Source: Iphione sp. A-MEVVRFRX5
Taxonomy: Eukaryota
Length of the DNA stretch: 64,000 nucleotides
Reading direction: 5' to 3'
NCBI GenBank assembly: GCA_976226885.1
Contig: OZ320314.1
Location: 98,580,001 to 98,644,000 of the forward strand
The position numbers and the translations under genes were made by a program. The notes beneath the pieces were generated by a model. The model was not told where the DNA came from, made no database searches, and saw nothing but the letters and a program-made list of their open reading frames with translations. Positions 1-64,000 of this stretch are shown one piece after another (positions within the stretch are counted from its first letter, which is position 1; every line of letters begins with the position of its first letter).

Positions 1-3000
1 TACGGGAAGTCTTGATACTTAGACTGTTTGAACATGTTCACGGATAGACATTGATTTACCAAACACCCGATAAGGATGGCATGGAGAACAGGGGTATGGG
101 TAAAGCTCTGATTTATATTATGTTAACTTCTAGCGGTCTTTAGTCCTTCTCTTGCTGCGTCTCCTGGAAGCTTGCTTGGTGTGCTCCCACCTTGGGGGAC
201 TGCTTGGTGCTGAAGGGGGCCGGGCGTGGGTGGTAGGGTAGGAAGAGCTGGGGAGGGGCAGGACTTGTTCGCGACGCCCAGCCAAGGAGTAGGAACTCCT
301 GCCAGAGTACCTCATTAGTGAGGCGTTGTCATCTCGTTCGCCGCCCGCCTGACAAGTGGCGCCACTCGCGCACACTCCGTTTGAATGGTGCCGCCGTTCA
401 TCCCCGCCGCTTCTCACCGCCCTTCGCTCGCCGTCGCGGCAGCCACTGCAGTCGTCGTCGTCGTCTCACCCTCCACACTTCCCCCTCCCCCCGCTCCTTT
501 CCCCCTACACTCTGCCTCGTGTCGCGCGCTCAGTGCCGCGTAATTAACGTCGCGCGAGCAGTCATCCCGCGGTTGGCGTCTGATGAGCAGCGCGCCGCGC
601 CGCCCCGCTTCCGTGCCGCGCCGCGCGCCCCCCGGCGCCGCCGCTGCCGCCGCGTCCCGTCGTCGAGTGTCCTCCACAGAGCTGCCGATTGTTCGTCGAG
701 GGGCTCCGCCTGTCAGGCTTGTCCTTTTCGCTGCTTGTGCGATGCAGTGCGGCAGTTGGGTCAGAAAGGGCGGGTCGCCATCTTTTGACGGTGGAAATGC
801 CCGGACACGATCAAGAAAACCTGGCATGTCACCCCTGGGCCCTTGTTACTTTGTTATTGCTATTAGCGTCACGTGGAGGAGCTCCATAATGAACAGATTT
901 GAGGTAGATGTAGTTTCATGGACGACTGCAAGCCGATTATCCAGAAAGCCACCAATTTTACCTGGTTAGAGGAGCACATAATTATAAACTAAGAGTGTTT
1001 CTATGATTATAAATAAGACTTCGTCAAATTTAGGTAATATTGATCAGCATGCATTATGTTAATCCCATTGTCAAAGTCAACATTGCCATTGATAATTTAT
1101 TTCAAGTTCAAATTGTGAATTAACATAGACAATCTTTTGTTCGTGGTGAATAGGAGAATCGTATAAATATGCATTATCTAAGGCCAACCAGGGTACAGCT
1201 ACATGGACGAAGAGTTAATGTCAGAAGTTCGTCGCACGGCAAGACAAAAGAAATGAAGTTGGTCCTGGCTAGGTCTCTGGCATCATTGGCTGTCGATGGG
1301 TGATGACCTGCTCAATGAGTGACTCAGGCATGGTAACTGAGCATCTGGCGTTGCCCAGGTACACACGACTTACAGTCGATTGAAACCACGTCAGCCGAGG
1401 TCTCCAGCTCAAACAACTCCTGTAATGTTTCTTTGACGGCCTTGTTCCGTGCACCAAAAGCTTTCTTCTCTTTCCCTTTATGTACCTAACATTTGATGGC
1501 CCGAAGTCTTAACTGTAAAACAATATACTAGTAGTTAAAAGTTGCCCTTCATTGATTCACATGGTTACTACATGGTTTTATTTGTATGATTTACCAGTTT
1601 CTTTTTCATAAAAGACATGAGTGACTAGTTACAGCTGCGTTTGTTTAATCTACAATGTACATGTATATCTTAAGATTTCATTTAAACATGTCTGATGCAT
1701 CAAGGATCAACCCTCAAACAGGACAATGTTGATGAAGCAAAACTAATTTTATACATATCGATTTCATCTGGATATCCTCCTAATGTTGGCTATATCTAAG
1801 GAAATGGGTGATCCAGATAAAACTGAAAGGCATTTACATACCAACCATACTCAATGCGACAAGGGTCATATCGGGGTTCGGGTTTGGCAAAAAACATGAC
1901 GCTTTTAGAGCAATGGATCGTTCTATACATGTACTTGACTGTAGGTGCATGAGGGTGTCCCCATTGATGATCGGATTGGTCGATGTTGACAAAAGGCCAG
2001 TGTCTGTCACGCAATCCCAGGTGGGAAGATAAGTCACCTGTCACCAGCTTGACATGCAGGGTCCGCTGCGATCTCAATGAAGACTGACTTTATTTATCTA
2101 CTTACACAAGGTCACACGGCAACTTCTAGGCTTTTACTCCATGATCGTCTCAGATTCGGGTCAATTTGACCCCATGTTTAATCGAAATATACTAAGACAG
2201 CCGAGCGATAGTCAAGCTGATGAGTTTTTTCCTCTTTCCTATAGACATGCATAGTCCAGACTGATTTCCTGAGCGCGGGCAGAGCCTGTATCCTCCATAA
2301 AGTCAGTTCAAATGGATCCATTGAGACAGCAGGGATTGTGGAAACGGAGTTGTAAATGAATGTATTGCCGTTTGGGGACAGTTTTGTTGAATAGATTATG
2401 GCATTTTCTGGCACAATACAAGGGCATGCGGTCACTTGTACATTTATCGTGCAATTGCTTGTGTTTTTCCTTAAGTAATAAACATAATTTAAGAATACCG
2501 ATATATAAATGGCAGAATGTTTACTTCTATTCTTTTCGATACAGGGATCCCTAAAGTAAGCATTAATTAGTGCTGTGATTTGATTGATCGAACTGAGATT
2601 GTGATAAGAGTGAACCTAATGGAACACTTTCCGGTGAACTATCTTCAATGTTTCAATGTAATCTTCAAAGTTCTGTGTATTGGTTACATCTCACAATGCC
2701 TGTCATAAAGTTCCATGAGGAATTCTCGAATGTTATTGAATTTTTACCTTTCATACTCTACCATACATTTTTCATTAAGAATCCTCATAGTTTTCTGTAT
2801 TGGTTACATTTCACACAATCTGTGTTTGAAACTGAATCTGTAGTGGTTTGTCAAGTCAACCAAACTCATATTTCAGTACATGATATCTTTTGTGTGGGCT
2901 CTGCGGTTTTGTGGTCTCTGGCGAATCTCTACCTTGGTCACTCGTCACAGACGTTCACGGACGTGCTCCTGTAGTAGTTCCCCAAATAGGGCAGGCAACC

Positions 3001-4129
3001 TGAAGGGTAAAGAGGAGAGTGGGGTGTAGATGGTGGGCGTGTGACATGGTTTGGCACGTGGAAGACGTAGTCAATAAGAGAATGGGGCACGGGATTAGAG
3101 CTTGGGCGACGACAGACCTAACCGGCTGTTGAATGGAAGAGAGTGTCTTAGCCTGCGGGTCTGCCTCCCCATTCGGGCCGCTCACTTTGTTCCTCAAGTC
3201 ACCAAGTCAGCACGCGGTCGATGTCAGCTCGACATGCCACGTGCTACCAGCGACGCCCAAGCCCAGCCAGAGAAAATGCCAAAATGCTATTCAGGCCAGG
3301 GAACCCCACGGTCCATTGACTCTAAACTCGTCGTAAATTTGTGGTTTGTGAAATGATATAGATAATAGATATAGACATCTCCTATAAGAAAAAAGAGGTT
3401 TTAAAAAGTTCCCTCCTCTCCTTTTGTTTCCACAAATGAGTTCTGTGTGCGTTTGTGTGTGTCTGTGTGTGTTTGGAGTGCATGCAGAAACGAACGTTTG
3501 TTTAGCCACCCTCTTTGCAGCCCCCTGCAAGGGGTATTTCCTTTATTGTGTGCTTAGTAGGCAAATTTCTTTGTAAATCTCTTGAAACTGATCCATACAC
3601 TGTGTAAACTATGCAGATTATTGAGTACATTTCTTTTGCAAATGTTCTCACCTATGCTACCCTGTATCTTACCATATGTGCTGCTTGATTTTATACACTT
3701 CTCTGCAGTGTATTGCACGAAATTTGTGGTCGTTTCAGGCAATGCACAAAAATATATACTAAGTGCAATGATATGTGAGCATTATATGTAATAAATGTAA
3801 CTGTCACTGATCTTGATTTTTTTAATTTTTTTATCCTGGCAGTCCAATGGTGCCAGCGTATTCTACTACAATGCATTAATAGGGTTGGGGTTTTCTATGT
3901 ACACGTAAAAATACAGAACTTAATGCTAGATATACAATATCTATATAGTAGATATGAGTTTGAATTACTTACATATATACAAAGAGTGGATTAGATAATA
4001 CTACAACAATATATTATTACAAAGTGCATTTAAGAATGATATTCCATCACATAACAATTCATGGGACTCTCCAATTGTCCTTCATTAGTTTGTTGAGAAG
4101 AAGTTTTTTAAACCTGTTCTTTGGCAAAA

Positions 4130-4964
4130 TATTAATTGCTTTTTCTAGCTTGTTCTGTAATGATGTTGCAAATACATTGGGCTAATGTGTACATTGTTAG
4201 CCTCGGTTTTTTACATAATAAATTAGGATTCCTCATAGAGGTCTGGTGCAGAAGCTCAGTGTTACAAGGTTGCAGAGCATCGAAATTCATACACAATGAG
4301 TAATACCTGCTCCTACATCCTAATGATAATATTGGGTGCTTGTGCATAATTTCTCTGTCACAATGATAGTTTCTAGTCACAATTCAAATAGCCTTTACCA
4401 GCTCTTTTTCAAGTTTAATGAAGTGTCGAGAACCATGGCAGTGAATACTACCAATGAAGAAGTCTAAGTTAGGGTTGAAGAAGGATTTCAAAATTCTGAA
4501 TGCAGTTTCTGCATTTGAGACTGCTCTTAGATATCGGAGCAGGTTTGGTTGCCCAAAAGACTTAATGATTTTATTCTTTAACTCCTCTTTGAATGTGAGA
4601 TATCTGTCGATTCTATGCCCTAGGTATTTGAAAGAGTTCACCTGATTTATCCCTTATTTATGAAAAGTAATATTGAGGTCGAAATTTCTGTTCTTCTTTC
4701 TTGTGGTACAAAGAAACATTGCCTTAGTTTTTTATTCATTTATAGAGATACCTTTGGCTATGCACCCCTTTCTAATTCCACCAGGTCCTCATTCAGCATG
4801 CTTTCAATTACCTTGGGATTCTTATGACGTACTAACAAGGTGTCATCGGCATATAATACATCATGACTATGTTTTATATTTTCAATGCTGTCATTGATGA
4901 AGAGACTGAGTAGTGTAGGGCCCAGTATACTTTCCTGGGGTATCTCTACGCATAATAGGATCAA
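4130..4964 (-). mobile_element. Decayed 5'-truncated non-LTR retrotransposon (CR1/L2 group) RT and C-terminus
   Basis: Fragments IPQESILGPTLLSLFIND..YADDT (RT), WCIAKGISINE*KTKAMF, NSFKYLGHRIDRYLTF, HQTSMRNPNLLCKKPR, with stops and frameshifts. Confidence 0.88.
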
Positions 4965-6861
4965 ACATAATATAACCTCTCCTAGTGATTATATGCCTAT
5001 TAGACAAGTAATTGGATAACCATGGCATTGCACTACCAAAGCCTAGTAATTGTAACTTCTTTAGCAGTACTTCACGTTGTATACATGCATATTAACATCT
5101 ACATGTATATCTATTTATTCATTTCTGTGGTCATGTATCAGCCGTTCACAGCGTGTTCTGCCACACGAAGACTGATGAATGTATTCAGTCCTGCTCCAAA
5201 TCGGGCCGTTTAACGCGTTGGCACCGCCCGGACGCCGCCGGCAGTGCGAGATGATTAGCTCACACACCACGCGGGGGCGCCACGACTAGCGAGGGCGGCC
5301 CACTGTGAAACGCGGGTGCCATGAAGTGGCAACGCCGAACGCTTTAGCGTCCGCAGTGAGAGCGACGATTGCGGTTAAGACGAGGTTAATCCACTAGCAA
5401 GTAGCGGATTGTCCCTTTCGCTTAACGCCGATAGAGGGGGCTAAGGACGCCGGTCCTCTGGAGCTGTCCGCGCACCATTCAGCGACTCGAGAGAAAACGT
5501 TAAATGTTCCGTTAAATACTCACAGTAAGCGCTCCCCTTCACGGACACCACGACCCCCTGGCCCCCTACACACTCACAACCTATTGCGTTCCAAAGTCTT
5601 AGCGTTGGCATCAAGAGGTAGGCAGCGAATAGCCTTGTCCGGATACCTTTCTCCGACGACCGGACCACCTGCTTGCTGTTGATGCTCAACAATGAGTGGT
5701 AACGGTGTGGTTTGGGGGTTTCCGACGTTGTGCTATTGCTTTGCACCAGTCGGCCGAAATTGTCGTTGTGTTTTTTTTCCCGTCCTACGGTGTCCATGTT
5801 CACACGCGTTCCAGTCAAGTCTGAAACATGCTTTAAAACTACATCGCCAGGCTAAGTCAGTCGTGAGGAATAGGCCATGCTAGGATTTACTGGCACTCAG
5901 TTCCTGAGACAGAGCAGGTTTCTCGTCACTTTAGCTGTTATTGCAGACGACATTTCAGTTGTCGGTCTCCTTGATCTATACGTGCAGATTCACGCATCCG
6001 TTAAGTATGTCTTCCCGCCAATACCAAACTTTCTGTTTCGTGACCTAATATTCGATTAAATACATGTAATTTCATCCTATGCATGTATCAATTCAGGAAC
6101 CTCTGTACTGGCGAAAAGCTTACAGACATGGATAAATAAATCGGAGGGAGAGAAAGATAAGGAGATTGAAAGCAGGAGACGCAATAATAATTTTGAATGA
6201 GATAAGTCCAATTCAATACCCAAGTGCGACCGGGATACTCTTCACAATGGACATTCCCTTCAAATGAATGAAGGAAAATAATAATGTAGAACAACGTAGA
6301 ATATGAAGCATGCATGGTACACAAAGTAAATACAGATAGTGTGGTAAGTGAGGGCAAACGGAAATAATGGGATGGATAGCAAGCGGAACCATAGCCAGCC
6401 GGCAGAATGGGCGGCGAAATAGACATGTTGAATTTTCCAATGACCAATGACCCCTCTGGACCAATTACAACGAGTATGTGCGCAGGGAACCCAAGCCATC
6501 AGCGGCCAAGTGGATGCCACTACGCTAATTGGCCTTGAGCGGTGGCCGAAGAGACGGAGGGCACTACTTCCTCAATGCCAGCCACCAGCTGGTAATCAAC
6601 TTGACTGCCGCGCAAAATGATGTATAATCATTTCTACAAACAAGCCGACCCACTCTCCGCTCGGGGAAAAACCGCTGGCCTGAATGCATAACGAGGGACG
6701 TGGGCGCAGGGCGCGCGTGAGAGCGGCTGCGTGCGCGGCTGTGTGCGATGATGGCGGCGTCAGTGAGCCCTGTTTGTTCGTCTCTCAGCTTGTAGTGCCT
6801 GTTTGGTCTGCCTCTGGTTTTGTGTTTGATAGTCGCAAGCGCCCATTCTCTCTCCCCGCCG

Positions 6862-6903
<42 letters not shown>

Positions 6904-6950
6904 TCCTCTCTCTCTCTCCCATCTCTCTATCTCGCTCTCTGTCTCTCTTC
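6862..6950 (+). repeat. (CT)n microsatellite, imperfect
   Basis: Directly visible. Confidence 0.95.
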
Positions 6951-9339
6951 GGATCTTTCACTCTTTCTACCTCCGCCTGACAGACATCATCATCATTAAC
7001 TTTAAACACGCTGCCTCCCGAAAGGTGGGATTAGGGATAGGCCTGGGAATTGGAAAATAGCCTTTTAAAGGGTGTATTGTCACGCGAGCCGAATGATATG
7101 CCTGGCGACCACAGTGGTTTGATTACGCGTGGACGCCCAGCCGTATGTTTGTTATTGTTTCGGAATAATCAAACCTCCTTTTGATTCCCACCATACAATG
7201 ACCATGATCACACTATAAATCCCAAGGATTCGGCAAATCGACCCATTCAACAATTTATATCAATGCACAGAGATGGTAATACGATTGTTTGTCAAAATTT
7301 CGATTACATTTACGGGTGTATCAAATTTAAATCAAAATTATCTCAGCAAGTCTTGTTTCAAGAAGGAAACAGTCGATGTTTTGATAATCCAGTCATTTAC
7401 TGACATATATGGATGACGGTCACCAGTGTCCTTGGTCGAATATTGCCTTTAAAGCTTCTACTGAACAAAGGTCAGTGAGCTTTTTATACGCTTGCAATTC
7501 TATTTTCTCCTGGCCCTGCCTTTGAGATAACCGCCGCTCATAAGCTGATGCTCTGCAGTGGCCGCAGGGGGTCCTCTCCGTGCGCCACACCGCCCCCTTC
7601 CTCGCCCCCGGGCCAAGCATCGCCGCAACGACCGGCGATTAAATATTTAAGGTCCTTGCCATCGAGTGCCTGGACGCGAGCAAGCAGGGTAAGAGGCGGC
7701 AGCACCGGCCCTGAGAGGCCGGCTGAGATTGCTATGAGGACGACTGGGTACTGGCTTCCGCCCCTGTTCGGGGTCCTTTCATCTGACGGCCAGTATTTGG
7801 TCAGGGGACAGTGAACACCCGGCCGCACCAGCAAGTCGGGCCTCTCAGCATCAAGTCCACTGTTGTCCTGATAACCCCCTACTCCGTCACACACCAATAC
7901 CTTACCCCCCCCCCACACACACACACACGCAGACATCACCACCGCCACCAGCCGCCATCACTATAGGTAGCACCACCCGTGTCAAATGTAGTAATACATG
8001 TACATGTACACATCAGTAACTATAAACCCCACCGCCACCACCACTGGAGTCATGTCTATACCCTACTCACATCTTTTGACAGCTGAGCCATCGTTCCCCA
8101 GTGCACAGGAGTGACACTGGCAGGGGAGTCGCACCCTCATCAGTACTGGATGAGATGCCCAGAAGGCTCCTCTTCACTTCTAGCTAGGCAGTGGTGATAG
8201 CCTATGGAGGAGGGTTATGTGGAGGCGAGGAGGGTGAGGGAAGAGTGTTGATGCGACCGGATAAGGTCAGATGCCTTGAGGCATAGTGTCATCCATTGAG
8301 TTAACAGAAAATTCAACTGAATTCGGCAACACTTGTGACTGGTTATTTATGATATTTATTTAGCCAAGAGGTAACGCTGTAGCCATATCAAAGACTTAAC
8401 GCTAACAAATTAACCAAATATCCATGCTTTTCTTCAAGTTCTCTCTCTTTGGTATATGATTTTTAAATCACAAATTCAAAAAGACAACGGACAAGAGGTC
8501 GTTTTTTAGTTTTCATAAGATTCCGTGAATATTTGGCCCCGCCCAAGGAAGGTGATGAGTGACAGCTCAACATCCCTAACCAACCCCACTCCAACCCCCA
8601 CCCTACACGCACCCCCCACCACCTACAACTCCCACGAGACATTGTGGTCACGGCAACGGACGCTCCGAGGATTAATCATGAGATTAATTAAGGATCAATC
8701 CGGTTTGACAATGATAATTATCCCCTGCAAACATGACCGCCGAGACCAGCCTGTCGGCTGCTGGCATGTGATTTATTGAATCACACAATAACACTGTGAT
8801 GGAATTGATTGCAAAACCATTATCTGAAAACGTATCTCTTTATTCAGACACGGCGGGCTTTGGGGGTTTTATTAGCACCAGAGATTTGCCATTGTTTTGA
8901 TATGTTTCACGCGTGTGTCGCAGTCGATAAAACGTGCACCTCATGCGTTAAACACCCGTCGCTTTGGTGTAAGTAGTAGAAAAATGTTTCATTGGCACTG
9001 GGTTGAAACAAGCGCCGATCACATCTAATTCGCAATGTAAAACACTTCAGTGAGATACCCGGCTGTATAGCACGTCTGAGGATAGAGAAAACATAGAGGT
9101 GAGTTGTTAGATAGAGAACATATTGTCATCTTGTTCGCATTGTCATCCCTGACAAGGGACGCCTTGCCGCGTTCTATAGTCAAAGACGCTCGACACAAAG
9201 CTTCACTCCTCCTCGTAAACCGCACCGTATGTACAGCCAACGGACGCCAACTTGTCGTTGACCTGTCAGGTTGGCGCCTAAACCACGTTCCGCTCGCTGT
9301 GCCGCTGGTCCTCTTTATCTCTTAGACCTTTCTCTACGG

Positions 9340-9917
9340 TGCCATTGTCTCCGCTCAACCCACGCCCACCTTCTCCTGTCCGCCCATCGTTGCCCACCTC
9401 GGACCTTCCCGCCCAGAGCAGCCGCTCGCCGATGAATATTCATGAGGCGGCGCCCGCCCAATCGGGGCGCCGCATGCGGCGGGGGGACGGCCAGCTGCGT
9501 CTTTCCCAGGGCGGCGGACTATAATCGCTGGGTCTCTCTAGGTCCCGACTCCTTCTCCATCCGACGAGAGAAGTGCCGAGAGCATCCATCCCTCCGGCTA
9601 GCGTTGTACGTCCGGCTCTCCGCTGAGCGCCATATTCCACGCGCCGACCGTTGACCCGTTGCTCCCTCGCACACTCCACTCGCTCCCGATCGCCGCGCGC
9701 GCGGAGCGACCGTGGGTGGCGACTGGGATATCATTCGTTTCCGGCGTCGCGCTCGACGATCTTTCCACGCCGTGGTCGCGGTTGCGGCCGAGCGGAAGTC
9801 GGCGTGCGTCAGCCGACGTTGGGCGTGCTTTGTACAGTATAGCTATCCTAGAACTATTGACTTTGTCGTCTACACAGCCAGATCTTAACGAACCCCACCC
9901 TCGCCGCCTGGAGAGCT
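9340..9917 (+). promoter_or_regulatory. CpG-rich promoter/5' UTR of the NR2E6-like gene
   Basis: CpG-dense island ending in an ATG-bearing exon with a strong donor. Contains CCAAT at 9458-9462 next to a GC-box-like sequence, and 12-bp palindromes ATGAATATTCAT (9432-9443) and GCCGCATGCGGC (9469-9480). Confidence 0.5.
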
Positions 9918-9945
9918 ATGACCACAACTGCCGACAGTATTTCAG
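9918..9945 (+). CDS. NR2E6: Probable distal first coding exon of the NR2E6-like receptor (MTTTADSIS + phase-1 G)
   Basis: ATG 9918 is the first ATG after an in-frame TGA (9858). Strong donor TCAG|GTAAGA after 9945. The phase-1 end joins the acceptor at 24478 in frame ([27 protein letters not shown]). It lies at the 3' edge of a CpG-rich promoter-like island. Inferred, with no transcript support. Confidence 0.6.
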
Positions 9946-12900
9946 GTAAGATATCCATATGTGAAGAGTAAAGACTCCAGATTTACGGACTGAGTTCATT
10001 TACATGTGCTACATCGAGTTCAAAGGAACATAATGTTGTGATTGGTAGAAACGCGGTATCCTGAATTCGTAGTTCACTAACGTTACTTCCATTTGACATG
10101 ATTCCTTAACAGCCTGTCCTTGTGTACATGAAGTTGAGAGTATGCATGATTAATTAGCCGGGAATTACATGTAATAGTTTCATGGATATTGGACTTGATT
10201 CGGTGGTTGTAGTACAATACATTATTTCCATCAAATTACGTATCGATAGGACTGTATGATATCACAAAGTGCTATTCTTTGAATGATATCTCCTTAACTT
10301 GTTTGTCTTTGTGTCGGCTGTACATGTATAAATAGCATGTGAATCAGGGAATTATATTAAAATCTTCATGAGACAGAAATAATGTATATTTCAGAAAAAT
10401 GCAAACATTTTCATAATTCGTGTTTGTTGACCTGGTAAAAGAAACGATCCTTACATCATAAAAGAGTAGGCCTATTTGTCTTGACTTCGTATTTCCACAT
10501 GATGTTTCGAAAGGGAATATTTGAAATCACACCAAGTGCTTATATACCTAAATTCACTCCTGGTTAGAATTTGATACAATGTAATTTAAGGTACTTACTT
10601 GCATATTCTATTACTTGGATGCACCATTTTTATTCATTATGGGTGCAAAGCGAGAAAGACACGGAAACATGTTTAAAAGTAGAGGCAGTATCATACGAAC
10701 ACGAGACCCTCAGGGTAGTCTCTTTTGCAGGCAGATATATATATATTTATATATTATAATGTTTATTTCACACTGGGGGTGAGAGAGGCTTGCAGTCTTA
10801 CAGTTCAAGTTATTTTGCAATGAAGCATATATATCATGAATGCAAACAATGCAACCAATATACTTATACAATATACAAGACAGAAAACGATTGCTTATAT
10901 TTAGGTTGTGTCTCCTTGGAAAGTAGCGATAGTGATAGAAATAATCATTATTAGTTTATTTCTGCAGGAAGTGGCAGAAAGTGACAATGAAAAAATGGTC
11001 GAGAATGGGAGTTAAACTCAGTACCAATGATTTCATATTAAGATATGGTGAATAGTGAGTTGGTGAGTTGTGAGAATGTATCCATATTCAGTGCAACACG
11101 TAGTAGTTCCATAGAGTGTTTGTGGAGAAAAAAAGATAAGGACATATAGAGAGAGAGCTAACTGTGAAAGACTATTTCAGTCCCTTTGAAGCATGTAGTT
11201 GGTCCTTGAGGTTAAATGTTATGCATACCAATTAGTGATACTTCTTCCTACATTGTTTCCCAAGTTACGAAAGTCCGCTTCTTATAACTTAACATTCCGC
11301 GATATCGGTACCAAGCAGCCAACAATATCTTGACCAGTTCGACGATCCTTTGACGTCGCTGTATGAATATCATCTCAAGTACTTCAGGATTTAAAGTAAC
11401 GCAGAGCCGAGAGGCCAATTGGAAGGCCGTCCTCGAGCACTTTCTGTTGTTGGCGTTCTCGCCATCCTGTTAACATAAGGGGTGCTGTATATTATTCACA
11501 CCCACCACCACCATCAACACCACCCGCCCGCCCCGGTGTTTGGTCGCGCCTTGTTGACGCGCGACATTAGATCACCGCCCGCGCCGCCGCCGCCGCGTTG
11601 CCTTGCCGCCCGCAATCGGCCGCCGCTCAGTGGGATTTCCGCGGGCCCAGGGCACCTGTGATCTACCTCAGGCCAGTAGATTTGTGGATTAGCCAGCCGT
11701 CGATGAGGGTGTTTGCGGAGGCAGCTAGGGAGATCGGGACCAAAGACCACAGGCGTTAGGTTCTTAAGCTCCGGTGCGCGCCGACCGTGAGCGCCCAGCT
11801 ACAGTTGGCCGAGCCGGAAGGTTTACCCTGAGCAGAGCAACAGATCAATGTGAAAGTAAAGCAAATTTGATGTTTTATCCCTGCCACCAGACATTGTTGT
11901 TCTGATGTGTATAACACGCGAATGTTTGGATACGTTGGGGATACTTGTCTATCTGTACACCCAAACCGAAAGAATAGTACAGGTTATTCTTGAAAGGAGT
12001 GACCAAAAAATCTGCCGATCTCTTCCAAAGAATTTTGTTTACCAGGGCATAATGTTAAGATCAAGTGTCACACAGACCAGATGTACATTTTTCTTTCCTA
12101 CTTCGTGTTGTGGCGGTTTTTATTGAAAGGTAAGACAAGCTGATAGGAGGAGAGGGGGGTCGTCGGGGATCAGGCCGCCGCCTGAAGTGTGCTGGGGCCG
12201 GGAGATTATCAACTGGTCGCGGTCAACAGTGCGCCACCTGCGCCGTTCTCAAGGCTCCCGCCCGACCCGATCTCTGCCGTCCTTCCGCCCGAAGACGGCG
12301 CGGGCTGGACTCTTCTGTATATAGAACGGGGACTACATTAGATCTGTGGGCCCGAGGGCAGTGATGTAGTGGGATATTGTAATAGTTGCTATACCTCCAC
12401 TTACCAAAAAAGAAATCAGGATATTGTGGCGGCTTTGAAATTCAAATGGTATTGTAGTATTGTGGTGTGGGGTCGACCATATTCAGAATAGAAGATACGG
12501 CTCTCAGGAGGTCGGAACTATAGGCATATAACTTTGTTAACTTTGCGGGGCATAGGCCGCCTAGTCAGAATGAAAAGGAAGGTGATTTCAGCATAAATCG
12601 CCACACTAATGTACTGTTGAGGAAAACTTATATGCCGTTTTCGACGTTACCGCAAATCCTGATACAAATCATCATTTCCAAAGAATATGCGCGGTTGTTT
12701 TCTTGTGTCCAAAATAGATAGGACTGATGGACGACAGTAAGTGTAGACACACGAAGAAAACATAACATACTATCTGGCATTATGTTTGCGATTTACATTA
12801 TACATTTAAGACAATATCAGCTCAATGATTTCAATGACCTTTTTTTCATTATGCGTTTGTATTTCACTACATGCAAGAAAAATTAGTTCATAAATTTAAA

Positions 12901-15686
12901 GGGACATTATAACCGTTTATTGTAAGGCTGTTCCTGATATCAAAGGAACCTCCTTTTTATTTCCTTGTGATTTTCCACCATACTTCCATTGCATTAGTGG
13001 TGCCTTGTATAACAGCAGTACTTGGAATAGAATTATGATATGCACGGTAAAAATGATACGTGCAAAAGGTCAGTTATCTCCTATCAGTCCTGGACCAAAC
13101 ACAGGTGGTCAAACACTATCTAAGGCCGGTAAGATTGTGTGAAACCTGATCAATCCTTCATCCCCGCTTCACTTCGTAGGTGCGTTTCTTCAGTTGACTT
13201 TTCATTCTATGCATATACCTTTCAAATGTATTTACTTATTGTACTACATGTGCATTTAAAAGTACGTGTATATGTGGTTTCAAAGAAATTATCTCTACAA
13301 CGTGACTTTGGTGACAACGTGGGTTTTTCGTTTTGTAATTGAATCGAAAAGTATCATATTAAGTGTTTTATTTATTCAAAACATTAAAAAAATAGTGTTT
13401 GTGTATGTTATTTTATTCACAACACTTTCCAATTTCAAGTATATCATTAACTGGCGAAGTAGTTGTAAGTACATTGTATACATGTATTTGCTTATTTATT
13501 AGCTCTAGGTACCTAAACATGTAGGGAATTTTTCTATCGCCAAAACATCGCGCTCTACTCTATAAATAATATGATAAGCATCCTCATACCTCCCTTTTGT
13601 CCCGGACAACGCTCGGTTCATTACAGTTAACATCATTAGCCAGATGTGTACGAACGATGAAATCTCCTGTGGTATAATAATCCTGCTCTTCGAGTGGATG
13701 GTACCAAGCACCGGAGTGTTAAGCCGTGGTAGAGAGTGTTGACAAAGGAGAGATGACAATGGGAGTGCTATTGTCATACGAAAAGCGCCACCCTCGGAAG
13801 TGAAGTGCACTACCACATATACAGTTACTCCTACTGTGACTCTGTGGAGTGACATCCACCCTAACTGTCGGCACGATTACTCGTTAACTTACCTGTATGC
13901 TTTTGATCACCGATTACATTTATCCGAAATTTAAATCTGGACATGTCTCTCGATGATTTAACAGCGGATTCTGCTCTCATAGATATTTTAAACGCGAACA
14001 ATTACACTCTTTTCTGATTTCTTATGCTACTTCTAATTTTAGCCAGTAAGCCCTAAATATACAGATACATAAAAATGTCCAGATACAGGCGCCAAATCAG
14101 AGGGAAATAGACAAATCTAGACGGCTATAGTTGTACCTTAAAAACGTTCAAACTTCGGGTTATGTCAACTTTATGTTTAAAATCTTTTTATCAAAGAAAA
14201 CATGCCGTGTTACTTGAACTAGCCCAGCTTTTCGGGTCACGTCTACCATAATGAGCTCTCAAACGGGAGCATGTTTATACATGCATACCAATTGTTGGTA
14301 TATCTTAACGGATGAGATACTTCGGGAGAATCACAAGACCGCCTAGTGTGTGGGAGGATACACTGAGGACGGGGCTGGTGGAACGTATTACGATAACGAT
14401 GATGAGGACGTTAATTTGTTGGGTAAATCGGAAATGTAGACGTAGGCAACTTTGAAATGCTATATATTAAAGAATAGGTTGTGAATATGTGGGGCGGCAT
14501 AAGACATCGCTCCAGACGCTTTGCGGTGCCCCGTAGAGACACCTGTCGCTGAATGTCCACTTCAGCCTTTTAGGAAATGACCACTTCAGCCTGCATTTTA
14601 AATAAAAAAGAAACTCAACTCGATGACCAGCAAGGTCGACCTCATGTCAAAGTTCGCAGCCCTGCCCAGCTTGACCAGTGGCTCAAGAGCTTATAATCTC
14701 AGATTAGACGATGACCACCGCGATGGACAATGACATAGCATTGTCTTCTATGATGTTACAGGAACATGTCATGAAACAGTTCACTAGCGCCGCCAAGTGG
14801 GTTGGTTGTCTGAAGCAAGTGGCGCTTAGTGCCGTTCCTTGATGTGGGCCCACACACCTGCTTCTTTGGCACAGAGAAAGACGAAGTTTGATGAATGTTT
14901 CATGTGGGAGAATAGCGGAGGCAAGATGCAACATATCGGCAGTTAATTCCTTAAGATTTCAGCGTAAAATGATGGAGGATTGATATCACATGGGACACCG
15001 CGTTCTTCATTTATACTACTTATTTACTGTACATAAATTTTCATAATTATGGTCGTTTCTAAATCATAACTGATAACATTCAATAGGGTGAAAGATCTAG
15101 TTTGATTTGATTTTTTAGCAACATTACCAACATAAATGACTTTTTTCAAATGGGCCTTGTAAGGTATTTTTATTAAAGCAATATGCCTTTAATGAGAAAG
15201 TACCAGATTTTTCAATTTTTTGAATACTATTCTTGGAAACCTACTCATCACGGTAGGTAATACATGTACATATAATACATGTAATGCATGTATGATCAAA
15301 CCACCGGGGCATCAAGTCCTTGGAATGTATGAGAGATAGAGGGAGTGCTTCCTTATGTATGTGATGCCATGCTGCTATGGTTTACACTATGTTGCCATGT
15401 TGTTTTTTTTCATTTAGACATATCCCTTTTGTTTTTGTCTGTGTAGTCAGGTTTGTCATCATACATGACTGCTGGAAACCTTCCTCCACATGTTCGTCTT
15501 GATACCCTCCATGTTTGTACATGACGGAGTGACAGGCACCACTCTTTTTTACCACTCGTTTATATCATGATAACATGGCATCGCCAAATGCCCTTGTATT
15601 ACTTAAATGTATATACAGAGGTCGGTCTCATACTGTCTTATACCGTTTCATACAATTTCATACAATTTTCATACATCTTATACATA

Positions 15687-15762
15687 CAGTAGAACCTCAC
15701 TATAGCGGACATCTTTGGGACTGGGGTCAAATCATCCGTAGTAGGAGTGTCCGCTTTATCTG
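15687..15762. mobile_element. Left end of a pogo/Tigger-like MITE (truncated)
   Basis: TA|CAGTAGAACCTCACTATAGCGGACATCTTTGGGAC resembles the 177-bp MITE terminus (CAGTGGAGTCTC...CCTTGGGAC). Confidence 0.6.
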
Positions 15763-16136
15763 AACCAGCCCTTCTCCAACTCACTCACCAAACTTCAGAT
15801 CGGCCAAGGGCGGGCCAGACTACGGGCGCGGTAGAGGTAGCTTCTGGTACAGGGACCAGTCAGAGATACCACTCTAAGATTCCGGATGAATCATTGTAGA
15901 GACTTGAAATTCGGAATGTACGTAGACACAGGTATCTCAAAAGTGTATTGTGAATTTCAGCCTGATCAGCTTCGGGCGGAACAAACTACGGGCGCTGTAG
16001 TGATAGTGGTTTGAAGGGTGTGAGAACAACCCAAACCAGCAGGTTTACAGCACTAATCGGCGGGTTTGCATTACTAATTGATGAGTTCATACTGCTGGGG
16101 GTGTCAGCATGACCACTCCTCCATTACAAACATTAA

Positions 16137-16551
16137 GGCCCAGTTTCCATACCTGTGGCCAAGTGTGGTGAAGTGCGGGAGACATCAGTGTGCATTTCCA
16201 GTGCATTTGTAGGTGTTGTACTTTTACCGCCCAGTGGCGCACAGGGGTGCCCCTCAATGTGCGTGTGTTGTTGTGCATGAATGATAGGAAAAAATGATGA
16301 AAACAGACAAAAGTGATGCTAAAAGCCATGAAAATGGCAAAAATGATGGGAAAAAGTGCGGAAAAGGACAGGCATGTGCAGAACTGTGTGGATATGTGCA
16401 GTAATCACATCCTAAAGTGAAGAATTGTGAAGAAATACCAGTGCGTTGCCATGCATTGCCATGCATTTGTGACAAATTTAGGTCCTGGTCCAAAAATGGG
16501 CACTACATGGCAACACACATGGATGGCTGCCACAGGTATGGAAACCATCCC
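16137..16551. mobile_element. Non-autonomous TIR element, possibly PIF/Harbinger-like
   Basis: Perfect 17-bp inverted repeat GTTTCCATACCTGTGGC (16143-16159) / GCCACAGGTATGGAAAC (16529-16545). Left end is TAA|GGCC; the right outer end is degenerate. The superfamily call is inference. Confidence 0.5.
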
Positions 16552-16699
16552 ACTGTTTGCCTATATACCAATGATAATGCACAGCTATGTATATAACTGC
16601 TGACGGACATTGCCGCATGTAAGGAAACCGGGCCCAAAAAGGTTCTTCATTTTCTACAGTGTGGGCAGAGGTATGAGAGCGAACACTCAGATATAATCC

Positions 16700-16934
16700 T
16701 TCAGGGGATGATACCCTTCAAAGGAGGGAGAATTCATCTCCTCCAGCGTATCTGTCCACTGTAAACACATTAAAAATCAATGTTTGAGATACTTATGGGT
16801 GTCCAGAAGTGAGTGTCCGCTGTAGATGAGTGTCCACAGTGGCCAGGAAATGGTTATTTTTGGTACTGGATTAAATGCGCCTGTGGTCAGGGTTGTCCAG
16901 AGTGGCTGGACATCCGTAGACTGAGGTTCCACTG
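16700..16934. mobile_element. Right end of a pogo/Tigger-like element
   Basis: Ends CATCCGTAGACTGAGGTTCCACTG|TA. A homologous diverged copy lies at about 54330-54585. Confidence 0.65.
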
Positions 16935-17546
16935 TATATCCAACACGAATGACTATAGTGCAGCTAACTTCCCAGAAGAATGTGATTCTAATTGGTCTGG
17001 TGAGTGAGAATCCCAATCTATAGGACATGTTCAGGAAAGATTACAAGGATATCATAAAGGTGAACAACATCTGGAAATCCATAGTCAAGCAGATTGGCAG
17101 GCCTGGAGTTGATGGCACGTAAATATTTTACAAACCTAATTGAATATGAAACTGAGCCTATGATGTATGTATGAAAACTGCATGAAACAAATCTTTTCAA
17201 TAAGAAATTCATACACGTTTCACACAGATTTCATTATGAATTTTGTGATACCAAAACGTAAGTGACGTGTACCAGGGGAAGTGTCAGATATCAAGTCAAA
17301 GAATTTTTCCCACCAAATGTGGGAGACCGGATGACAAACATGGCCATGGCAACATTCATACATGGAAATTTAGCCTGAAGGCTGGTTTTCATACTTGCAT
17401 TTCCAAGGAGGAATACATTCACTTTGCATGGAAGTTTGCAATGGTCAATGCTTTTCCGCCAGACAGCAATGCACGGGGATGTCCCACAGTTGCACGAATA
17501 CATAGGTATTTTGGTGTGTACGACAGGAGACAAGCTATAGAGTGAT

Positions 17547-17584
17547 TGTGTGTGTATGTGTGTATGTATGTATGCATGTATGTA
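17547..17584 (+). repeat. Compound (TG)n/(TATG)n microsatellite
   Basis: Directly visible. Confidence 0.85.
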
Positions 17585-18301
17585 CATCTCTAGGATAACT
17601 TCCAATGTCCCTGTGTTTTGATGAATTAAACACATGTAGCGTTAGTATCACTTTCAGTAACATTCCGAACATTTTCATGAATTAAACACATCATTAGTAT
17701 AATCTCTATTCAAAGTCCCCGCATTTTGATGGAATGCCGTTGTATATACATAATGTGCATACAGAGTTAAATCAGTGACGTACAATTGTATGAATGTTTG
17801 TTTGTTTGAAATTGTTTATTGAGTAACTTATATCACATAACATTATGTGGACTTTCAATCAAGTACTCAGCCATTACGATGTTTTTATTTCTTATTGGCT
17901 GACTTCTTGTAATATATATTCTTTAAGTAGTTCTTTATTGTAGATCTTGGCTTCATAGAGACAGTTCACGGGAGGTCGTTCCAGTGTAGCTGAATCTGGT
18001 AGATAAAGCTATTTTGGTAGTTCATTGTATTGGGCTTGTGGATCAGTATTTGATTTCCTGCTCCTAATCTGGTAGTCGTACGAGCCTTTTTTTGACAGAA
18101 TCCTAATTGGAACAGATATGTAATTAATAAAGAGGACAGATAGTACATCCTATCATGAATCAAGTTAATGCCTCTAGACCTAAACCATTTTTCCACCTCA
18201 TCATTTTTAGCACAATTATTCAGGATACATCTTCTTACTGATTTATACCATGCTACCCGTAATTTTTCCTTATCCGCCGTTCTTGATGATAAAAGATAGT
18301 A

Positions 18302-18478
18302 CAGTGGAGTCTCTATTTACGACCACCCCTTGGGACCAAGCTGAAATGGTTGTATTGGCAAATTTGGTCGTAAATAGAGTATCAAATGTTGAGGAATCAG
18401 CATTATGGGACCCATCTGAAGTGGTCTGAAATAGAGAATGGTCGCAAAGTGATATGGTCGTAAATAGAGACTCCACTG
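18302..18478. mobile_element. 177-bp MITE, Tc1/mariner-pogo type, copy 1
   Basis: Perfect 24-bp TIR CAGTGGAGTCTCTATTTACGACCA / TGGTCGTAAATAGAGACTCCACTG, TA on both sides (18300-01, 18479-80). Confidence 0.95.
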
Positions 18479-18577
18479 TACATACCACAATCTAAGTACG
18501 GCAGTATGAAGGCGACGAAGAATTTTTCCATCAGTACTGTAGTCATAATTAACAGACCTGCAACGACCAAGCAAATA

Positions 18578-18754
18578 CAGTGGAGTCTCTATTTACGACC
18601 ACCCCTTGGGACCAAGCTGAAATGGTCGTATTGGCAAATTTGGTCGTAAATAGAGTATCAAATTTTGAGGAATCAGCATTATGGGACCCATCTGAAGTGG
18701 TCTGAAATAGAGAATGGTCGCAAAGTGATATGGTCGTAAATAGAGACTCCACTG
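18578..18754. mobile_element. 177-bp MITE, copy 2
   Basis: Same TIRs, own TA flanks (18576-77, 18755-56). Two substitutions versus copy 1 by eye. Confidence 0.95.
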
Positions 18755-21700
18755 TAGCTTGCCCTATATATCCGCTGTATATTTTGCCTTATCATCGGAC
18801 CGAATGGCAATCTGTCATCTAATGTATATCCCCAAAACTTAAAATGTGATGTTTTTTCAAGAGGGACACCATTTAACGCGAGGTCAAGTCTGAACAATCG
18901 AGATTTACCAAAGTTCATATATTTTGTTTTATCTCCATTGACCCTGAGTCCATTTTCCTTACACCAAATGCCTATCTTGCGAAGAGTATACATGTATTGT
19001 AGTTTTTGATTACGTGCCCACAAGCTCGTCCCGCTCCCTAGAACTGTTATGTCATCTGCATATAATATTAAGTCGCAAGGGGACTGAATATCAAAAATAT
19101 CATTTAAAGCTATAATAAACATTAACAATAAACATTGTTTCCATCTCAGTCCATGTATACCTGAGTGATTAAATCTTTTCTGGAAATTTCCTTTCAATAT
19201 CAAATCACATGATATGACCTCGCCTATTCGGATCCTCCGTGTAGGCCTATGACCGGATCAATTCTGATCATTCAAATAATTTTTTCCCTACTTTCCTCTA
19301 TATGGTCAGCCCGTGCTAATCAATCAGTCAGTACATGGATATTTGCCATATCTGAGTGCTTCTTGAAGGAGCAATTCGCGTTTTACTCAAACATTTCACT
19401 CGATCATATCCGCAAAAGAGATCTTAACTGAACAATTTTACCACAAACGCACTTAGTTTAGCTAGCGCCGGCTGACTGAACATACATGTCCTATCTTGAT
19501 TATTGTTTAATTGTTCAGACTAAATTCGCTATATGAAAAGGCAAGTGGAAAATTAATATCGATTCTGTATTTATACATGTATATTAAAGCGCTGTGCTTG
19601 GAGACCCGGTAAAACTTCGGCTACAATGAAAATAACAGTTGCCGAATTACCTACATAATCTGGATCTTAATATTAATCCGTGAGACGGCCAAGCCTCTGT
19701 TTTGTGAACTTGTGGGTTTTGTGTTTCGGTTTATGTGTGAATCTTTACTAACATGATACAAAAGAATCATGTGTCTATATATGTGGGTATGTAGGTTAGT
19801 GTGTATGTACGTACATACATGTATATAAAAGGGTGTAGGTTGCTTGCCTATGTGTGCGTTTGCATGTGTAAGCGTATGTGTGTACCAGTGTCAAATGATG
19901 TGTTGTCGGTGGTGGCCATGGAAGCGCTGGCTGTGAGAGAAGGTGGGCTGCTGTTGAGAAAGGGGAGGGGGAGGGGGCTAAACAGAGAAGAGGGGTTGTA
20001 GAAGAGGGTCTGTGGGGGATGGAGTGTTATAAGGCGTGAGGACGCCCACATCGAGCATCTAACCGCCGCCCGCCTCTAATGTGTTTGACCGAGCTCAATG
20101 ATCATCGTCCAACCCCCACTGCCACCACCACAACACGCCCGTCTCCCTTAACTCTGCTGTGCGCGATCAACGACACCGTTTCCTTGCCTAATCTTACACT
20201 TTGGCGAGCCGGGGAAGTGGAAAAAAATCCACCGCCACCACCACCAGCAGTAGTGGCGTCGTCAGGCAATTTCTCCGGCAAAATTACACGATGAACGGGG
20301 AATCGGTCTGACCAAAAAGTCGATGAATATAATTGGCGGGGAAAACGCGGGGACAAACAGTGGTTTAATTAAATCAAACAATACTTCACACATGTCCTGT
20401 TTCCCTCGGCTAATGTGCACAATGGGGGCCCGACGGCTACGGCGCCTGGTCGCCCGCACTGATTGTGTGAACAGGAACGAGTAGGATCGATCAAGCGGGG
20501 TGATAAGGAAATGGTGCGGAATCAAATGAGCTCAAGTGATGATGTCCATTGAGAAGGAAAAACCACAAGTTGTTCCTGTCTATAATACGTGGAGAGATGG
20601 ATAGTGGGGTGAGTTTGCGGTGGATGAGTGGGTGGGTGAGTGGGTGGGTGGATGGGTGGGGGGAGTGTTGAACGGGGAGGGAGTGGTTGGCGCTCTGTTT
20701 GTGGCTTTGAAGGTAAACTGAGGCAGAAGAGCAACACAATTAAACTCACCAGCCATTCCTTCATAAGAACGAGCTTTGTTAAGAATTAATCCCCGGTGTG
20801 GCTTGAGTGTGTTTCTTATTTTTTTAAGCCTGAAATATACTCGCCCTTTTGTCTTCAGTCCATTTCACTGGTATTTTAACACTACAGAGCAAACTGTAAA
20901 TAAGATGAGTGAGCGGCTTTTGCGTCTATGTACATGTATTTGAATTCTTCTCTCTCCTGTTCTTCGCCATTAAACTCAATGACTGATTCACTCGGCGGTT
21001 GTAGTGGAGAACTTAAATACATGTATTTAATTCTGAGCAGATGATATTTAAAACGCTCAGACAAAAATTTGCGACACCTTTAGTGGCCGAATACATGTAT
21101 TTTGAATAGTTATATTTTCATTTCATTAAGGAATTATTTAAAAGGTCAATACAGAGCCATGTATGTCGAGACTATAATCAAACACAGACCGGACTGGAAG
21201 TGTTTTGAATGCAAACCAAGCTTGACAATTTAGGAATTGATATATGTACGTGTATTCTAGGGACATGCATTTATTTCTATAATAGTTAAGTCATGAAGAG
21301 ACTTCCACTTGGCGTGTATCTTACATTAGGGCAATTCTTGCTTATATTCTAACGCCATTCCTCGTATAAAATTATCAAATTTTCCATAGATCACCATCGT
21401 AGATCCGCTTCATTATAACACTTATAACCTCTTAGGACTTTCGTCGCCAGGAAACTTCGCCGTCTACTTTTCTATTTACCCATTGTCCAACTATTCGCCC
21501 TTTACTCTACAATATCGTCTGTCATTTCAAACTAATATATTCAGAGGCAGCCTTGGGTTTAGCCAGCACATGTTCAGCATGTGGCCTGCACCTAGCATGT
21601 TCCCACACGTCACCCCCTCCCACCTTCGTCAACCAACCTCCTCCTGTTCCCTGGAACCCTTCGGTGTTTCAGTTGGTTCCCACCCCAACCAGTGAACCCC

Positions 21701-24477
21701 TCTCCCCCAACCAGGTAGCAGCCCTCAGGGTCGGTCCTTTGAACCCTGTTTGATCCCGTCTCAGAGGTGGGTGGCAAACAAACAGGTAAACAAGAATGAC
21801 AATATATTGATCACTGAAGGTGTCTCGCAAACGGAGACAGGTGTAGAAAATGGACCAGAACATCTGTAGGTGCCATGTTTTGGAGCAGGAGAATTGTACA
21901 AATATGGACCCACGCTGCTACTCAATGAACTGAAATTGAAAGAAAAAATATACTTACGAACCTCTTTGAATAAGGCAAAATGTGGCTGAGCTTTCCATTA
22001 AAAGAGCCTACTACACAGATGACTACCGACACCAAAAGACAGTGGTTTGTCTTTTGAAATTTAAAATCCCGTGTGACGTGGCTGTCAGAATTAAGGGCGT
22101 CATTATGAAAAGTGGACGTTCTTTTCAAACAAAGAGAAAATTGATTAAAATTTCTCGAGATGAGTTCAAGGGAAATCTGTTTTGCAGTTGGATTAACTCT
22201 GTGCCTTCTGTGAGTTCAAGATGAAATTTCCCGGTTTAAAGATAACCCAAGAGAGCAAGGAAAATGCTTTTGATTTAGAATTGTGTCATCCAAAAACACT
22301 TTGACACCTAGCAAAAAAACATAGCATTCTTGACACGATATTCGATCGGACAAACATCTCTTTAAACACATGTACACATGTGCAGAAACAAATGAAATGG
22401 GAAAAGATTAAGTCAGTTTGCTAACAGCATAGGACACGTTAGTTCGTACTGGGGGTGTATACAGCAATGCGGGACAATTGTACTTCCAACAATTCGCGGC
22501 TTATCCTCCCATTCTACTCGACACTTGCTCGGTTAGTTCTCACGGAGGCCGGCAGGTGGTCGTTCATCCAAGAGAGGCTTTTCCTAACCTAAGCGCATTG
22601 CTTGGAAGGGGTCATAGCGCACGGCTACGGGCAACCTTAGCCCCTGGTTGGGCGCGTCCCCTCCTCGACTTCAGCGTGGTCGGTTTCCAAAGCTGTTGCT
22701 TTCATTGATATACAGTACCCATCTCCTATGCTACGTCCAAAGTGCGGTCCATATACATTTATGTATATGGCTTGTGTGTAGATCGATTGTGAAGTACACT
22801 TTGAAATAGCATTTATTATTGGGTATACGTGTATTGCTGCGTTGGTAAAGCTATTGACACCAGACATTCAGAGGTCAAAAATGTTACTAAACATGCAGTT
22901 GTCTCTCTGGTGTCCTTCTGTGTGGAAAACCTCATTCACATTACCTCCAAATAGAGTCGACACCAGTTCCCAAGGTATTTTCTACAACTTCTGACAATTG
23001 TTCTTTGATCTATGGTGGATTAAATGACCACTTGTCGGTTGTGCGCAGCCGGTAAACAGTACGCAATACAGGCTGCACTTCTCCGACCTTCCGCAACTCA
23101 CCTTTTGTCTCAAGCGGCCGAGTGCTAGTGGCCCAATCCAGAATAAGTCCACTGGTACAACAGGTCGTGCCGGGCGAGAAGCTTTCCACGGGCGTACCTT
23201 TTGTTTCCCGCACGGAAAACAATAGGCAATTATGCCCCAAAAGAGCTCTCCGGGGTGGAAACAATAGAAACTCTTAGACACTTGGAGGTCGAAGCTCATT
23301 TCGCAGCAAACTGTATGAACGGGCGGGCGAAAAGAAATCTGGATTGTATTTGATGGAACGATTAAGTCCCCGGGGTCTTACAGGGTGTGGGGTCGCTCAT
23401 GTTGGGATACCCGTAGAGCGCTTTTTGTTTTCAGGAAGCAGCCGACTTTTCGCTCGCGCAAGATTGAAAGTGACGTCACATTTTCTTTGCGCGCGGAAAA
23501 CAATAGCCTTGCGGGATGGGGTCTGGTTAGCGTGGTTCGACTTGTGTTGTTTACCCTTATTTTGGTCAGTTTGGATTGGGATTATAAAGGCTTTTGCAGC
23601 CATGTTGGGACGGGCACATTTCAAAGGTCATTTCCAAGTTGACCTTTTCCATACTGTCACTTCACGCATGCTTACGCGTCGTAGTAAATAGCCAATAAAA
23701 ATGTACAACAATCCTTATAGTAACAAAACACTGTTTTTTTCTTTATCGAGCCTAAATGATTCCATACATGCCTAACGAACATAGCAAATCGAAATGAACT
23801 CTTTTCCCACTTCGTCCACGCCATTACGGTCTAAACGAATTGCAAAATGACAGACTGTAAAAGCACACTGACAACTACACGATACTATTTCCATGTGTGT
23901 ATGGTATGCTCTTTAGACGTAATGTTTTATCGTATAAATGGTCAGCAAAAAGAGACAGTAAAATTTAGCTTTTTTAAAACGTACTGGAAGTTCCTTGAGA
24001 TTCGCTGACCAAGTGGAGAGCACCCCTGACAATAAGCTCGGATACTAACGGCATAAGTCACACTCTTGGCTAATCCTGCTTAAAGAGTAATTAACCTCAT
24101 TTGCATAAGGTTCATTAGCATACCGAATGGACTGCCCCTTCCTGTCACTGCCAATTGAGGCAAGACGGGGCGCTGTGGTTAAAACAATCAGACTTGTTTT
24201 CATATTGGGTTTGCACCTTGCTTGGCCATCTTTGGTTTGGTCACCGCGTTGGGTAGACATGGTTAATTCTTAAGAGAACAGTGAGACTTCTCTTTTGGCT
24301 TTTCACATTGGAAGGTCTCTGCCTCAAACATGCACGACAATATATGACAGTACCACATTGTGGACATCAGTGACTTTATTTTTTGCGTCCTGGGCTCGCT
24401 GCACAGGTTATATTTTTTTAATTGTTCTATGTTCAATGTGTTGTCAGCCTTCTAAATGAAACTGTACATGTTGACAG

Positions 24478-25434
24478 AGTCTCGGTCAGCGGAGAGCAGT
24501 GCAGGAGATATGTACACCACCGAGATGCCTGGCTCCCCGGTGGCCGGTGGCTCTTGTCCGATGTCGCCGGCCTCGGGAGGCGGTAGCACCGGCCAAAGGA
24601 GCCCGACCGAGCGCTGCGACCACTCGCCACCCACCGTCAACGGCCGTCGCAGCATCTCGCCCACAGCTATCAAACGCGAGTCACCTCCGTCGTCGATGGA
24701 CTCATCGAGTCCCAGTCCCCCGCCACCTCCCCCTCCTCAGCAGCAGACTCAGAGTAACAACAGCTCGAACGGCGTTGGGGGAGGCGGCGGCATCTTAAAC
24801 GGACATTCGACCGGCGCCCACTCCGCCGGCGGACATTCTAACGGAGGCGGACATCCGGTGACGAATGTGATTCACCCGCGCCCTCTAGGACTCGGCGCCC
24901 TGCCCGCGCACAGCCCCGTCGGCTTGATGCCCGGGGCGCCCGGTGGAGGGCCGCACCCTCACGCCCACCTCGGCGCCCACCATCCAGTCGCTCACCCTCT
25001 GGCTGCCGGCCACCACGCGCATCACCACCCGCACCAGCTGCATCACCTCGCCAATGGACACGGCGGCGGTGGCGGTGGTGGCGGCGGCGGGGTGCGGCCC
25101 GGCTCCGTCGGCTCGGGCAGCCCACCGCTGCCGGGCGCGCTCTCCTCCGGCCCCGCGGCCTCCACGACGCCCATCTCGCCGTCCGGCCAGCCGCCGCAGT
25201 CACAGTCGCGCAAACCGGAGGCGCTGTGCCTCGTCTGCGGCGACAAGGCGTCCGGCAAGCACTACGGCGTGCAGAGCTGCGATGGCTGCCGTGGTTTCTT
25301 CAAGCGCTCCATCCGCCGCAACCTCGAGTATGTGTGCAAGGAGAACGGGGGCTGCATCGTCGACGTGGCGAGACGAAACCAGTGCCAGGCGTGCCGCTTC
25401 AAAAAGTGCCTGGACGTGAAGATGAACAGAGATG
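24478..25434 (+). CDS. NR2E6: NR2E-family nuclear receptor exon: Pro/Gly/His-rich A/B region plus complete two-C4-zinc-finger DBD
   Basis: ORF 24456-25448 encodes [69 protein letters not shown]. The P-box CDGCRG is characteristic of NR2E6/PNR-like. Donor GATG|GTGAGC after 25434. The 5' boundary is uncertain (acceptors 24447/24477; ATGs at 24456 and 24510). Confidence 0.95.
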
Positions 25435-28400
25435 GTGAGCCCCATTAATGATCCTTCCATATTGATCGTCTCCATTTTTTCATGTCATGTAGTGTTGAGT
25501 GAATGAGATGCGTTTGCTGCACTTATGGTGTCTGGTTTCAGTTTCACATGTTTTAGTCGCCAATGCATGCCTATAATTTCTTTATATGTCCCGTCCATAA
25601 ATTCCACCTTAGGCGTTACAGTAACATTTAAGATCTAATGACATATCTATATCAAAGTATCCTCCTGTACATTGAATATGACCTTCACACCTTCAAGTAA
25701 AGGGAAATCATAAACCTGTATCTGAGAACTGGTCGTATTCTACTCGAACAACGTCCACTTTTTTCTACCCGTACCAAGTGTTAATTTGTCGAAAACGGCG
25801 CTTAGATACACACGTTTTGAAAAAAAGTGCGTACATATACATGTATTACAAGGCTGCGAAAAATGTTTACTAAGTGAAGTAATATCCAATAAATAAAAAA
25901 AATCCATCCCCTCTAAAATAAGTCTATACAAAGGACCCATTCAGAACTATTTTACCCTGCTACCTTTATTTAGATATGAACTTCTTATGTTACCTGTTAT
26001 CTTTTTGTCCTGGGGAAAAGGTCGATTAAGGAGAAGAAGCACTAAACATGAGCAGGTTGCAACTTTGGAAAGTCACATGTTGAGGAGGGAAACTGCAATA
26101 CGCAGCATGTAGGTTGTTTTCGATACGTCTTGTCGGTATCAGCACGTTCGCCTCGGTAAAACGCAAACTCGTAAATAGTAAAGGTATCACACTGACATCT
26201 CGCCTTTTTGTCAATTCCAACCAGAGCTGGTCCAGCAAATGTAAAAATGACACTGCTTGATCACTCATTCTCTAGACTATTTTGGATGTGTGGTTTATTT
26301 CATCGCACCATACATGCACATTGGGATAGTATAGTGTATATTTTGCAACAGACGTTTGTTCCGACAAAAATGTCTATATAGGACCTGCCCATTCAAATGG
26401 ACAGATGCAAATATAACATGATGCGGCCAATGAAAAATAGTCCATACTATGGGGAAATCCATCATATAGCTATAAGGAGTCATACCATGTCTTCCTGCTG
26501 AGCGAAAAACTGTAGTGTCAATTTCGGTTTAACGATGCAGAGAAAATTCACGTTGAGAACGCATCAGTTTTGATATAGGTATTCAATATCGGCCACGAAA
26601 TCGCATTATCCTCTTGTCGCTGGCGAATTACTACTATTAAGTTGCGAAGTAAGCTTTAAAACAACTCTACTTCACATGATTGTAATAAAGGTGTACTGTG
26701 GAAATGTCCACCATTGAAATGTAGTGCATGGAAATACTATTATCTGAGAATCCGGCAAAAAAACGTAAATTCACTCAATTGTGGTAAGTTTTAATCCAAA
26801 CGAAATTCATTAACTGATCTATATCACGTGAAACACAAATGATTCGGTTATCGTCACTTGACTTAATTTCTGGTAAATAGAGATTTAATGAGTTCACACA
26901 CGTGCGCACACGTACACGCACACATATGCCTGTGGGTGCTCGCTTTTGGTTTTTTGCTTTGACACCTCCAAGCTTTTTCCTAATGGTCGAGCTGCTTTCA
27001 AATTACCTTACATACACAAGCAGGCCCTGACACCCTCAACTATAATCAACCATAATTCGTTGTAATTCTCCTAATTGGTACGGATAAATGACTGACCATA
27101 GGTTGAGATGCACGTTGTTAGGGTCCTCTCTTGTAAGCAGCCATTTTCCATAGAAGAAAATAATTCTATCCGGTCGAAGTAACTGCAGTGAGAGGGATTC
27201 CGTAAGGATTGGTCTCGCACATCACGGTAACTGCGGTGCAAGTTGTTTTTATTTTCAGTGTAGGATGGGTGTCAGTTTTCCACACAAGAAGTATTTCTCT
27301 ACACAACAATCGTTACAAAAACTACAAGGTACCAGCATTAACTGTATCGAGTCTATATGTGTGTACATGTATACACTTGTATACATGTATATGGCTAATA
27401 TCGTTGTCATGAAGTACCATCAGGAAAGACGGTATTTCTGTATGATGTACAGATAGGAACTCTGAATAGCTTCTTTTATGGATCATACTGGACGAAAGCG
27501 TGCGATATGTACCAAATAATACAACAGATTGCCATTTAGGAGACTCTAGTCAAGGGATAAACATTGTAACAAACTGATAGAAAGTCGGTCATATTACTTT
27601 CGTTTAATACTTTCGAAATCCATCTAGGATTACCGCAGATTTTATGGCTTTAGGCATTTTGATACAAACTCATGCAAATTGAAACCACTGCAACAAAAGT
27701 CTGGCATGTCTTTGTTACCATCATCCAATAATATAAATGTATACATGTACATTATCTATCATGCATATCTTGAGCGATGAGATTTATTACTGAGAGAGTG
27801 GAAAACAATGCGTATTGACATTATGTGCACAAAACAAGTGGTAAAACCTTCCCTTTTTAATTCGATTTAAGAGAATGGTGTTTTGTGGACCATCAAAACG
27901 ACTAGTAATATGGGGGCATGGGTCCTTACCTCATATCACTACTCGAAAGTTATAAATAGCTCACGATATGGCCAGGCAATGAAACCTGGACAACTATAGT
28001 TGCGGTCTTATTTTATTGGATTGGCCTGTACAGTATATCTAAGGACGTCTGGTGAAGCAGGAATTAAAGTGAAGACTTTGCGTATGCTACAGAGATAGCT
28101 ACGTATGAGGAGAGAAAAAATACACATCCATTATGTTGAAAGGCCCAATACGACGTGACTTTTTACATTACTCTATATTGAGAACCCTATTAAAGTGTCC
28201 CTAAGTCGCGTCTTTCGCCGGTTGAACAATAGCCCGTAAAGTTCAAAGACCATGGTTCCCACAATACCGGCAGTCGAAGAATGCGTTTGTTGACAACATA
28301 ATGTTTATACCGTGGATTACCGCCAGGGCTAGAGATCTTAAGTCTGCACTCAATGAACCCATGTCGGTGGACGCGCTGGGCCCGGATCGTACCGGCTGAC

Positions 28401-28884
28401 CCCATGATTTGCCATAACTTGTTCTCCGATTGCAGGACGTTCTATTTGTTCACGTGGTCGTCTGTGCGTTCCATCTTTTTTTTTTACTAGTGTCGAGTCA
28501 GTATAATTGCTTTAAATCACTGTATATAACATCTACAACATTTTAAAGCGTCATTTTCACGAGAGATTCAAAATAGAGATAGTAAATCATGTTGCCTGTG
28601 TATGTCGACTAGTGGGATAGACGATATATTTACACATTTAAACAGTGCGAAGTGGCCGAGGAAAGCACAAATATATTAGGTTAGATAGAAAATGATTTTA
28701 TTCTTCCGGATCTCTAAAGATGCTGCCTCGCTAACCCAAGCAGGTCAAAACGCCGGACCCCCGCCTCCCCCCCAACACACACACGTACATACCTACATAC
28801 AACTACACGTGAGCAGACTGTAAGCAGGTCGTGACGCGATTGCCTGTGCGGACAGTGGATCAGTCTTGGGACCCATTGACGCCA

Positions 28885-28918
28885 CGCCCCCTGGCGGCGG
28901 CCGTGCGCCCCCTGGTGG
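28885..28918 (-). promoter_or_regulatory. Two tandem CTCF-like motifs
   Basis: CGCCCCCTGGCGG (28885) and CGCCCCCTGGTGG (28906), reverse complements of CC(G/A)CCAGGGGGCG, 21 bp apart. Motif match only. Confidence 0.5.
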
Positions 28919-31900
28919 TCGCAGCCCCAGGCTTGGCCGGTGAAGCCCACCTGTAGAGGTGCGTCTATATAGACCACTGTAGGAAAGGCCGAGCCCAGCA
29001 GGGACGTGGATGTGGAGTGACTGTGCGCAGGATGAGCTGGTGGTGTGCGGGCAGGTGTGGCGATCTGCCTCGACCCACAAACTTCCACCTCCTTTAACAC
29101 GCTCTGTCGGCGGCTGTACGTGAGTAACCTGCTGGAGGCGGCTCGTGAGATTAACGGCGACAATGTTGAAGGGATTTTCTCGGCGCTGACCCCAAGCCTA
29201 GCGGGGAGGGGGAGTTGAGACGCTTTAATAGCCTGCCAGAAAAATACTGCCTGAGCTGCCTTTACCGAGTTGCTGGGGCCAGAAACAGTGCTGGGATTTA
29301 TGGCATGATTTCGAAAATGGCACGTTGCATTCAAAAGAAAATCCTTGCTTTCATCTGGCTCGTTAATATAATAACGCCTCGGATATTGCCTAGTAATAAA
29401 CGACAAGAACAAAACATGAATCCTTCATAGCTTTCCCAAGGTTTTAATTACCGATACTACCTAGTGATATCGCACAAGCTGGAATAATTGACCTCTCCGT
29501 GCGCTAAATATCAGTCGATAATTACCCTTTGCTCAGGATGTACACTTACAAATGTTCAACTGCATGCCAGTCTACTTGATGTAAGCGAGTAACATATCAT
29601 TTAATAAATTCTGTTGCTCTTATATCATAATATATTATAAAAACAAAATGGTCACATTACAGCGGCTATCTTGATATAACCGACTTGTTGAAAACCATGT
29701 CGAAAGATGTGCAGTAAATGGGAGTCCTAGAGTCCGAGAGCGGTCCACGGCGGTAACATGCCCGCTATTCTCCTGTGTCAACCGTTTGTCCTTGAAGTTC
29801 TCTCCAGCCACGGCCACCTAGTGGCCCTCCGCAGGATCACTCGATGAAGACGCTGGGTTGGGCTTGTGAATGAATGATGAGGCGGGAATAGGGTGTCAAT
29901 TGCCGTCTGCCCAGTGAATTACCTCACCCGCCTGATTTAACGTGCGTTCGGACTGCTTTATTAATCAGCGCTCAATGTTTGCCGCCCACATCAAGTGGGC
30001 ATGCGCTGTGTTGTTACGATGACAACTTCCGGTGGCCGAGAGTTCGCCTGCCAATTATTGAATTATCCGCGAATCTGTGTGGTGCGCGTGGCCATGTTTA
30101 CTCGCGTCTTGACAGTGGCGGCGGTCGGCCAATACAAACCGGAGTGGGTCGTTGGGCATCGGGTGGGATGGGGACCACTTATGCATATTGCGCCGTAGTC
30201 TCCTGTTCAGCCGACAGCTTCTGTAAGTCACTACTGTTGGTCGCCACTGATTTATCCTCCCCAAACATGGCGGCTCATGCGACGCAGGCTACGCCACCGT
30301 CGCATGTGCCATCGTCGTCGCCGCCTTTCGCAGGAGTCTTGAAGTTTTATACGATGGCGTACTGGCAAGTCGCGTGATGAATTCCGGGCGGGATTTCCCT
30401 TGTGGTTGACTTCACGGCCGCTAGACGGCGGGACGCTATTTTTGTCCCTTATCCTCATTAAAACATAAAATTTCCCCCCAGCCACCTCTCGCAGGGGGGC
30501 TGTGGATCGATGACAAACGGATTCGCTTTCAAGCACGCGAGACAAAACGTCAGCGCGCCGGGCCGCGCCGAGGCTAGTTACCAGCTGACGCTTCCCAAGG
30601 CACTTAGCGGGTAATCTGCTGAGCGCCCGCGCCCGGTCACCCCCGCCGCTCCCGCTGTCCTGCTCGCCCCAATAATCTGCCGGCCCCTTCGGTGAGCCCC
30701 GACAGCCCGCGGCGGGGCCGCGCCGCCCGCCATTTGCCCGCCAGGCCCGCTTCCTCATACGACTGACTGCGGGTTTTAAAGTTGGTCTCGCGAAGAGCTC
30801 GGGCAGAGATGGCATCAAACAGACAAGAGTGAAAGGACACGTCAAGGAAGCCAACACTTTGGTCTCAACCTCCTATATTTGAATTCCAAGGGAAACTATA
30901 AAGATACGTTTGTAAACCGCCGCGATATGATTTCATTGAATTATTCATCAATAATGAATGAAAACAGGTCTTGAGACTTCTTTCGTTAATTTTACAATGA
31001 ATTCCTGTGCAGTTTTATTTTGATCAGCAATAAGCCCCGAGGCGCACAGACACGTCACGGCAAGAGCCCGAATGGTTTGTGTTCGAGTATTGTTTCAGTG
31101 GCGGCTGGCCTTAATTAATCTGGTGGATCTGTGCGCTGTCGGCCGCAGCAATATGCGCGGATTTAGAGGACGTGTTTGAGGAGCTATCGGAGCTGGCCCG
31201 CCGGCCTCTCGACAGGCGGCGCCACGAGCGGCGCCCAGGCGGCGCCAAGCGGCGGAGGTTGGCTACCCCCACTTCCCCTACCCTCTGAAAAGCACAACCA
31301 CACTCTCCTCCTTATATACGAGATGGAGAAATGCAAAAGGTTCACATATAGGTCGCCATGTATTCAACATTCCCTTTACTTGGTCTCTATTCATCCCAAT
31401 TTTCTGTAATTTTGACGACGTTATGTCATCCTACATTGAAATTGATATTCTTCTAATCTGGTGACTCTCAAGTAATACTGTGGCCTGTGCATTCATTTAA
31501 GGAGGACCTGTTCTATTCACTACTTGTACGAGCAGTTACCTTTCTTCTTGGCCAACCAAGCCAAGTAGGGCATTATTTGAATACACTCAGATATGTTATC
31601 TTGTAGTTTTTGTTCGCCGAAAAAGTGGTTGAACAAGGCAAAGGGGTCAGGTATATATAGGAAGAGCGGAAAGGAAGAGGTAGGTAGAATTTTACCCCTG
31701 TGTAAAAATGATTCGTTAGACAACGTATAGAAGGGAAAACGGAAACCCGCTATCCCACAGACCTGTAGAAACCTGCACCAGTTATCTTCTCTACTATAAT
31801 CAATAAACAACATAGAACACCAAGAGAATCTGTGCCTTTGATCATGCTTCTCCATACATGCATTAGTCACTTAACCAGCGCCCATGGCGTAGAAGATCCG

Positions 31901-34447
31901 CGTCTGACAACGCGCGACGATCTTAGCGCAGCCATCAAACTTTCACGAAAACCGCTTTCGATTGCTTGTCGCTCTGCACCGGAAGTGATCGATCTACTAA
32001 CTGTCAGGCCCTCTGGCAACGGTAAGATCGGGTAGCCGGTTAAGTCGCCATTAAAGATGCACCCGCTGCCCGCGGCCATTGCGCACTTTCCAATTCGCCC
32101 ACAACCGCGGGAAAAGCGCTTTGGGAGGGGAGGGGGTTCCACGAAATAAATGCCGTCTGCTCTGGAGGAATGTAAAGTTCTTACTTAACACTGGCTGGAA
32201 ATAAATGGCAGTACGTCAAGTTAACTTCTCAGGTGTGTTTTTGTCCTTATAGGTTCGATTCGAACGATGAGTAAACAGCGGTGGTAGTAGGAGGTGATGG
32301 AGGAATTGCGAGGCAGGGATTAATTTGACGCCAATATTTCCGGCGGGCGCGTGGCGTCCGTTTGTATTCAAGTCGGGCGCCACTTTGATACACGACACCA
32401 GGGGACGCTCGAGCAGGGCCGGCAGTGGTGTGTTTGCTGCGAACGTGAGCGCGTCTGGCCATCTATATTTGATGTTATGTACATGCGTGTCCCTCTCTTC
32501 TTCTCACCAGTTCGGCCTCCATACTCCACCATACTCCCACCCACCCCTACCCTTCAACCTGCTCAGTTCCCCTGCCCTCGCCGCCTCCTCCGACTCCGAC
32601 TGGCGATAGATCGCAAATCGTGACGTCAACAAAAGCGCACGCGCGCGATCGAAGATTCTGCCCGTCGATCCGGGCACGCACGGCGACGGCGATGGGTCTC
32701 GTCAGTGCGCTCTCGCCAAGATCTCGATGTCACGAGAGCGTGAGGTGGTCCGGCGCGCAGTCAGTACCCCCCCCCCTATTGGCAGAGTCCATAACGTCGC
32801 TCTTTTATGCGGTTGGTGAAGAGGTGCGCTCGACAACTTCATCATTGATCGAGCGTGTGCCGGTGTTTACCCGGAGAAAGATGAGAAAGTTAGCCGGCCG
32901 CCGGGTTAAGTTGGGAAGCCATGGTTGAGCCCCCGTGGCTGTGCTTGGCGAGTACTTATCGACCAACCTTTGTTTACCGGAAAGTTGTTTGCTGCTTTTC
33001 TTTTTTCTCTCATTAATATCCAAAGCTCATATCTATTGATGTCCCGTCGTCCATTGTGTTCGCCGGTATCTTGTTGGTTATTCCAATGAATAACAGTGTC
33101 CAATAGGAGAAGCCGCTTAGCTTTTTCATGTACTGCGGAGACCAGGTACAGAATGACACCGAATTTGAATGGTATTGGCGTCTGGGTGGGGATCGTTGTC
33201 TAGTCAATAGGTGTATGTTTTCTAATTCGGGGTTTATTTACAGAAGTACAGACTTAGCGCACTAGCCAATATATGCAAGTAGTATATAAAAAGTGTTGTT
33301 TTCGCCAGGCGTACGTCTACCAGGAAATTCGGTGTCCATAGTTTGCATAATAAGCCGTTTTTTGGCCAGTAGACGTCCGATGTATTCAAATACATGTACC
33401 CTGAATATGGACTCAACTTCGTATACCCAGACGTTTCCTTTATCAAAATCCGCCAGTGATCTGACGCTATACCCTGGCCAGTTCAGCAGTTCCATCTCCC
33501 TCCCCACTTTTTGTACCGTCCCCTTGCCCATGTAGACCCCTCCAGGCATCTAAAGGGTTGGACTTCTCGAAAGCGCGCGTGGGGTGGGGTAAGGGGCGGG
33601 TGGGGGTGGGTGGGGGATGGTGGAGAGTGGCTCGCCAGAAAGTGATGACAGACGGCGGTTGACAGGCGGCGCCTACCTCGGTAAGTTATCTGATTCTCCT
33701 TTAATGGGATTGGTTGGCCCAGCGGAGGGCAGAGGCCAGGCGGTGATCGATGGATGGCTGGTCAGTCCATCCGCGCCCTGATGAGGAGGAGCCCAGGGCC
33801 GTCGTGACGCTGACAGGGCCAGGGTGGAAGCGGGGAGGGGAGCCAGTCGACGCCACCTGACCGGTTCCCAGCCGCAGACGCCCGACGCCCATTTGCCTGC
33901 CACCCGAGGACCAGGCCACACTGCGCCCTCTGTGATATAGGGTTACGGAGGCCTACTACAGACCACAAATACCTCCCCTCTTTTCGTTTAACTGTCACAC
34001 TAACGGATGAATAGAACTCGTTGTGTTTCTAACCAAGTTGTTTTGAGCTTTCCTTTGGGGGCGGGGGGGGGGGGCGCTGGGAGGGCCTGGGCTTGGGGGC
34101 TGGGTTGGAGGAGTTGGTACGTAAGATACATATTTGGCAAGATCTGAGTGACCCCACCCGGGAATCCCTTCCTAATACATGCCACACGCACTCGCCCCCC
34201 CCACCTCCCTAGCCATGCGCGGCGGGGCTCCAGTCCACAATCATCCAGCGCCTGACCTCTGGCCTCTTACTTGCGACGCTGCGTCTTTGAAGAGGTCCCG
34301 AAGAGTGGTGCGCCGGTGACCGGGTGTCGGATGGAGGCCTACCCACCATGACAACCTCCTGGCCGCCCTCCCGCCCGGACTGCACCGGCGCCATGTCCAC
34401 CCATAATCGAGTTCGCCTGTGGTGCCCCATGAATGCCGCCCTATGGA

Positions 34448-34633
34448 NNNNNNNNNNNNNNNNNNNNNNNNNNNNNNNNNNNNNNNNNNNNNNNNNNNNN
34501 NNNNNNNNNNNNNNNNNNNNNNNNNNNNNNNNNNNNNNNNNNNNNNNNNNNNNNNNNNNNNNNNNNNNNNNNNNNNNNNNNNNNNNNNNNNNNNNNNNNN
34601 NNNNNNNNNNNNNNNNNNNNNNNNNNNNNNNNN
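34448..34633. other. Assembly gap (186 N) inside the 21.5-kb NR2E6 intron
   Basis: Run of N. ORFs spanning it are artefacts. Confidence 1.
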
Positions 34634-37600
34634 AAAAAAATACTAGCAAGAAAAATGACAGCACTTTTAGAGACGTTGCAGATATCACAATACACACCAA
34701 GTTGTATTATTTTAGACCATGAGTTGGATGCTTATGGACGTAAAACAAATAAACTTGTTCAAGACAGCCCATCTGCAGAGTTGATTACTCTTAACAGGTG
34801 AGGCCTAGTTTCCATGTAGCAATGTTTTCACATATGTGCCATCAAGTTTTCACCATTTTTTTCTGTAGATTAACAACTGGAGTGTTTTTCATGTGGCCAT
34901 ATTTTCAGATTGGGACATGTCCCGTAGTCGCTGGCATGTCACATATTTTTAGCACTGATTTTTGGTGACATAGGCTAACAGTCTGCGTGTGACAGAAAAT
35001 AGCCCAGAGCAGTGCCACAGCCACACACTTACATGGAATTCAAACCTAGAAACGCTCCTTCATTCCTGATAAATTTGTAGCCCATCTAGGTGCATTATAT
35101 TCGAAATGAGTGGAAAGGCCCGTTTCTTGCGTGCTGTGCTCTAATAACCATTCCTCTGTGCTTTTTGCTCGATCTTCTCTTTTATTCTAGTTGCCACTGC
35201 CGTAACATCCAAATGGCCGTTAATCAGGTAACAATTGCCGCGTTGCTTCGACGAGTCGAATGTATAATTAATATCCCAATTGGTCCCCACGGTGGGAGGA
35301 GGGCTGTGGGTTCCCGCAGGGAGAGAGAACCTGACACCAATACAATTTTTAAAAAAACATCTGCGCGGCCAGTGGAGCGTGAAGTTCAGGCAGACCGCCC
35401 ATGACAGTCGACGGTGTACTGAGCCATGCAGGACGTTTATAACATGATCCGGTGGTCGGATCCGGAAACACATAGCGCGGGCATCCAGCCCGCCGTATAC
35501 AATGAACTGTGGGCCGCAGTGCATCAGGCACGCATGGCTACCTCCGCAGCTCTCGCTGCTCCCACAGGCCACCATTGTGTGGTCGGGTCGCGGTCCACAG
35601 ATTCTGAGCATCGTCATCGTCGTCCTGCCCCGCTTACATCCAACCACACCACCTATCGTGAACGTTCAAAAGATTGTCGGCAAGGTTCGCCCGGGCGTCC
35701 GATTAAAGATTTAGGAAGGGTGGGCGCGGACGACTCGGAGGCCAGCCGGCCCAGCCAAATTCCCACCTCATAACCCCATCCTCAGTCTGTCCTTTCTTTT
35801 GACAGAACAGGCACGCGTCCAGGACTGCCAGAAATACGACACTTCAAGGGGCAGGGCGCCCAGACCAAGACCAAAGATATTAGTTACGAGTGGGCTCCGC
35901 GGTGTTGTGTTAGAAGTGGGCTACCTCAATCTCCCTGTGTGGTTCCGACTATTTGATGACTTGGTACTAGTGTCGTTGTGTTTCTGACCACAGACGTGTG
36001 TGCCACCGCGGTCACCGGCACCTTCCTTGAAAATTCATCAACTTAACATCAACGATAAAACGGCCACAGTGCGTGTGATATCGTATCTTCTTACCTATTC
36101 TGATATACACGTATTCACCTACACGTAAATAACGCTGACGTGTGAATTTCAAACACTTCCTTCTTGCACAGGATCCTGCACAATCAATTGTCCGACTATG
36201 GTATCTGCTTTTAGAGCGGCTTGATTCGGGAGATTCTTCATTTCTAGCTTAGTGGTTTCAAAAGAAATGGAGTCTTATGGACAAACCCAGAGCAATTTCG
36301 GAAAGGCATGGACCGGACCGGATGAGGAGATTCGTGCTGACGATAGTATAGAGGCAAGCCAGCAGGCATTCAATGAGAGCCGTGTCACTCGCGGACTGTG
36401 TGATTGGTTCATCGATTTCCGGGTCAGGGGTCAATGTCCGCGGACACTTGCTGGCGTCGGCAGTGACACGGTCGATCGCCATGATGGGATTGTATTACTC
36501 CGCCCGGATTTCCGGCGATCCATTGTCCACTTTCCGACCGCCAGAGGGCGTGCCAGGCAATCGACCCCGTGCGCATGCGCACACTTTGGGCCCAGTGACG
36601 AAGACTCGGTCCCGCATTGGATGGAGTGGTGTTCCGTGTTCAAAGGAAATTCCACTAGGCATTAATCTTCTTGCCTTTTACGTCCGTTTCCGTCGTGCTT
36701 TGAGAGATATGACAGCTTCGTTTGATGTTAAATTACATCATGCTCCGCGAATGAAAAATTGTGAAGCGGTCTTGGACTTTATATATACGTGGTTTCTCTT
36801 AGTTCCTCGGTCCCCTTTCATAGGTATTGGGCAAGCCAAAGAACGCAGACTGAACCAATTGTCGGCTCTCTTTGCCAGCAAAAACCTGACGCTTCCTTGG
36901 AATCTCTTCTGTTTCCATTCGTTATTTTCATATGACCTTCCATTTTTAGCGATCGACTCGGGTGTAGGCAGCCATCCTACCCGTTATGACAGGCCGTGTA
37001 TTCATGCGCACGGAAGTCGCCCTCGCACATGAGAACTGCGTCTGCCCAGCCGCTTACAGTCACGTCAGCGCTTCCAAGCGGCCATTGCTCGAAGCATCCG
37101 GCTGCCCCTTTCCTGGCCGCCATGTCTGTTTAAAGTTCCCGACCCCACTGACTTCGGCCTCCGTCAAAGTGAGGGCTGTGATGCGGTTATCGATCGTACG
37201 CCTCCGCCAAGTAATAGAGTTCCTGACACGCAGTGAGTGCCGACCACTTGAGAGCGACGCGGCCGACTAGGGGCGGCGGGGAGGGTGGGAGGGGGCGACC
37301 GCCAGAGTAGGACAGATAAGAGTGGGACAGATAAGATGGACGCTGGGAGGCGACATTCGACGGCTGCCAACACACCGCCACCATTGATGCCGGCTTCTCT
37401 GACTCACCCGTTCGTCTTTTCTGAGCTTGGGCCGCTCTGTCACCCAGGTCATCCTGCACCGGCATAGAAAAAAAGTCTATAGAAAGGGCCTCGTGGAAAC
37501 GTTCCTCTGCTGGGGCATCTTCAGACCTTTTGAATTCCACGTACTCTGGTTTACATGCCAACTGATCAAAATGACAACCGATGTCACAAGAAGGAGAAAA

Positions 37601-40600
37601 CATCACTGGGGCGAGGGGTTGAGACGGTCTGGCTTTGAAGTCAGACCTACATTCACGACAGTGTAGAAGAACATAGTGGCATTTATCTATTGGTCAGACG
37701 AAGCATTTATCGGCCTCTGTATTCATAATCCCTCTTTGACTGTTTGCTACTACAACTCTCGCACGCCGCATTTTACGGAAGGTGCGGTCCGGCCAGTATC
37801 ACATCATGCTGTACATACGCCTATCAGGCGATGTTCCACTAGATTATCTGTATAATGACTGTAGGAACATTACGTGCGCACATGTTCATGTATGCACGGA
37901 GTTTTTCCGCATGCGTTGCTTCACCGCACAAAATAAAATTATTCTGCTTGAACCTGTAACAAGAGTATTACCTCGCCATCTTTTCTCTTCCAGACCAAAC
38001 ATTTTCATTGCCGTTTATTTTTTCAAAATCAAAACTATACCCTCTATGATAAACGAATACCAGCATGCTTTCTTCGACACGACTCAAGGAGCATATGGAA
38101 CCCTGAGAACGTGTTCCGTTGGCTTCCACTGCATTTTACTTTTTTCGTTTCCCTTTTGAATGATATGATAATGCGAAAGAGCGATTCTCGCAGGGTCCTG
38201 TTGAATTTCATAAGACTATTTTCTTAATTTCGCCCACACCTGTTTTCAACGTTTACCAAACTTGGCTCGACTGCCATCGCGGTTATCATTTTTTAATGTT
38301 TATCATGTTTTTTCCTTCGATCTTCATGGACATGTTTATGCTTGTGTGCACACAGGTGGGCTTTTGTGCAGCGTCCGTGTCTGTGGGTTTGTATTTTTCT
38401 CAGTATTAGCAGCAGAGAGAGCAGAAAGAGCGTAAGCGTTAGCATTGTGCAAATCTGTCCTGTTGTTTGATTTTGAATTTTCATCCGATTTGTCTAATTG
38501 ATCGGGACAAGCGCCATGTGCAGATTTCCCCATCCGCAACTGTTCTCTCTCCGCAGTGACCTTCTCCCCCCCCCTTCCTGCCTCAAGCCACCTCTCACCC
38601 CCTTACCCCCCCCCCCCCTTTCCAAAACACACATGAACCGGTACCGTTCTCTCACAGCAGCGCCTTCTCGTTACCGCTAGGCGCATCCCTCTTTATAGCA
38701 CATGCTCAGAGCAACTCATGATCCGCTCCGGGGGCTAATCTCTGAGTGCGCATGCTCAGCGGGCAGATCAGCGCCGAGCGGGAGTGGTGCCTGATCCGCT
38801 CGCCGCACGCGCTCAGCACGCGCCGTCGGGCGACGGAAGCCGCGCGTGCGGCCGACCATGAGCGCTTCCCGGCCTGCCGCCTACCGCGACACGTGGCGAG
38901 GTCACATGACCGCCCGCCAGAGGCACGCGGTGAGATCACGTGAGCGCGTTCTTTTCTGGCGGATACGGGAAAGAGTGTTGTTGGTTCATTATGATGATGT
39001 CAGGTGGACACTGCATCAACTCCACCACCTCTGTATTCCTGAGTGAAATTCACTTTACGCAGATTTGAGTTAAAGGGGAACACGTGCAGGGGTAGTTATT
39101 GCCTACCTCGGTACAGATTTCCTTGACACCACCATTACATGTCTTCAACGGCTTTGATTCACTCGTGATCATTTGTTCGTGATGACAGATGATATTTGGA
39201 CGGCGGGGGTTGTTATTATTGGAGCTTGAAGGTTTATGGCGTCTGCATGTGTGCGAGCAATAAGTGTATGTATAATGATATTCCCATAACAGGAGCTGAA
39301 CGTGATAATACAGGGACGCATCTCTTTACTGTTGAAACAACGTTTTTCTTCGCTGTGTCATTATGTTCCAAATGACCATCTAGGTTATTGTTACGAGTTG
39401 TTAGGAAGGACAAGAGCTCCATTTGAATGCTTCCGACTCGAAAGTTCCACTTTGGGAATACGACCACTGACTTCCAGGTGTTCTTGACCTTGAGTCGTTG
39501 ATGCCTAGAATACTTTAACTGTTTGTCGCGAGCTGGATGGATTTGTCAGTCCGTGAGCTGGAGATTCTGCATGTTGGCCTGTATGTGTGCCAGTCCAGTA
39601 GCCTGCTATCCTTCCTGATTAACCTGTGGCAATGTCAACAGGGCCAACCCCTGTCCTGTTTGATCTCTGCGCCCGCTAACCCCTCAACTACAGTTGCACC
39701 GTCTACACTGAAACGCTATCCCTACCAGCCTATGAGCCACTCCATCCAGTCCCCTTCTAAATCTATAACCACTTGTCCTGGAGAATTGCCTTAGACTGAG
39801 AGACAAAAAATGTGTTTATTTGTCAAATTATCACTTAATTATATAGATATTTCTTGAAAGTCCATTTATAACAGTGATCGTTAAAAAATAGGCGACTCGA
39901 CTCTGCTGTACAAGAAGATACACTTGCAGAGGAAGGAATAGTTTACAAATGATATAATTTATATGCATTTGACTGTCCGGATCAACAGATGGAACTCATC
40001 TATTGAGCATCGTGCCTAGTTGAGCTATCAGAATTAATCCAAACCGTCATCCTTTACTTACATCAACAATATGTATTGGTATATTTTTAAAATATGTTTT
40101 CCTGCGGGATCTTTTTTTTTACTTTCGAGTTTGGTACGCATATTCAATTAGTCATATGAAATAGCAGCTGCTCTCGAAGAACTCGGCGAGTCGCTCCTGG
40201 TGAGACGTTGTCAGAGTTGTAATGGGAGCCGCGGTGCCCTTTTATCATTTAATCTGTGCACGCTGCCAATAAGAGGGACCGCACAGACTGTCGAGACCCC
40301 GTCCTCTGGTCCATAATTCACCATCGATCCCCTCGTGTGCCATACGGTCGGGGAATCACTGCCACCCCATACTACAGCCAGTTCGGACCAGTGCGGGATG
40401 GCAGGGCGGGTGGGTGGGTGGTTGGGCGTGTGTGGGGGTGGGATGGAGTTCGGGCGGTGTGGGAACGGTGTCTGTACCGTCAGGTGTGTAGGTCGGAAGG
40501 GTGGACCCGTTGGGGTCGCCGGCTGGTGAGGCGGTGAGAGGATGGTCGGTGGGGGAGGGGGAGACTTAGTTTGGAGGGGTGAATCCGGGCTTGGTGGCTG

Positions 40601-40810
40601 CCTGGCTGAACGGTAAAGATAGGGCGAGGCGCTCGGGGTTAGAGGAGGGGAGGCAAGAGCCAGCCTCCCAACTGCGGCCACCCATGCCCCAACCCCCCGC
40701 TGCTGCTGCCCCCTCTCGGTAATACGGCACAAACAGCACGCCATCGATACAACCTGCTGACGGCGCTGCCGCCGACCTCAAAAGCGAGCAATGCCTCCCA
40801 CCGACCAATC

Positions 40811-40823
40811 ACACACACACACA

Positions 40824-40853
<30 letters not shown>
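40811..40853 (+). repeat. (AC)n microsatellite
   Basis: Directly visible. Confidence 0.92.
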
Positions 40854-40854
<1 letters not shown>

Positions 40855-43800
40855 CGTGCCCTTCCAATAAATCTCCCCACTCACTCACCCACCATTCCCC
40901 CAAATCAACCACCCCTTGCCGCCCAAAGACACCCACAAGGCGCCTGGGCACATGTTCCTCTCTCAGATTGTGTCTTCTTTTTTGAGGTGGGAAAGCGTTG
41001 CCTACGGGAGGATCAAAGTCTGTCAAGTTGCCAATTTGGCGACCGCGGCCCCCCGGGCACATGGACAGCCCAACCGGCTGACTCTAGCATATCGGGAGGG
41101 TCGGGTAGCCATAGGTCTAATGAACGGCCATTGGTCACTCCCGCATTGGTCATGGCCAAGTCGGCAGTCAGTCGATAGCAACTCGCTTTCCTGGTTCCCT
41201 ACGCGAATCGACGGCTGTTTTCAAGATTTATAGCCACAAGCTTTAAAGATTAAGCACCTCAAGTTTCTCCTTTTTATCAACCCGAAAAATAAACGACCGA
41301 CAAGTTTCTCCCATAGCTCTCTGTGGGTGTTTTTTCGGTGCAAGAGACCCTCTATGATAATGTTCACTTTTTTTCGAATTTGCATAATTTTATTCTCAAC
41401 AATTTACACATTACTTCTGTTTGATATTTACGGAACTTAAACATGAAAAATCGATCCTGATATTAGAACATTTGCAAGTACATATAGTTATGAAGCATTA
41501 CATTCGCTCATGTTCCTGGTCTGATGGCTTTTTAAAACTTTTCATGTGTAGTTATAGGAGGTGAGTGCTATTCCAGGCAAACTCAGTTTGGTTCCAAAAG
41601 ATACCAGAATAGCAAGGGGTTTCTGTGCATGTACTTTTAACGAGGTCGTACAAAGGTAGATACAAGAATAATGTGAAATTGTGACTTAGACGACTGATAA
41701 CACCGACAACAACGGCTGCAGCAGGATCGACTCTTGGGGGGAACAGCTGTTCCTTTCTGGCCTTTTCTTGGGGGCTGCGGTGGAGAAGGTTGTCAGTTGG
41801 GGGCTTTCTGTGTGTGTGTGGGGGGGGGCGCTGGACGGTCTCCTGCGGTAGAGGGCGGCTTGGTGCCCGCGCCGACCGTCGTCGCTGCCGCCGCTGCATG
41901 GCGCTGTCGGCCGATCGATGCCGGTTGCGTGTGATGAAACATCATCGATGCCCCCTGGCGGCGCGACCCTGGCCCTGCTCCATACAATCTGCAAGCCCGG
42001 CCTTTGCTTCTCTACTTTTTACCTTTGCCGTCCTCCACCGTGGCTCGATCGTGTCGCCCTGCGGCCCCTGCACGCACGAAACCCAGGGCTGCCCTCAAAG
42101 CTCCTCTGTTGATCGCTGCAACAGAACGGAAATGAAGCGCGAGGATGCGTGTTGGACGGGGGACTCTTCATTGATTGGTCGCTCAGGAGCACGTGACTAG
42201 CTGTAGAAGGTGATTGATGCTGCCTGGGGCGCCCTCTGGTGTGTAGATGACCGCACGAGATCCTGACAAGGGGGAGTGGAGAAATATCGCCACAACTTCT
42301 CTGTGTTTCCTTATGAGTAAATAATACTTTGTGTAACTTGCATCAGATTACAAGGACTTCGGTTATATTTCCGTTTACAATAGTCCGTCCGTTGTCACGT
42401 TCAACACGAGCGTGTGCTTAACAGATAGACTGTTGAACAATATGGATGAAATTTGTAAAGATTCAATATATCGAAAAGTGAAATATCTTATTTGAATAGC
42501 GCTTTTAACGCACAGACGTTATTGTTTCGTTCGCCGGAATTGGCTATGTACATGTATAGGTGTGTCCATACTGATAATCAATTAATTTCCTCGCTTAATC
42601 CTTCCTTAAGCTATGAGATACATGTATACAACTTTTAAAGAAGCATGAATGTGACAGGGACCATATCTCCCACTAAAAGACAGCACAGGTCACATCATCT
42701 ACAAAGGACACTTTCTATATTTGTTTGATCTTAATAAGTATTTTCTCATTGCTTTATGTCATTTATCTTTTTTCCTCAAATTTGGATTTTTAAAAATTTA
42801 GGTTTAACCATAGGTCTCCCTTTTTTATCAGAAAGCGTACAACTGCTTGTGTATTCATACAGGTTCAGTGTCTAACGGCGTTTTTTTTTCGTAAGAATCT
42901 TTCATAATACTCTCCAACAAAATTCAGTTTCCGGAAAGCCCTACATATCAGCTTTTAGATTTCCCCTGAAAATAGAAATGTTGACAATATACTTATGTAA
43001 ATAAGTTGCCCTGTATATCTCACAGATAGATTGGTCATTCACTTGCATTAGAATCGGCGAGGGAGGTGGTTACAGTATCGGGCCCTGTGACAAGACACGT
43101 TTATTTCAACCCTAGAGCAAATCCCTCAGAGTGTTCTCAAATAACTCGAAGCGTTTCAGAGGGAAAATTCAATTTCGAGGTTGATGTGCAACGCTACATG
43201 TGTTTTGTATTAACTTTTTCGGGCGTCTTTCGGTTTGCTATGTCTTTTTATGCTGCTCGAGCGCCCGTTGGTGTGGACGGTTCGGTGTTCACAATAGCCG
43301 CCCATCTTTTCTGGGAAGCGGCGCGCGCGGCGGCGGATGTGCCCGGGGTGCGTGCGGCGACAGGCGCTGGTCTTTGGTTTGTCCAATTGTCGTCTGCCTC
43401 ACGAACAATAGGCTGCCCGCATGAAAGCAGTGCGCGCAACACACACTTCACCTTTCATCATTTCTCCATTGCAAACACGGCACGGTTCACCGTCGTAGAT
43501 GGTCTGGCATTCCATTAGATTAATTCATTCGCTTCTTTGATCTGCGCTCACGTTTCTTTCCCGAGGGCGGCCCGATGATAGCTTGTCTTATAAATGTTCC
43601 CGCTCTGTGGGAGTGATCTTCAATGCTCTTCGCGAGCTGTACAAAGGTCGCGTCTGCGGACCTGAAAGCACGGCGCTGTGGCAAAGAGACATGGAGACGC
43701 AATACCATGTAGCTTCAGTAACAATGAGTACATAGAACGAGAGGAGTTTGTCGTCTAGGTAATCTTTCTTTATTTTCATTTCCTTCCGCTATATACACAA

Positions 43801-45531
43801 AGAAGGGGCTCTAAGTACCATACTTACCGCCGAGATTACATTAGGGTTCAATTGATCAAAGCCTCATGGGAGCGCAAGGATCTTCAGCCATTGTGATGCA
43901 TCTTTTGAAATCTGTCTTTCACACAACCACAGGTTTATTAGTGAAATGTCACTTTGCGGAAAAAAATCCAGTGACTAATGTCAAAGTATTAGTGTTTTCA
44001 CGATGAAAAGCTTCCACATACGAAGGCAACCATCAGAGCTGGATGTTTCGGGTGGAAGGAAATGTGTGCGGGATCAGCGTCTCTGAAATCATAACTGACA
44101 AGCAGAACAAAATCATTACATCGCGCGTCCATCGCTCGATTGTGTTTCCTCATCTGTGCTCAGAAAAATATCGATAAAGATAATGAGGTGCCTCCGTTGG
44201 ATTGTTCTTTGAGCGACGATGGTGACACATTCAGTTGGTCCACGGTCAAAGTTGCCCTTATCGAGCTCACATTGCCTCGCCATCAATTAGATGTCGTCTG
44301 CTTCGCTTCCCGCTCAAATTTTTGCGGGAAACCGAAAGGACTCGTCTAGTTCCTATTGGTAATCTATTCCTTGCTGACAACGTCGTCGGCACATACTTCT
44401 CGCATGAACTTACTGAGAAAAGGTTAAAGGTAAAAGCATTTGCTTCAGGAAAGTTGATTAGTCGTGTTACTTTCACGTGAAAACACCATACAATAACCGT
44501 ATATGTAATTGAATTTATTGCGTTTTCACTAGAAGTAAAGATTATATCGTTTACAGTACATTATCGTTACTCGGTGGTAAGGCTGGTGTTTAAACTAGGA
44601 ATTCAACACGTGATCTGTATTTGTATGTATTGTAATTATCAGCAATCCATAATCTAGGCAGGAGGTCCTGAAATGGACAATGCATGTGTACATACATTGT
44701 GCATGTAAATGTATATAAATACATTAATTTTTTTGCAACTTTCTTTATTCTGGAAATGATGTACATAATAGTATTTACATCCAGACAGACACTTATTTTC
44801 TCTTGCCAGATGAACAAATTATGAGATGATATGAATTACGGGTTTCGGATAGTGGGTTGAAAAGTTTGGATGTAGAAGAGGCAAAGTAAAAACAGTTGCA
44901 ACTGGAATTTGGTGAAATACAGACTTTTATCTTGTACATGTTAACAACAATCCTACATACTGTCAATAGCCCTTATGTTTTGATCATTAATCGAATATAG
45001 TGAAGACAAGTGAGCCGGACAGCTAATATATGGGTATCTCAGTTTTTTTTCTAATTGCATTGTTACCCTGAGAAAAACAGTGAAACAAGAAATCTTGTAA
45101 TAAAATGAAACGCAACATGCACCGTTTTTTACGTGACGCATACTCTAAACTCCTTCCGGGCGGACAATCTATGAGCAAAAATACATTTCGATAGTACATG
45201 TAGTAAATATATTTTTCTGAAGACTAACAACTAAGATAAACTTCAAAGTCGTTCCCCATCTTGTATTATCAAGTCAGTGATATTTTGCTCCTCCCAAATT
45301 CAAGTCAAGAAAGCATGCCCGGCGCATTAAAAGTACGCGAGCAGCCTATCACATTCTCCTCATAGTTTTGCCTTCCATTGCTCGACTCCTTGCAAGTACC
45401 CTGTACCGTCGACCTCAGTCTCTCTATCAACACTCTGCTGGGACTTCTACCCCGAACCGGGCACTTCCACACACACACGCCCCACCGATTGAGTCCATTG
45501 GGGTCCGGCGGGGTCAGCCGCATTTGGCGCG

Positions 45532-45545
45532 CCACCAGATGGCAG
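45532..45545 (+). promoter_or_regulatory. CTCF-like motif
   Basis: CCACCAGATGGCAG matches the core consensus CCRSYAGRKGGCRS. Motif match only. Confidence 0.5.
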
Positions 45546-46994
45546 CACAAAAGGACGCGCTGACACCACGTGACCCCGCAAAGTGACAAGCGCCGTTGCC
45601 GCGCCTGCGGATTGATCGAAGCGCCGCTCGTCGGCGGTGATTAAAGGGACAGACCGATCAGCGTCCGCGATTCTGCGCAACGGAGAAGTGGGCGAGGTGG
45701 CAGGGGGTGAGAGATGAGTCCGCAGAACCCGATGTAACTATACACCGAATCATTGCATTAGCCTGGCAAGGCACACCGTGTCAATCTTTGATGGCGGGAA
45801 TCGGATGGTGCATCTCACTTGGCGGCGCCACCTCCTTAGCTCTCCACCTTGTGTGTAGGAACTGTGTGTGTGTTTGTGTCTGTGTGTGTCTGTGCGCGCA
45901 CGTGTGCGTGTTTATCCTAGGGATGATTGTATGTGCAGACATCCTGGGTGGGTGACCTGGCCTACCGTGATTGGGGCCATGGTTGTTGTTCAGGAAACGC
46001 CCGCTCTCTTCTGATGAGGCATTCTTTGATTGGCAGTCTGCTCCTACCCGCTTTGCCTGAGGCTCCCTCTACTGCCCGGTGTAAAATGGAATGGTGGCTT
46101 CGGAAATTTTTAACTAAACGGTCCACTCTGATCAGAAGAGAGAAATTTTAAATCGCACCGCGACGGAAACCGTTAGTAAAGCCTTATAGATACATGTAAC
46201 GCTGATACACCTAGTCAGAAAGGAGGTCCAATGGGTCGAACAAAATTGGTAAAAAGATGGCTTAAATAACTTAAATATAGGGGTAAAAGGGATTCAGATC
46301 TATTCTCTCCGTGGCTCTCTCTATCCCAATGTCCGTGTGACTGTTTTCTATTTCTCTCTAGTAATGCTTTGGATACTAAGGGCTGATTGACACACTCTAC
46401 AGCTAGTCACTCATACACGCGCACACAATAAGTCATGTACATACAGTACCTGTGCAGTCAGGCAAGACACCCAGTGCGATTTATCCTGACACGGGACCGT
46501 TTTTAAGCAATGCTAACTTTATAGAATTGGAAAGAGGGAAGCTTATATATCATACCCGGCCAAAATATATCGGCCAAAAAAGTTAATGGGCATTAAACGT
46601 GACAGTGAAAATCACCTCTAACTGTTAGTTCTCGGTACTTTAAGAGAGATCTCTAGAAAATTGAAATTTATAAAGGGGAACGTTATGGATATTAATGAAA
46701 TTCCCTTATTGATTAAGACGCAGTTTTTCTTTCGGTGCCAAAAGATATAAGGTATTGCGTAACCCTTATTGGATATTGCCAAGCCGTCTTTGCTTGTGAT
46801 TTTTAGTCTTTCACTTCCATGTGCTTGTATGTTTGTCGTACTCTTTTCTAGTAAAAACAATGCGAACGTGTTCTGCCGTTTTCCTCCAAAGCCCAAGATG
46901 TCTTTTTGTTCATTACTAGTGTGTGTGTACATGTATGTCCTGTGTTGAGTACTGTACTCACGTGTGTGTGGTGTAACATTTTGCATATTTGCAG

Positions 46995-47133
46995 CAGTAC
47001 AACACGAGAGGGCGCCACGATGTTACCAGTACAAGCGAGACAGTCCCGAACTCGGTCACAAGGGGGCGCCAGATGACAAGGGCTCAGAGATGCATCCACC
47101 ATTCCCATCGCCGGCCTTCCTTGACAGAGCAAG
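46995..47133 (+). CDS. NR2E6: NR2E6-like exon: T-box/C-terminal extension (AVQHERAPR) and hinge
   Basis: Acceptor tttgcag|CA completes G|CA = Ala, giving D-AVQHERAPRCYQYKRDS..., the conserved NR2 T-box. Donor AAG|GTAAGA. Phase 1 in, phase 2 out, matching both neighbouring exons. Confidence 0.93.
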
Positions 47134-48083
47134 GTAAGACAGAGAGGAGTTCATATAAACTCTCGTTTGTGGGATTACAGATATGGATTCAATACATGTT
47201 TATTCAATAAAATTTCGTAGGAATTATGCAGCGAGAACAATTGAGGGAGATCTATTGTGAGTAAAAGGAAGCAAAGTTCGTAAACAAAAATGTTATTGAT
47301 GCCACTCACTGGTTTATCTATAGGATAGTTTTTATACACCTACTTACATCTAATACTTATATATCGAGAGGAATAAAGATGTTCTTGGTAAGTAAGTAAG
47401 TAAAAAGGTAGGCAAACATATTTACATGGACTGAACCTTTCCTGCAGAAATGACGTTATAAGTGACTTGACTGGTAAAGAAAATACTGATTTATTGGAGT
47501 CAAATAGCAGTAAATGTGGCACAAGTTAAAGGCAAATTTAATAGTCTCCAAGGTGTCCCACATGTCAAATGATTTCTGTGCATGACTGGCATTCTGAGAC
47601 ATTTAAGGTAACAAATGGTACTGTATTGTGCTTCTATCACAGCCTCGGATGTAATAATATTACAGTATTGCTATGAAATCTCTTCATAGCAATACATGTA
47701 TCATAGTGCAGCGTAAATGTACAGACTATATATTCAAAGATTATATTATTAGTATCTCACTTATTATAACTTGTATGACAATGTACTGTTTGCCATAGTA
47801 TAGTAGTCTGCAATCAAATATTACATACATATATAATTACATATACTCGGTCAGGAATTGCCCTACCTTCCATATACCAAAGACAAATACAACAATTGCA
47901 AGCACCGGAGGCGCTTGTGTACATAGAAGCACATCTCGCAACAATGAAATACCCTGGCAGTCTTGGCAATGCCATGATAAATAACGTAAAAAAGACAAAT
48001 CTGAATGCACGTTTGCATGCCCATGTACGTTCTATTCAGAGGTATTCATTGTGTTTACGATCCCTCCTTCTCCTTCCCTCCAG

Positions 48084-48346
48084 GCTGGAATACAGCCAGT
48101 TCCACCAGTACAGTCCACCTGTAGGCCTCACGCCAGACCTGGGCTACCATCCGGCCGCCATGTTCTCACCGGTGGCTGCCCTACAAATGAGCGACCCCAA
48201 GCGGGCCGAATTCCTGACGAGCCTCATGGACGTCGATGGCCGCAAGGACATCAACTCCCCTGCCAAGAAGGACGACGTCAATGCGGGAGGAGAGCGTGTA
48301 AAGGACGAGGGTAGCAAGGAGGCGGAGGTCAAGGGTATTAATGGAA
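48084..48346 (+). CDS. NR2E6: NR2E6-like hinge exon (LEYSQFHQ...KGING)
   Basis: Long pyrimidine tract ccctccttctccttccctccag|G. Open frame within ORF 47896-48360. Donor GAA|GTGAGT. Phases match. Confidence 0.88.
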
Positions 48347-48583
48347 GTGAGTGCATGTAGTCATATTCCGTCCATGTACTTTTTCGTTCTTAGAGGGCAG
48401 ACACGTAGAATAGCCGATTCCTTCCTCTATATTTGCGCTGTGCTTCTATAGATCATTAAGAGATAGAGATCTAATAGGGGCTCCAGCATTACCACAGAGA
48501 TAATGCTACAGTATGTTCATGTTGATTGGTATAATTAAAATGGGCGGAAGTTGTTATATCTGATCCTTGGGACCACTTTTCAG

Positions 48584-49024
48584 ACGGTCTACTCTCCTCC
48601 TCTCAAGGCCTTACCGTTCACAGCGCCGCCTCATCGACGGTCGCAGACTCGCGGCCGCTCCACCCTGGCCTCGTCACTTCCGCCCATGGCGGTCATCCAC
48701 CCGGTCTTTCCGGCGGAGGGAGCAGTGGCGGCGGCGGCGGCGGTGGTGGTGGAAACAGCGGTTCCGGCGGCGCACCTCACTTGGCCTCGCACCCGACAAT
48801 CCACATGCCGACCCCGGTCGTCGATCACAGCGTCTACGTGAACGCGGCGGCGGAGAACATTTACGAGACGGCGGCGCGCCTGCTCTTCATGAGCGTCAAA
48901 TGGGCGCGCAACATCCCGTCGTTCCTACAGCTGCCCTTCCGCGACCAGGCCATCTTGTTGGAAGAGTCTTGGAGTGAGCTCTTCATCCTCAGCGCTGCCC
49001 AGTGGTCGCTTCCCGTGGATATCG
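48584..49024 (+). CDS. NR2E6: NR2E6-like exon: Gly-rich hinge and start of the ligand-binding domain
   Basis: Acceptor cttttcag|AC. Encodes ...[57 protein letters not shown] (NR2E LBD signature). Donor ATCG|GTAGGT. Confidence 0.95.
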
Positions 49025-49070
49025 GTAGGTGGCAGTGTACGTTAATCTAATTTCCTGATTTGTTTACCAC

Positions 49071-49317
49071 TTGGTTTCACCAAACATGCACAGTACTGTC
49101 ATACATGTGTATCGCACTAGAAGATATTTGACATAACTTCATGTGTATATTCCGTAATGGTAAAGTTCTATGTTTATTTCTCGTTGTAAGTCCTAACTTT
49201 TGGTTTTACCATACATTCACAGTACTATTATACATTTACATCATACCTGAAGATATTTGAGATAACTTCATGTGTATATTCCATAATTATAAAACTGTGT
49301 TTATTTCTTGTTATAAC
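49071..49317 (+). repeat. Two-unit tandem duplication (about 129 bp) in the intron before the 49452 exon
   Basis: CACAGTACT...GAAGATATTTGA(C/G)ATAACTTCATGTGTATATTCC..TGTTTATTTCT occurs from 49089 and from 49218. Confidence 0.88.
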
Positions 49318-49451
49318 TTCTTCTCTGGAAATTTTCTTGTAACTAAAACATCATCTTATTACATGTACTTTCTTCATCGTCATGCTAAACATATTACCGA
49401 TCGTTGAACGAGAGGAGTCCATCCTTAAGTCTGTCGAATGTTCCGTTACAG

Positions 49452-49622
49452 GCACCTTGTTGGCGACTAACGGAGTGAGCCTGGACAGTCAGCCCAATGA
49501 GAAGGCTTCTCATCTTATTAGTCAGGTCCGAACCCTCCAGGACGTGCTCTCCAGGTTCAACGCTCTTCGAGTGGACGCAACAGAGTACGCCTGCCTTAAA
49601 GCACTAGTGTTGTTCAAATCAG
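49452..49622 (+). CDS. NR2E6: NR2E6-like LBD exon (TLLATNG...[13 protein letters not shown])
   Basis: Acceptor ccgttacag|GC, conserved [12 protein letters not shown] motif, donor TCAG|GTGAGT. Confidence 0.95.
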
Positions 49623-49822
49623 GTGAGTTGTACTGCTTGATACAATAGAGTACACCTGCTTTAAACGCGATCGAGTTCTGTTTTAGTCAGGTAAAGTATG
49701 TCTGAATACAACATATTACACCTGCCTTAAAACACTATAGTATTGCTCAGGTCAGGCGAGTCACACAACAACAAAGTAGTTGAGTACGACACTTTCAAAG
49801 CACTAGTACTCTTCAAGTATGT
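49578..49822 (+). repeat. Degenerate tandem repeat (about 66-bp period, 4 units) starting in the 3' end of the 49452-49622 exon
   Basis: GAGTAC..CTGC(C/T)TTAAA..CACTA..GT..T.C.A.TCAGG recurs at about 49583, 49648, 49714 and 49782. Confidence 0.85.
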
Positions 49823-50002
49823 GTGCATGCAACAGTGCTTATTATGCATAACTTATCCGTCAATTATAAACGCCATAACAAATGTGGTAAGCAAACCAAG
49901 ACACGACAAATTTGTGAGAAATTGGACCTTTTCTAGGCTGTCCAAAGCCTCCATCTTGTGCAAAATACTTCAAGTAGATGTTTTATTTTTCGTTCTACAC
50001 AG

Positions 50003-50244
50003 AGATTCGTGGTTTGCGTGACTCTGGCCAGGTGGAGACACTGCAGGACCAAGCGCAACTGATGCTCAGCGAATATACACTCACCCAGTACCCAACCAAC
50101 AAAGTCCGCTTCGGCAAAATACTCCTGCTCCTTCCAGCACTGAGGACCGTGTCGCCGCGGACGATAGAAGACGCTTTCTTCAGGCGTACAATAGGCAGCA
50201 TTCCCATCGAAAGGCTCCTCTGTGACATGTTCAAGTCAAGCTAA
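50003..50244 (+). CDS. NR2E6: NR2E6-like terminal LBD exon with AF-2 region and stop
   Basis: Acceptor ttctacacag|AG. Encodes EIRGLRDSGQVETLQDQAQLML...RFGKILLLLPALR...TIGSIPIERLLCDMFKSS*, a typical NR2E C-terminus. Summed exon length with 9918-9945 is 2241 nt (746 aa plus stop). Confidence 0.96.
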
Positions 50245-53200
50245 CCTTACCACAGCCTACCAGCCCGGGGCCCTGTATTATCCGTAGTATTAGGGTCCTT
50301 TATCAGTGCAATGTAAACAGTACATATACGTCATGCAGCAGCAACGTTCTCACTGCAGTTATTTAATAAGCTCCTTTGACCAGCATGCAGGAAGACATTC
50401 CCCCTGAATTACGATCAGTTTTCCATTCAGCTGTACTCTGTCTTTCTGCCCTAAACACAGAACATTTTAGGAAAAAATGGCATTTACGTTGCGCATTATT
50501 TAGTTGTCCACATCCAGGATCAATTCCAATTGTCACTATACTTGATGAAATCCGGTCCTTTTCATCCAGCATCTGCATGATATTTAATAAAGAATTTATA
50601 ATCGTTACATTGAGCTGACCTCCATGAAATGCTTGTGGTGGTTCGAAGCTTGTCATATATATATATTATATATATACACACACGCATGAACGTTATAGTA
50701 GATCATAGGTATAGGTTGACATGCACATATGTCTCCTACACTTCTCAAATCTTCATGGTATACAATATCAGATACATACACAAAAACCTGCAATACACCT
50801 GCTGCCTGTCGCACGTACACGTATTTCATTATTTTAAAAATAAGATACCAGCAGTAAATATTACCTGTAGTGCTAAGGTGCAACACAGGAGTAAATATTG
50901 ATGTACAGGTAAAGCATCACTAAAAATAGAAGACCTCCAACACGCAGACAGCTACTAGACGGTGGGTACGAAAAGTTAAGTAGCAGTGTAGCCTCCAATA
51001 ATTTTATTTCAGAATTGTCCAGCAATGTACACGTCGTAAATGTATATACATGTATATACGGATGTATGATAGTATTCTAAACAAATTGTTAACTGTACTA
51101 GCCTGTTGCAGACAGACTCAAAATTACCATTTTGAGTATCATCTAATGGATTACATTTTTTAAGCATCCGCCATAGGATAAGTCTTTAAAACTCATCATG
51201 GAACTATTATTCTTGCGTGAAAAATTAAGCTGAAAGCCAACGCTGCCATGGGACTGCATTCGGTAACTATTTCTGTTATGTTGTATTTTCAGTGATACTT
51301 TGAGGAAGGTCCTTAATGTTGAAAGTTGTGATAGATATTTCTTGTGTATAAAGAAGCTAGTGTGTTTACTTGTTTTGTCCCTGGCTTCCATGTCATGCCA
51401 TTAAAATAGCTTCTCTGGTATTTTTTTGGAAAGGGCATTTTGAAAAGAGATGAAACTCTGTCAGAGTGTGCGATTTGTTATTTGTGTTGCTTCTTCTAAT
51501 AATGCTATGCCTTGTGAAAAAATCTCAATTGATACATATACTTAGCACGTCTCGTGGCTTCCTGCACTGACATTTGTATTCAATAGTAGTTATATTAATA
51601 CTTATCCAAAAAAACTTTAAAGAACGTCAAGTTCAAACTAGGAGTCTCTTTTTACAAGAGGTGTAAGTCTGGGGTCCATTGCCATGTTAATTTATTATTT
51701 TAAACCAAGTTTGTACTGTATACTGTAAATAGTATTTGCGCCTGAAACGTTAATTTCTCTCCTTATCATTTATAGGCAAATCATTATGCAGTAGCCATGT
51801 ACATACCACGGGTCAATCTTAGACTACCCAGTAACAAAGAAGGAAAATTCATTAAATTCCGTTCTCTCATGTGGATTTTTGGGAAACTGGTCAGGTCTGT
51901 TACTGGAACTTCTTTCTTTTGTTTAAGATAGGAACGCTTTCATGCAATATTTCTTTTAATCTGTGAGAAGGCATACGTATGCTTGTTGTAGATTCGTATT
52001 TGTATGAAATGTGAACATTTGATCATAATTCCAGGGAATATCGTGAGCTCTAAATAGAAAAGAAGAGACATTCATTTGAACTTGTTGCACTTGGCTGCCT
52101 GAGTTGAATTGGGCCTACCACAGAGGAGGAGATGTACACCGATGCTAATAGTCAATCCACAAACGGGAAATGAACATGTCTGGAGCTCCCTGCTCTCTAA
52201 CACTGCCAACTCTGAGGATTTCTCCACTGTAAACATTGATACTGGTTTTTCTTTTTACATAGCAATAGGTGAATTGGTGTATTGCTTGGGTGGAAATGAT
52301 TTGGGGCTCACAGTGCGCCAATACACATTGTGATTTTTAACAAGGGTAACTGCCATGGACATCCTAGACGTACACTTTTCCCCAGTGTGAAGAGATCCTA
52401 ACGTTGTGTATACCTTAATCAACTCACTCCTTTTCCAACTCGAATCATCACCAACTGATGTCATCGCCAACTTGTACTATCCTACCGGAACAGATGTCAC
52501 ATCTGTGCACAAATAGACATTCATATCACACATTATTAGGTTCAAATATATAGACGATACGTATAACTAGGTTGTGGTTATTCATAGTAACGATAGTGTA
52601 ATTCAACAAATGCAAGGGTTTACTGACGGAGGGAGTGAACTGGTCATGGCATGAGTTGGCCATGGTGCAAAGCATCATGCTCGTGCTTGGGTTGACCATC
52701 ATGCATCTAACTATACAATAGACATCTCCTACTCAGCGGTATCTCAACAGTAGCCTGAATGAGAATGATGTGTTGGAAGCAGAGACATGCTGCGGTCTCT
52801 TTCGTGTTGATTGAAAGTTGATTGGTATTCCACCAACGGTGTATAAATATCTCCCAGAGAAAGTTTGTCCGGTTTGTGATGTAAAAGGGAAATTGTCCTG
52901 TAAATGTTAAGGACGTCTTTCAAACATGTAGATGTTCATGTTCATTAAAAATACTACGAAATCTATCCCTTTGCCTTTTTATTTGAAATGCCTCACTTTG
53001 TTTAGCGTCCTATTTCCAGGTCTACACGGAGATACACGTATGCATGTACAATGTACATATATGTTGACATAAAATACTTTTAGTTTAGATTTCTCAGATC
53101 CTGATATCAAAACACAATTTATCACTATCCACTATCCACTATGGTACTATTATTAGTACCTATCACTTTAATGACTCCAACAGAGCAGGCTGTAGAGTGA

Positions 53201-54329
53201 GCCAAGGCCATTCTCACCAAGAACCCACCCATATATAGCCATAAGAGAGGTACTAATCATGTCAGACTGGAAACAACTTCCAAGAAGAGATGTATCTCTC
53301 TTAAACCAAAGATCAAGAAGGAGAAGAAGAAGAAAATGTATATTGACACAAAAGAGTAATTAAGAAAGATTAAGATATATGTCAGCTAAGGCTATAATAA
53401 TAAATGTTCTAGATTATACTTCTGTGTTGATATGTTTTCTATTGGATGACTGAACTAAATGTATAGAAGCTATTGTGTGCAGCGAAGAGTGATGAGTATG
53501 ATTTAAGTTGGGATTGGAATACCCTTGGGAACCAAAAAATTAAAAAAAAGGGGGGGGGGTCATCAGTCCCCCTCCCCATCTGTTAATACTGTGTTGGGTT
53601 TATCTGGCCATATCAGTTGTTCTATTCATAATACACACTCTCCGATGGTGTATAGCACTTATCTCTACGTTGTGATTACACACTCATACTTCTTTTCATT
53701 GATCACCACTGTGACAGGTCAATGCTGATGTCATCAGTCAGGATTCCCGATGCAAGGGATTCCCTAATGGAGTTGCATTATCATGGTGCAATATGTGTAT
53801 GCTGATGTCATTCATTGGGGGAGGGGGGATTCCCTGGAAAAGAGGTCAACTTCACCTACTGATAAGAGATATGTCATCAAACTAGGTCAAGGTGGGTAAC
53901 CAAGGTGGGTAACATTTCTCCATTAAAATAGCATTGGAGAATGTAAACAAAAGTGGTCCAGAATCCTTAGTTTTACACTACTATTACTCATTTGGCTAAA
54001 TACATAACTACATTGTAAAGTAAAACTCGCTACACCGGACATCGCCAGGACTGGAGCCAAAGTGTCCCTTGTCGGGGTGTTCGCTGTGTCTGAGCTACCC
54101 CTTCTCCCTCTCATTCTACTTATAGTAGGGGGGGTTAACTTGGAAATAATATTCCGTTCTCCCTCTTTTACCAAAGTACTGAATGTAGAAAATATCGATG
54201 CCCCAGACCTGACCTGTCTGCTCTCAGGACGCCTTGGGTATTGTCCTCCCAGCAGCCCTCTATCCCTCCAGGTCACATTGATACCTCACACCTTACCCTC
54301 CTCCAAGTGCCGAGGGCAAGTTAACACCT

Positions 54330-54585
54330 TTCCTGGTGTAATACCCATCAAAGAGGTGAGACCCCGCACCTCCTCCATGGTGTCATCCGCTGTCGACATT
54401 GTAGAATCAGTGTTTTGGGCTCTAAAATGATTGTCTAGAGGTGGGATGAGTGGGACTGTGGATCAGTGTCTGCAGTGGCCGGGCTTATACATGATTTATA
54501 AGGTTTCAATTTGCGATTGTAATAGATGCGTCCATGGTGAAAGTTGTCTGCAGTGCCCGGGCATCCGTAGACTAAGGTGCCATTG
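54330..54585. mobile_element. Diverged copy of the same pogo/Tigger-like right end as 16700-16934
   Basis: Ends CATCCGTAGACTAAGGTGCCATTG|TA. Internal blocks (gagtg..ctgt.gat.agtgtc..cagtggcc.gg; atacc..tcaaag) align with the 16.7-kb copy. Confidence 0.6.
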
Positions 54586-56788
54586 TATTTATTTAGCTGG
54601 ACATACCACGTAATATATCACCACTGTTTTCTCGAACACACAAAAAATATAACTATATCCAAACCACCACCGAATACCAAGCTGCCAAATGCTTCCACCA
54701 GATCCATTTTGTGAATAGTTATCCTCCACGTGTGTGTATTAAGATATTTAAAGGTATCTGTTGCATACGTTTATGGTACAAAGACCCTGACTACCCGTAT
54801 GACTACTGCATCACCACCAAAGCATTAAATGATTTAAAATGCAGTTGGCAGATGGTCCCTCTGGCGGCGGTCAGCTGGTCAGGAATGGATGAGGGAGCGA
54901 TTGAACACTCCGGGCTCACTGTGTGAAGGGATGATGATCATTGTCACTTTCATTGCCGAGGCTAGAACGCTGAGTCCTGTCAATGTGTTCTACCCAGCGC
55001 TGCGACTATACACAAACTTGATGTATGTTTAGCCAGTGCATCCAAATGGACACACTGCACACTTCAGCCATGTAAGGGTGTTGCTCAAAAAATTATTCCT
55101 CCTCCAGTATGCGATGTTATTCCTTGAAATGGACTTCGTAAAAATCATGGGCTGGTTGGAATATTGAACCAACCCAACGTATATATGACATCAATACCTG
55201 AGTGACAGTTTTTCCTATATTGATTTCTAATGATCATCGAACCCTTACTAAAAAGATATGAAAGCAATATCCAGCAGTGTCATTCTGTAATTCCCATATC
55301 TTCTAACATTAACACGTCGCTAATTTCCAGTGATCTGATCTGAAAAGCTTTAAACACAGACGACTTAGCAAACGAGGAAGGCTCTCATGACGGTAATTTA
55401 TAAATTGGATATTCAGTTGAAATTAAGATTTAGGTGCCTGACCGGGCAAGTGGCAACGGTCCAGGGACATAGCACCCTCAAAACTATGAAAGAACAGGTA
55501 CGATACAAAAATGACCCATTCGTCATAGAAAAAGCCTGCCTATCGTCAAGGAAAACAACCACTACGGTATCAAGAAATCGATGTCTGCTATAAATACAGG
55601 TCTGAACAGTTATCGTATGGGCGTGCCTGGTGTCTGTGCCAAGTCTGAAAGGATCCAGAACAAGCAGCCCCCCGGGCCGTCTCTGTACGAGATGCGTTCT
55701 TACCAACATGGAAGCACAGCTAGGGCCTAGATTTATTCGGTGGTAATGATGCATGTACATCGCTCATTGAGGTTTTCTTCAAAAGACATAATATCCGATA
55801 TTTGATTTCAGGTTTGTGATTACCGATGACAAGAATGATTTGGCAATCGTTTCTCCGTGACGATCCTTTGCCACATGCATTGTTATACGCATTTAATCTT
55901 ACTATGCTATCCCCTGGGATTCATTCAAGTTGTGGCCCTTTTACACTGAGGAAGGCTTTTTCAAGGCAAATGCCACCTGTCAACGAAGGGCAGGCGGTCG
56001 TTGTCTAGAGTTGAGAGTATCCACTGTGATCCCTGCTGATTATGCAGCTATAGTGATGCCCCTGCAGCAACCAATCGATGAGGTCGGCAGCGCTGTCTCG
56101 GATTGGCTTTCTTCTTGTCATACGGACCACTGCACTTATTTACCCCTATATAGACTAGGCAGCAGTCTGTAACAGAATCTACATGTTATATGTTCTTTTA
56201 TTTGGCAATTATTATGCTCTAAAGAACAGGGAATGGAAAATGTTACAGTCATTGTCTGTATGATATCTAAGAATGTAATAAGTATGTTTCACGTGGAAAC
56301 GGTTGAGCAAAAACTACAGAAACATACACATAATTCCATAGTACATGGTAGATGACACACAGTAAAGGTCACGGGGATTTGGGTCACTGACTCAACCGAA
56401 AGTAAACACTTCACCGATGCTGATAGGATGGGGCAATTAGTGACCCTAATCAGGCGTGCCTAATATAGCTATATAAGTCATACCGCTCAGCCATAGGCTT
56501 GAGCATGACTATTTTTGACACTGTGTCCTTCTCCCTACCAACCGCCCGTGACACCAATCCCAACCCGCAGCTCTACTATACGCCCACTGACCCGCCCCCG
56601 TCCCCTCGACCCCCACTAAGTCCCCTCCCCTTCTCCTTCATGCAACACATAAATTAGCCACCAACTAACCTTCCTAATATACAGTCAGAGCCGGGGAGCC
56701 TGTCAGAGCAAGTCACTCTCTTAAATTCTCAGCCTTTCCGTCGAATACTCTGCGTCTACCAGTCGAAGTTCAGTACCAAATCTCAAAC

Positions 56789-59715
56789 ATGTCGAACAAA
56801 ACGTATTCAGAGGACGACATCAAGGCATGCTTTAATGAAATTGACACAGACGGCAGTGGATTCATCAACAACAAGGAACTAGCCGCAGCACTAAAAATCT
56901 TGTGTGACGGAAATGAGGCCGAGGCGGAGGAACTTGCAGGTGTACGTATGTGTGTATGCATGGCTGCACATCTTCATATTGAACTTACATATGTGTAACC
57001 TATCGTTGGCTAATTCAGCTGCTTCCTTACAACATACATTATATGCATGAAGTAGTCATATATATACATGTATATCATGAAGAGTTGATTGGCCAATCAA
57101 CTGTTTATCTAGCATGTATCATGTCCAATCAACTCTTGCTTTTCCTCTACATTCTGAAAGGGATATACATGTATTGTAAATACATAGCCACAATTGTACA
57201 GCCATTGCCATAATAATACGTTTCAAACGTGTAGTCTATATCCCCTCCGTTCCTAGACAATTCATGTCATGAACACCGGCTTCCTTAACCACGTCGTGTC
57301 CCGACCTGCTGTCGATTTTTCATAGGCTGTAACTGCTTATTAAATTCTCTAGACCTTTTTCGTTCCTAGAAGAATTTATCGGGCACCAGGGTACACATAG
57401 TAGACATTTATGTCATCGTTGTCTTTCAATGTTGCAGTCTGACATACAGTGAGTTGGTGATGTGGTCTACGCAATTAACGATGGTGTAGAGTGTCTAGTC
57501 CTAAGGTTTAGGCACGAAGCCCGAGGGCAACCCCAAGGGCTGAGTGTTTAAACCTTTGACTAGTTCACAAAATAAAATCATTAATTGCAGTTCTGATATG
57601 GTTTTATTGTATTTATTCCAGCACACCTGTGATTCTGGCCATTTAACTTATCATTGGTGTAGGTCACATGTGCCATTGAAAGACAACGATGACATCCAGG
57701 TGTGCTGGAATAAATACAAACATTATCACAGTTATTATCACAGATGAAAAATTACAGAAATAATCACACTCAATGGCCATGTTTACAAAACTTTAAGTCC
57801 AGCATTAAGTTATTGTCATCGCACAGTTGTTGTGATAAGTGGCGAGCCACGGTCAGGAAACTCTCCAGTGTTGCTGGTGAGAGATCATACGGGTGGGCCA
57901 CCCCTCCCGCGTCTTAGGGGGAGTGGCTGCAGAGTCAAGCACTGGGATGATGTCAGTTACTGGAGGTGACCATGGTGGAGACACTGCTGGCGGCATAACT
58001 CCGTTAAGGGTAGGGGTAGTTTACAGGCATGAGTGGCATGAGATGGAGGGGTTACCTTTTCTAAGAAAGAAAAGTTCAGAAAAAATCCAATCTATACCTT
58101 CCGGACTATCTAGTCCAAGTTATCAGTAAAAGAAGTAATTACACTCATAAGGAAATGAAGGGATTATGGAAATGAATGCGACTGGATAAGATGATAAGAG
58201 GTAATTTTAGAGTACCATGAAATATCGACCAAGTACGTTTGCACTGGATGTGATTCATGATGCGGCTATTAGAATGATTCTGGTACTGGATGTGATCCTA
58301 AGTAGACGTATAGTAAATTCGCGGCGTGGATGTCATCCATGTGAAGACACCAAATAATTAAACTAAAATATATCTCAGGTAGCTTGATTACTCTTATTGG
58401 ATATGATGTTAAAAAGATGTAGGCTTCCCTAAGGGCTAGTTTAGATAGTATCGTGGACGGGATGTGACCCTTAGCTCCTCTAGTAGCAATCAAGGTGAAT
58501 GAATATTGTCCAGTACCTAACGATAATATTAGTATATATTGTTGGCCGTCATGTCAAATAGATATTGATCTAGCAAGTCCCTGAGCCAGTAACATTGATT
58601 ACGCGTACACCCCCACTATGTCCATCCACCTATTTAATTGATGATATGTTGTATGTTATACATTCATCCGGTTACAAATACTACTTTTGTATGATATATG
58701 ACCAGTATAAATAAGTTATAATAATAATAATTCAAACTTTTTTCTTGGCAATATGGACACCAGGGAAATTGGGACCGAGTTGTTGATATGTCTATTTGTT
58801 TTCTTAATACTAGGAGATAAAATACCGTTCCACATACCTATGTTAGTATGTGCGGATTTGGAATGTCGTGGTCTGGTAACCTAGAAATACTGTGAGTGAT
58901 GTTTGCAGACTGACCGTCCGAAAATTTCCCTCACGTGACCAGGCGCGTCATATGACCTACCCATTCTGTCCAGTCGTGCTGTGTAGCAGTTCATTTTTGG
59001 AAAAGAGCTTTTGAGAATTTGTTTGAAGAAATCGACACAGTGGCGGGCAAACATGTATTGTATTGTATGAGTCTGTCTATTCATACATGCCAAGCTCTTT
59101 CTGTCATGCCCAAAGCTATGGGATCTCATATATATAGCAGCATGGTAATCACGTACAGACAGCTGGCGTCAGGGTATACCCAACAACAATTCACCAAGAA
59201 TTCAAAGTACCCATAACGCTGAGAGAAGTAGCAGATAACACTTCACCAAGAATTATTTCTTTGGTAACGCATCTCCAGCAATTCATGCTCTGTATCATTT
59301 AAGGTTGAAATAAGAAGGCGAATGACGTTTCATGGTGAATTAAAAGGCCCAATATCTATGCTCCACCAGAATAGTTTTATTGCACTATGTTTTGTTTTGT
59401 TGCTTTTAGTTGATGATGACCGAGGATGATAGAAATGGCGATGGAAAAATGAGTTACGACGAATTCAAAAACGGCGTGCTGGGCAATATGCTGCAGCAAG
59501 GTACATGTGGTTAGAATAGGACGTGGCAACGTCTGTCTCTTTATGACTTCAATTATCTCACTTTTCGAGTATGTTAATAGAAAATATGAGCATGCTAGTA
59601 CCGCTTTCTTTGTATAAAAGACCAACAATGAACACGATAAGTAGCACAGCGTTAGACAATATAAACTATTATATCGTCTGTGTTAATAACCTGATCTCTT
59701 CATTTTTCAGCATGA
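56789..59715 (+). CDS. Small two-EF-hand calcium-binding protein, 82 aa, 3 coding exons (56789-56941, 59410-59500, 59711-59715)
   Basis: Exon 1 MSNKTYSEDDIKACFNEI-DTDGSGFINNKE-LAAAL...LAG|gtacgt. Exon 2 ttttag|LMMTED-DRNGDGKMSYDE-FKNGVLGNMLQQ G|gtacat. Exon 3 tttttcag|CA TGA. Both 12-residue loops are canonical and all phases agree. Confidence 0.88.
57495..57563. repeat. 69-nt imperfect long inverted repeat (hairpin)
   Basis: Arms CTAGTCCTAAGGTTTAGGCAC / GTGTTTAAACCTTTGACTAG with an inner AGCCC..GGGCT stem. Confidence 0.7.
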
Positions 59716-61773
59716 GACATCGATGTATGAAGACTTGTCGAAAAAGGGCTTTATGATATTTAAGTAATGCTGATTACTTTTGGAGGCTCGTTTCATCTGT
59801 AAAAATCTACGTTTTTTTATACTCATTATTGGTTGTCATATTCTTGTCAGATCACGTTACAAGTTTTCTTATATTATGGATGTTGCTGTTTATAGTCAAA
59901 TGGAATTCTATCATTTTTTTAACGAAGAAATGTCAGTTTGCACTTAAAAAAGTGAAGGCACTTGATCGTTACTCATCTTATTCTTTACAGTACATTCCTT
60001 TCATGTACGTGTACATCGTATTCTTTTTTGGTATATTTGTTTTCAAACTACTTTATCGCCCGGGTGTCTCGGACCATTCACGCAGGTCAATCAATAAAGT
60101 TTATTCCTGAAATTCTCGATAGTCTTGTGATTTACTCACTATCTTTATTCGTGCTTGATAATATAACAAACAAGGGGACGAAGCCAATCAAATTACATAC
60201 AAAAATGTCAAGTGAATGAACGCAAACGAATATGATAATCATTGATAAAGCAGTCCTATTAAGTCGTCATTATTATCAAAACTGATCTGCTTGAATGAAT
60301 TACATGTACATGTTTTCTTGCGGTTGGTAGGTTATTTCTCCTTTAAGCTACGTACCTGTCACTAATATCAAAGTTAATACAAATATACACGCGTAGGTGT
60401 GTATACTCCAGAATATTCACCCGCAAAAATTTGTATCCTCGTATTAGATTCAGTGTTATCATATCCCTGTGAGATTGTAATTGAAGCATCGAATAAATCA
60501 CCATCCGTCGTGAGCACCTTCGAGCAGATACTGAGCAAATCCGCAGAGGAGCATGATATAGCTGGCGTTCTTGATAACTGTACTGTCCTCTACCGATGGG
60601 GGTGTGCATCAAACGGTGTGCTTCAATCTCTTGTAATCCATAACCTCTTATGCTAGAGTAGAGATAATGACTCTCTCGTCAAACAGGTGAGCCCACTGAC
60701 ACCTGGCCAAACAGATCAGGCGCGGGGGTCAGGAAAAGGTCACAGATGAAAACAGTTCGGAATACATGGAATTCGTTTTGTCTGAAAAGCAGATGAGCCT
60801 AACAAAACCAGTATGACATTCCAGTGTGTCATTTTCTCCATTACGATAATGAAAAAAAGATCAATTTAATTCCTAACAAGCGATGGTCTGTTGGTTAGAA
60901 AGGATGTGGTGAAACCCTTTCCCCTGGCACAGTTTTCCCGAAACAGTATAACATGTCTGAACAGTTATGTTTATTGTACGTAATACATTTTCTACCTCCA
61001 CCAACTCCAACATCCGTCTGTACCATACAAGGAGGCGTGTTTATTGGCATCCTTTCGGGAAAATCGCTCTTTTTGAGAGAAACCCTGCCAGTTTGTGAAT
61101 ATGTAAGTATAGAATGAAGAAAAGCAGTGAACAGAAGGATACTTCACGGGTCCCAGCCTAGAAGGGGTGGAGCAACTCTCCTACTCACCTAGTTCGCACA
61201 CGTACCTGCGTCCCACTGGGTAGTAGATGGTATTCAGTACCAGTAGCAGAAATAACCACCTGATGGGGCAGGACTGTAGTGCTACCCCGTATCCTTCACC
61301 TTACCACCACGTACACCCTGCACGCGACATACTTAAGAAGAACCTCGAAAATGAAGCAGCTATAAGATCTAAAATATAAAGACAGACAGACACAACGTTC
61401 AGTCAAATTTCATCTCAATCATCACGTGATCCATAAATGGGCCCCAATCTAGCAGTGCTTCATTAGGTCCAATGATCTGTCTATATACCCCTATACCCCG
61501 CATCTGCTGTAAAGGCGCATACAATTTCTCCATTCTCAATTTCTCACTGCCCCCATAACCATCCCTTTTCTCTCTCTCCCTGGCCTCGAGAAATAAGAGT
61601 AGGGTTCACTTTGCCTAGAGACTTGTCATGCACTGAGATACACACATATTCATACACATAGGATAGTTCCTATACATGTGACCCTTAAAACGGAGAGAAA
61701 AAAGGGATGAAGACCAAGAAACGGACCTCCGGTCACGTTATAGTAATGTGAACTGTGTGTATTGACTTAGTTT

Positions 61774-61778
61774 ACACG

Positions 61779-61812
<34 letters not shown>
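61774..61812 (+). repeat. (CA)n microsatellite
   Basis: Directly visible. Confidence 0.95.
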
Positions 61813-61813
<1 letters not shown>

Positions 61814-63327
61814 CACTGCCTGACTGGTAACACTGTCGTTCGATTTGATTTTTATTGAGTCACGATTCATCACTACATGGTTGTTTGTCAATCGTTGCTC
61901 ACATTTAAATATTTAATAATTAAATCTTTGCACAAAAACATTTTTACAGACAGGTGAGTGTTTGTGTGTGTTTGTGTGTGTGTCCGCAACTCCGGATGGG
62001 CTCCACAGCGGGCGATGTTTGTGTGTGTGTTTGGTCTATTCTAAACCTGTTGAAAGAACAAGAAAAACATAATTCATCTTGGGTCAATTGTATGGCATGT
62101 ATTATGTATTGTTGATGTTGGCCATTTTAGCAGGTGGCAGATAATGCAGCAAACCATGGTCCAATAGAAACCGGTCGCGACCCTGTGAGTACGAAAACAA
62201 TGTGCCATCCATCCTTGCCAAGCCAAGATGAACATAATTAAAACCAGCTTTCCATCCCCGAAGGTAATTTAAACGGTCTGCTCAAGTGATGGATGTATTG
62301 TACGTGGGATGAAGGAGGATCACAGGCTGTCTCCTATAACCAGGGAGGACAACTGTTCTGGTGAAATGCCAAAAGCCTTTTCAAGTCAGCGCCAAATGTG
62401 ATTTCCCTGATGAAATCAGTTCAAATCATTCTCAAAACCCATTGAAATTTAGCAACAGTTGCTAACCTCGGTTGGTTTTAGGGCTATTATCAATTGCATC
62501 TGACAAATTTCTTGCTAAATCGTCTTTTGGTAGCCCGTCCCTTCTCCCCTGGTGCATAAGATATATTTTGGTAAAGACGCAAGTTTCTTTTATGTTTTGT
62601 GCATGAATATTTGTGCGTGTACGTGAAAGTGAGTTGAACGAGTGACCCTAAGAACATGAGTTCGTATATAGACAGGTTATACCGACAGTTACCTGGAAAG
62701 TAATGTGTTTATCGTGTCAGCAGGAAACGTATACGAGTCAATACAAGCTGTATGTATTTCCTGGTGTGTGTCGGCTTGCGTATACGTGTATGTGAGTGTG
62801 TGTAAGAGCAGCAGTGTACAGGTTTCCCTTGGAGCCACTCGCCCTGATCCTGGCTCCTTCAGCTGTCAACGGGTGAGGACACATCTCGCTGCCTGGTTGG
62901 CTCCTCAAGGAGTGCGTCGGGTAAGCGACGTGAGCCACTCATCAACAACTGTTCTCCCTGTATACGAGTTGCTCCCCCACCTTCAGTCGAGTCCATCTAC
63001 AAGCCAGACCCAAAACAATCTGTGCCCGACCCGTTCGCGGCGCAGTTCGTCCTCATCAACGGTAAACTTGGGTTACAAAATACAAGCTACTACCTAAAGA
63101 AACTAGTACGTACTTTATGGAGTGAGTGGATGTCCTGCATCAGAGGTCACATCCAGTAGTAGAAATAGAGACAGTGTTTATAGAGTTTATTATAGGAAGA
63201 AGTGCGCCGTCGTGGATCATACGCCATACCCTGATCTACGTTTTTTGAAAGGGAAAATATAGCATCCTCAGTAACTTGAAAGGACTTCCTCCAGGCTTAC
63301 TACCAATCTCCCTCTTACGAGGACAGT

Positions 63328-63471
63328 ATGTCACGCTTCAGTGAAGAACGGCTACGTGAGGTGTTCGATGCGATCGACCGAGACAAGAACGGTTACATCA
63401 ATCGATCGGAGGTAACCCTCGCCCTGGAGCAGCTTGACCTCAGCAAGGAAATGGTTAAGGAGTATACAGAG
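63328..63471 (+). CDS. EF-hand calcium-binding protein, paralogue of the 56789 gene; first coding exon only (continues past window end)
   Basis: MSRFSEERLREVFDAI-DRDKNGYINRSE-VTLALEQLDLSKEMVKEYTE, canonical loop. Donor GAG|GTAAGG in phase 0 at the equivalent position to the neighbour's intron 1. An acceptor at 63294 is in frame 11 codons upstream, so the N-terminus may be longer. Confidence 0.82.
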
Positions 63472-64000
63472 GTAAGGGTTGCTCTCCTGTATGCAATGTG
63501 TATGCTGAGCCCTCTCCTCCCACGGTGATACAACATATATACCAGGGAAATAGCCCTAGATCTTCCCACCTGGCGACTTTATGTATACTACGGGCCGGCA
63601 GAAATTGAGGCGCCGAGGTTACAAAAATAGTCCACTCTACTTCGTGGTGAGAGATCTTCCAGCCCTTTACCAATAATCTAAACAAATGCGCGCCTTTTTG
63701 ATTGACTTTGAAAGGTCAGCATTTTTTAATGATATAAATACAATGTAGCTATATAAATAGCTATATAAATCGTATTGTAAGAGAAGAGAATGGACTCGGG
63801 AGGATTCGCGCTATCACCAACTCAAATCATTACCAATTTACTCTTCAATTGTCTCAGTCCACACTAACTCGCACCTTCCTACCTGAAAAGCTGTTGCTTG
63901 AAAAGGGTTCTATAGTTATAACTAATGAGATTTGAAGTAAATTCCTGTAGGGACGCACGTAAAGAACATATGGAATATACGATTCTTCATAAGAATAAGG

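Follow-up and report, generated by a model that had tools for sequence, protein, structure and literature searches.

A TA-flanked palindromic octamer abundant in the Iphione genome probably records past excisions of cut-and-paste transposons

The window, a 64-kb stretch of the Iphione sp. genome with a GC content of 44.8%, holds an NR2E-like gene, two copies of a TA-flanked MITE, a remnant LINE reverse-transcriptase open frame and, scattered among these, 33 exact copies of the octamer TACATGTA between coordinates 1658 and 60308 (Table 1). A sequence-only reading had reported at least 33 copies by eye, and all 33 lie at the coordinates that it gave. Its observation that the octamer is absent from exons also stands, with no copy in the protein-matching exons of the NR2E-like gene, and the two longer palindromes that it had pointed out are both present. 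The 21.5-kb first intron of this gene contains an assembly gap (34448-34633), the nearest octamers being those at 33391 and 42549; no result depends on continuity across it.

Table 1. Features of the window. Octamers are exact matches to TACATGTA unless another basis is given.
Feature	Position	Strand	Remark
181-bp MITE	18299..18481		TA-flanked; perfect 24-nt terminal inverted repeats CAGTGGAGTCTCTATTTACGACCA
181-bp MITE, second copy	18576..18756		TA-flanked
Remnant LINE open frame (RVT_1)	18679..19203	-	paralog ruler for octamer 18989
Octamer	1658..1665
Octamer	1926..1933
Octamer	5100..5107
Octamer	6061..6068
Double unit TACATGTACATGTA	7995..8008		overlapping octamers at 7995 and 8001; exact match
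Octamer	10166..10173
Octamer	10321..10328
Octamer	13479..13486
Octamer	15261..15268		then CAT (partial second unit)
Octamer	15276..15283
Octamer	18989..18996		inside decayed LINE reverse-transcriptase frame; paralog alignment
Octamer	19574..19581
Octamer	19816..19823
Octamer	20931..20938
Octamer	21018..21025		within 18-bp palindrome 21013-21030
Octamer	21092..21099
Octamer	25838..25845		intron 1 of NR2E-like gene
Octamer	27364..27371		intron 1
Octamer	27382..27389		intron 1
Octamer	27742..27749		intron 1; then CAT
Octamer	33391..33398		intron 1
Octamer	42549..42556		intron 1
Octamer	42619..42626		intron 1
Octamer	45195..45202		intron 1
Octamer	46191..46198		intron 1
Octamer	46928..46935		66 nt upstream of exon starting near 46994
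Octamer	47693..47700		intron
Octamer	49360..49367		intron
Octamer	51047..51054		within 18-bp palindrome 51042-51059
Octamer	57065..57072
Octamer	57166..57173
Octamer	60301..60308		then CATGT (13/14 letters of double unit)

The octamers sit in unique DNA. Their flanks have nothing in common beyond ±3 nt and are identical at no more than 22 of 40 letters for any pair, and none of the copies is covered by the repeats found in the first 20 kb of the window. Single units account for 26 of the 33, the other 7 belonging to tiny tandems of the octamer word itself, and none lies inside a (TA)n, (CA)n or (TGTA)n array. The sites are clustered about 2-fold above the Poisson expectation, and the trio at 20931-21099 is not a duplication.

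The expected number of copies in the window is small: dinucleotide-preserving shuffles averaged 1.44 copies and never exceeded 6, in keeping with the 1-2 copies anticipated earlier from an estimated GC content of about 43%. Markov models of order 1 and order 3 predict only 1.4 and 3.6 copies (a 9.3-fold excess for the latter), so that the excess survives both di- and tetranucleotide models. It drops only at orders 5 and 6 (15.6 and 23.6 copies expected), where the sub-words are dominated by the octamer. Across the genome (1.179 Gb) we counted 258,438 copies, with a mean spacing of about 4.6 kb; the average of 14 per 64 kb makes the window 2.4 times denser than the genome as a whole. Among 8-mers TACATGTA ranks next after (CA)n, and it is the commonest non-microsatellite word; it is an outlier among all 256 palindromic octamers, among all TA-NNNN-TA words and among all pyrimidine-purine alternating octamers. 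In 144 kb of sampled sequence it is enriched 17-fold, the other TA-NNNN-TA words reaching at most 8-fold, and TATGCATA, a control of the same composition with TG placed before CA, occurs 41,996 times in the genome as against 258,438. Among words that differ from it by one letter, the transitions TATATGTA (5.4-fold) and TACGTGTA (4.7-fold) show the strongest enrichment, a source-like halo which looks like neutral transition decay.

One of these octamers lies in the remnant LINE frame. At 18989 the letters CATGTA stand cleanly inserted at a TA (caa TA CATGTA t act, against caa tat act), and the frame reads QYMYTL where 8 of 8 paralogs read QY--TL and have no insertion; it is the sole 2-aa insertion with more than two supporting alignments in about 14 kb of LINE alignments. 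Three octamers in all could be compared with paralogs in LINE frames. The segment around the second, L018:785, is 31 aa long against 29 aa in both paralogs, and from this alignment the octamer is probably another 6-bp insertion at TA. The third, L005:2846, is native to its LINE family, one copy of which has TACACGTA at that place. The expectation that octamers in old transposon copies would map to +6 insertions was thus borne out in one clean and one probable case, and failed for the inherited one, so that the direct evidence is thin. No allele, paralog or ortholog with an element at an octamer site was seen.

The letters inserted are those of resident transposon ends. Both MITEs of the window read TA/CAGTGG...CCACTG/TA, as described before (a CA start and a TG finish), and in this one family examined the inner letters of the octamer equal the terminal dinucleotides of the element. 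Copies of this MITE elsewhere are 88-99% identical, and its 25-nt end has 706 exact occurrences in the genome. A first look at the genome gave 3,156 candidates for the pogo-type DDE_1 domain; the 150 that were scored were all full-length, most of them in open frames of 400-680 aa. The Tc1-type DDE_3 domain was searched for in the genome and was not detected. The proposed Tc1-type source therefore holds at the level of the superfamily, TA-targeting Tc1/mariner transposases being abundant, and has to be moved to the pogo type: the source would probably be pogo-type elements, whose transposases may mobilise the MITEs here and may have made the scars.

The flanks of the octamers point in the same direction. 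In 122 half-sites the leading letters at -3/-2/-1 are A57, T52/A34 and A49/G31, and in 100 genomic insertions of the TA/CAGTGG MITE they are A67, T45/A36 and A53/G25; at ordinary TAs they are A32, T34/A28 and A33/G22. Octamer and MITE profiles are indistinguishable (chi-square p = 0.12, 0.25 and 0.61 at -3/-2/-1), and both differ from ordinary TA (p<=5e-4), so that the predicted likeness between octamers and MITE insertion sites was recovered. Part of this match could come from a common preference for DNA that is AT-rich and bends easily. In addition, TACATG immediately precedes 2 of the 100 MITE insertions.

On this evidence we consider it likely that most copies of TACATGTA are footprints left behind when TA-targeting cut-and-paste transposons were excised. 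These transposons would belong to the Tc1/mariner superfamily, with pogo-type elements and the MITEs that they mobilise as the probable sources. An element would insert at a TA and duplicate it. On excision, the cuts made by the transposase in the non-transferred strands would fall 2 nt within the element. Each flank would keep its TA and a 2-nt 3' overhang, CA on either strand, and end joining that retains both overhangs would yield TA-CA-TG-TA, a gain of 6 bp at the old TA. Tc1 and Tc3 excision in Caenorhabditis elegans involves a 2-nt staggered cut and that of Sleeping Beauty a 3-nt stagger; a 2-nt stagger as in Tc1/Tc3 is the simplest way to CA+TG. The 7-mers TACAGTA/TACTGTA, the Sleeping Beauty forms, had been thought frequent in the window. 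They are not, with an enrichment of only 1.6-fold at order 1 and 1.0-1.2-fold at orders 2-3; as this is so although the local MITE has CAG...CTG termini, the main route is not one with a 3-nt stagger. Not every octamer is a scar, about 10% being expected by chance and one of the three in LINE frames being inherited. The sweeping form of the claim, in which each octamer records an excision, has to be given up for these cases, and its core is upheld by the clean and the probable 6-bp insertion at TA, the flanks, the tandem series and the abundance of TA-targeting transposases, many of which look intact.

After their formation the scars would decay neutrally, mainly through transitions. The two TAs of a scar would stand in the context A-T-G-TA, near the preferred target of the elements, and this context would make them about 10 times as likely as the average TA to take another hit, so that runs of (CATGTA)n would build up. 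The tandem series can be read in this way. There are 10,218 double units (TACATGTACATGTA) and 380 triple units (20-mers) in the genome, giving a flat ratio of 0.040 from the 8-mer to the 14-mer and of 0.037 from the 14-mer to the 20-mer; among the 48 distinct 20-mer sites listed, about 2 continue to 26 letters, and the sites are dispersed. Such a near-constant ratio is predicted by repeated hits at TA in a birth-death model and not by slippage. In this model the TA inside a scar is 10-11 times hotter than the average TA, and the MITE target profile independently predicts a value of 6.5-9.7. The double unit of the window is accordingly read as a second insertion and excision at the TA of an earlier scar. 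A hexanucleotide microsatellite (CATGTA)n grown by slippage was considered and rejected, given the 26 single units among the 33 copies and the flat ratio. When (TAAA)n arrays were used for a microsatellite phase test, there were no hits.

Four other origins of the octamer can be weighed against excision. TA-targeted insertion of 6 bp by some other means, such as templated or fold-back repair at fragile TA steps, would fit the clean case at 18989 and the tandem series, as well as the lack of enrichment of the short textbook footprint forms. We know of no repair route that writes CATG and duplicates TA, however, and the identity of the inserted letters with the terminal dinucleotides of resident TA-flanked elements, together with flanks that match the MITE target profile in detail, including the A at -2, makes this explanation improbable. 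We give still less weight to a functional palindromic site, bound by a dimeric factor and kept by selection near developmental genes such as this nuclear receptor locus. TACATGTA is indeed palindromic with symmetric flanks, the window is denser than the genome average, and the word is the site of a MYB-related factor in oomycetes (PMC11134190). Yet known factor motifs come nowhere near a genome-wide excess of 10-20-fold (258,438 sites in unique DNA); a 6-bp insertion in a dead LINE frame is not how binding sites originate, nor do they form overlapping 6-bp arrays at a constant 4% ratio, and the neighbour spectrum resembles neutral decay. The Phytophthora promoter motif shares these eight letters and bears no relation to the field of 6-bp insertions in this animal.

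That the octamer is a mutational by-product seems very unlikely to us, whether it came from (TA)n, (CA)n or (TGTA)n microsatellites through transitions, from TACACGTA through CpG decay or from CATGTA through slippage. This reading draws on the 2.5-fold enrichment of the whole pyrimidine-purine alternating class (transitions keep the alternation), on the 5-fold genome-wide enrichment of ATGTACAT and on the LINE family that has both TACACGTA and TACATGTA at the same site. But the octamer (55 sites) exceeds its supposed one-step precursors and (TA)4, the order CA-then-TG is 6 times commoner than TG-then-CA genome-wide, and the tandems of the window are made of the word itself and not of the simple arrays; slippage would moreover make the ratio between array lengths rise, and ATGTACAT is the centre of the 14-mer, 7 of its 15 copies in the window overlapping an octamer. 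The least probable origin, in our view, is that the octamers are the conserved tips of an abundant unrecognised MITE or dispersed repeat with a TA duplication and ends starting with CATGTA. A few nearby pairs are inverted repeats beyond the octamer (20931/21018, with 19/23 letters, and 27362/27751), and the clustering would suit such an element, but the absence of shared flanks, the preponderance of single octamers and the trio that is no duplication speak against it, and the tips of an element would decay no slower than its body.

What a genome normally shows of cut-and-paste transposition is the copies that remained, so that the other half of the process, excision, goes unseen. If the footprint reading is true, a scar word left at each TA departure offers a countable record of about a quarter million past excisions, and where a uniform scar accumulates, excision rates, target choice and repair outcome would become readable from a single assembly. 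The scars would then often give rise to 6-bp indels, some of them in-frame insertions of two codons, and would show a route to tandem repeats without slippage. In practice the scar word could also serve to date DNA, old unique stretches being rich in it and young insertions poor. We give an even chance to a quantitative version of this fossil record, with about 260,000 intact uniform scars and about twice as many one-letter derivatives, a rate of new scars per average TA that equals about 2.5% of the mutation rate per base, and each scar providing two targets about 10 times hotter; insertion and excision, and not slippage, would seed and extend (CATGTA)n, and coding DNA would receive in-frame 2-codon insertions.

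A limited search of the literature, which is no proof of novelty, turned up no account of a footprint word that dominates in this way. As with Tc1 and Tc3, the TA duplication is kept and the CA...TG end letters lie between both TAs. The commonest published footprints are TACATA/TATGTA for Tc3 and TACAGTA/TACTGTA for Sleeping Beauty (bioRxiv 10.1101/659086). Tc3 keeps one overhang, whereas both are apparently kept here, and the short forms TACATA/TATGTA are not detectably enriched (1.1-fold at orders 2-3); given these published forms and the lack of TACAGTA/TACTGTA enrichment, TACATGTA would be an unusual main product. With Sleeping Beauty it would share a TA-flanked scar that end joining assembles from letters of the element ends. 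The active transposon Passer, a member of the pogo family, has a transposase of the same DDE_1 family as the copies in this genome. In cell assays its excision left 0-4 bp between the TAs (PMC9976928), which is compatible with the octamer, as 4 bp in that place gives an 8-mer. The Passer data come from a plasmid assay in human cells and form a mixed spectrum, whereas the present record is a genome-wide fossil one with one dominant word. A two-species excision catalogue in rice likewise recognised natural excision scars at genome scale, and these were heterogeneous, with deletions and filler DNA and only 8 of 94 'perfect' (PMC4423477). The rice scars were found by alignment of species, whereas here a single scar word tops the k-mer spectrum of one genome.

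The octamer TACATGTA, a TA-CATG-TA palindrome, occurs 33 times in the window as exact matches, at precisely the positions that the sequence-only reading had listed, and the excess is real and large. Shuffles of the window (44.8% GC) that keep dinucleotides gave a mean of 1.44 copies and a maximum of 6, and Markov models of order 1, 3, 5 and 6 expect 1.4, 3.6, 15.6 and 23.6 copies, respectively. Since order 3 expects just 3.6, a 9-fold excess survives the tetranucleotide model, as it should if the octamers are mostly scars of TA-targeting cut-and-paste transposons, each excision adding CATGTA at a TA; it fades only at orders whose 6- and 7-letter sub-words come largely from the octamer itself. 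TACATGT is followed by A in 33 of its 46 occurrences in the window, where TACATGTA is the commonest 8-mer after (CA)n, and the octamer is the outlier among palindromic octamers, TA-NNNN-TA words and pyrimidine-purine alternating octamers alike. Across the 1.179-Gb assembly, in which the window is C2:98,580,001-98,644,000, we counted 258,438 copies, a density of one in 4.6 kb (22 in eight random 10-kb samples), and 41,996 of TATGCATA, the palindrome of same composition with its inner pairs swapped. The assembly gap in the window lies within a 21.5-kb intron, distant from all octamers, and has no role in this argument.

The octamers do not belong to a repeat consensus. Indeed, the flanks of the 33 window copies are unrelated (at most 22 of 40 letters common to any pair), and none is covered by the repeats that a genome search found in the first 20 kb of the window. 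As the sites are unique DNA, paralogs of the window octamers were dropped as a route to their origin, and the idea that octamer pairs represent MITE tips was rejected after comparison of pairs and flanks. The repeat map of one of the random samples (L007) is dominated by a single 300-bp family. Microsatellite debris is likewise ruled out: Tandem Repeats Finder assigned just 7 of the 33 to tiny tandems, which are built from the octamer itself, and none of the 33 lies in a (TA)n, (CA)n or (TGTA)n array. In (TAAA)n arrays, a phase test returned zero matches; in (TGTA)n it was set aside, because a gain of 6 bp would look the same there as one unit plus a CA insertion of 2 bp.

Features of the window and of other genome loci, with their coordinates
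Feature	Coordinates	Strand	Remarks
NR2E-type nuclear receptor gene, exons	24456-25445, 46994-47140, 48088-48351, 48772-49026, 49421-49621, 49993-50241	+	
181-bp MITE, copy 1	18299-18481		perfect terminal inverted repeats, TA-CAGTGGAGTCTC...GAGACTCCACTG-TA
181-bp MITE, copy 2	18576-18756		perfect terminal inverted repeats, TA-CAGTGGAGTCTC...GAGACTCCACTG-TA
LINE reverse-transcriptase remnant frame	18679-19203	-	RVT_1
Old repeat of ~500 bp	16120-16645		copies 70-83% identical, first-look candidates at least 2,458; inverted 17-mers within it (16143-16159 and 16529-16545); start ~16280 in many copies
Assembly gap	34448-34633		
Intact LINE ORF2, 941 aa	L005:2507-5329 (G000:C4:10002507-10005329)	-	endonuclease and reverse transcriptase
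Open frame	L016:185-574		weak match to sodium:neurotransmitter symporter C-terminal end (SNF, E=5e-6)
DDE_1 candidate (example)	C1:171035964-171036491		pogo/Tigger-type
TACATGTACATGTA three times	G000:C1:667078-667453		181-bp spacing, within a short tandem repeat

The reading frames of LINEs offer a more direct view. In the reverse-transcriptase remnant of the window, the frame reads ...KLQYMYTLRK at the octamer 18989, against KLQY--TL or similar in 8 genomic paralogs; the DNA is 'caa TA CATGTA t act' against 'caa tat act/aca/acc', and deleting CATGTA restores the exact paralog reading. It is the sole 2-codon insertion backed by more than two alignments, among LINE alignments totalling ~14 kb, and by this comparison octamer 18989 reads as a clean in-frame 6-bp insertion. 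The octamer at L018:785, in a poorly conserved stretch of another LINE frame (31 residues against 29 in both alignable paralogs), is a probable 6-bp insertion, although not an exact one: equal length is regained by dropping CATGTA after the cTA codon, and a pattern search of the genome for an empty-site paralog matched the locus itself alone. At L005:2846, within the intact ORF2, an insertion is ruled out by a gap-free alignment with a distant paralog and by inheritance within the family; three close copies of this low-copy LINE share the octamer and a fourth has TACACGTA. A minority of octamers is therefore native or derived from CpG decay, and background alone is expected to supply ~10% of them. 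This LINE family numbers ~12 copies, including one at 100% identity; three 93%-identical copies are exactly 6 bp shorter across the same 601 bp.

The surroundings of the octamers were compared with the insertion sites of the 181-bp MITE, using the 8 nt that precede each of 100 genomic insertions (tabulated by hand), 122 half-sites from 61 octamers in local sequence, and 23,818 half-sites of ordinary TA; besides the window, the local sample comprised 80 kb of random genome sequence and 9 LINE loci. The MITE flanks (A67 T17 G12 C4 at -3, T45 A36 C14 G5 at -2, A53 G25 C12 T10 at -1) are inseparable by chi-square from those of the octamers (A57; T52 A34; A49 G31), with p=0.12, 0.25 and 0.61 at -3, -2 and -1, whereas each differs from ordinary TA (A32; T34 A28; A33 G22), with p from 5e-4 down to 8e-13. 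The match extends to A at -2, against simple purine-pyrimidine alternation, and a common preference for alternating DNA is thus not a full explanation.

Tandem units give an independent view of the process. The genome contains 258,438 single, 10,218 double (TACATGTACATGTA) and 380 triple units, and of 48 distinct triple sites among those listed, about 2 have a fourth; the successive ratios are 0.040, 0.037, then roughly 0.04. Multi-unit sites are dispersed over the genome, and only ~200 doubles are expected by chance, as estimated from local conditional frequencies. Slippage predicts a ratio rising with length, which this series does not show. Each added unit would instead record a further round of insertion and excision at any one of an array's k+1 TAs. 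Under neutrality and steady state, and with perfect arrays decaying at (6k+2) times the mutation rate, the predicted ratio, (k+1)r'/((6k+8)mu), is near-constant, as is the observed series. Solving this model gives r'/mu of ~0.25-0.28 inside a scar against 0.025 at the average TA, which would make scar-internal TAs some 10-11 times hotter. Independently of the arrays, the MITE target profile leads one to expect 6.5x at the end TA and 9.7x at the inner TA, because the scar puts A-T-G ahead of its TA; consistent with this, 2 of the 100 MITE insertions immediately follow TACATG.

What could have made such insertions? The MITE family is small, with 706 exact genome matches to its 25-nt end and copies outside the window 88-99% identical; its internal TAs all lie in contexts poor by its own target profile (predicted enrichment at most 1.5). 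The two window copies have the same orientation and are 94 bp apart. A six-frame genome search yielded at least 3,156 first-look candidates for the pogo/Tigger-type DDE_1 domain. In the scored subset, 150 of 150 were full-domain matches (E ~1e-41 to 1e-43), most in stop-free open frames of 400-680 aa, and identical scores recur in runs, which points to several young, possibly active pogo/Tigger families. The same kind of search gave no match to the Tc1-type DDE_3 domain. The attribution to Tc1/mariner in the sequence-only reading is therefore right for the superfamily, but Tc1 itself gives way to pogo as the likelier family; pogo-type transposases are the likely agents and candidate movers of the 181-bp MITE.

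The footprints known from related elements call for caution. Tc1/mariner transposases cut the non-transferred strand 2-3 nt within the element (PMC2170065), and the commonest scars are reported to be TACATA/TATGTA for Tc3 and TACAGTA/TACTGTA for Sleeping Beauty (bioRxiv 10.1101/659086). Here these words reach at most 1.1-1.2x over an order-2 model, with a 6-mer background high enough to mask a few tens of extra copies per 170 kb. When the pogo-family element Passer excises, 0-4 bp remain between the TAs (PMC9976928), and the 4-bp outcome would make an 8-mer, the length of the octamer here. Natural excision scars in rice are heterogeneous (PMC4423477). Whereas short scars are commonest for Tc3 and Sleeping Beauty, the full product with both overhangs kept would dominate here; such dominance is unusual, and is our main reason for caution.

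The footprint proposal holds up in the composition, microsatellite and flank checks that the sequence-only reading had put forward, and it gains from the one clean paralog case and the quantitative agreement of the tandem series; we consider excision footprints the probable origin of most octamers. The smaller share of probability goes to an unknown process that inserts at TA, a functional motif, origins by mutation, or a repeat that escaped recognition. A full-text literature search for TACATGTA with 'footprint' and 'transposon' found nothing relevant, and the sole biological use of the word that we met is a Phytophthora promoter motif. Among mutational origins, which share that remainder, transitions could turn (TA)n into the octamer without breaking the alternation of pyrimidines and purines, and alternating octamers as a class are indeed enriched 2.5x. 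However, the 55 octamer sites in 144 kb exceed both the 25 of TATATATA and the 33, on both strands together, of the one-step intermediates TACATATA/TATATGTA, and CA-then-TG outnumbers TG-then-CA by a factor of 6-7. Among one-letter neighbours of the octamer, its transition derivatives are the most enriched (5.4x, 4.7x, 3.3x and 2.7x), and this spectrum looks like that of a pure decaying source. ATGTACAT, also enriched in the genome control count, forms the centre of the double unit and also of an octamer preceded by ATG; 7 of its 15 window copies overlap an octamer.

The nuclear receptor gene of the window is tailless/PNR/dissatisfaction-like. Its first exon contains a complete zf-C4 domain, intron 1 (21.5 kb) includes the assembly gap, and its best named relatives are in molluscs, nemerteans and brachiopods. 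The best protein matches, some of them from other phyla, are just ~80-90% identical in the DNA-binding exon, and this distance rules out intron alignment with an orthologous locus. In L016, an octamer situated 9 codons upstream from the SNF-matched part of the frame is probably intronic. The window is very repeat-poor, with a CpG observed/expected ratio of 0.85 against 0.46-0.67 in the eight random 10-kb samples (L001-L008), both of which fit a developmental-gene locus.
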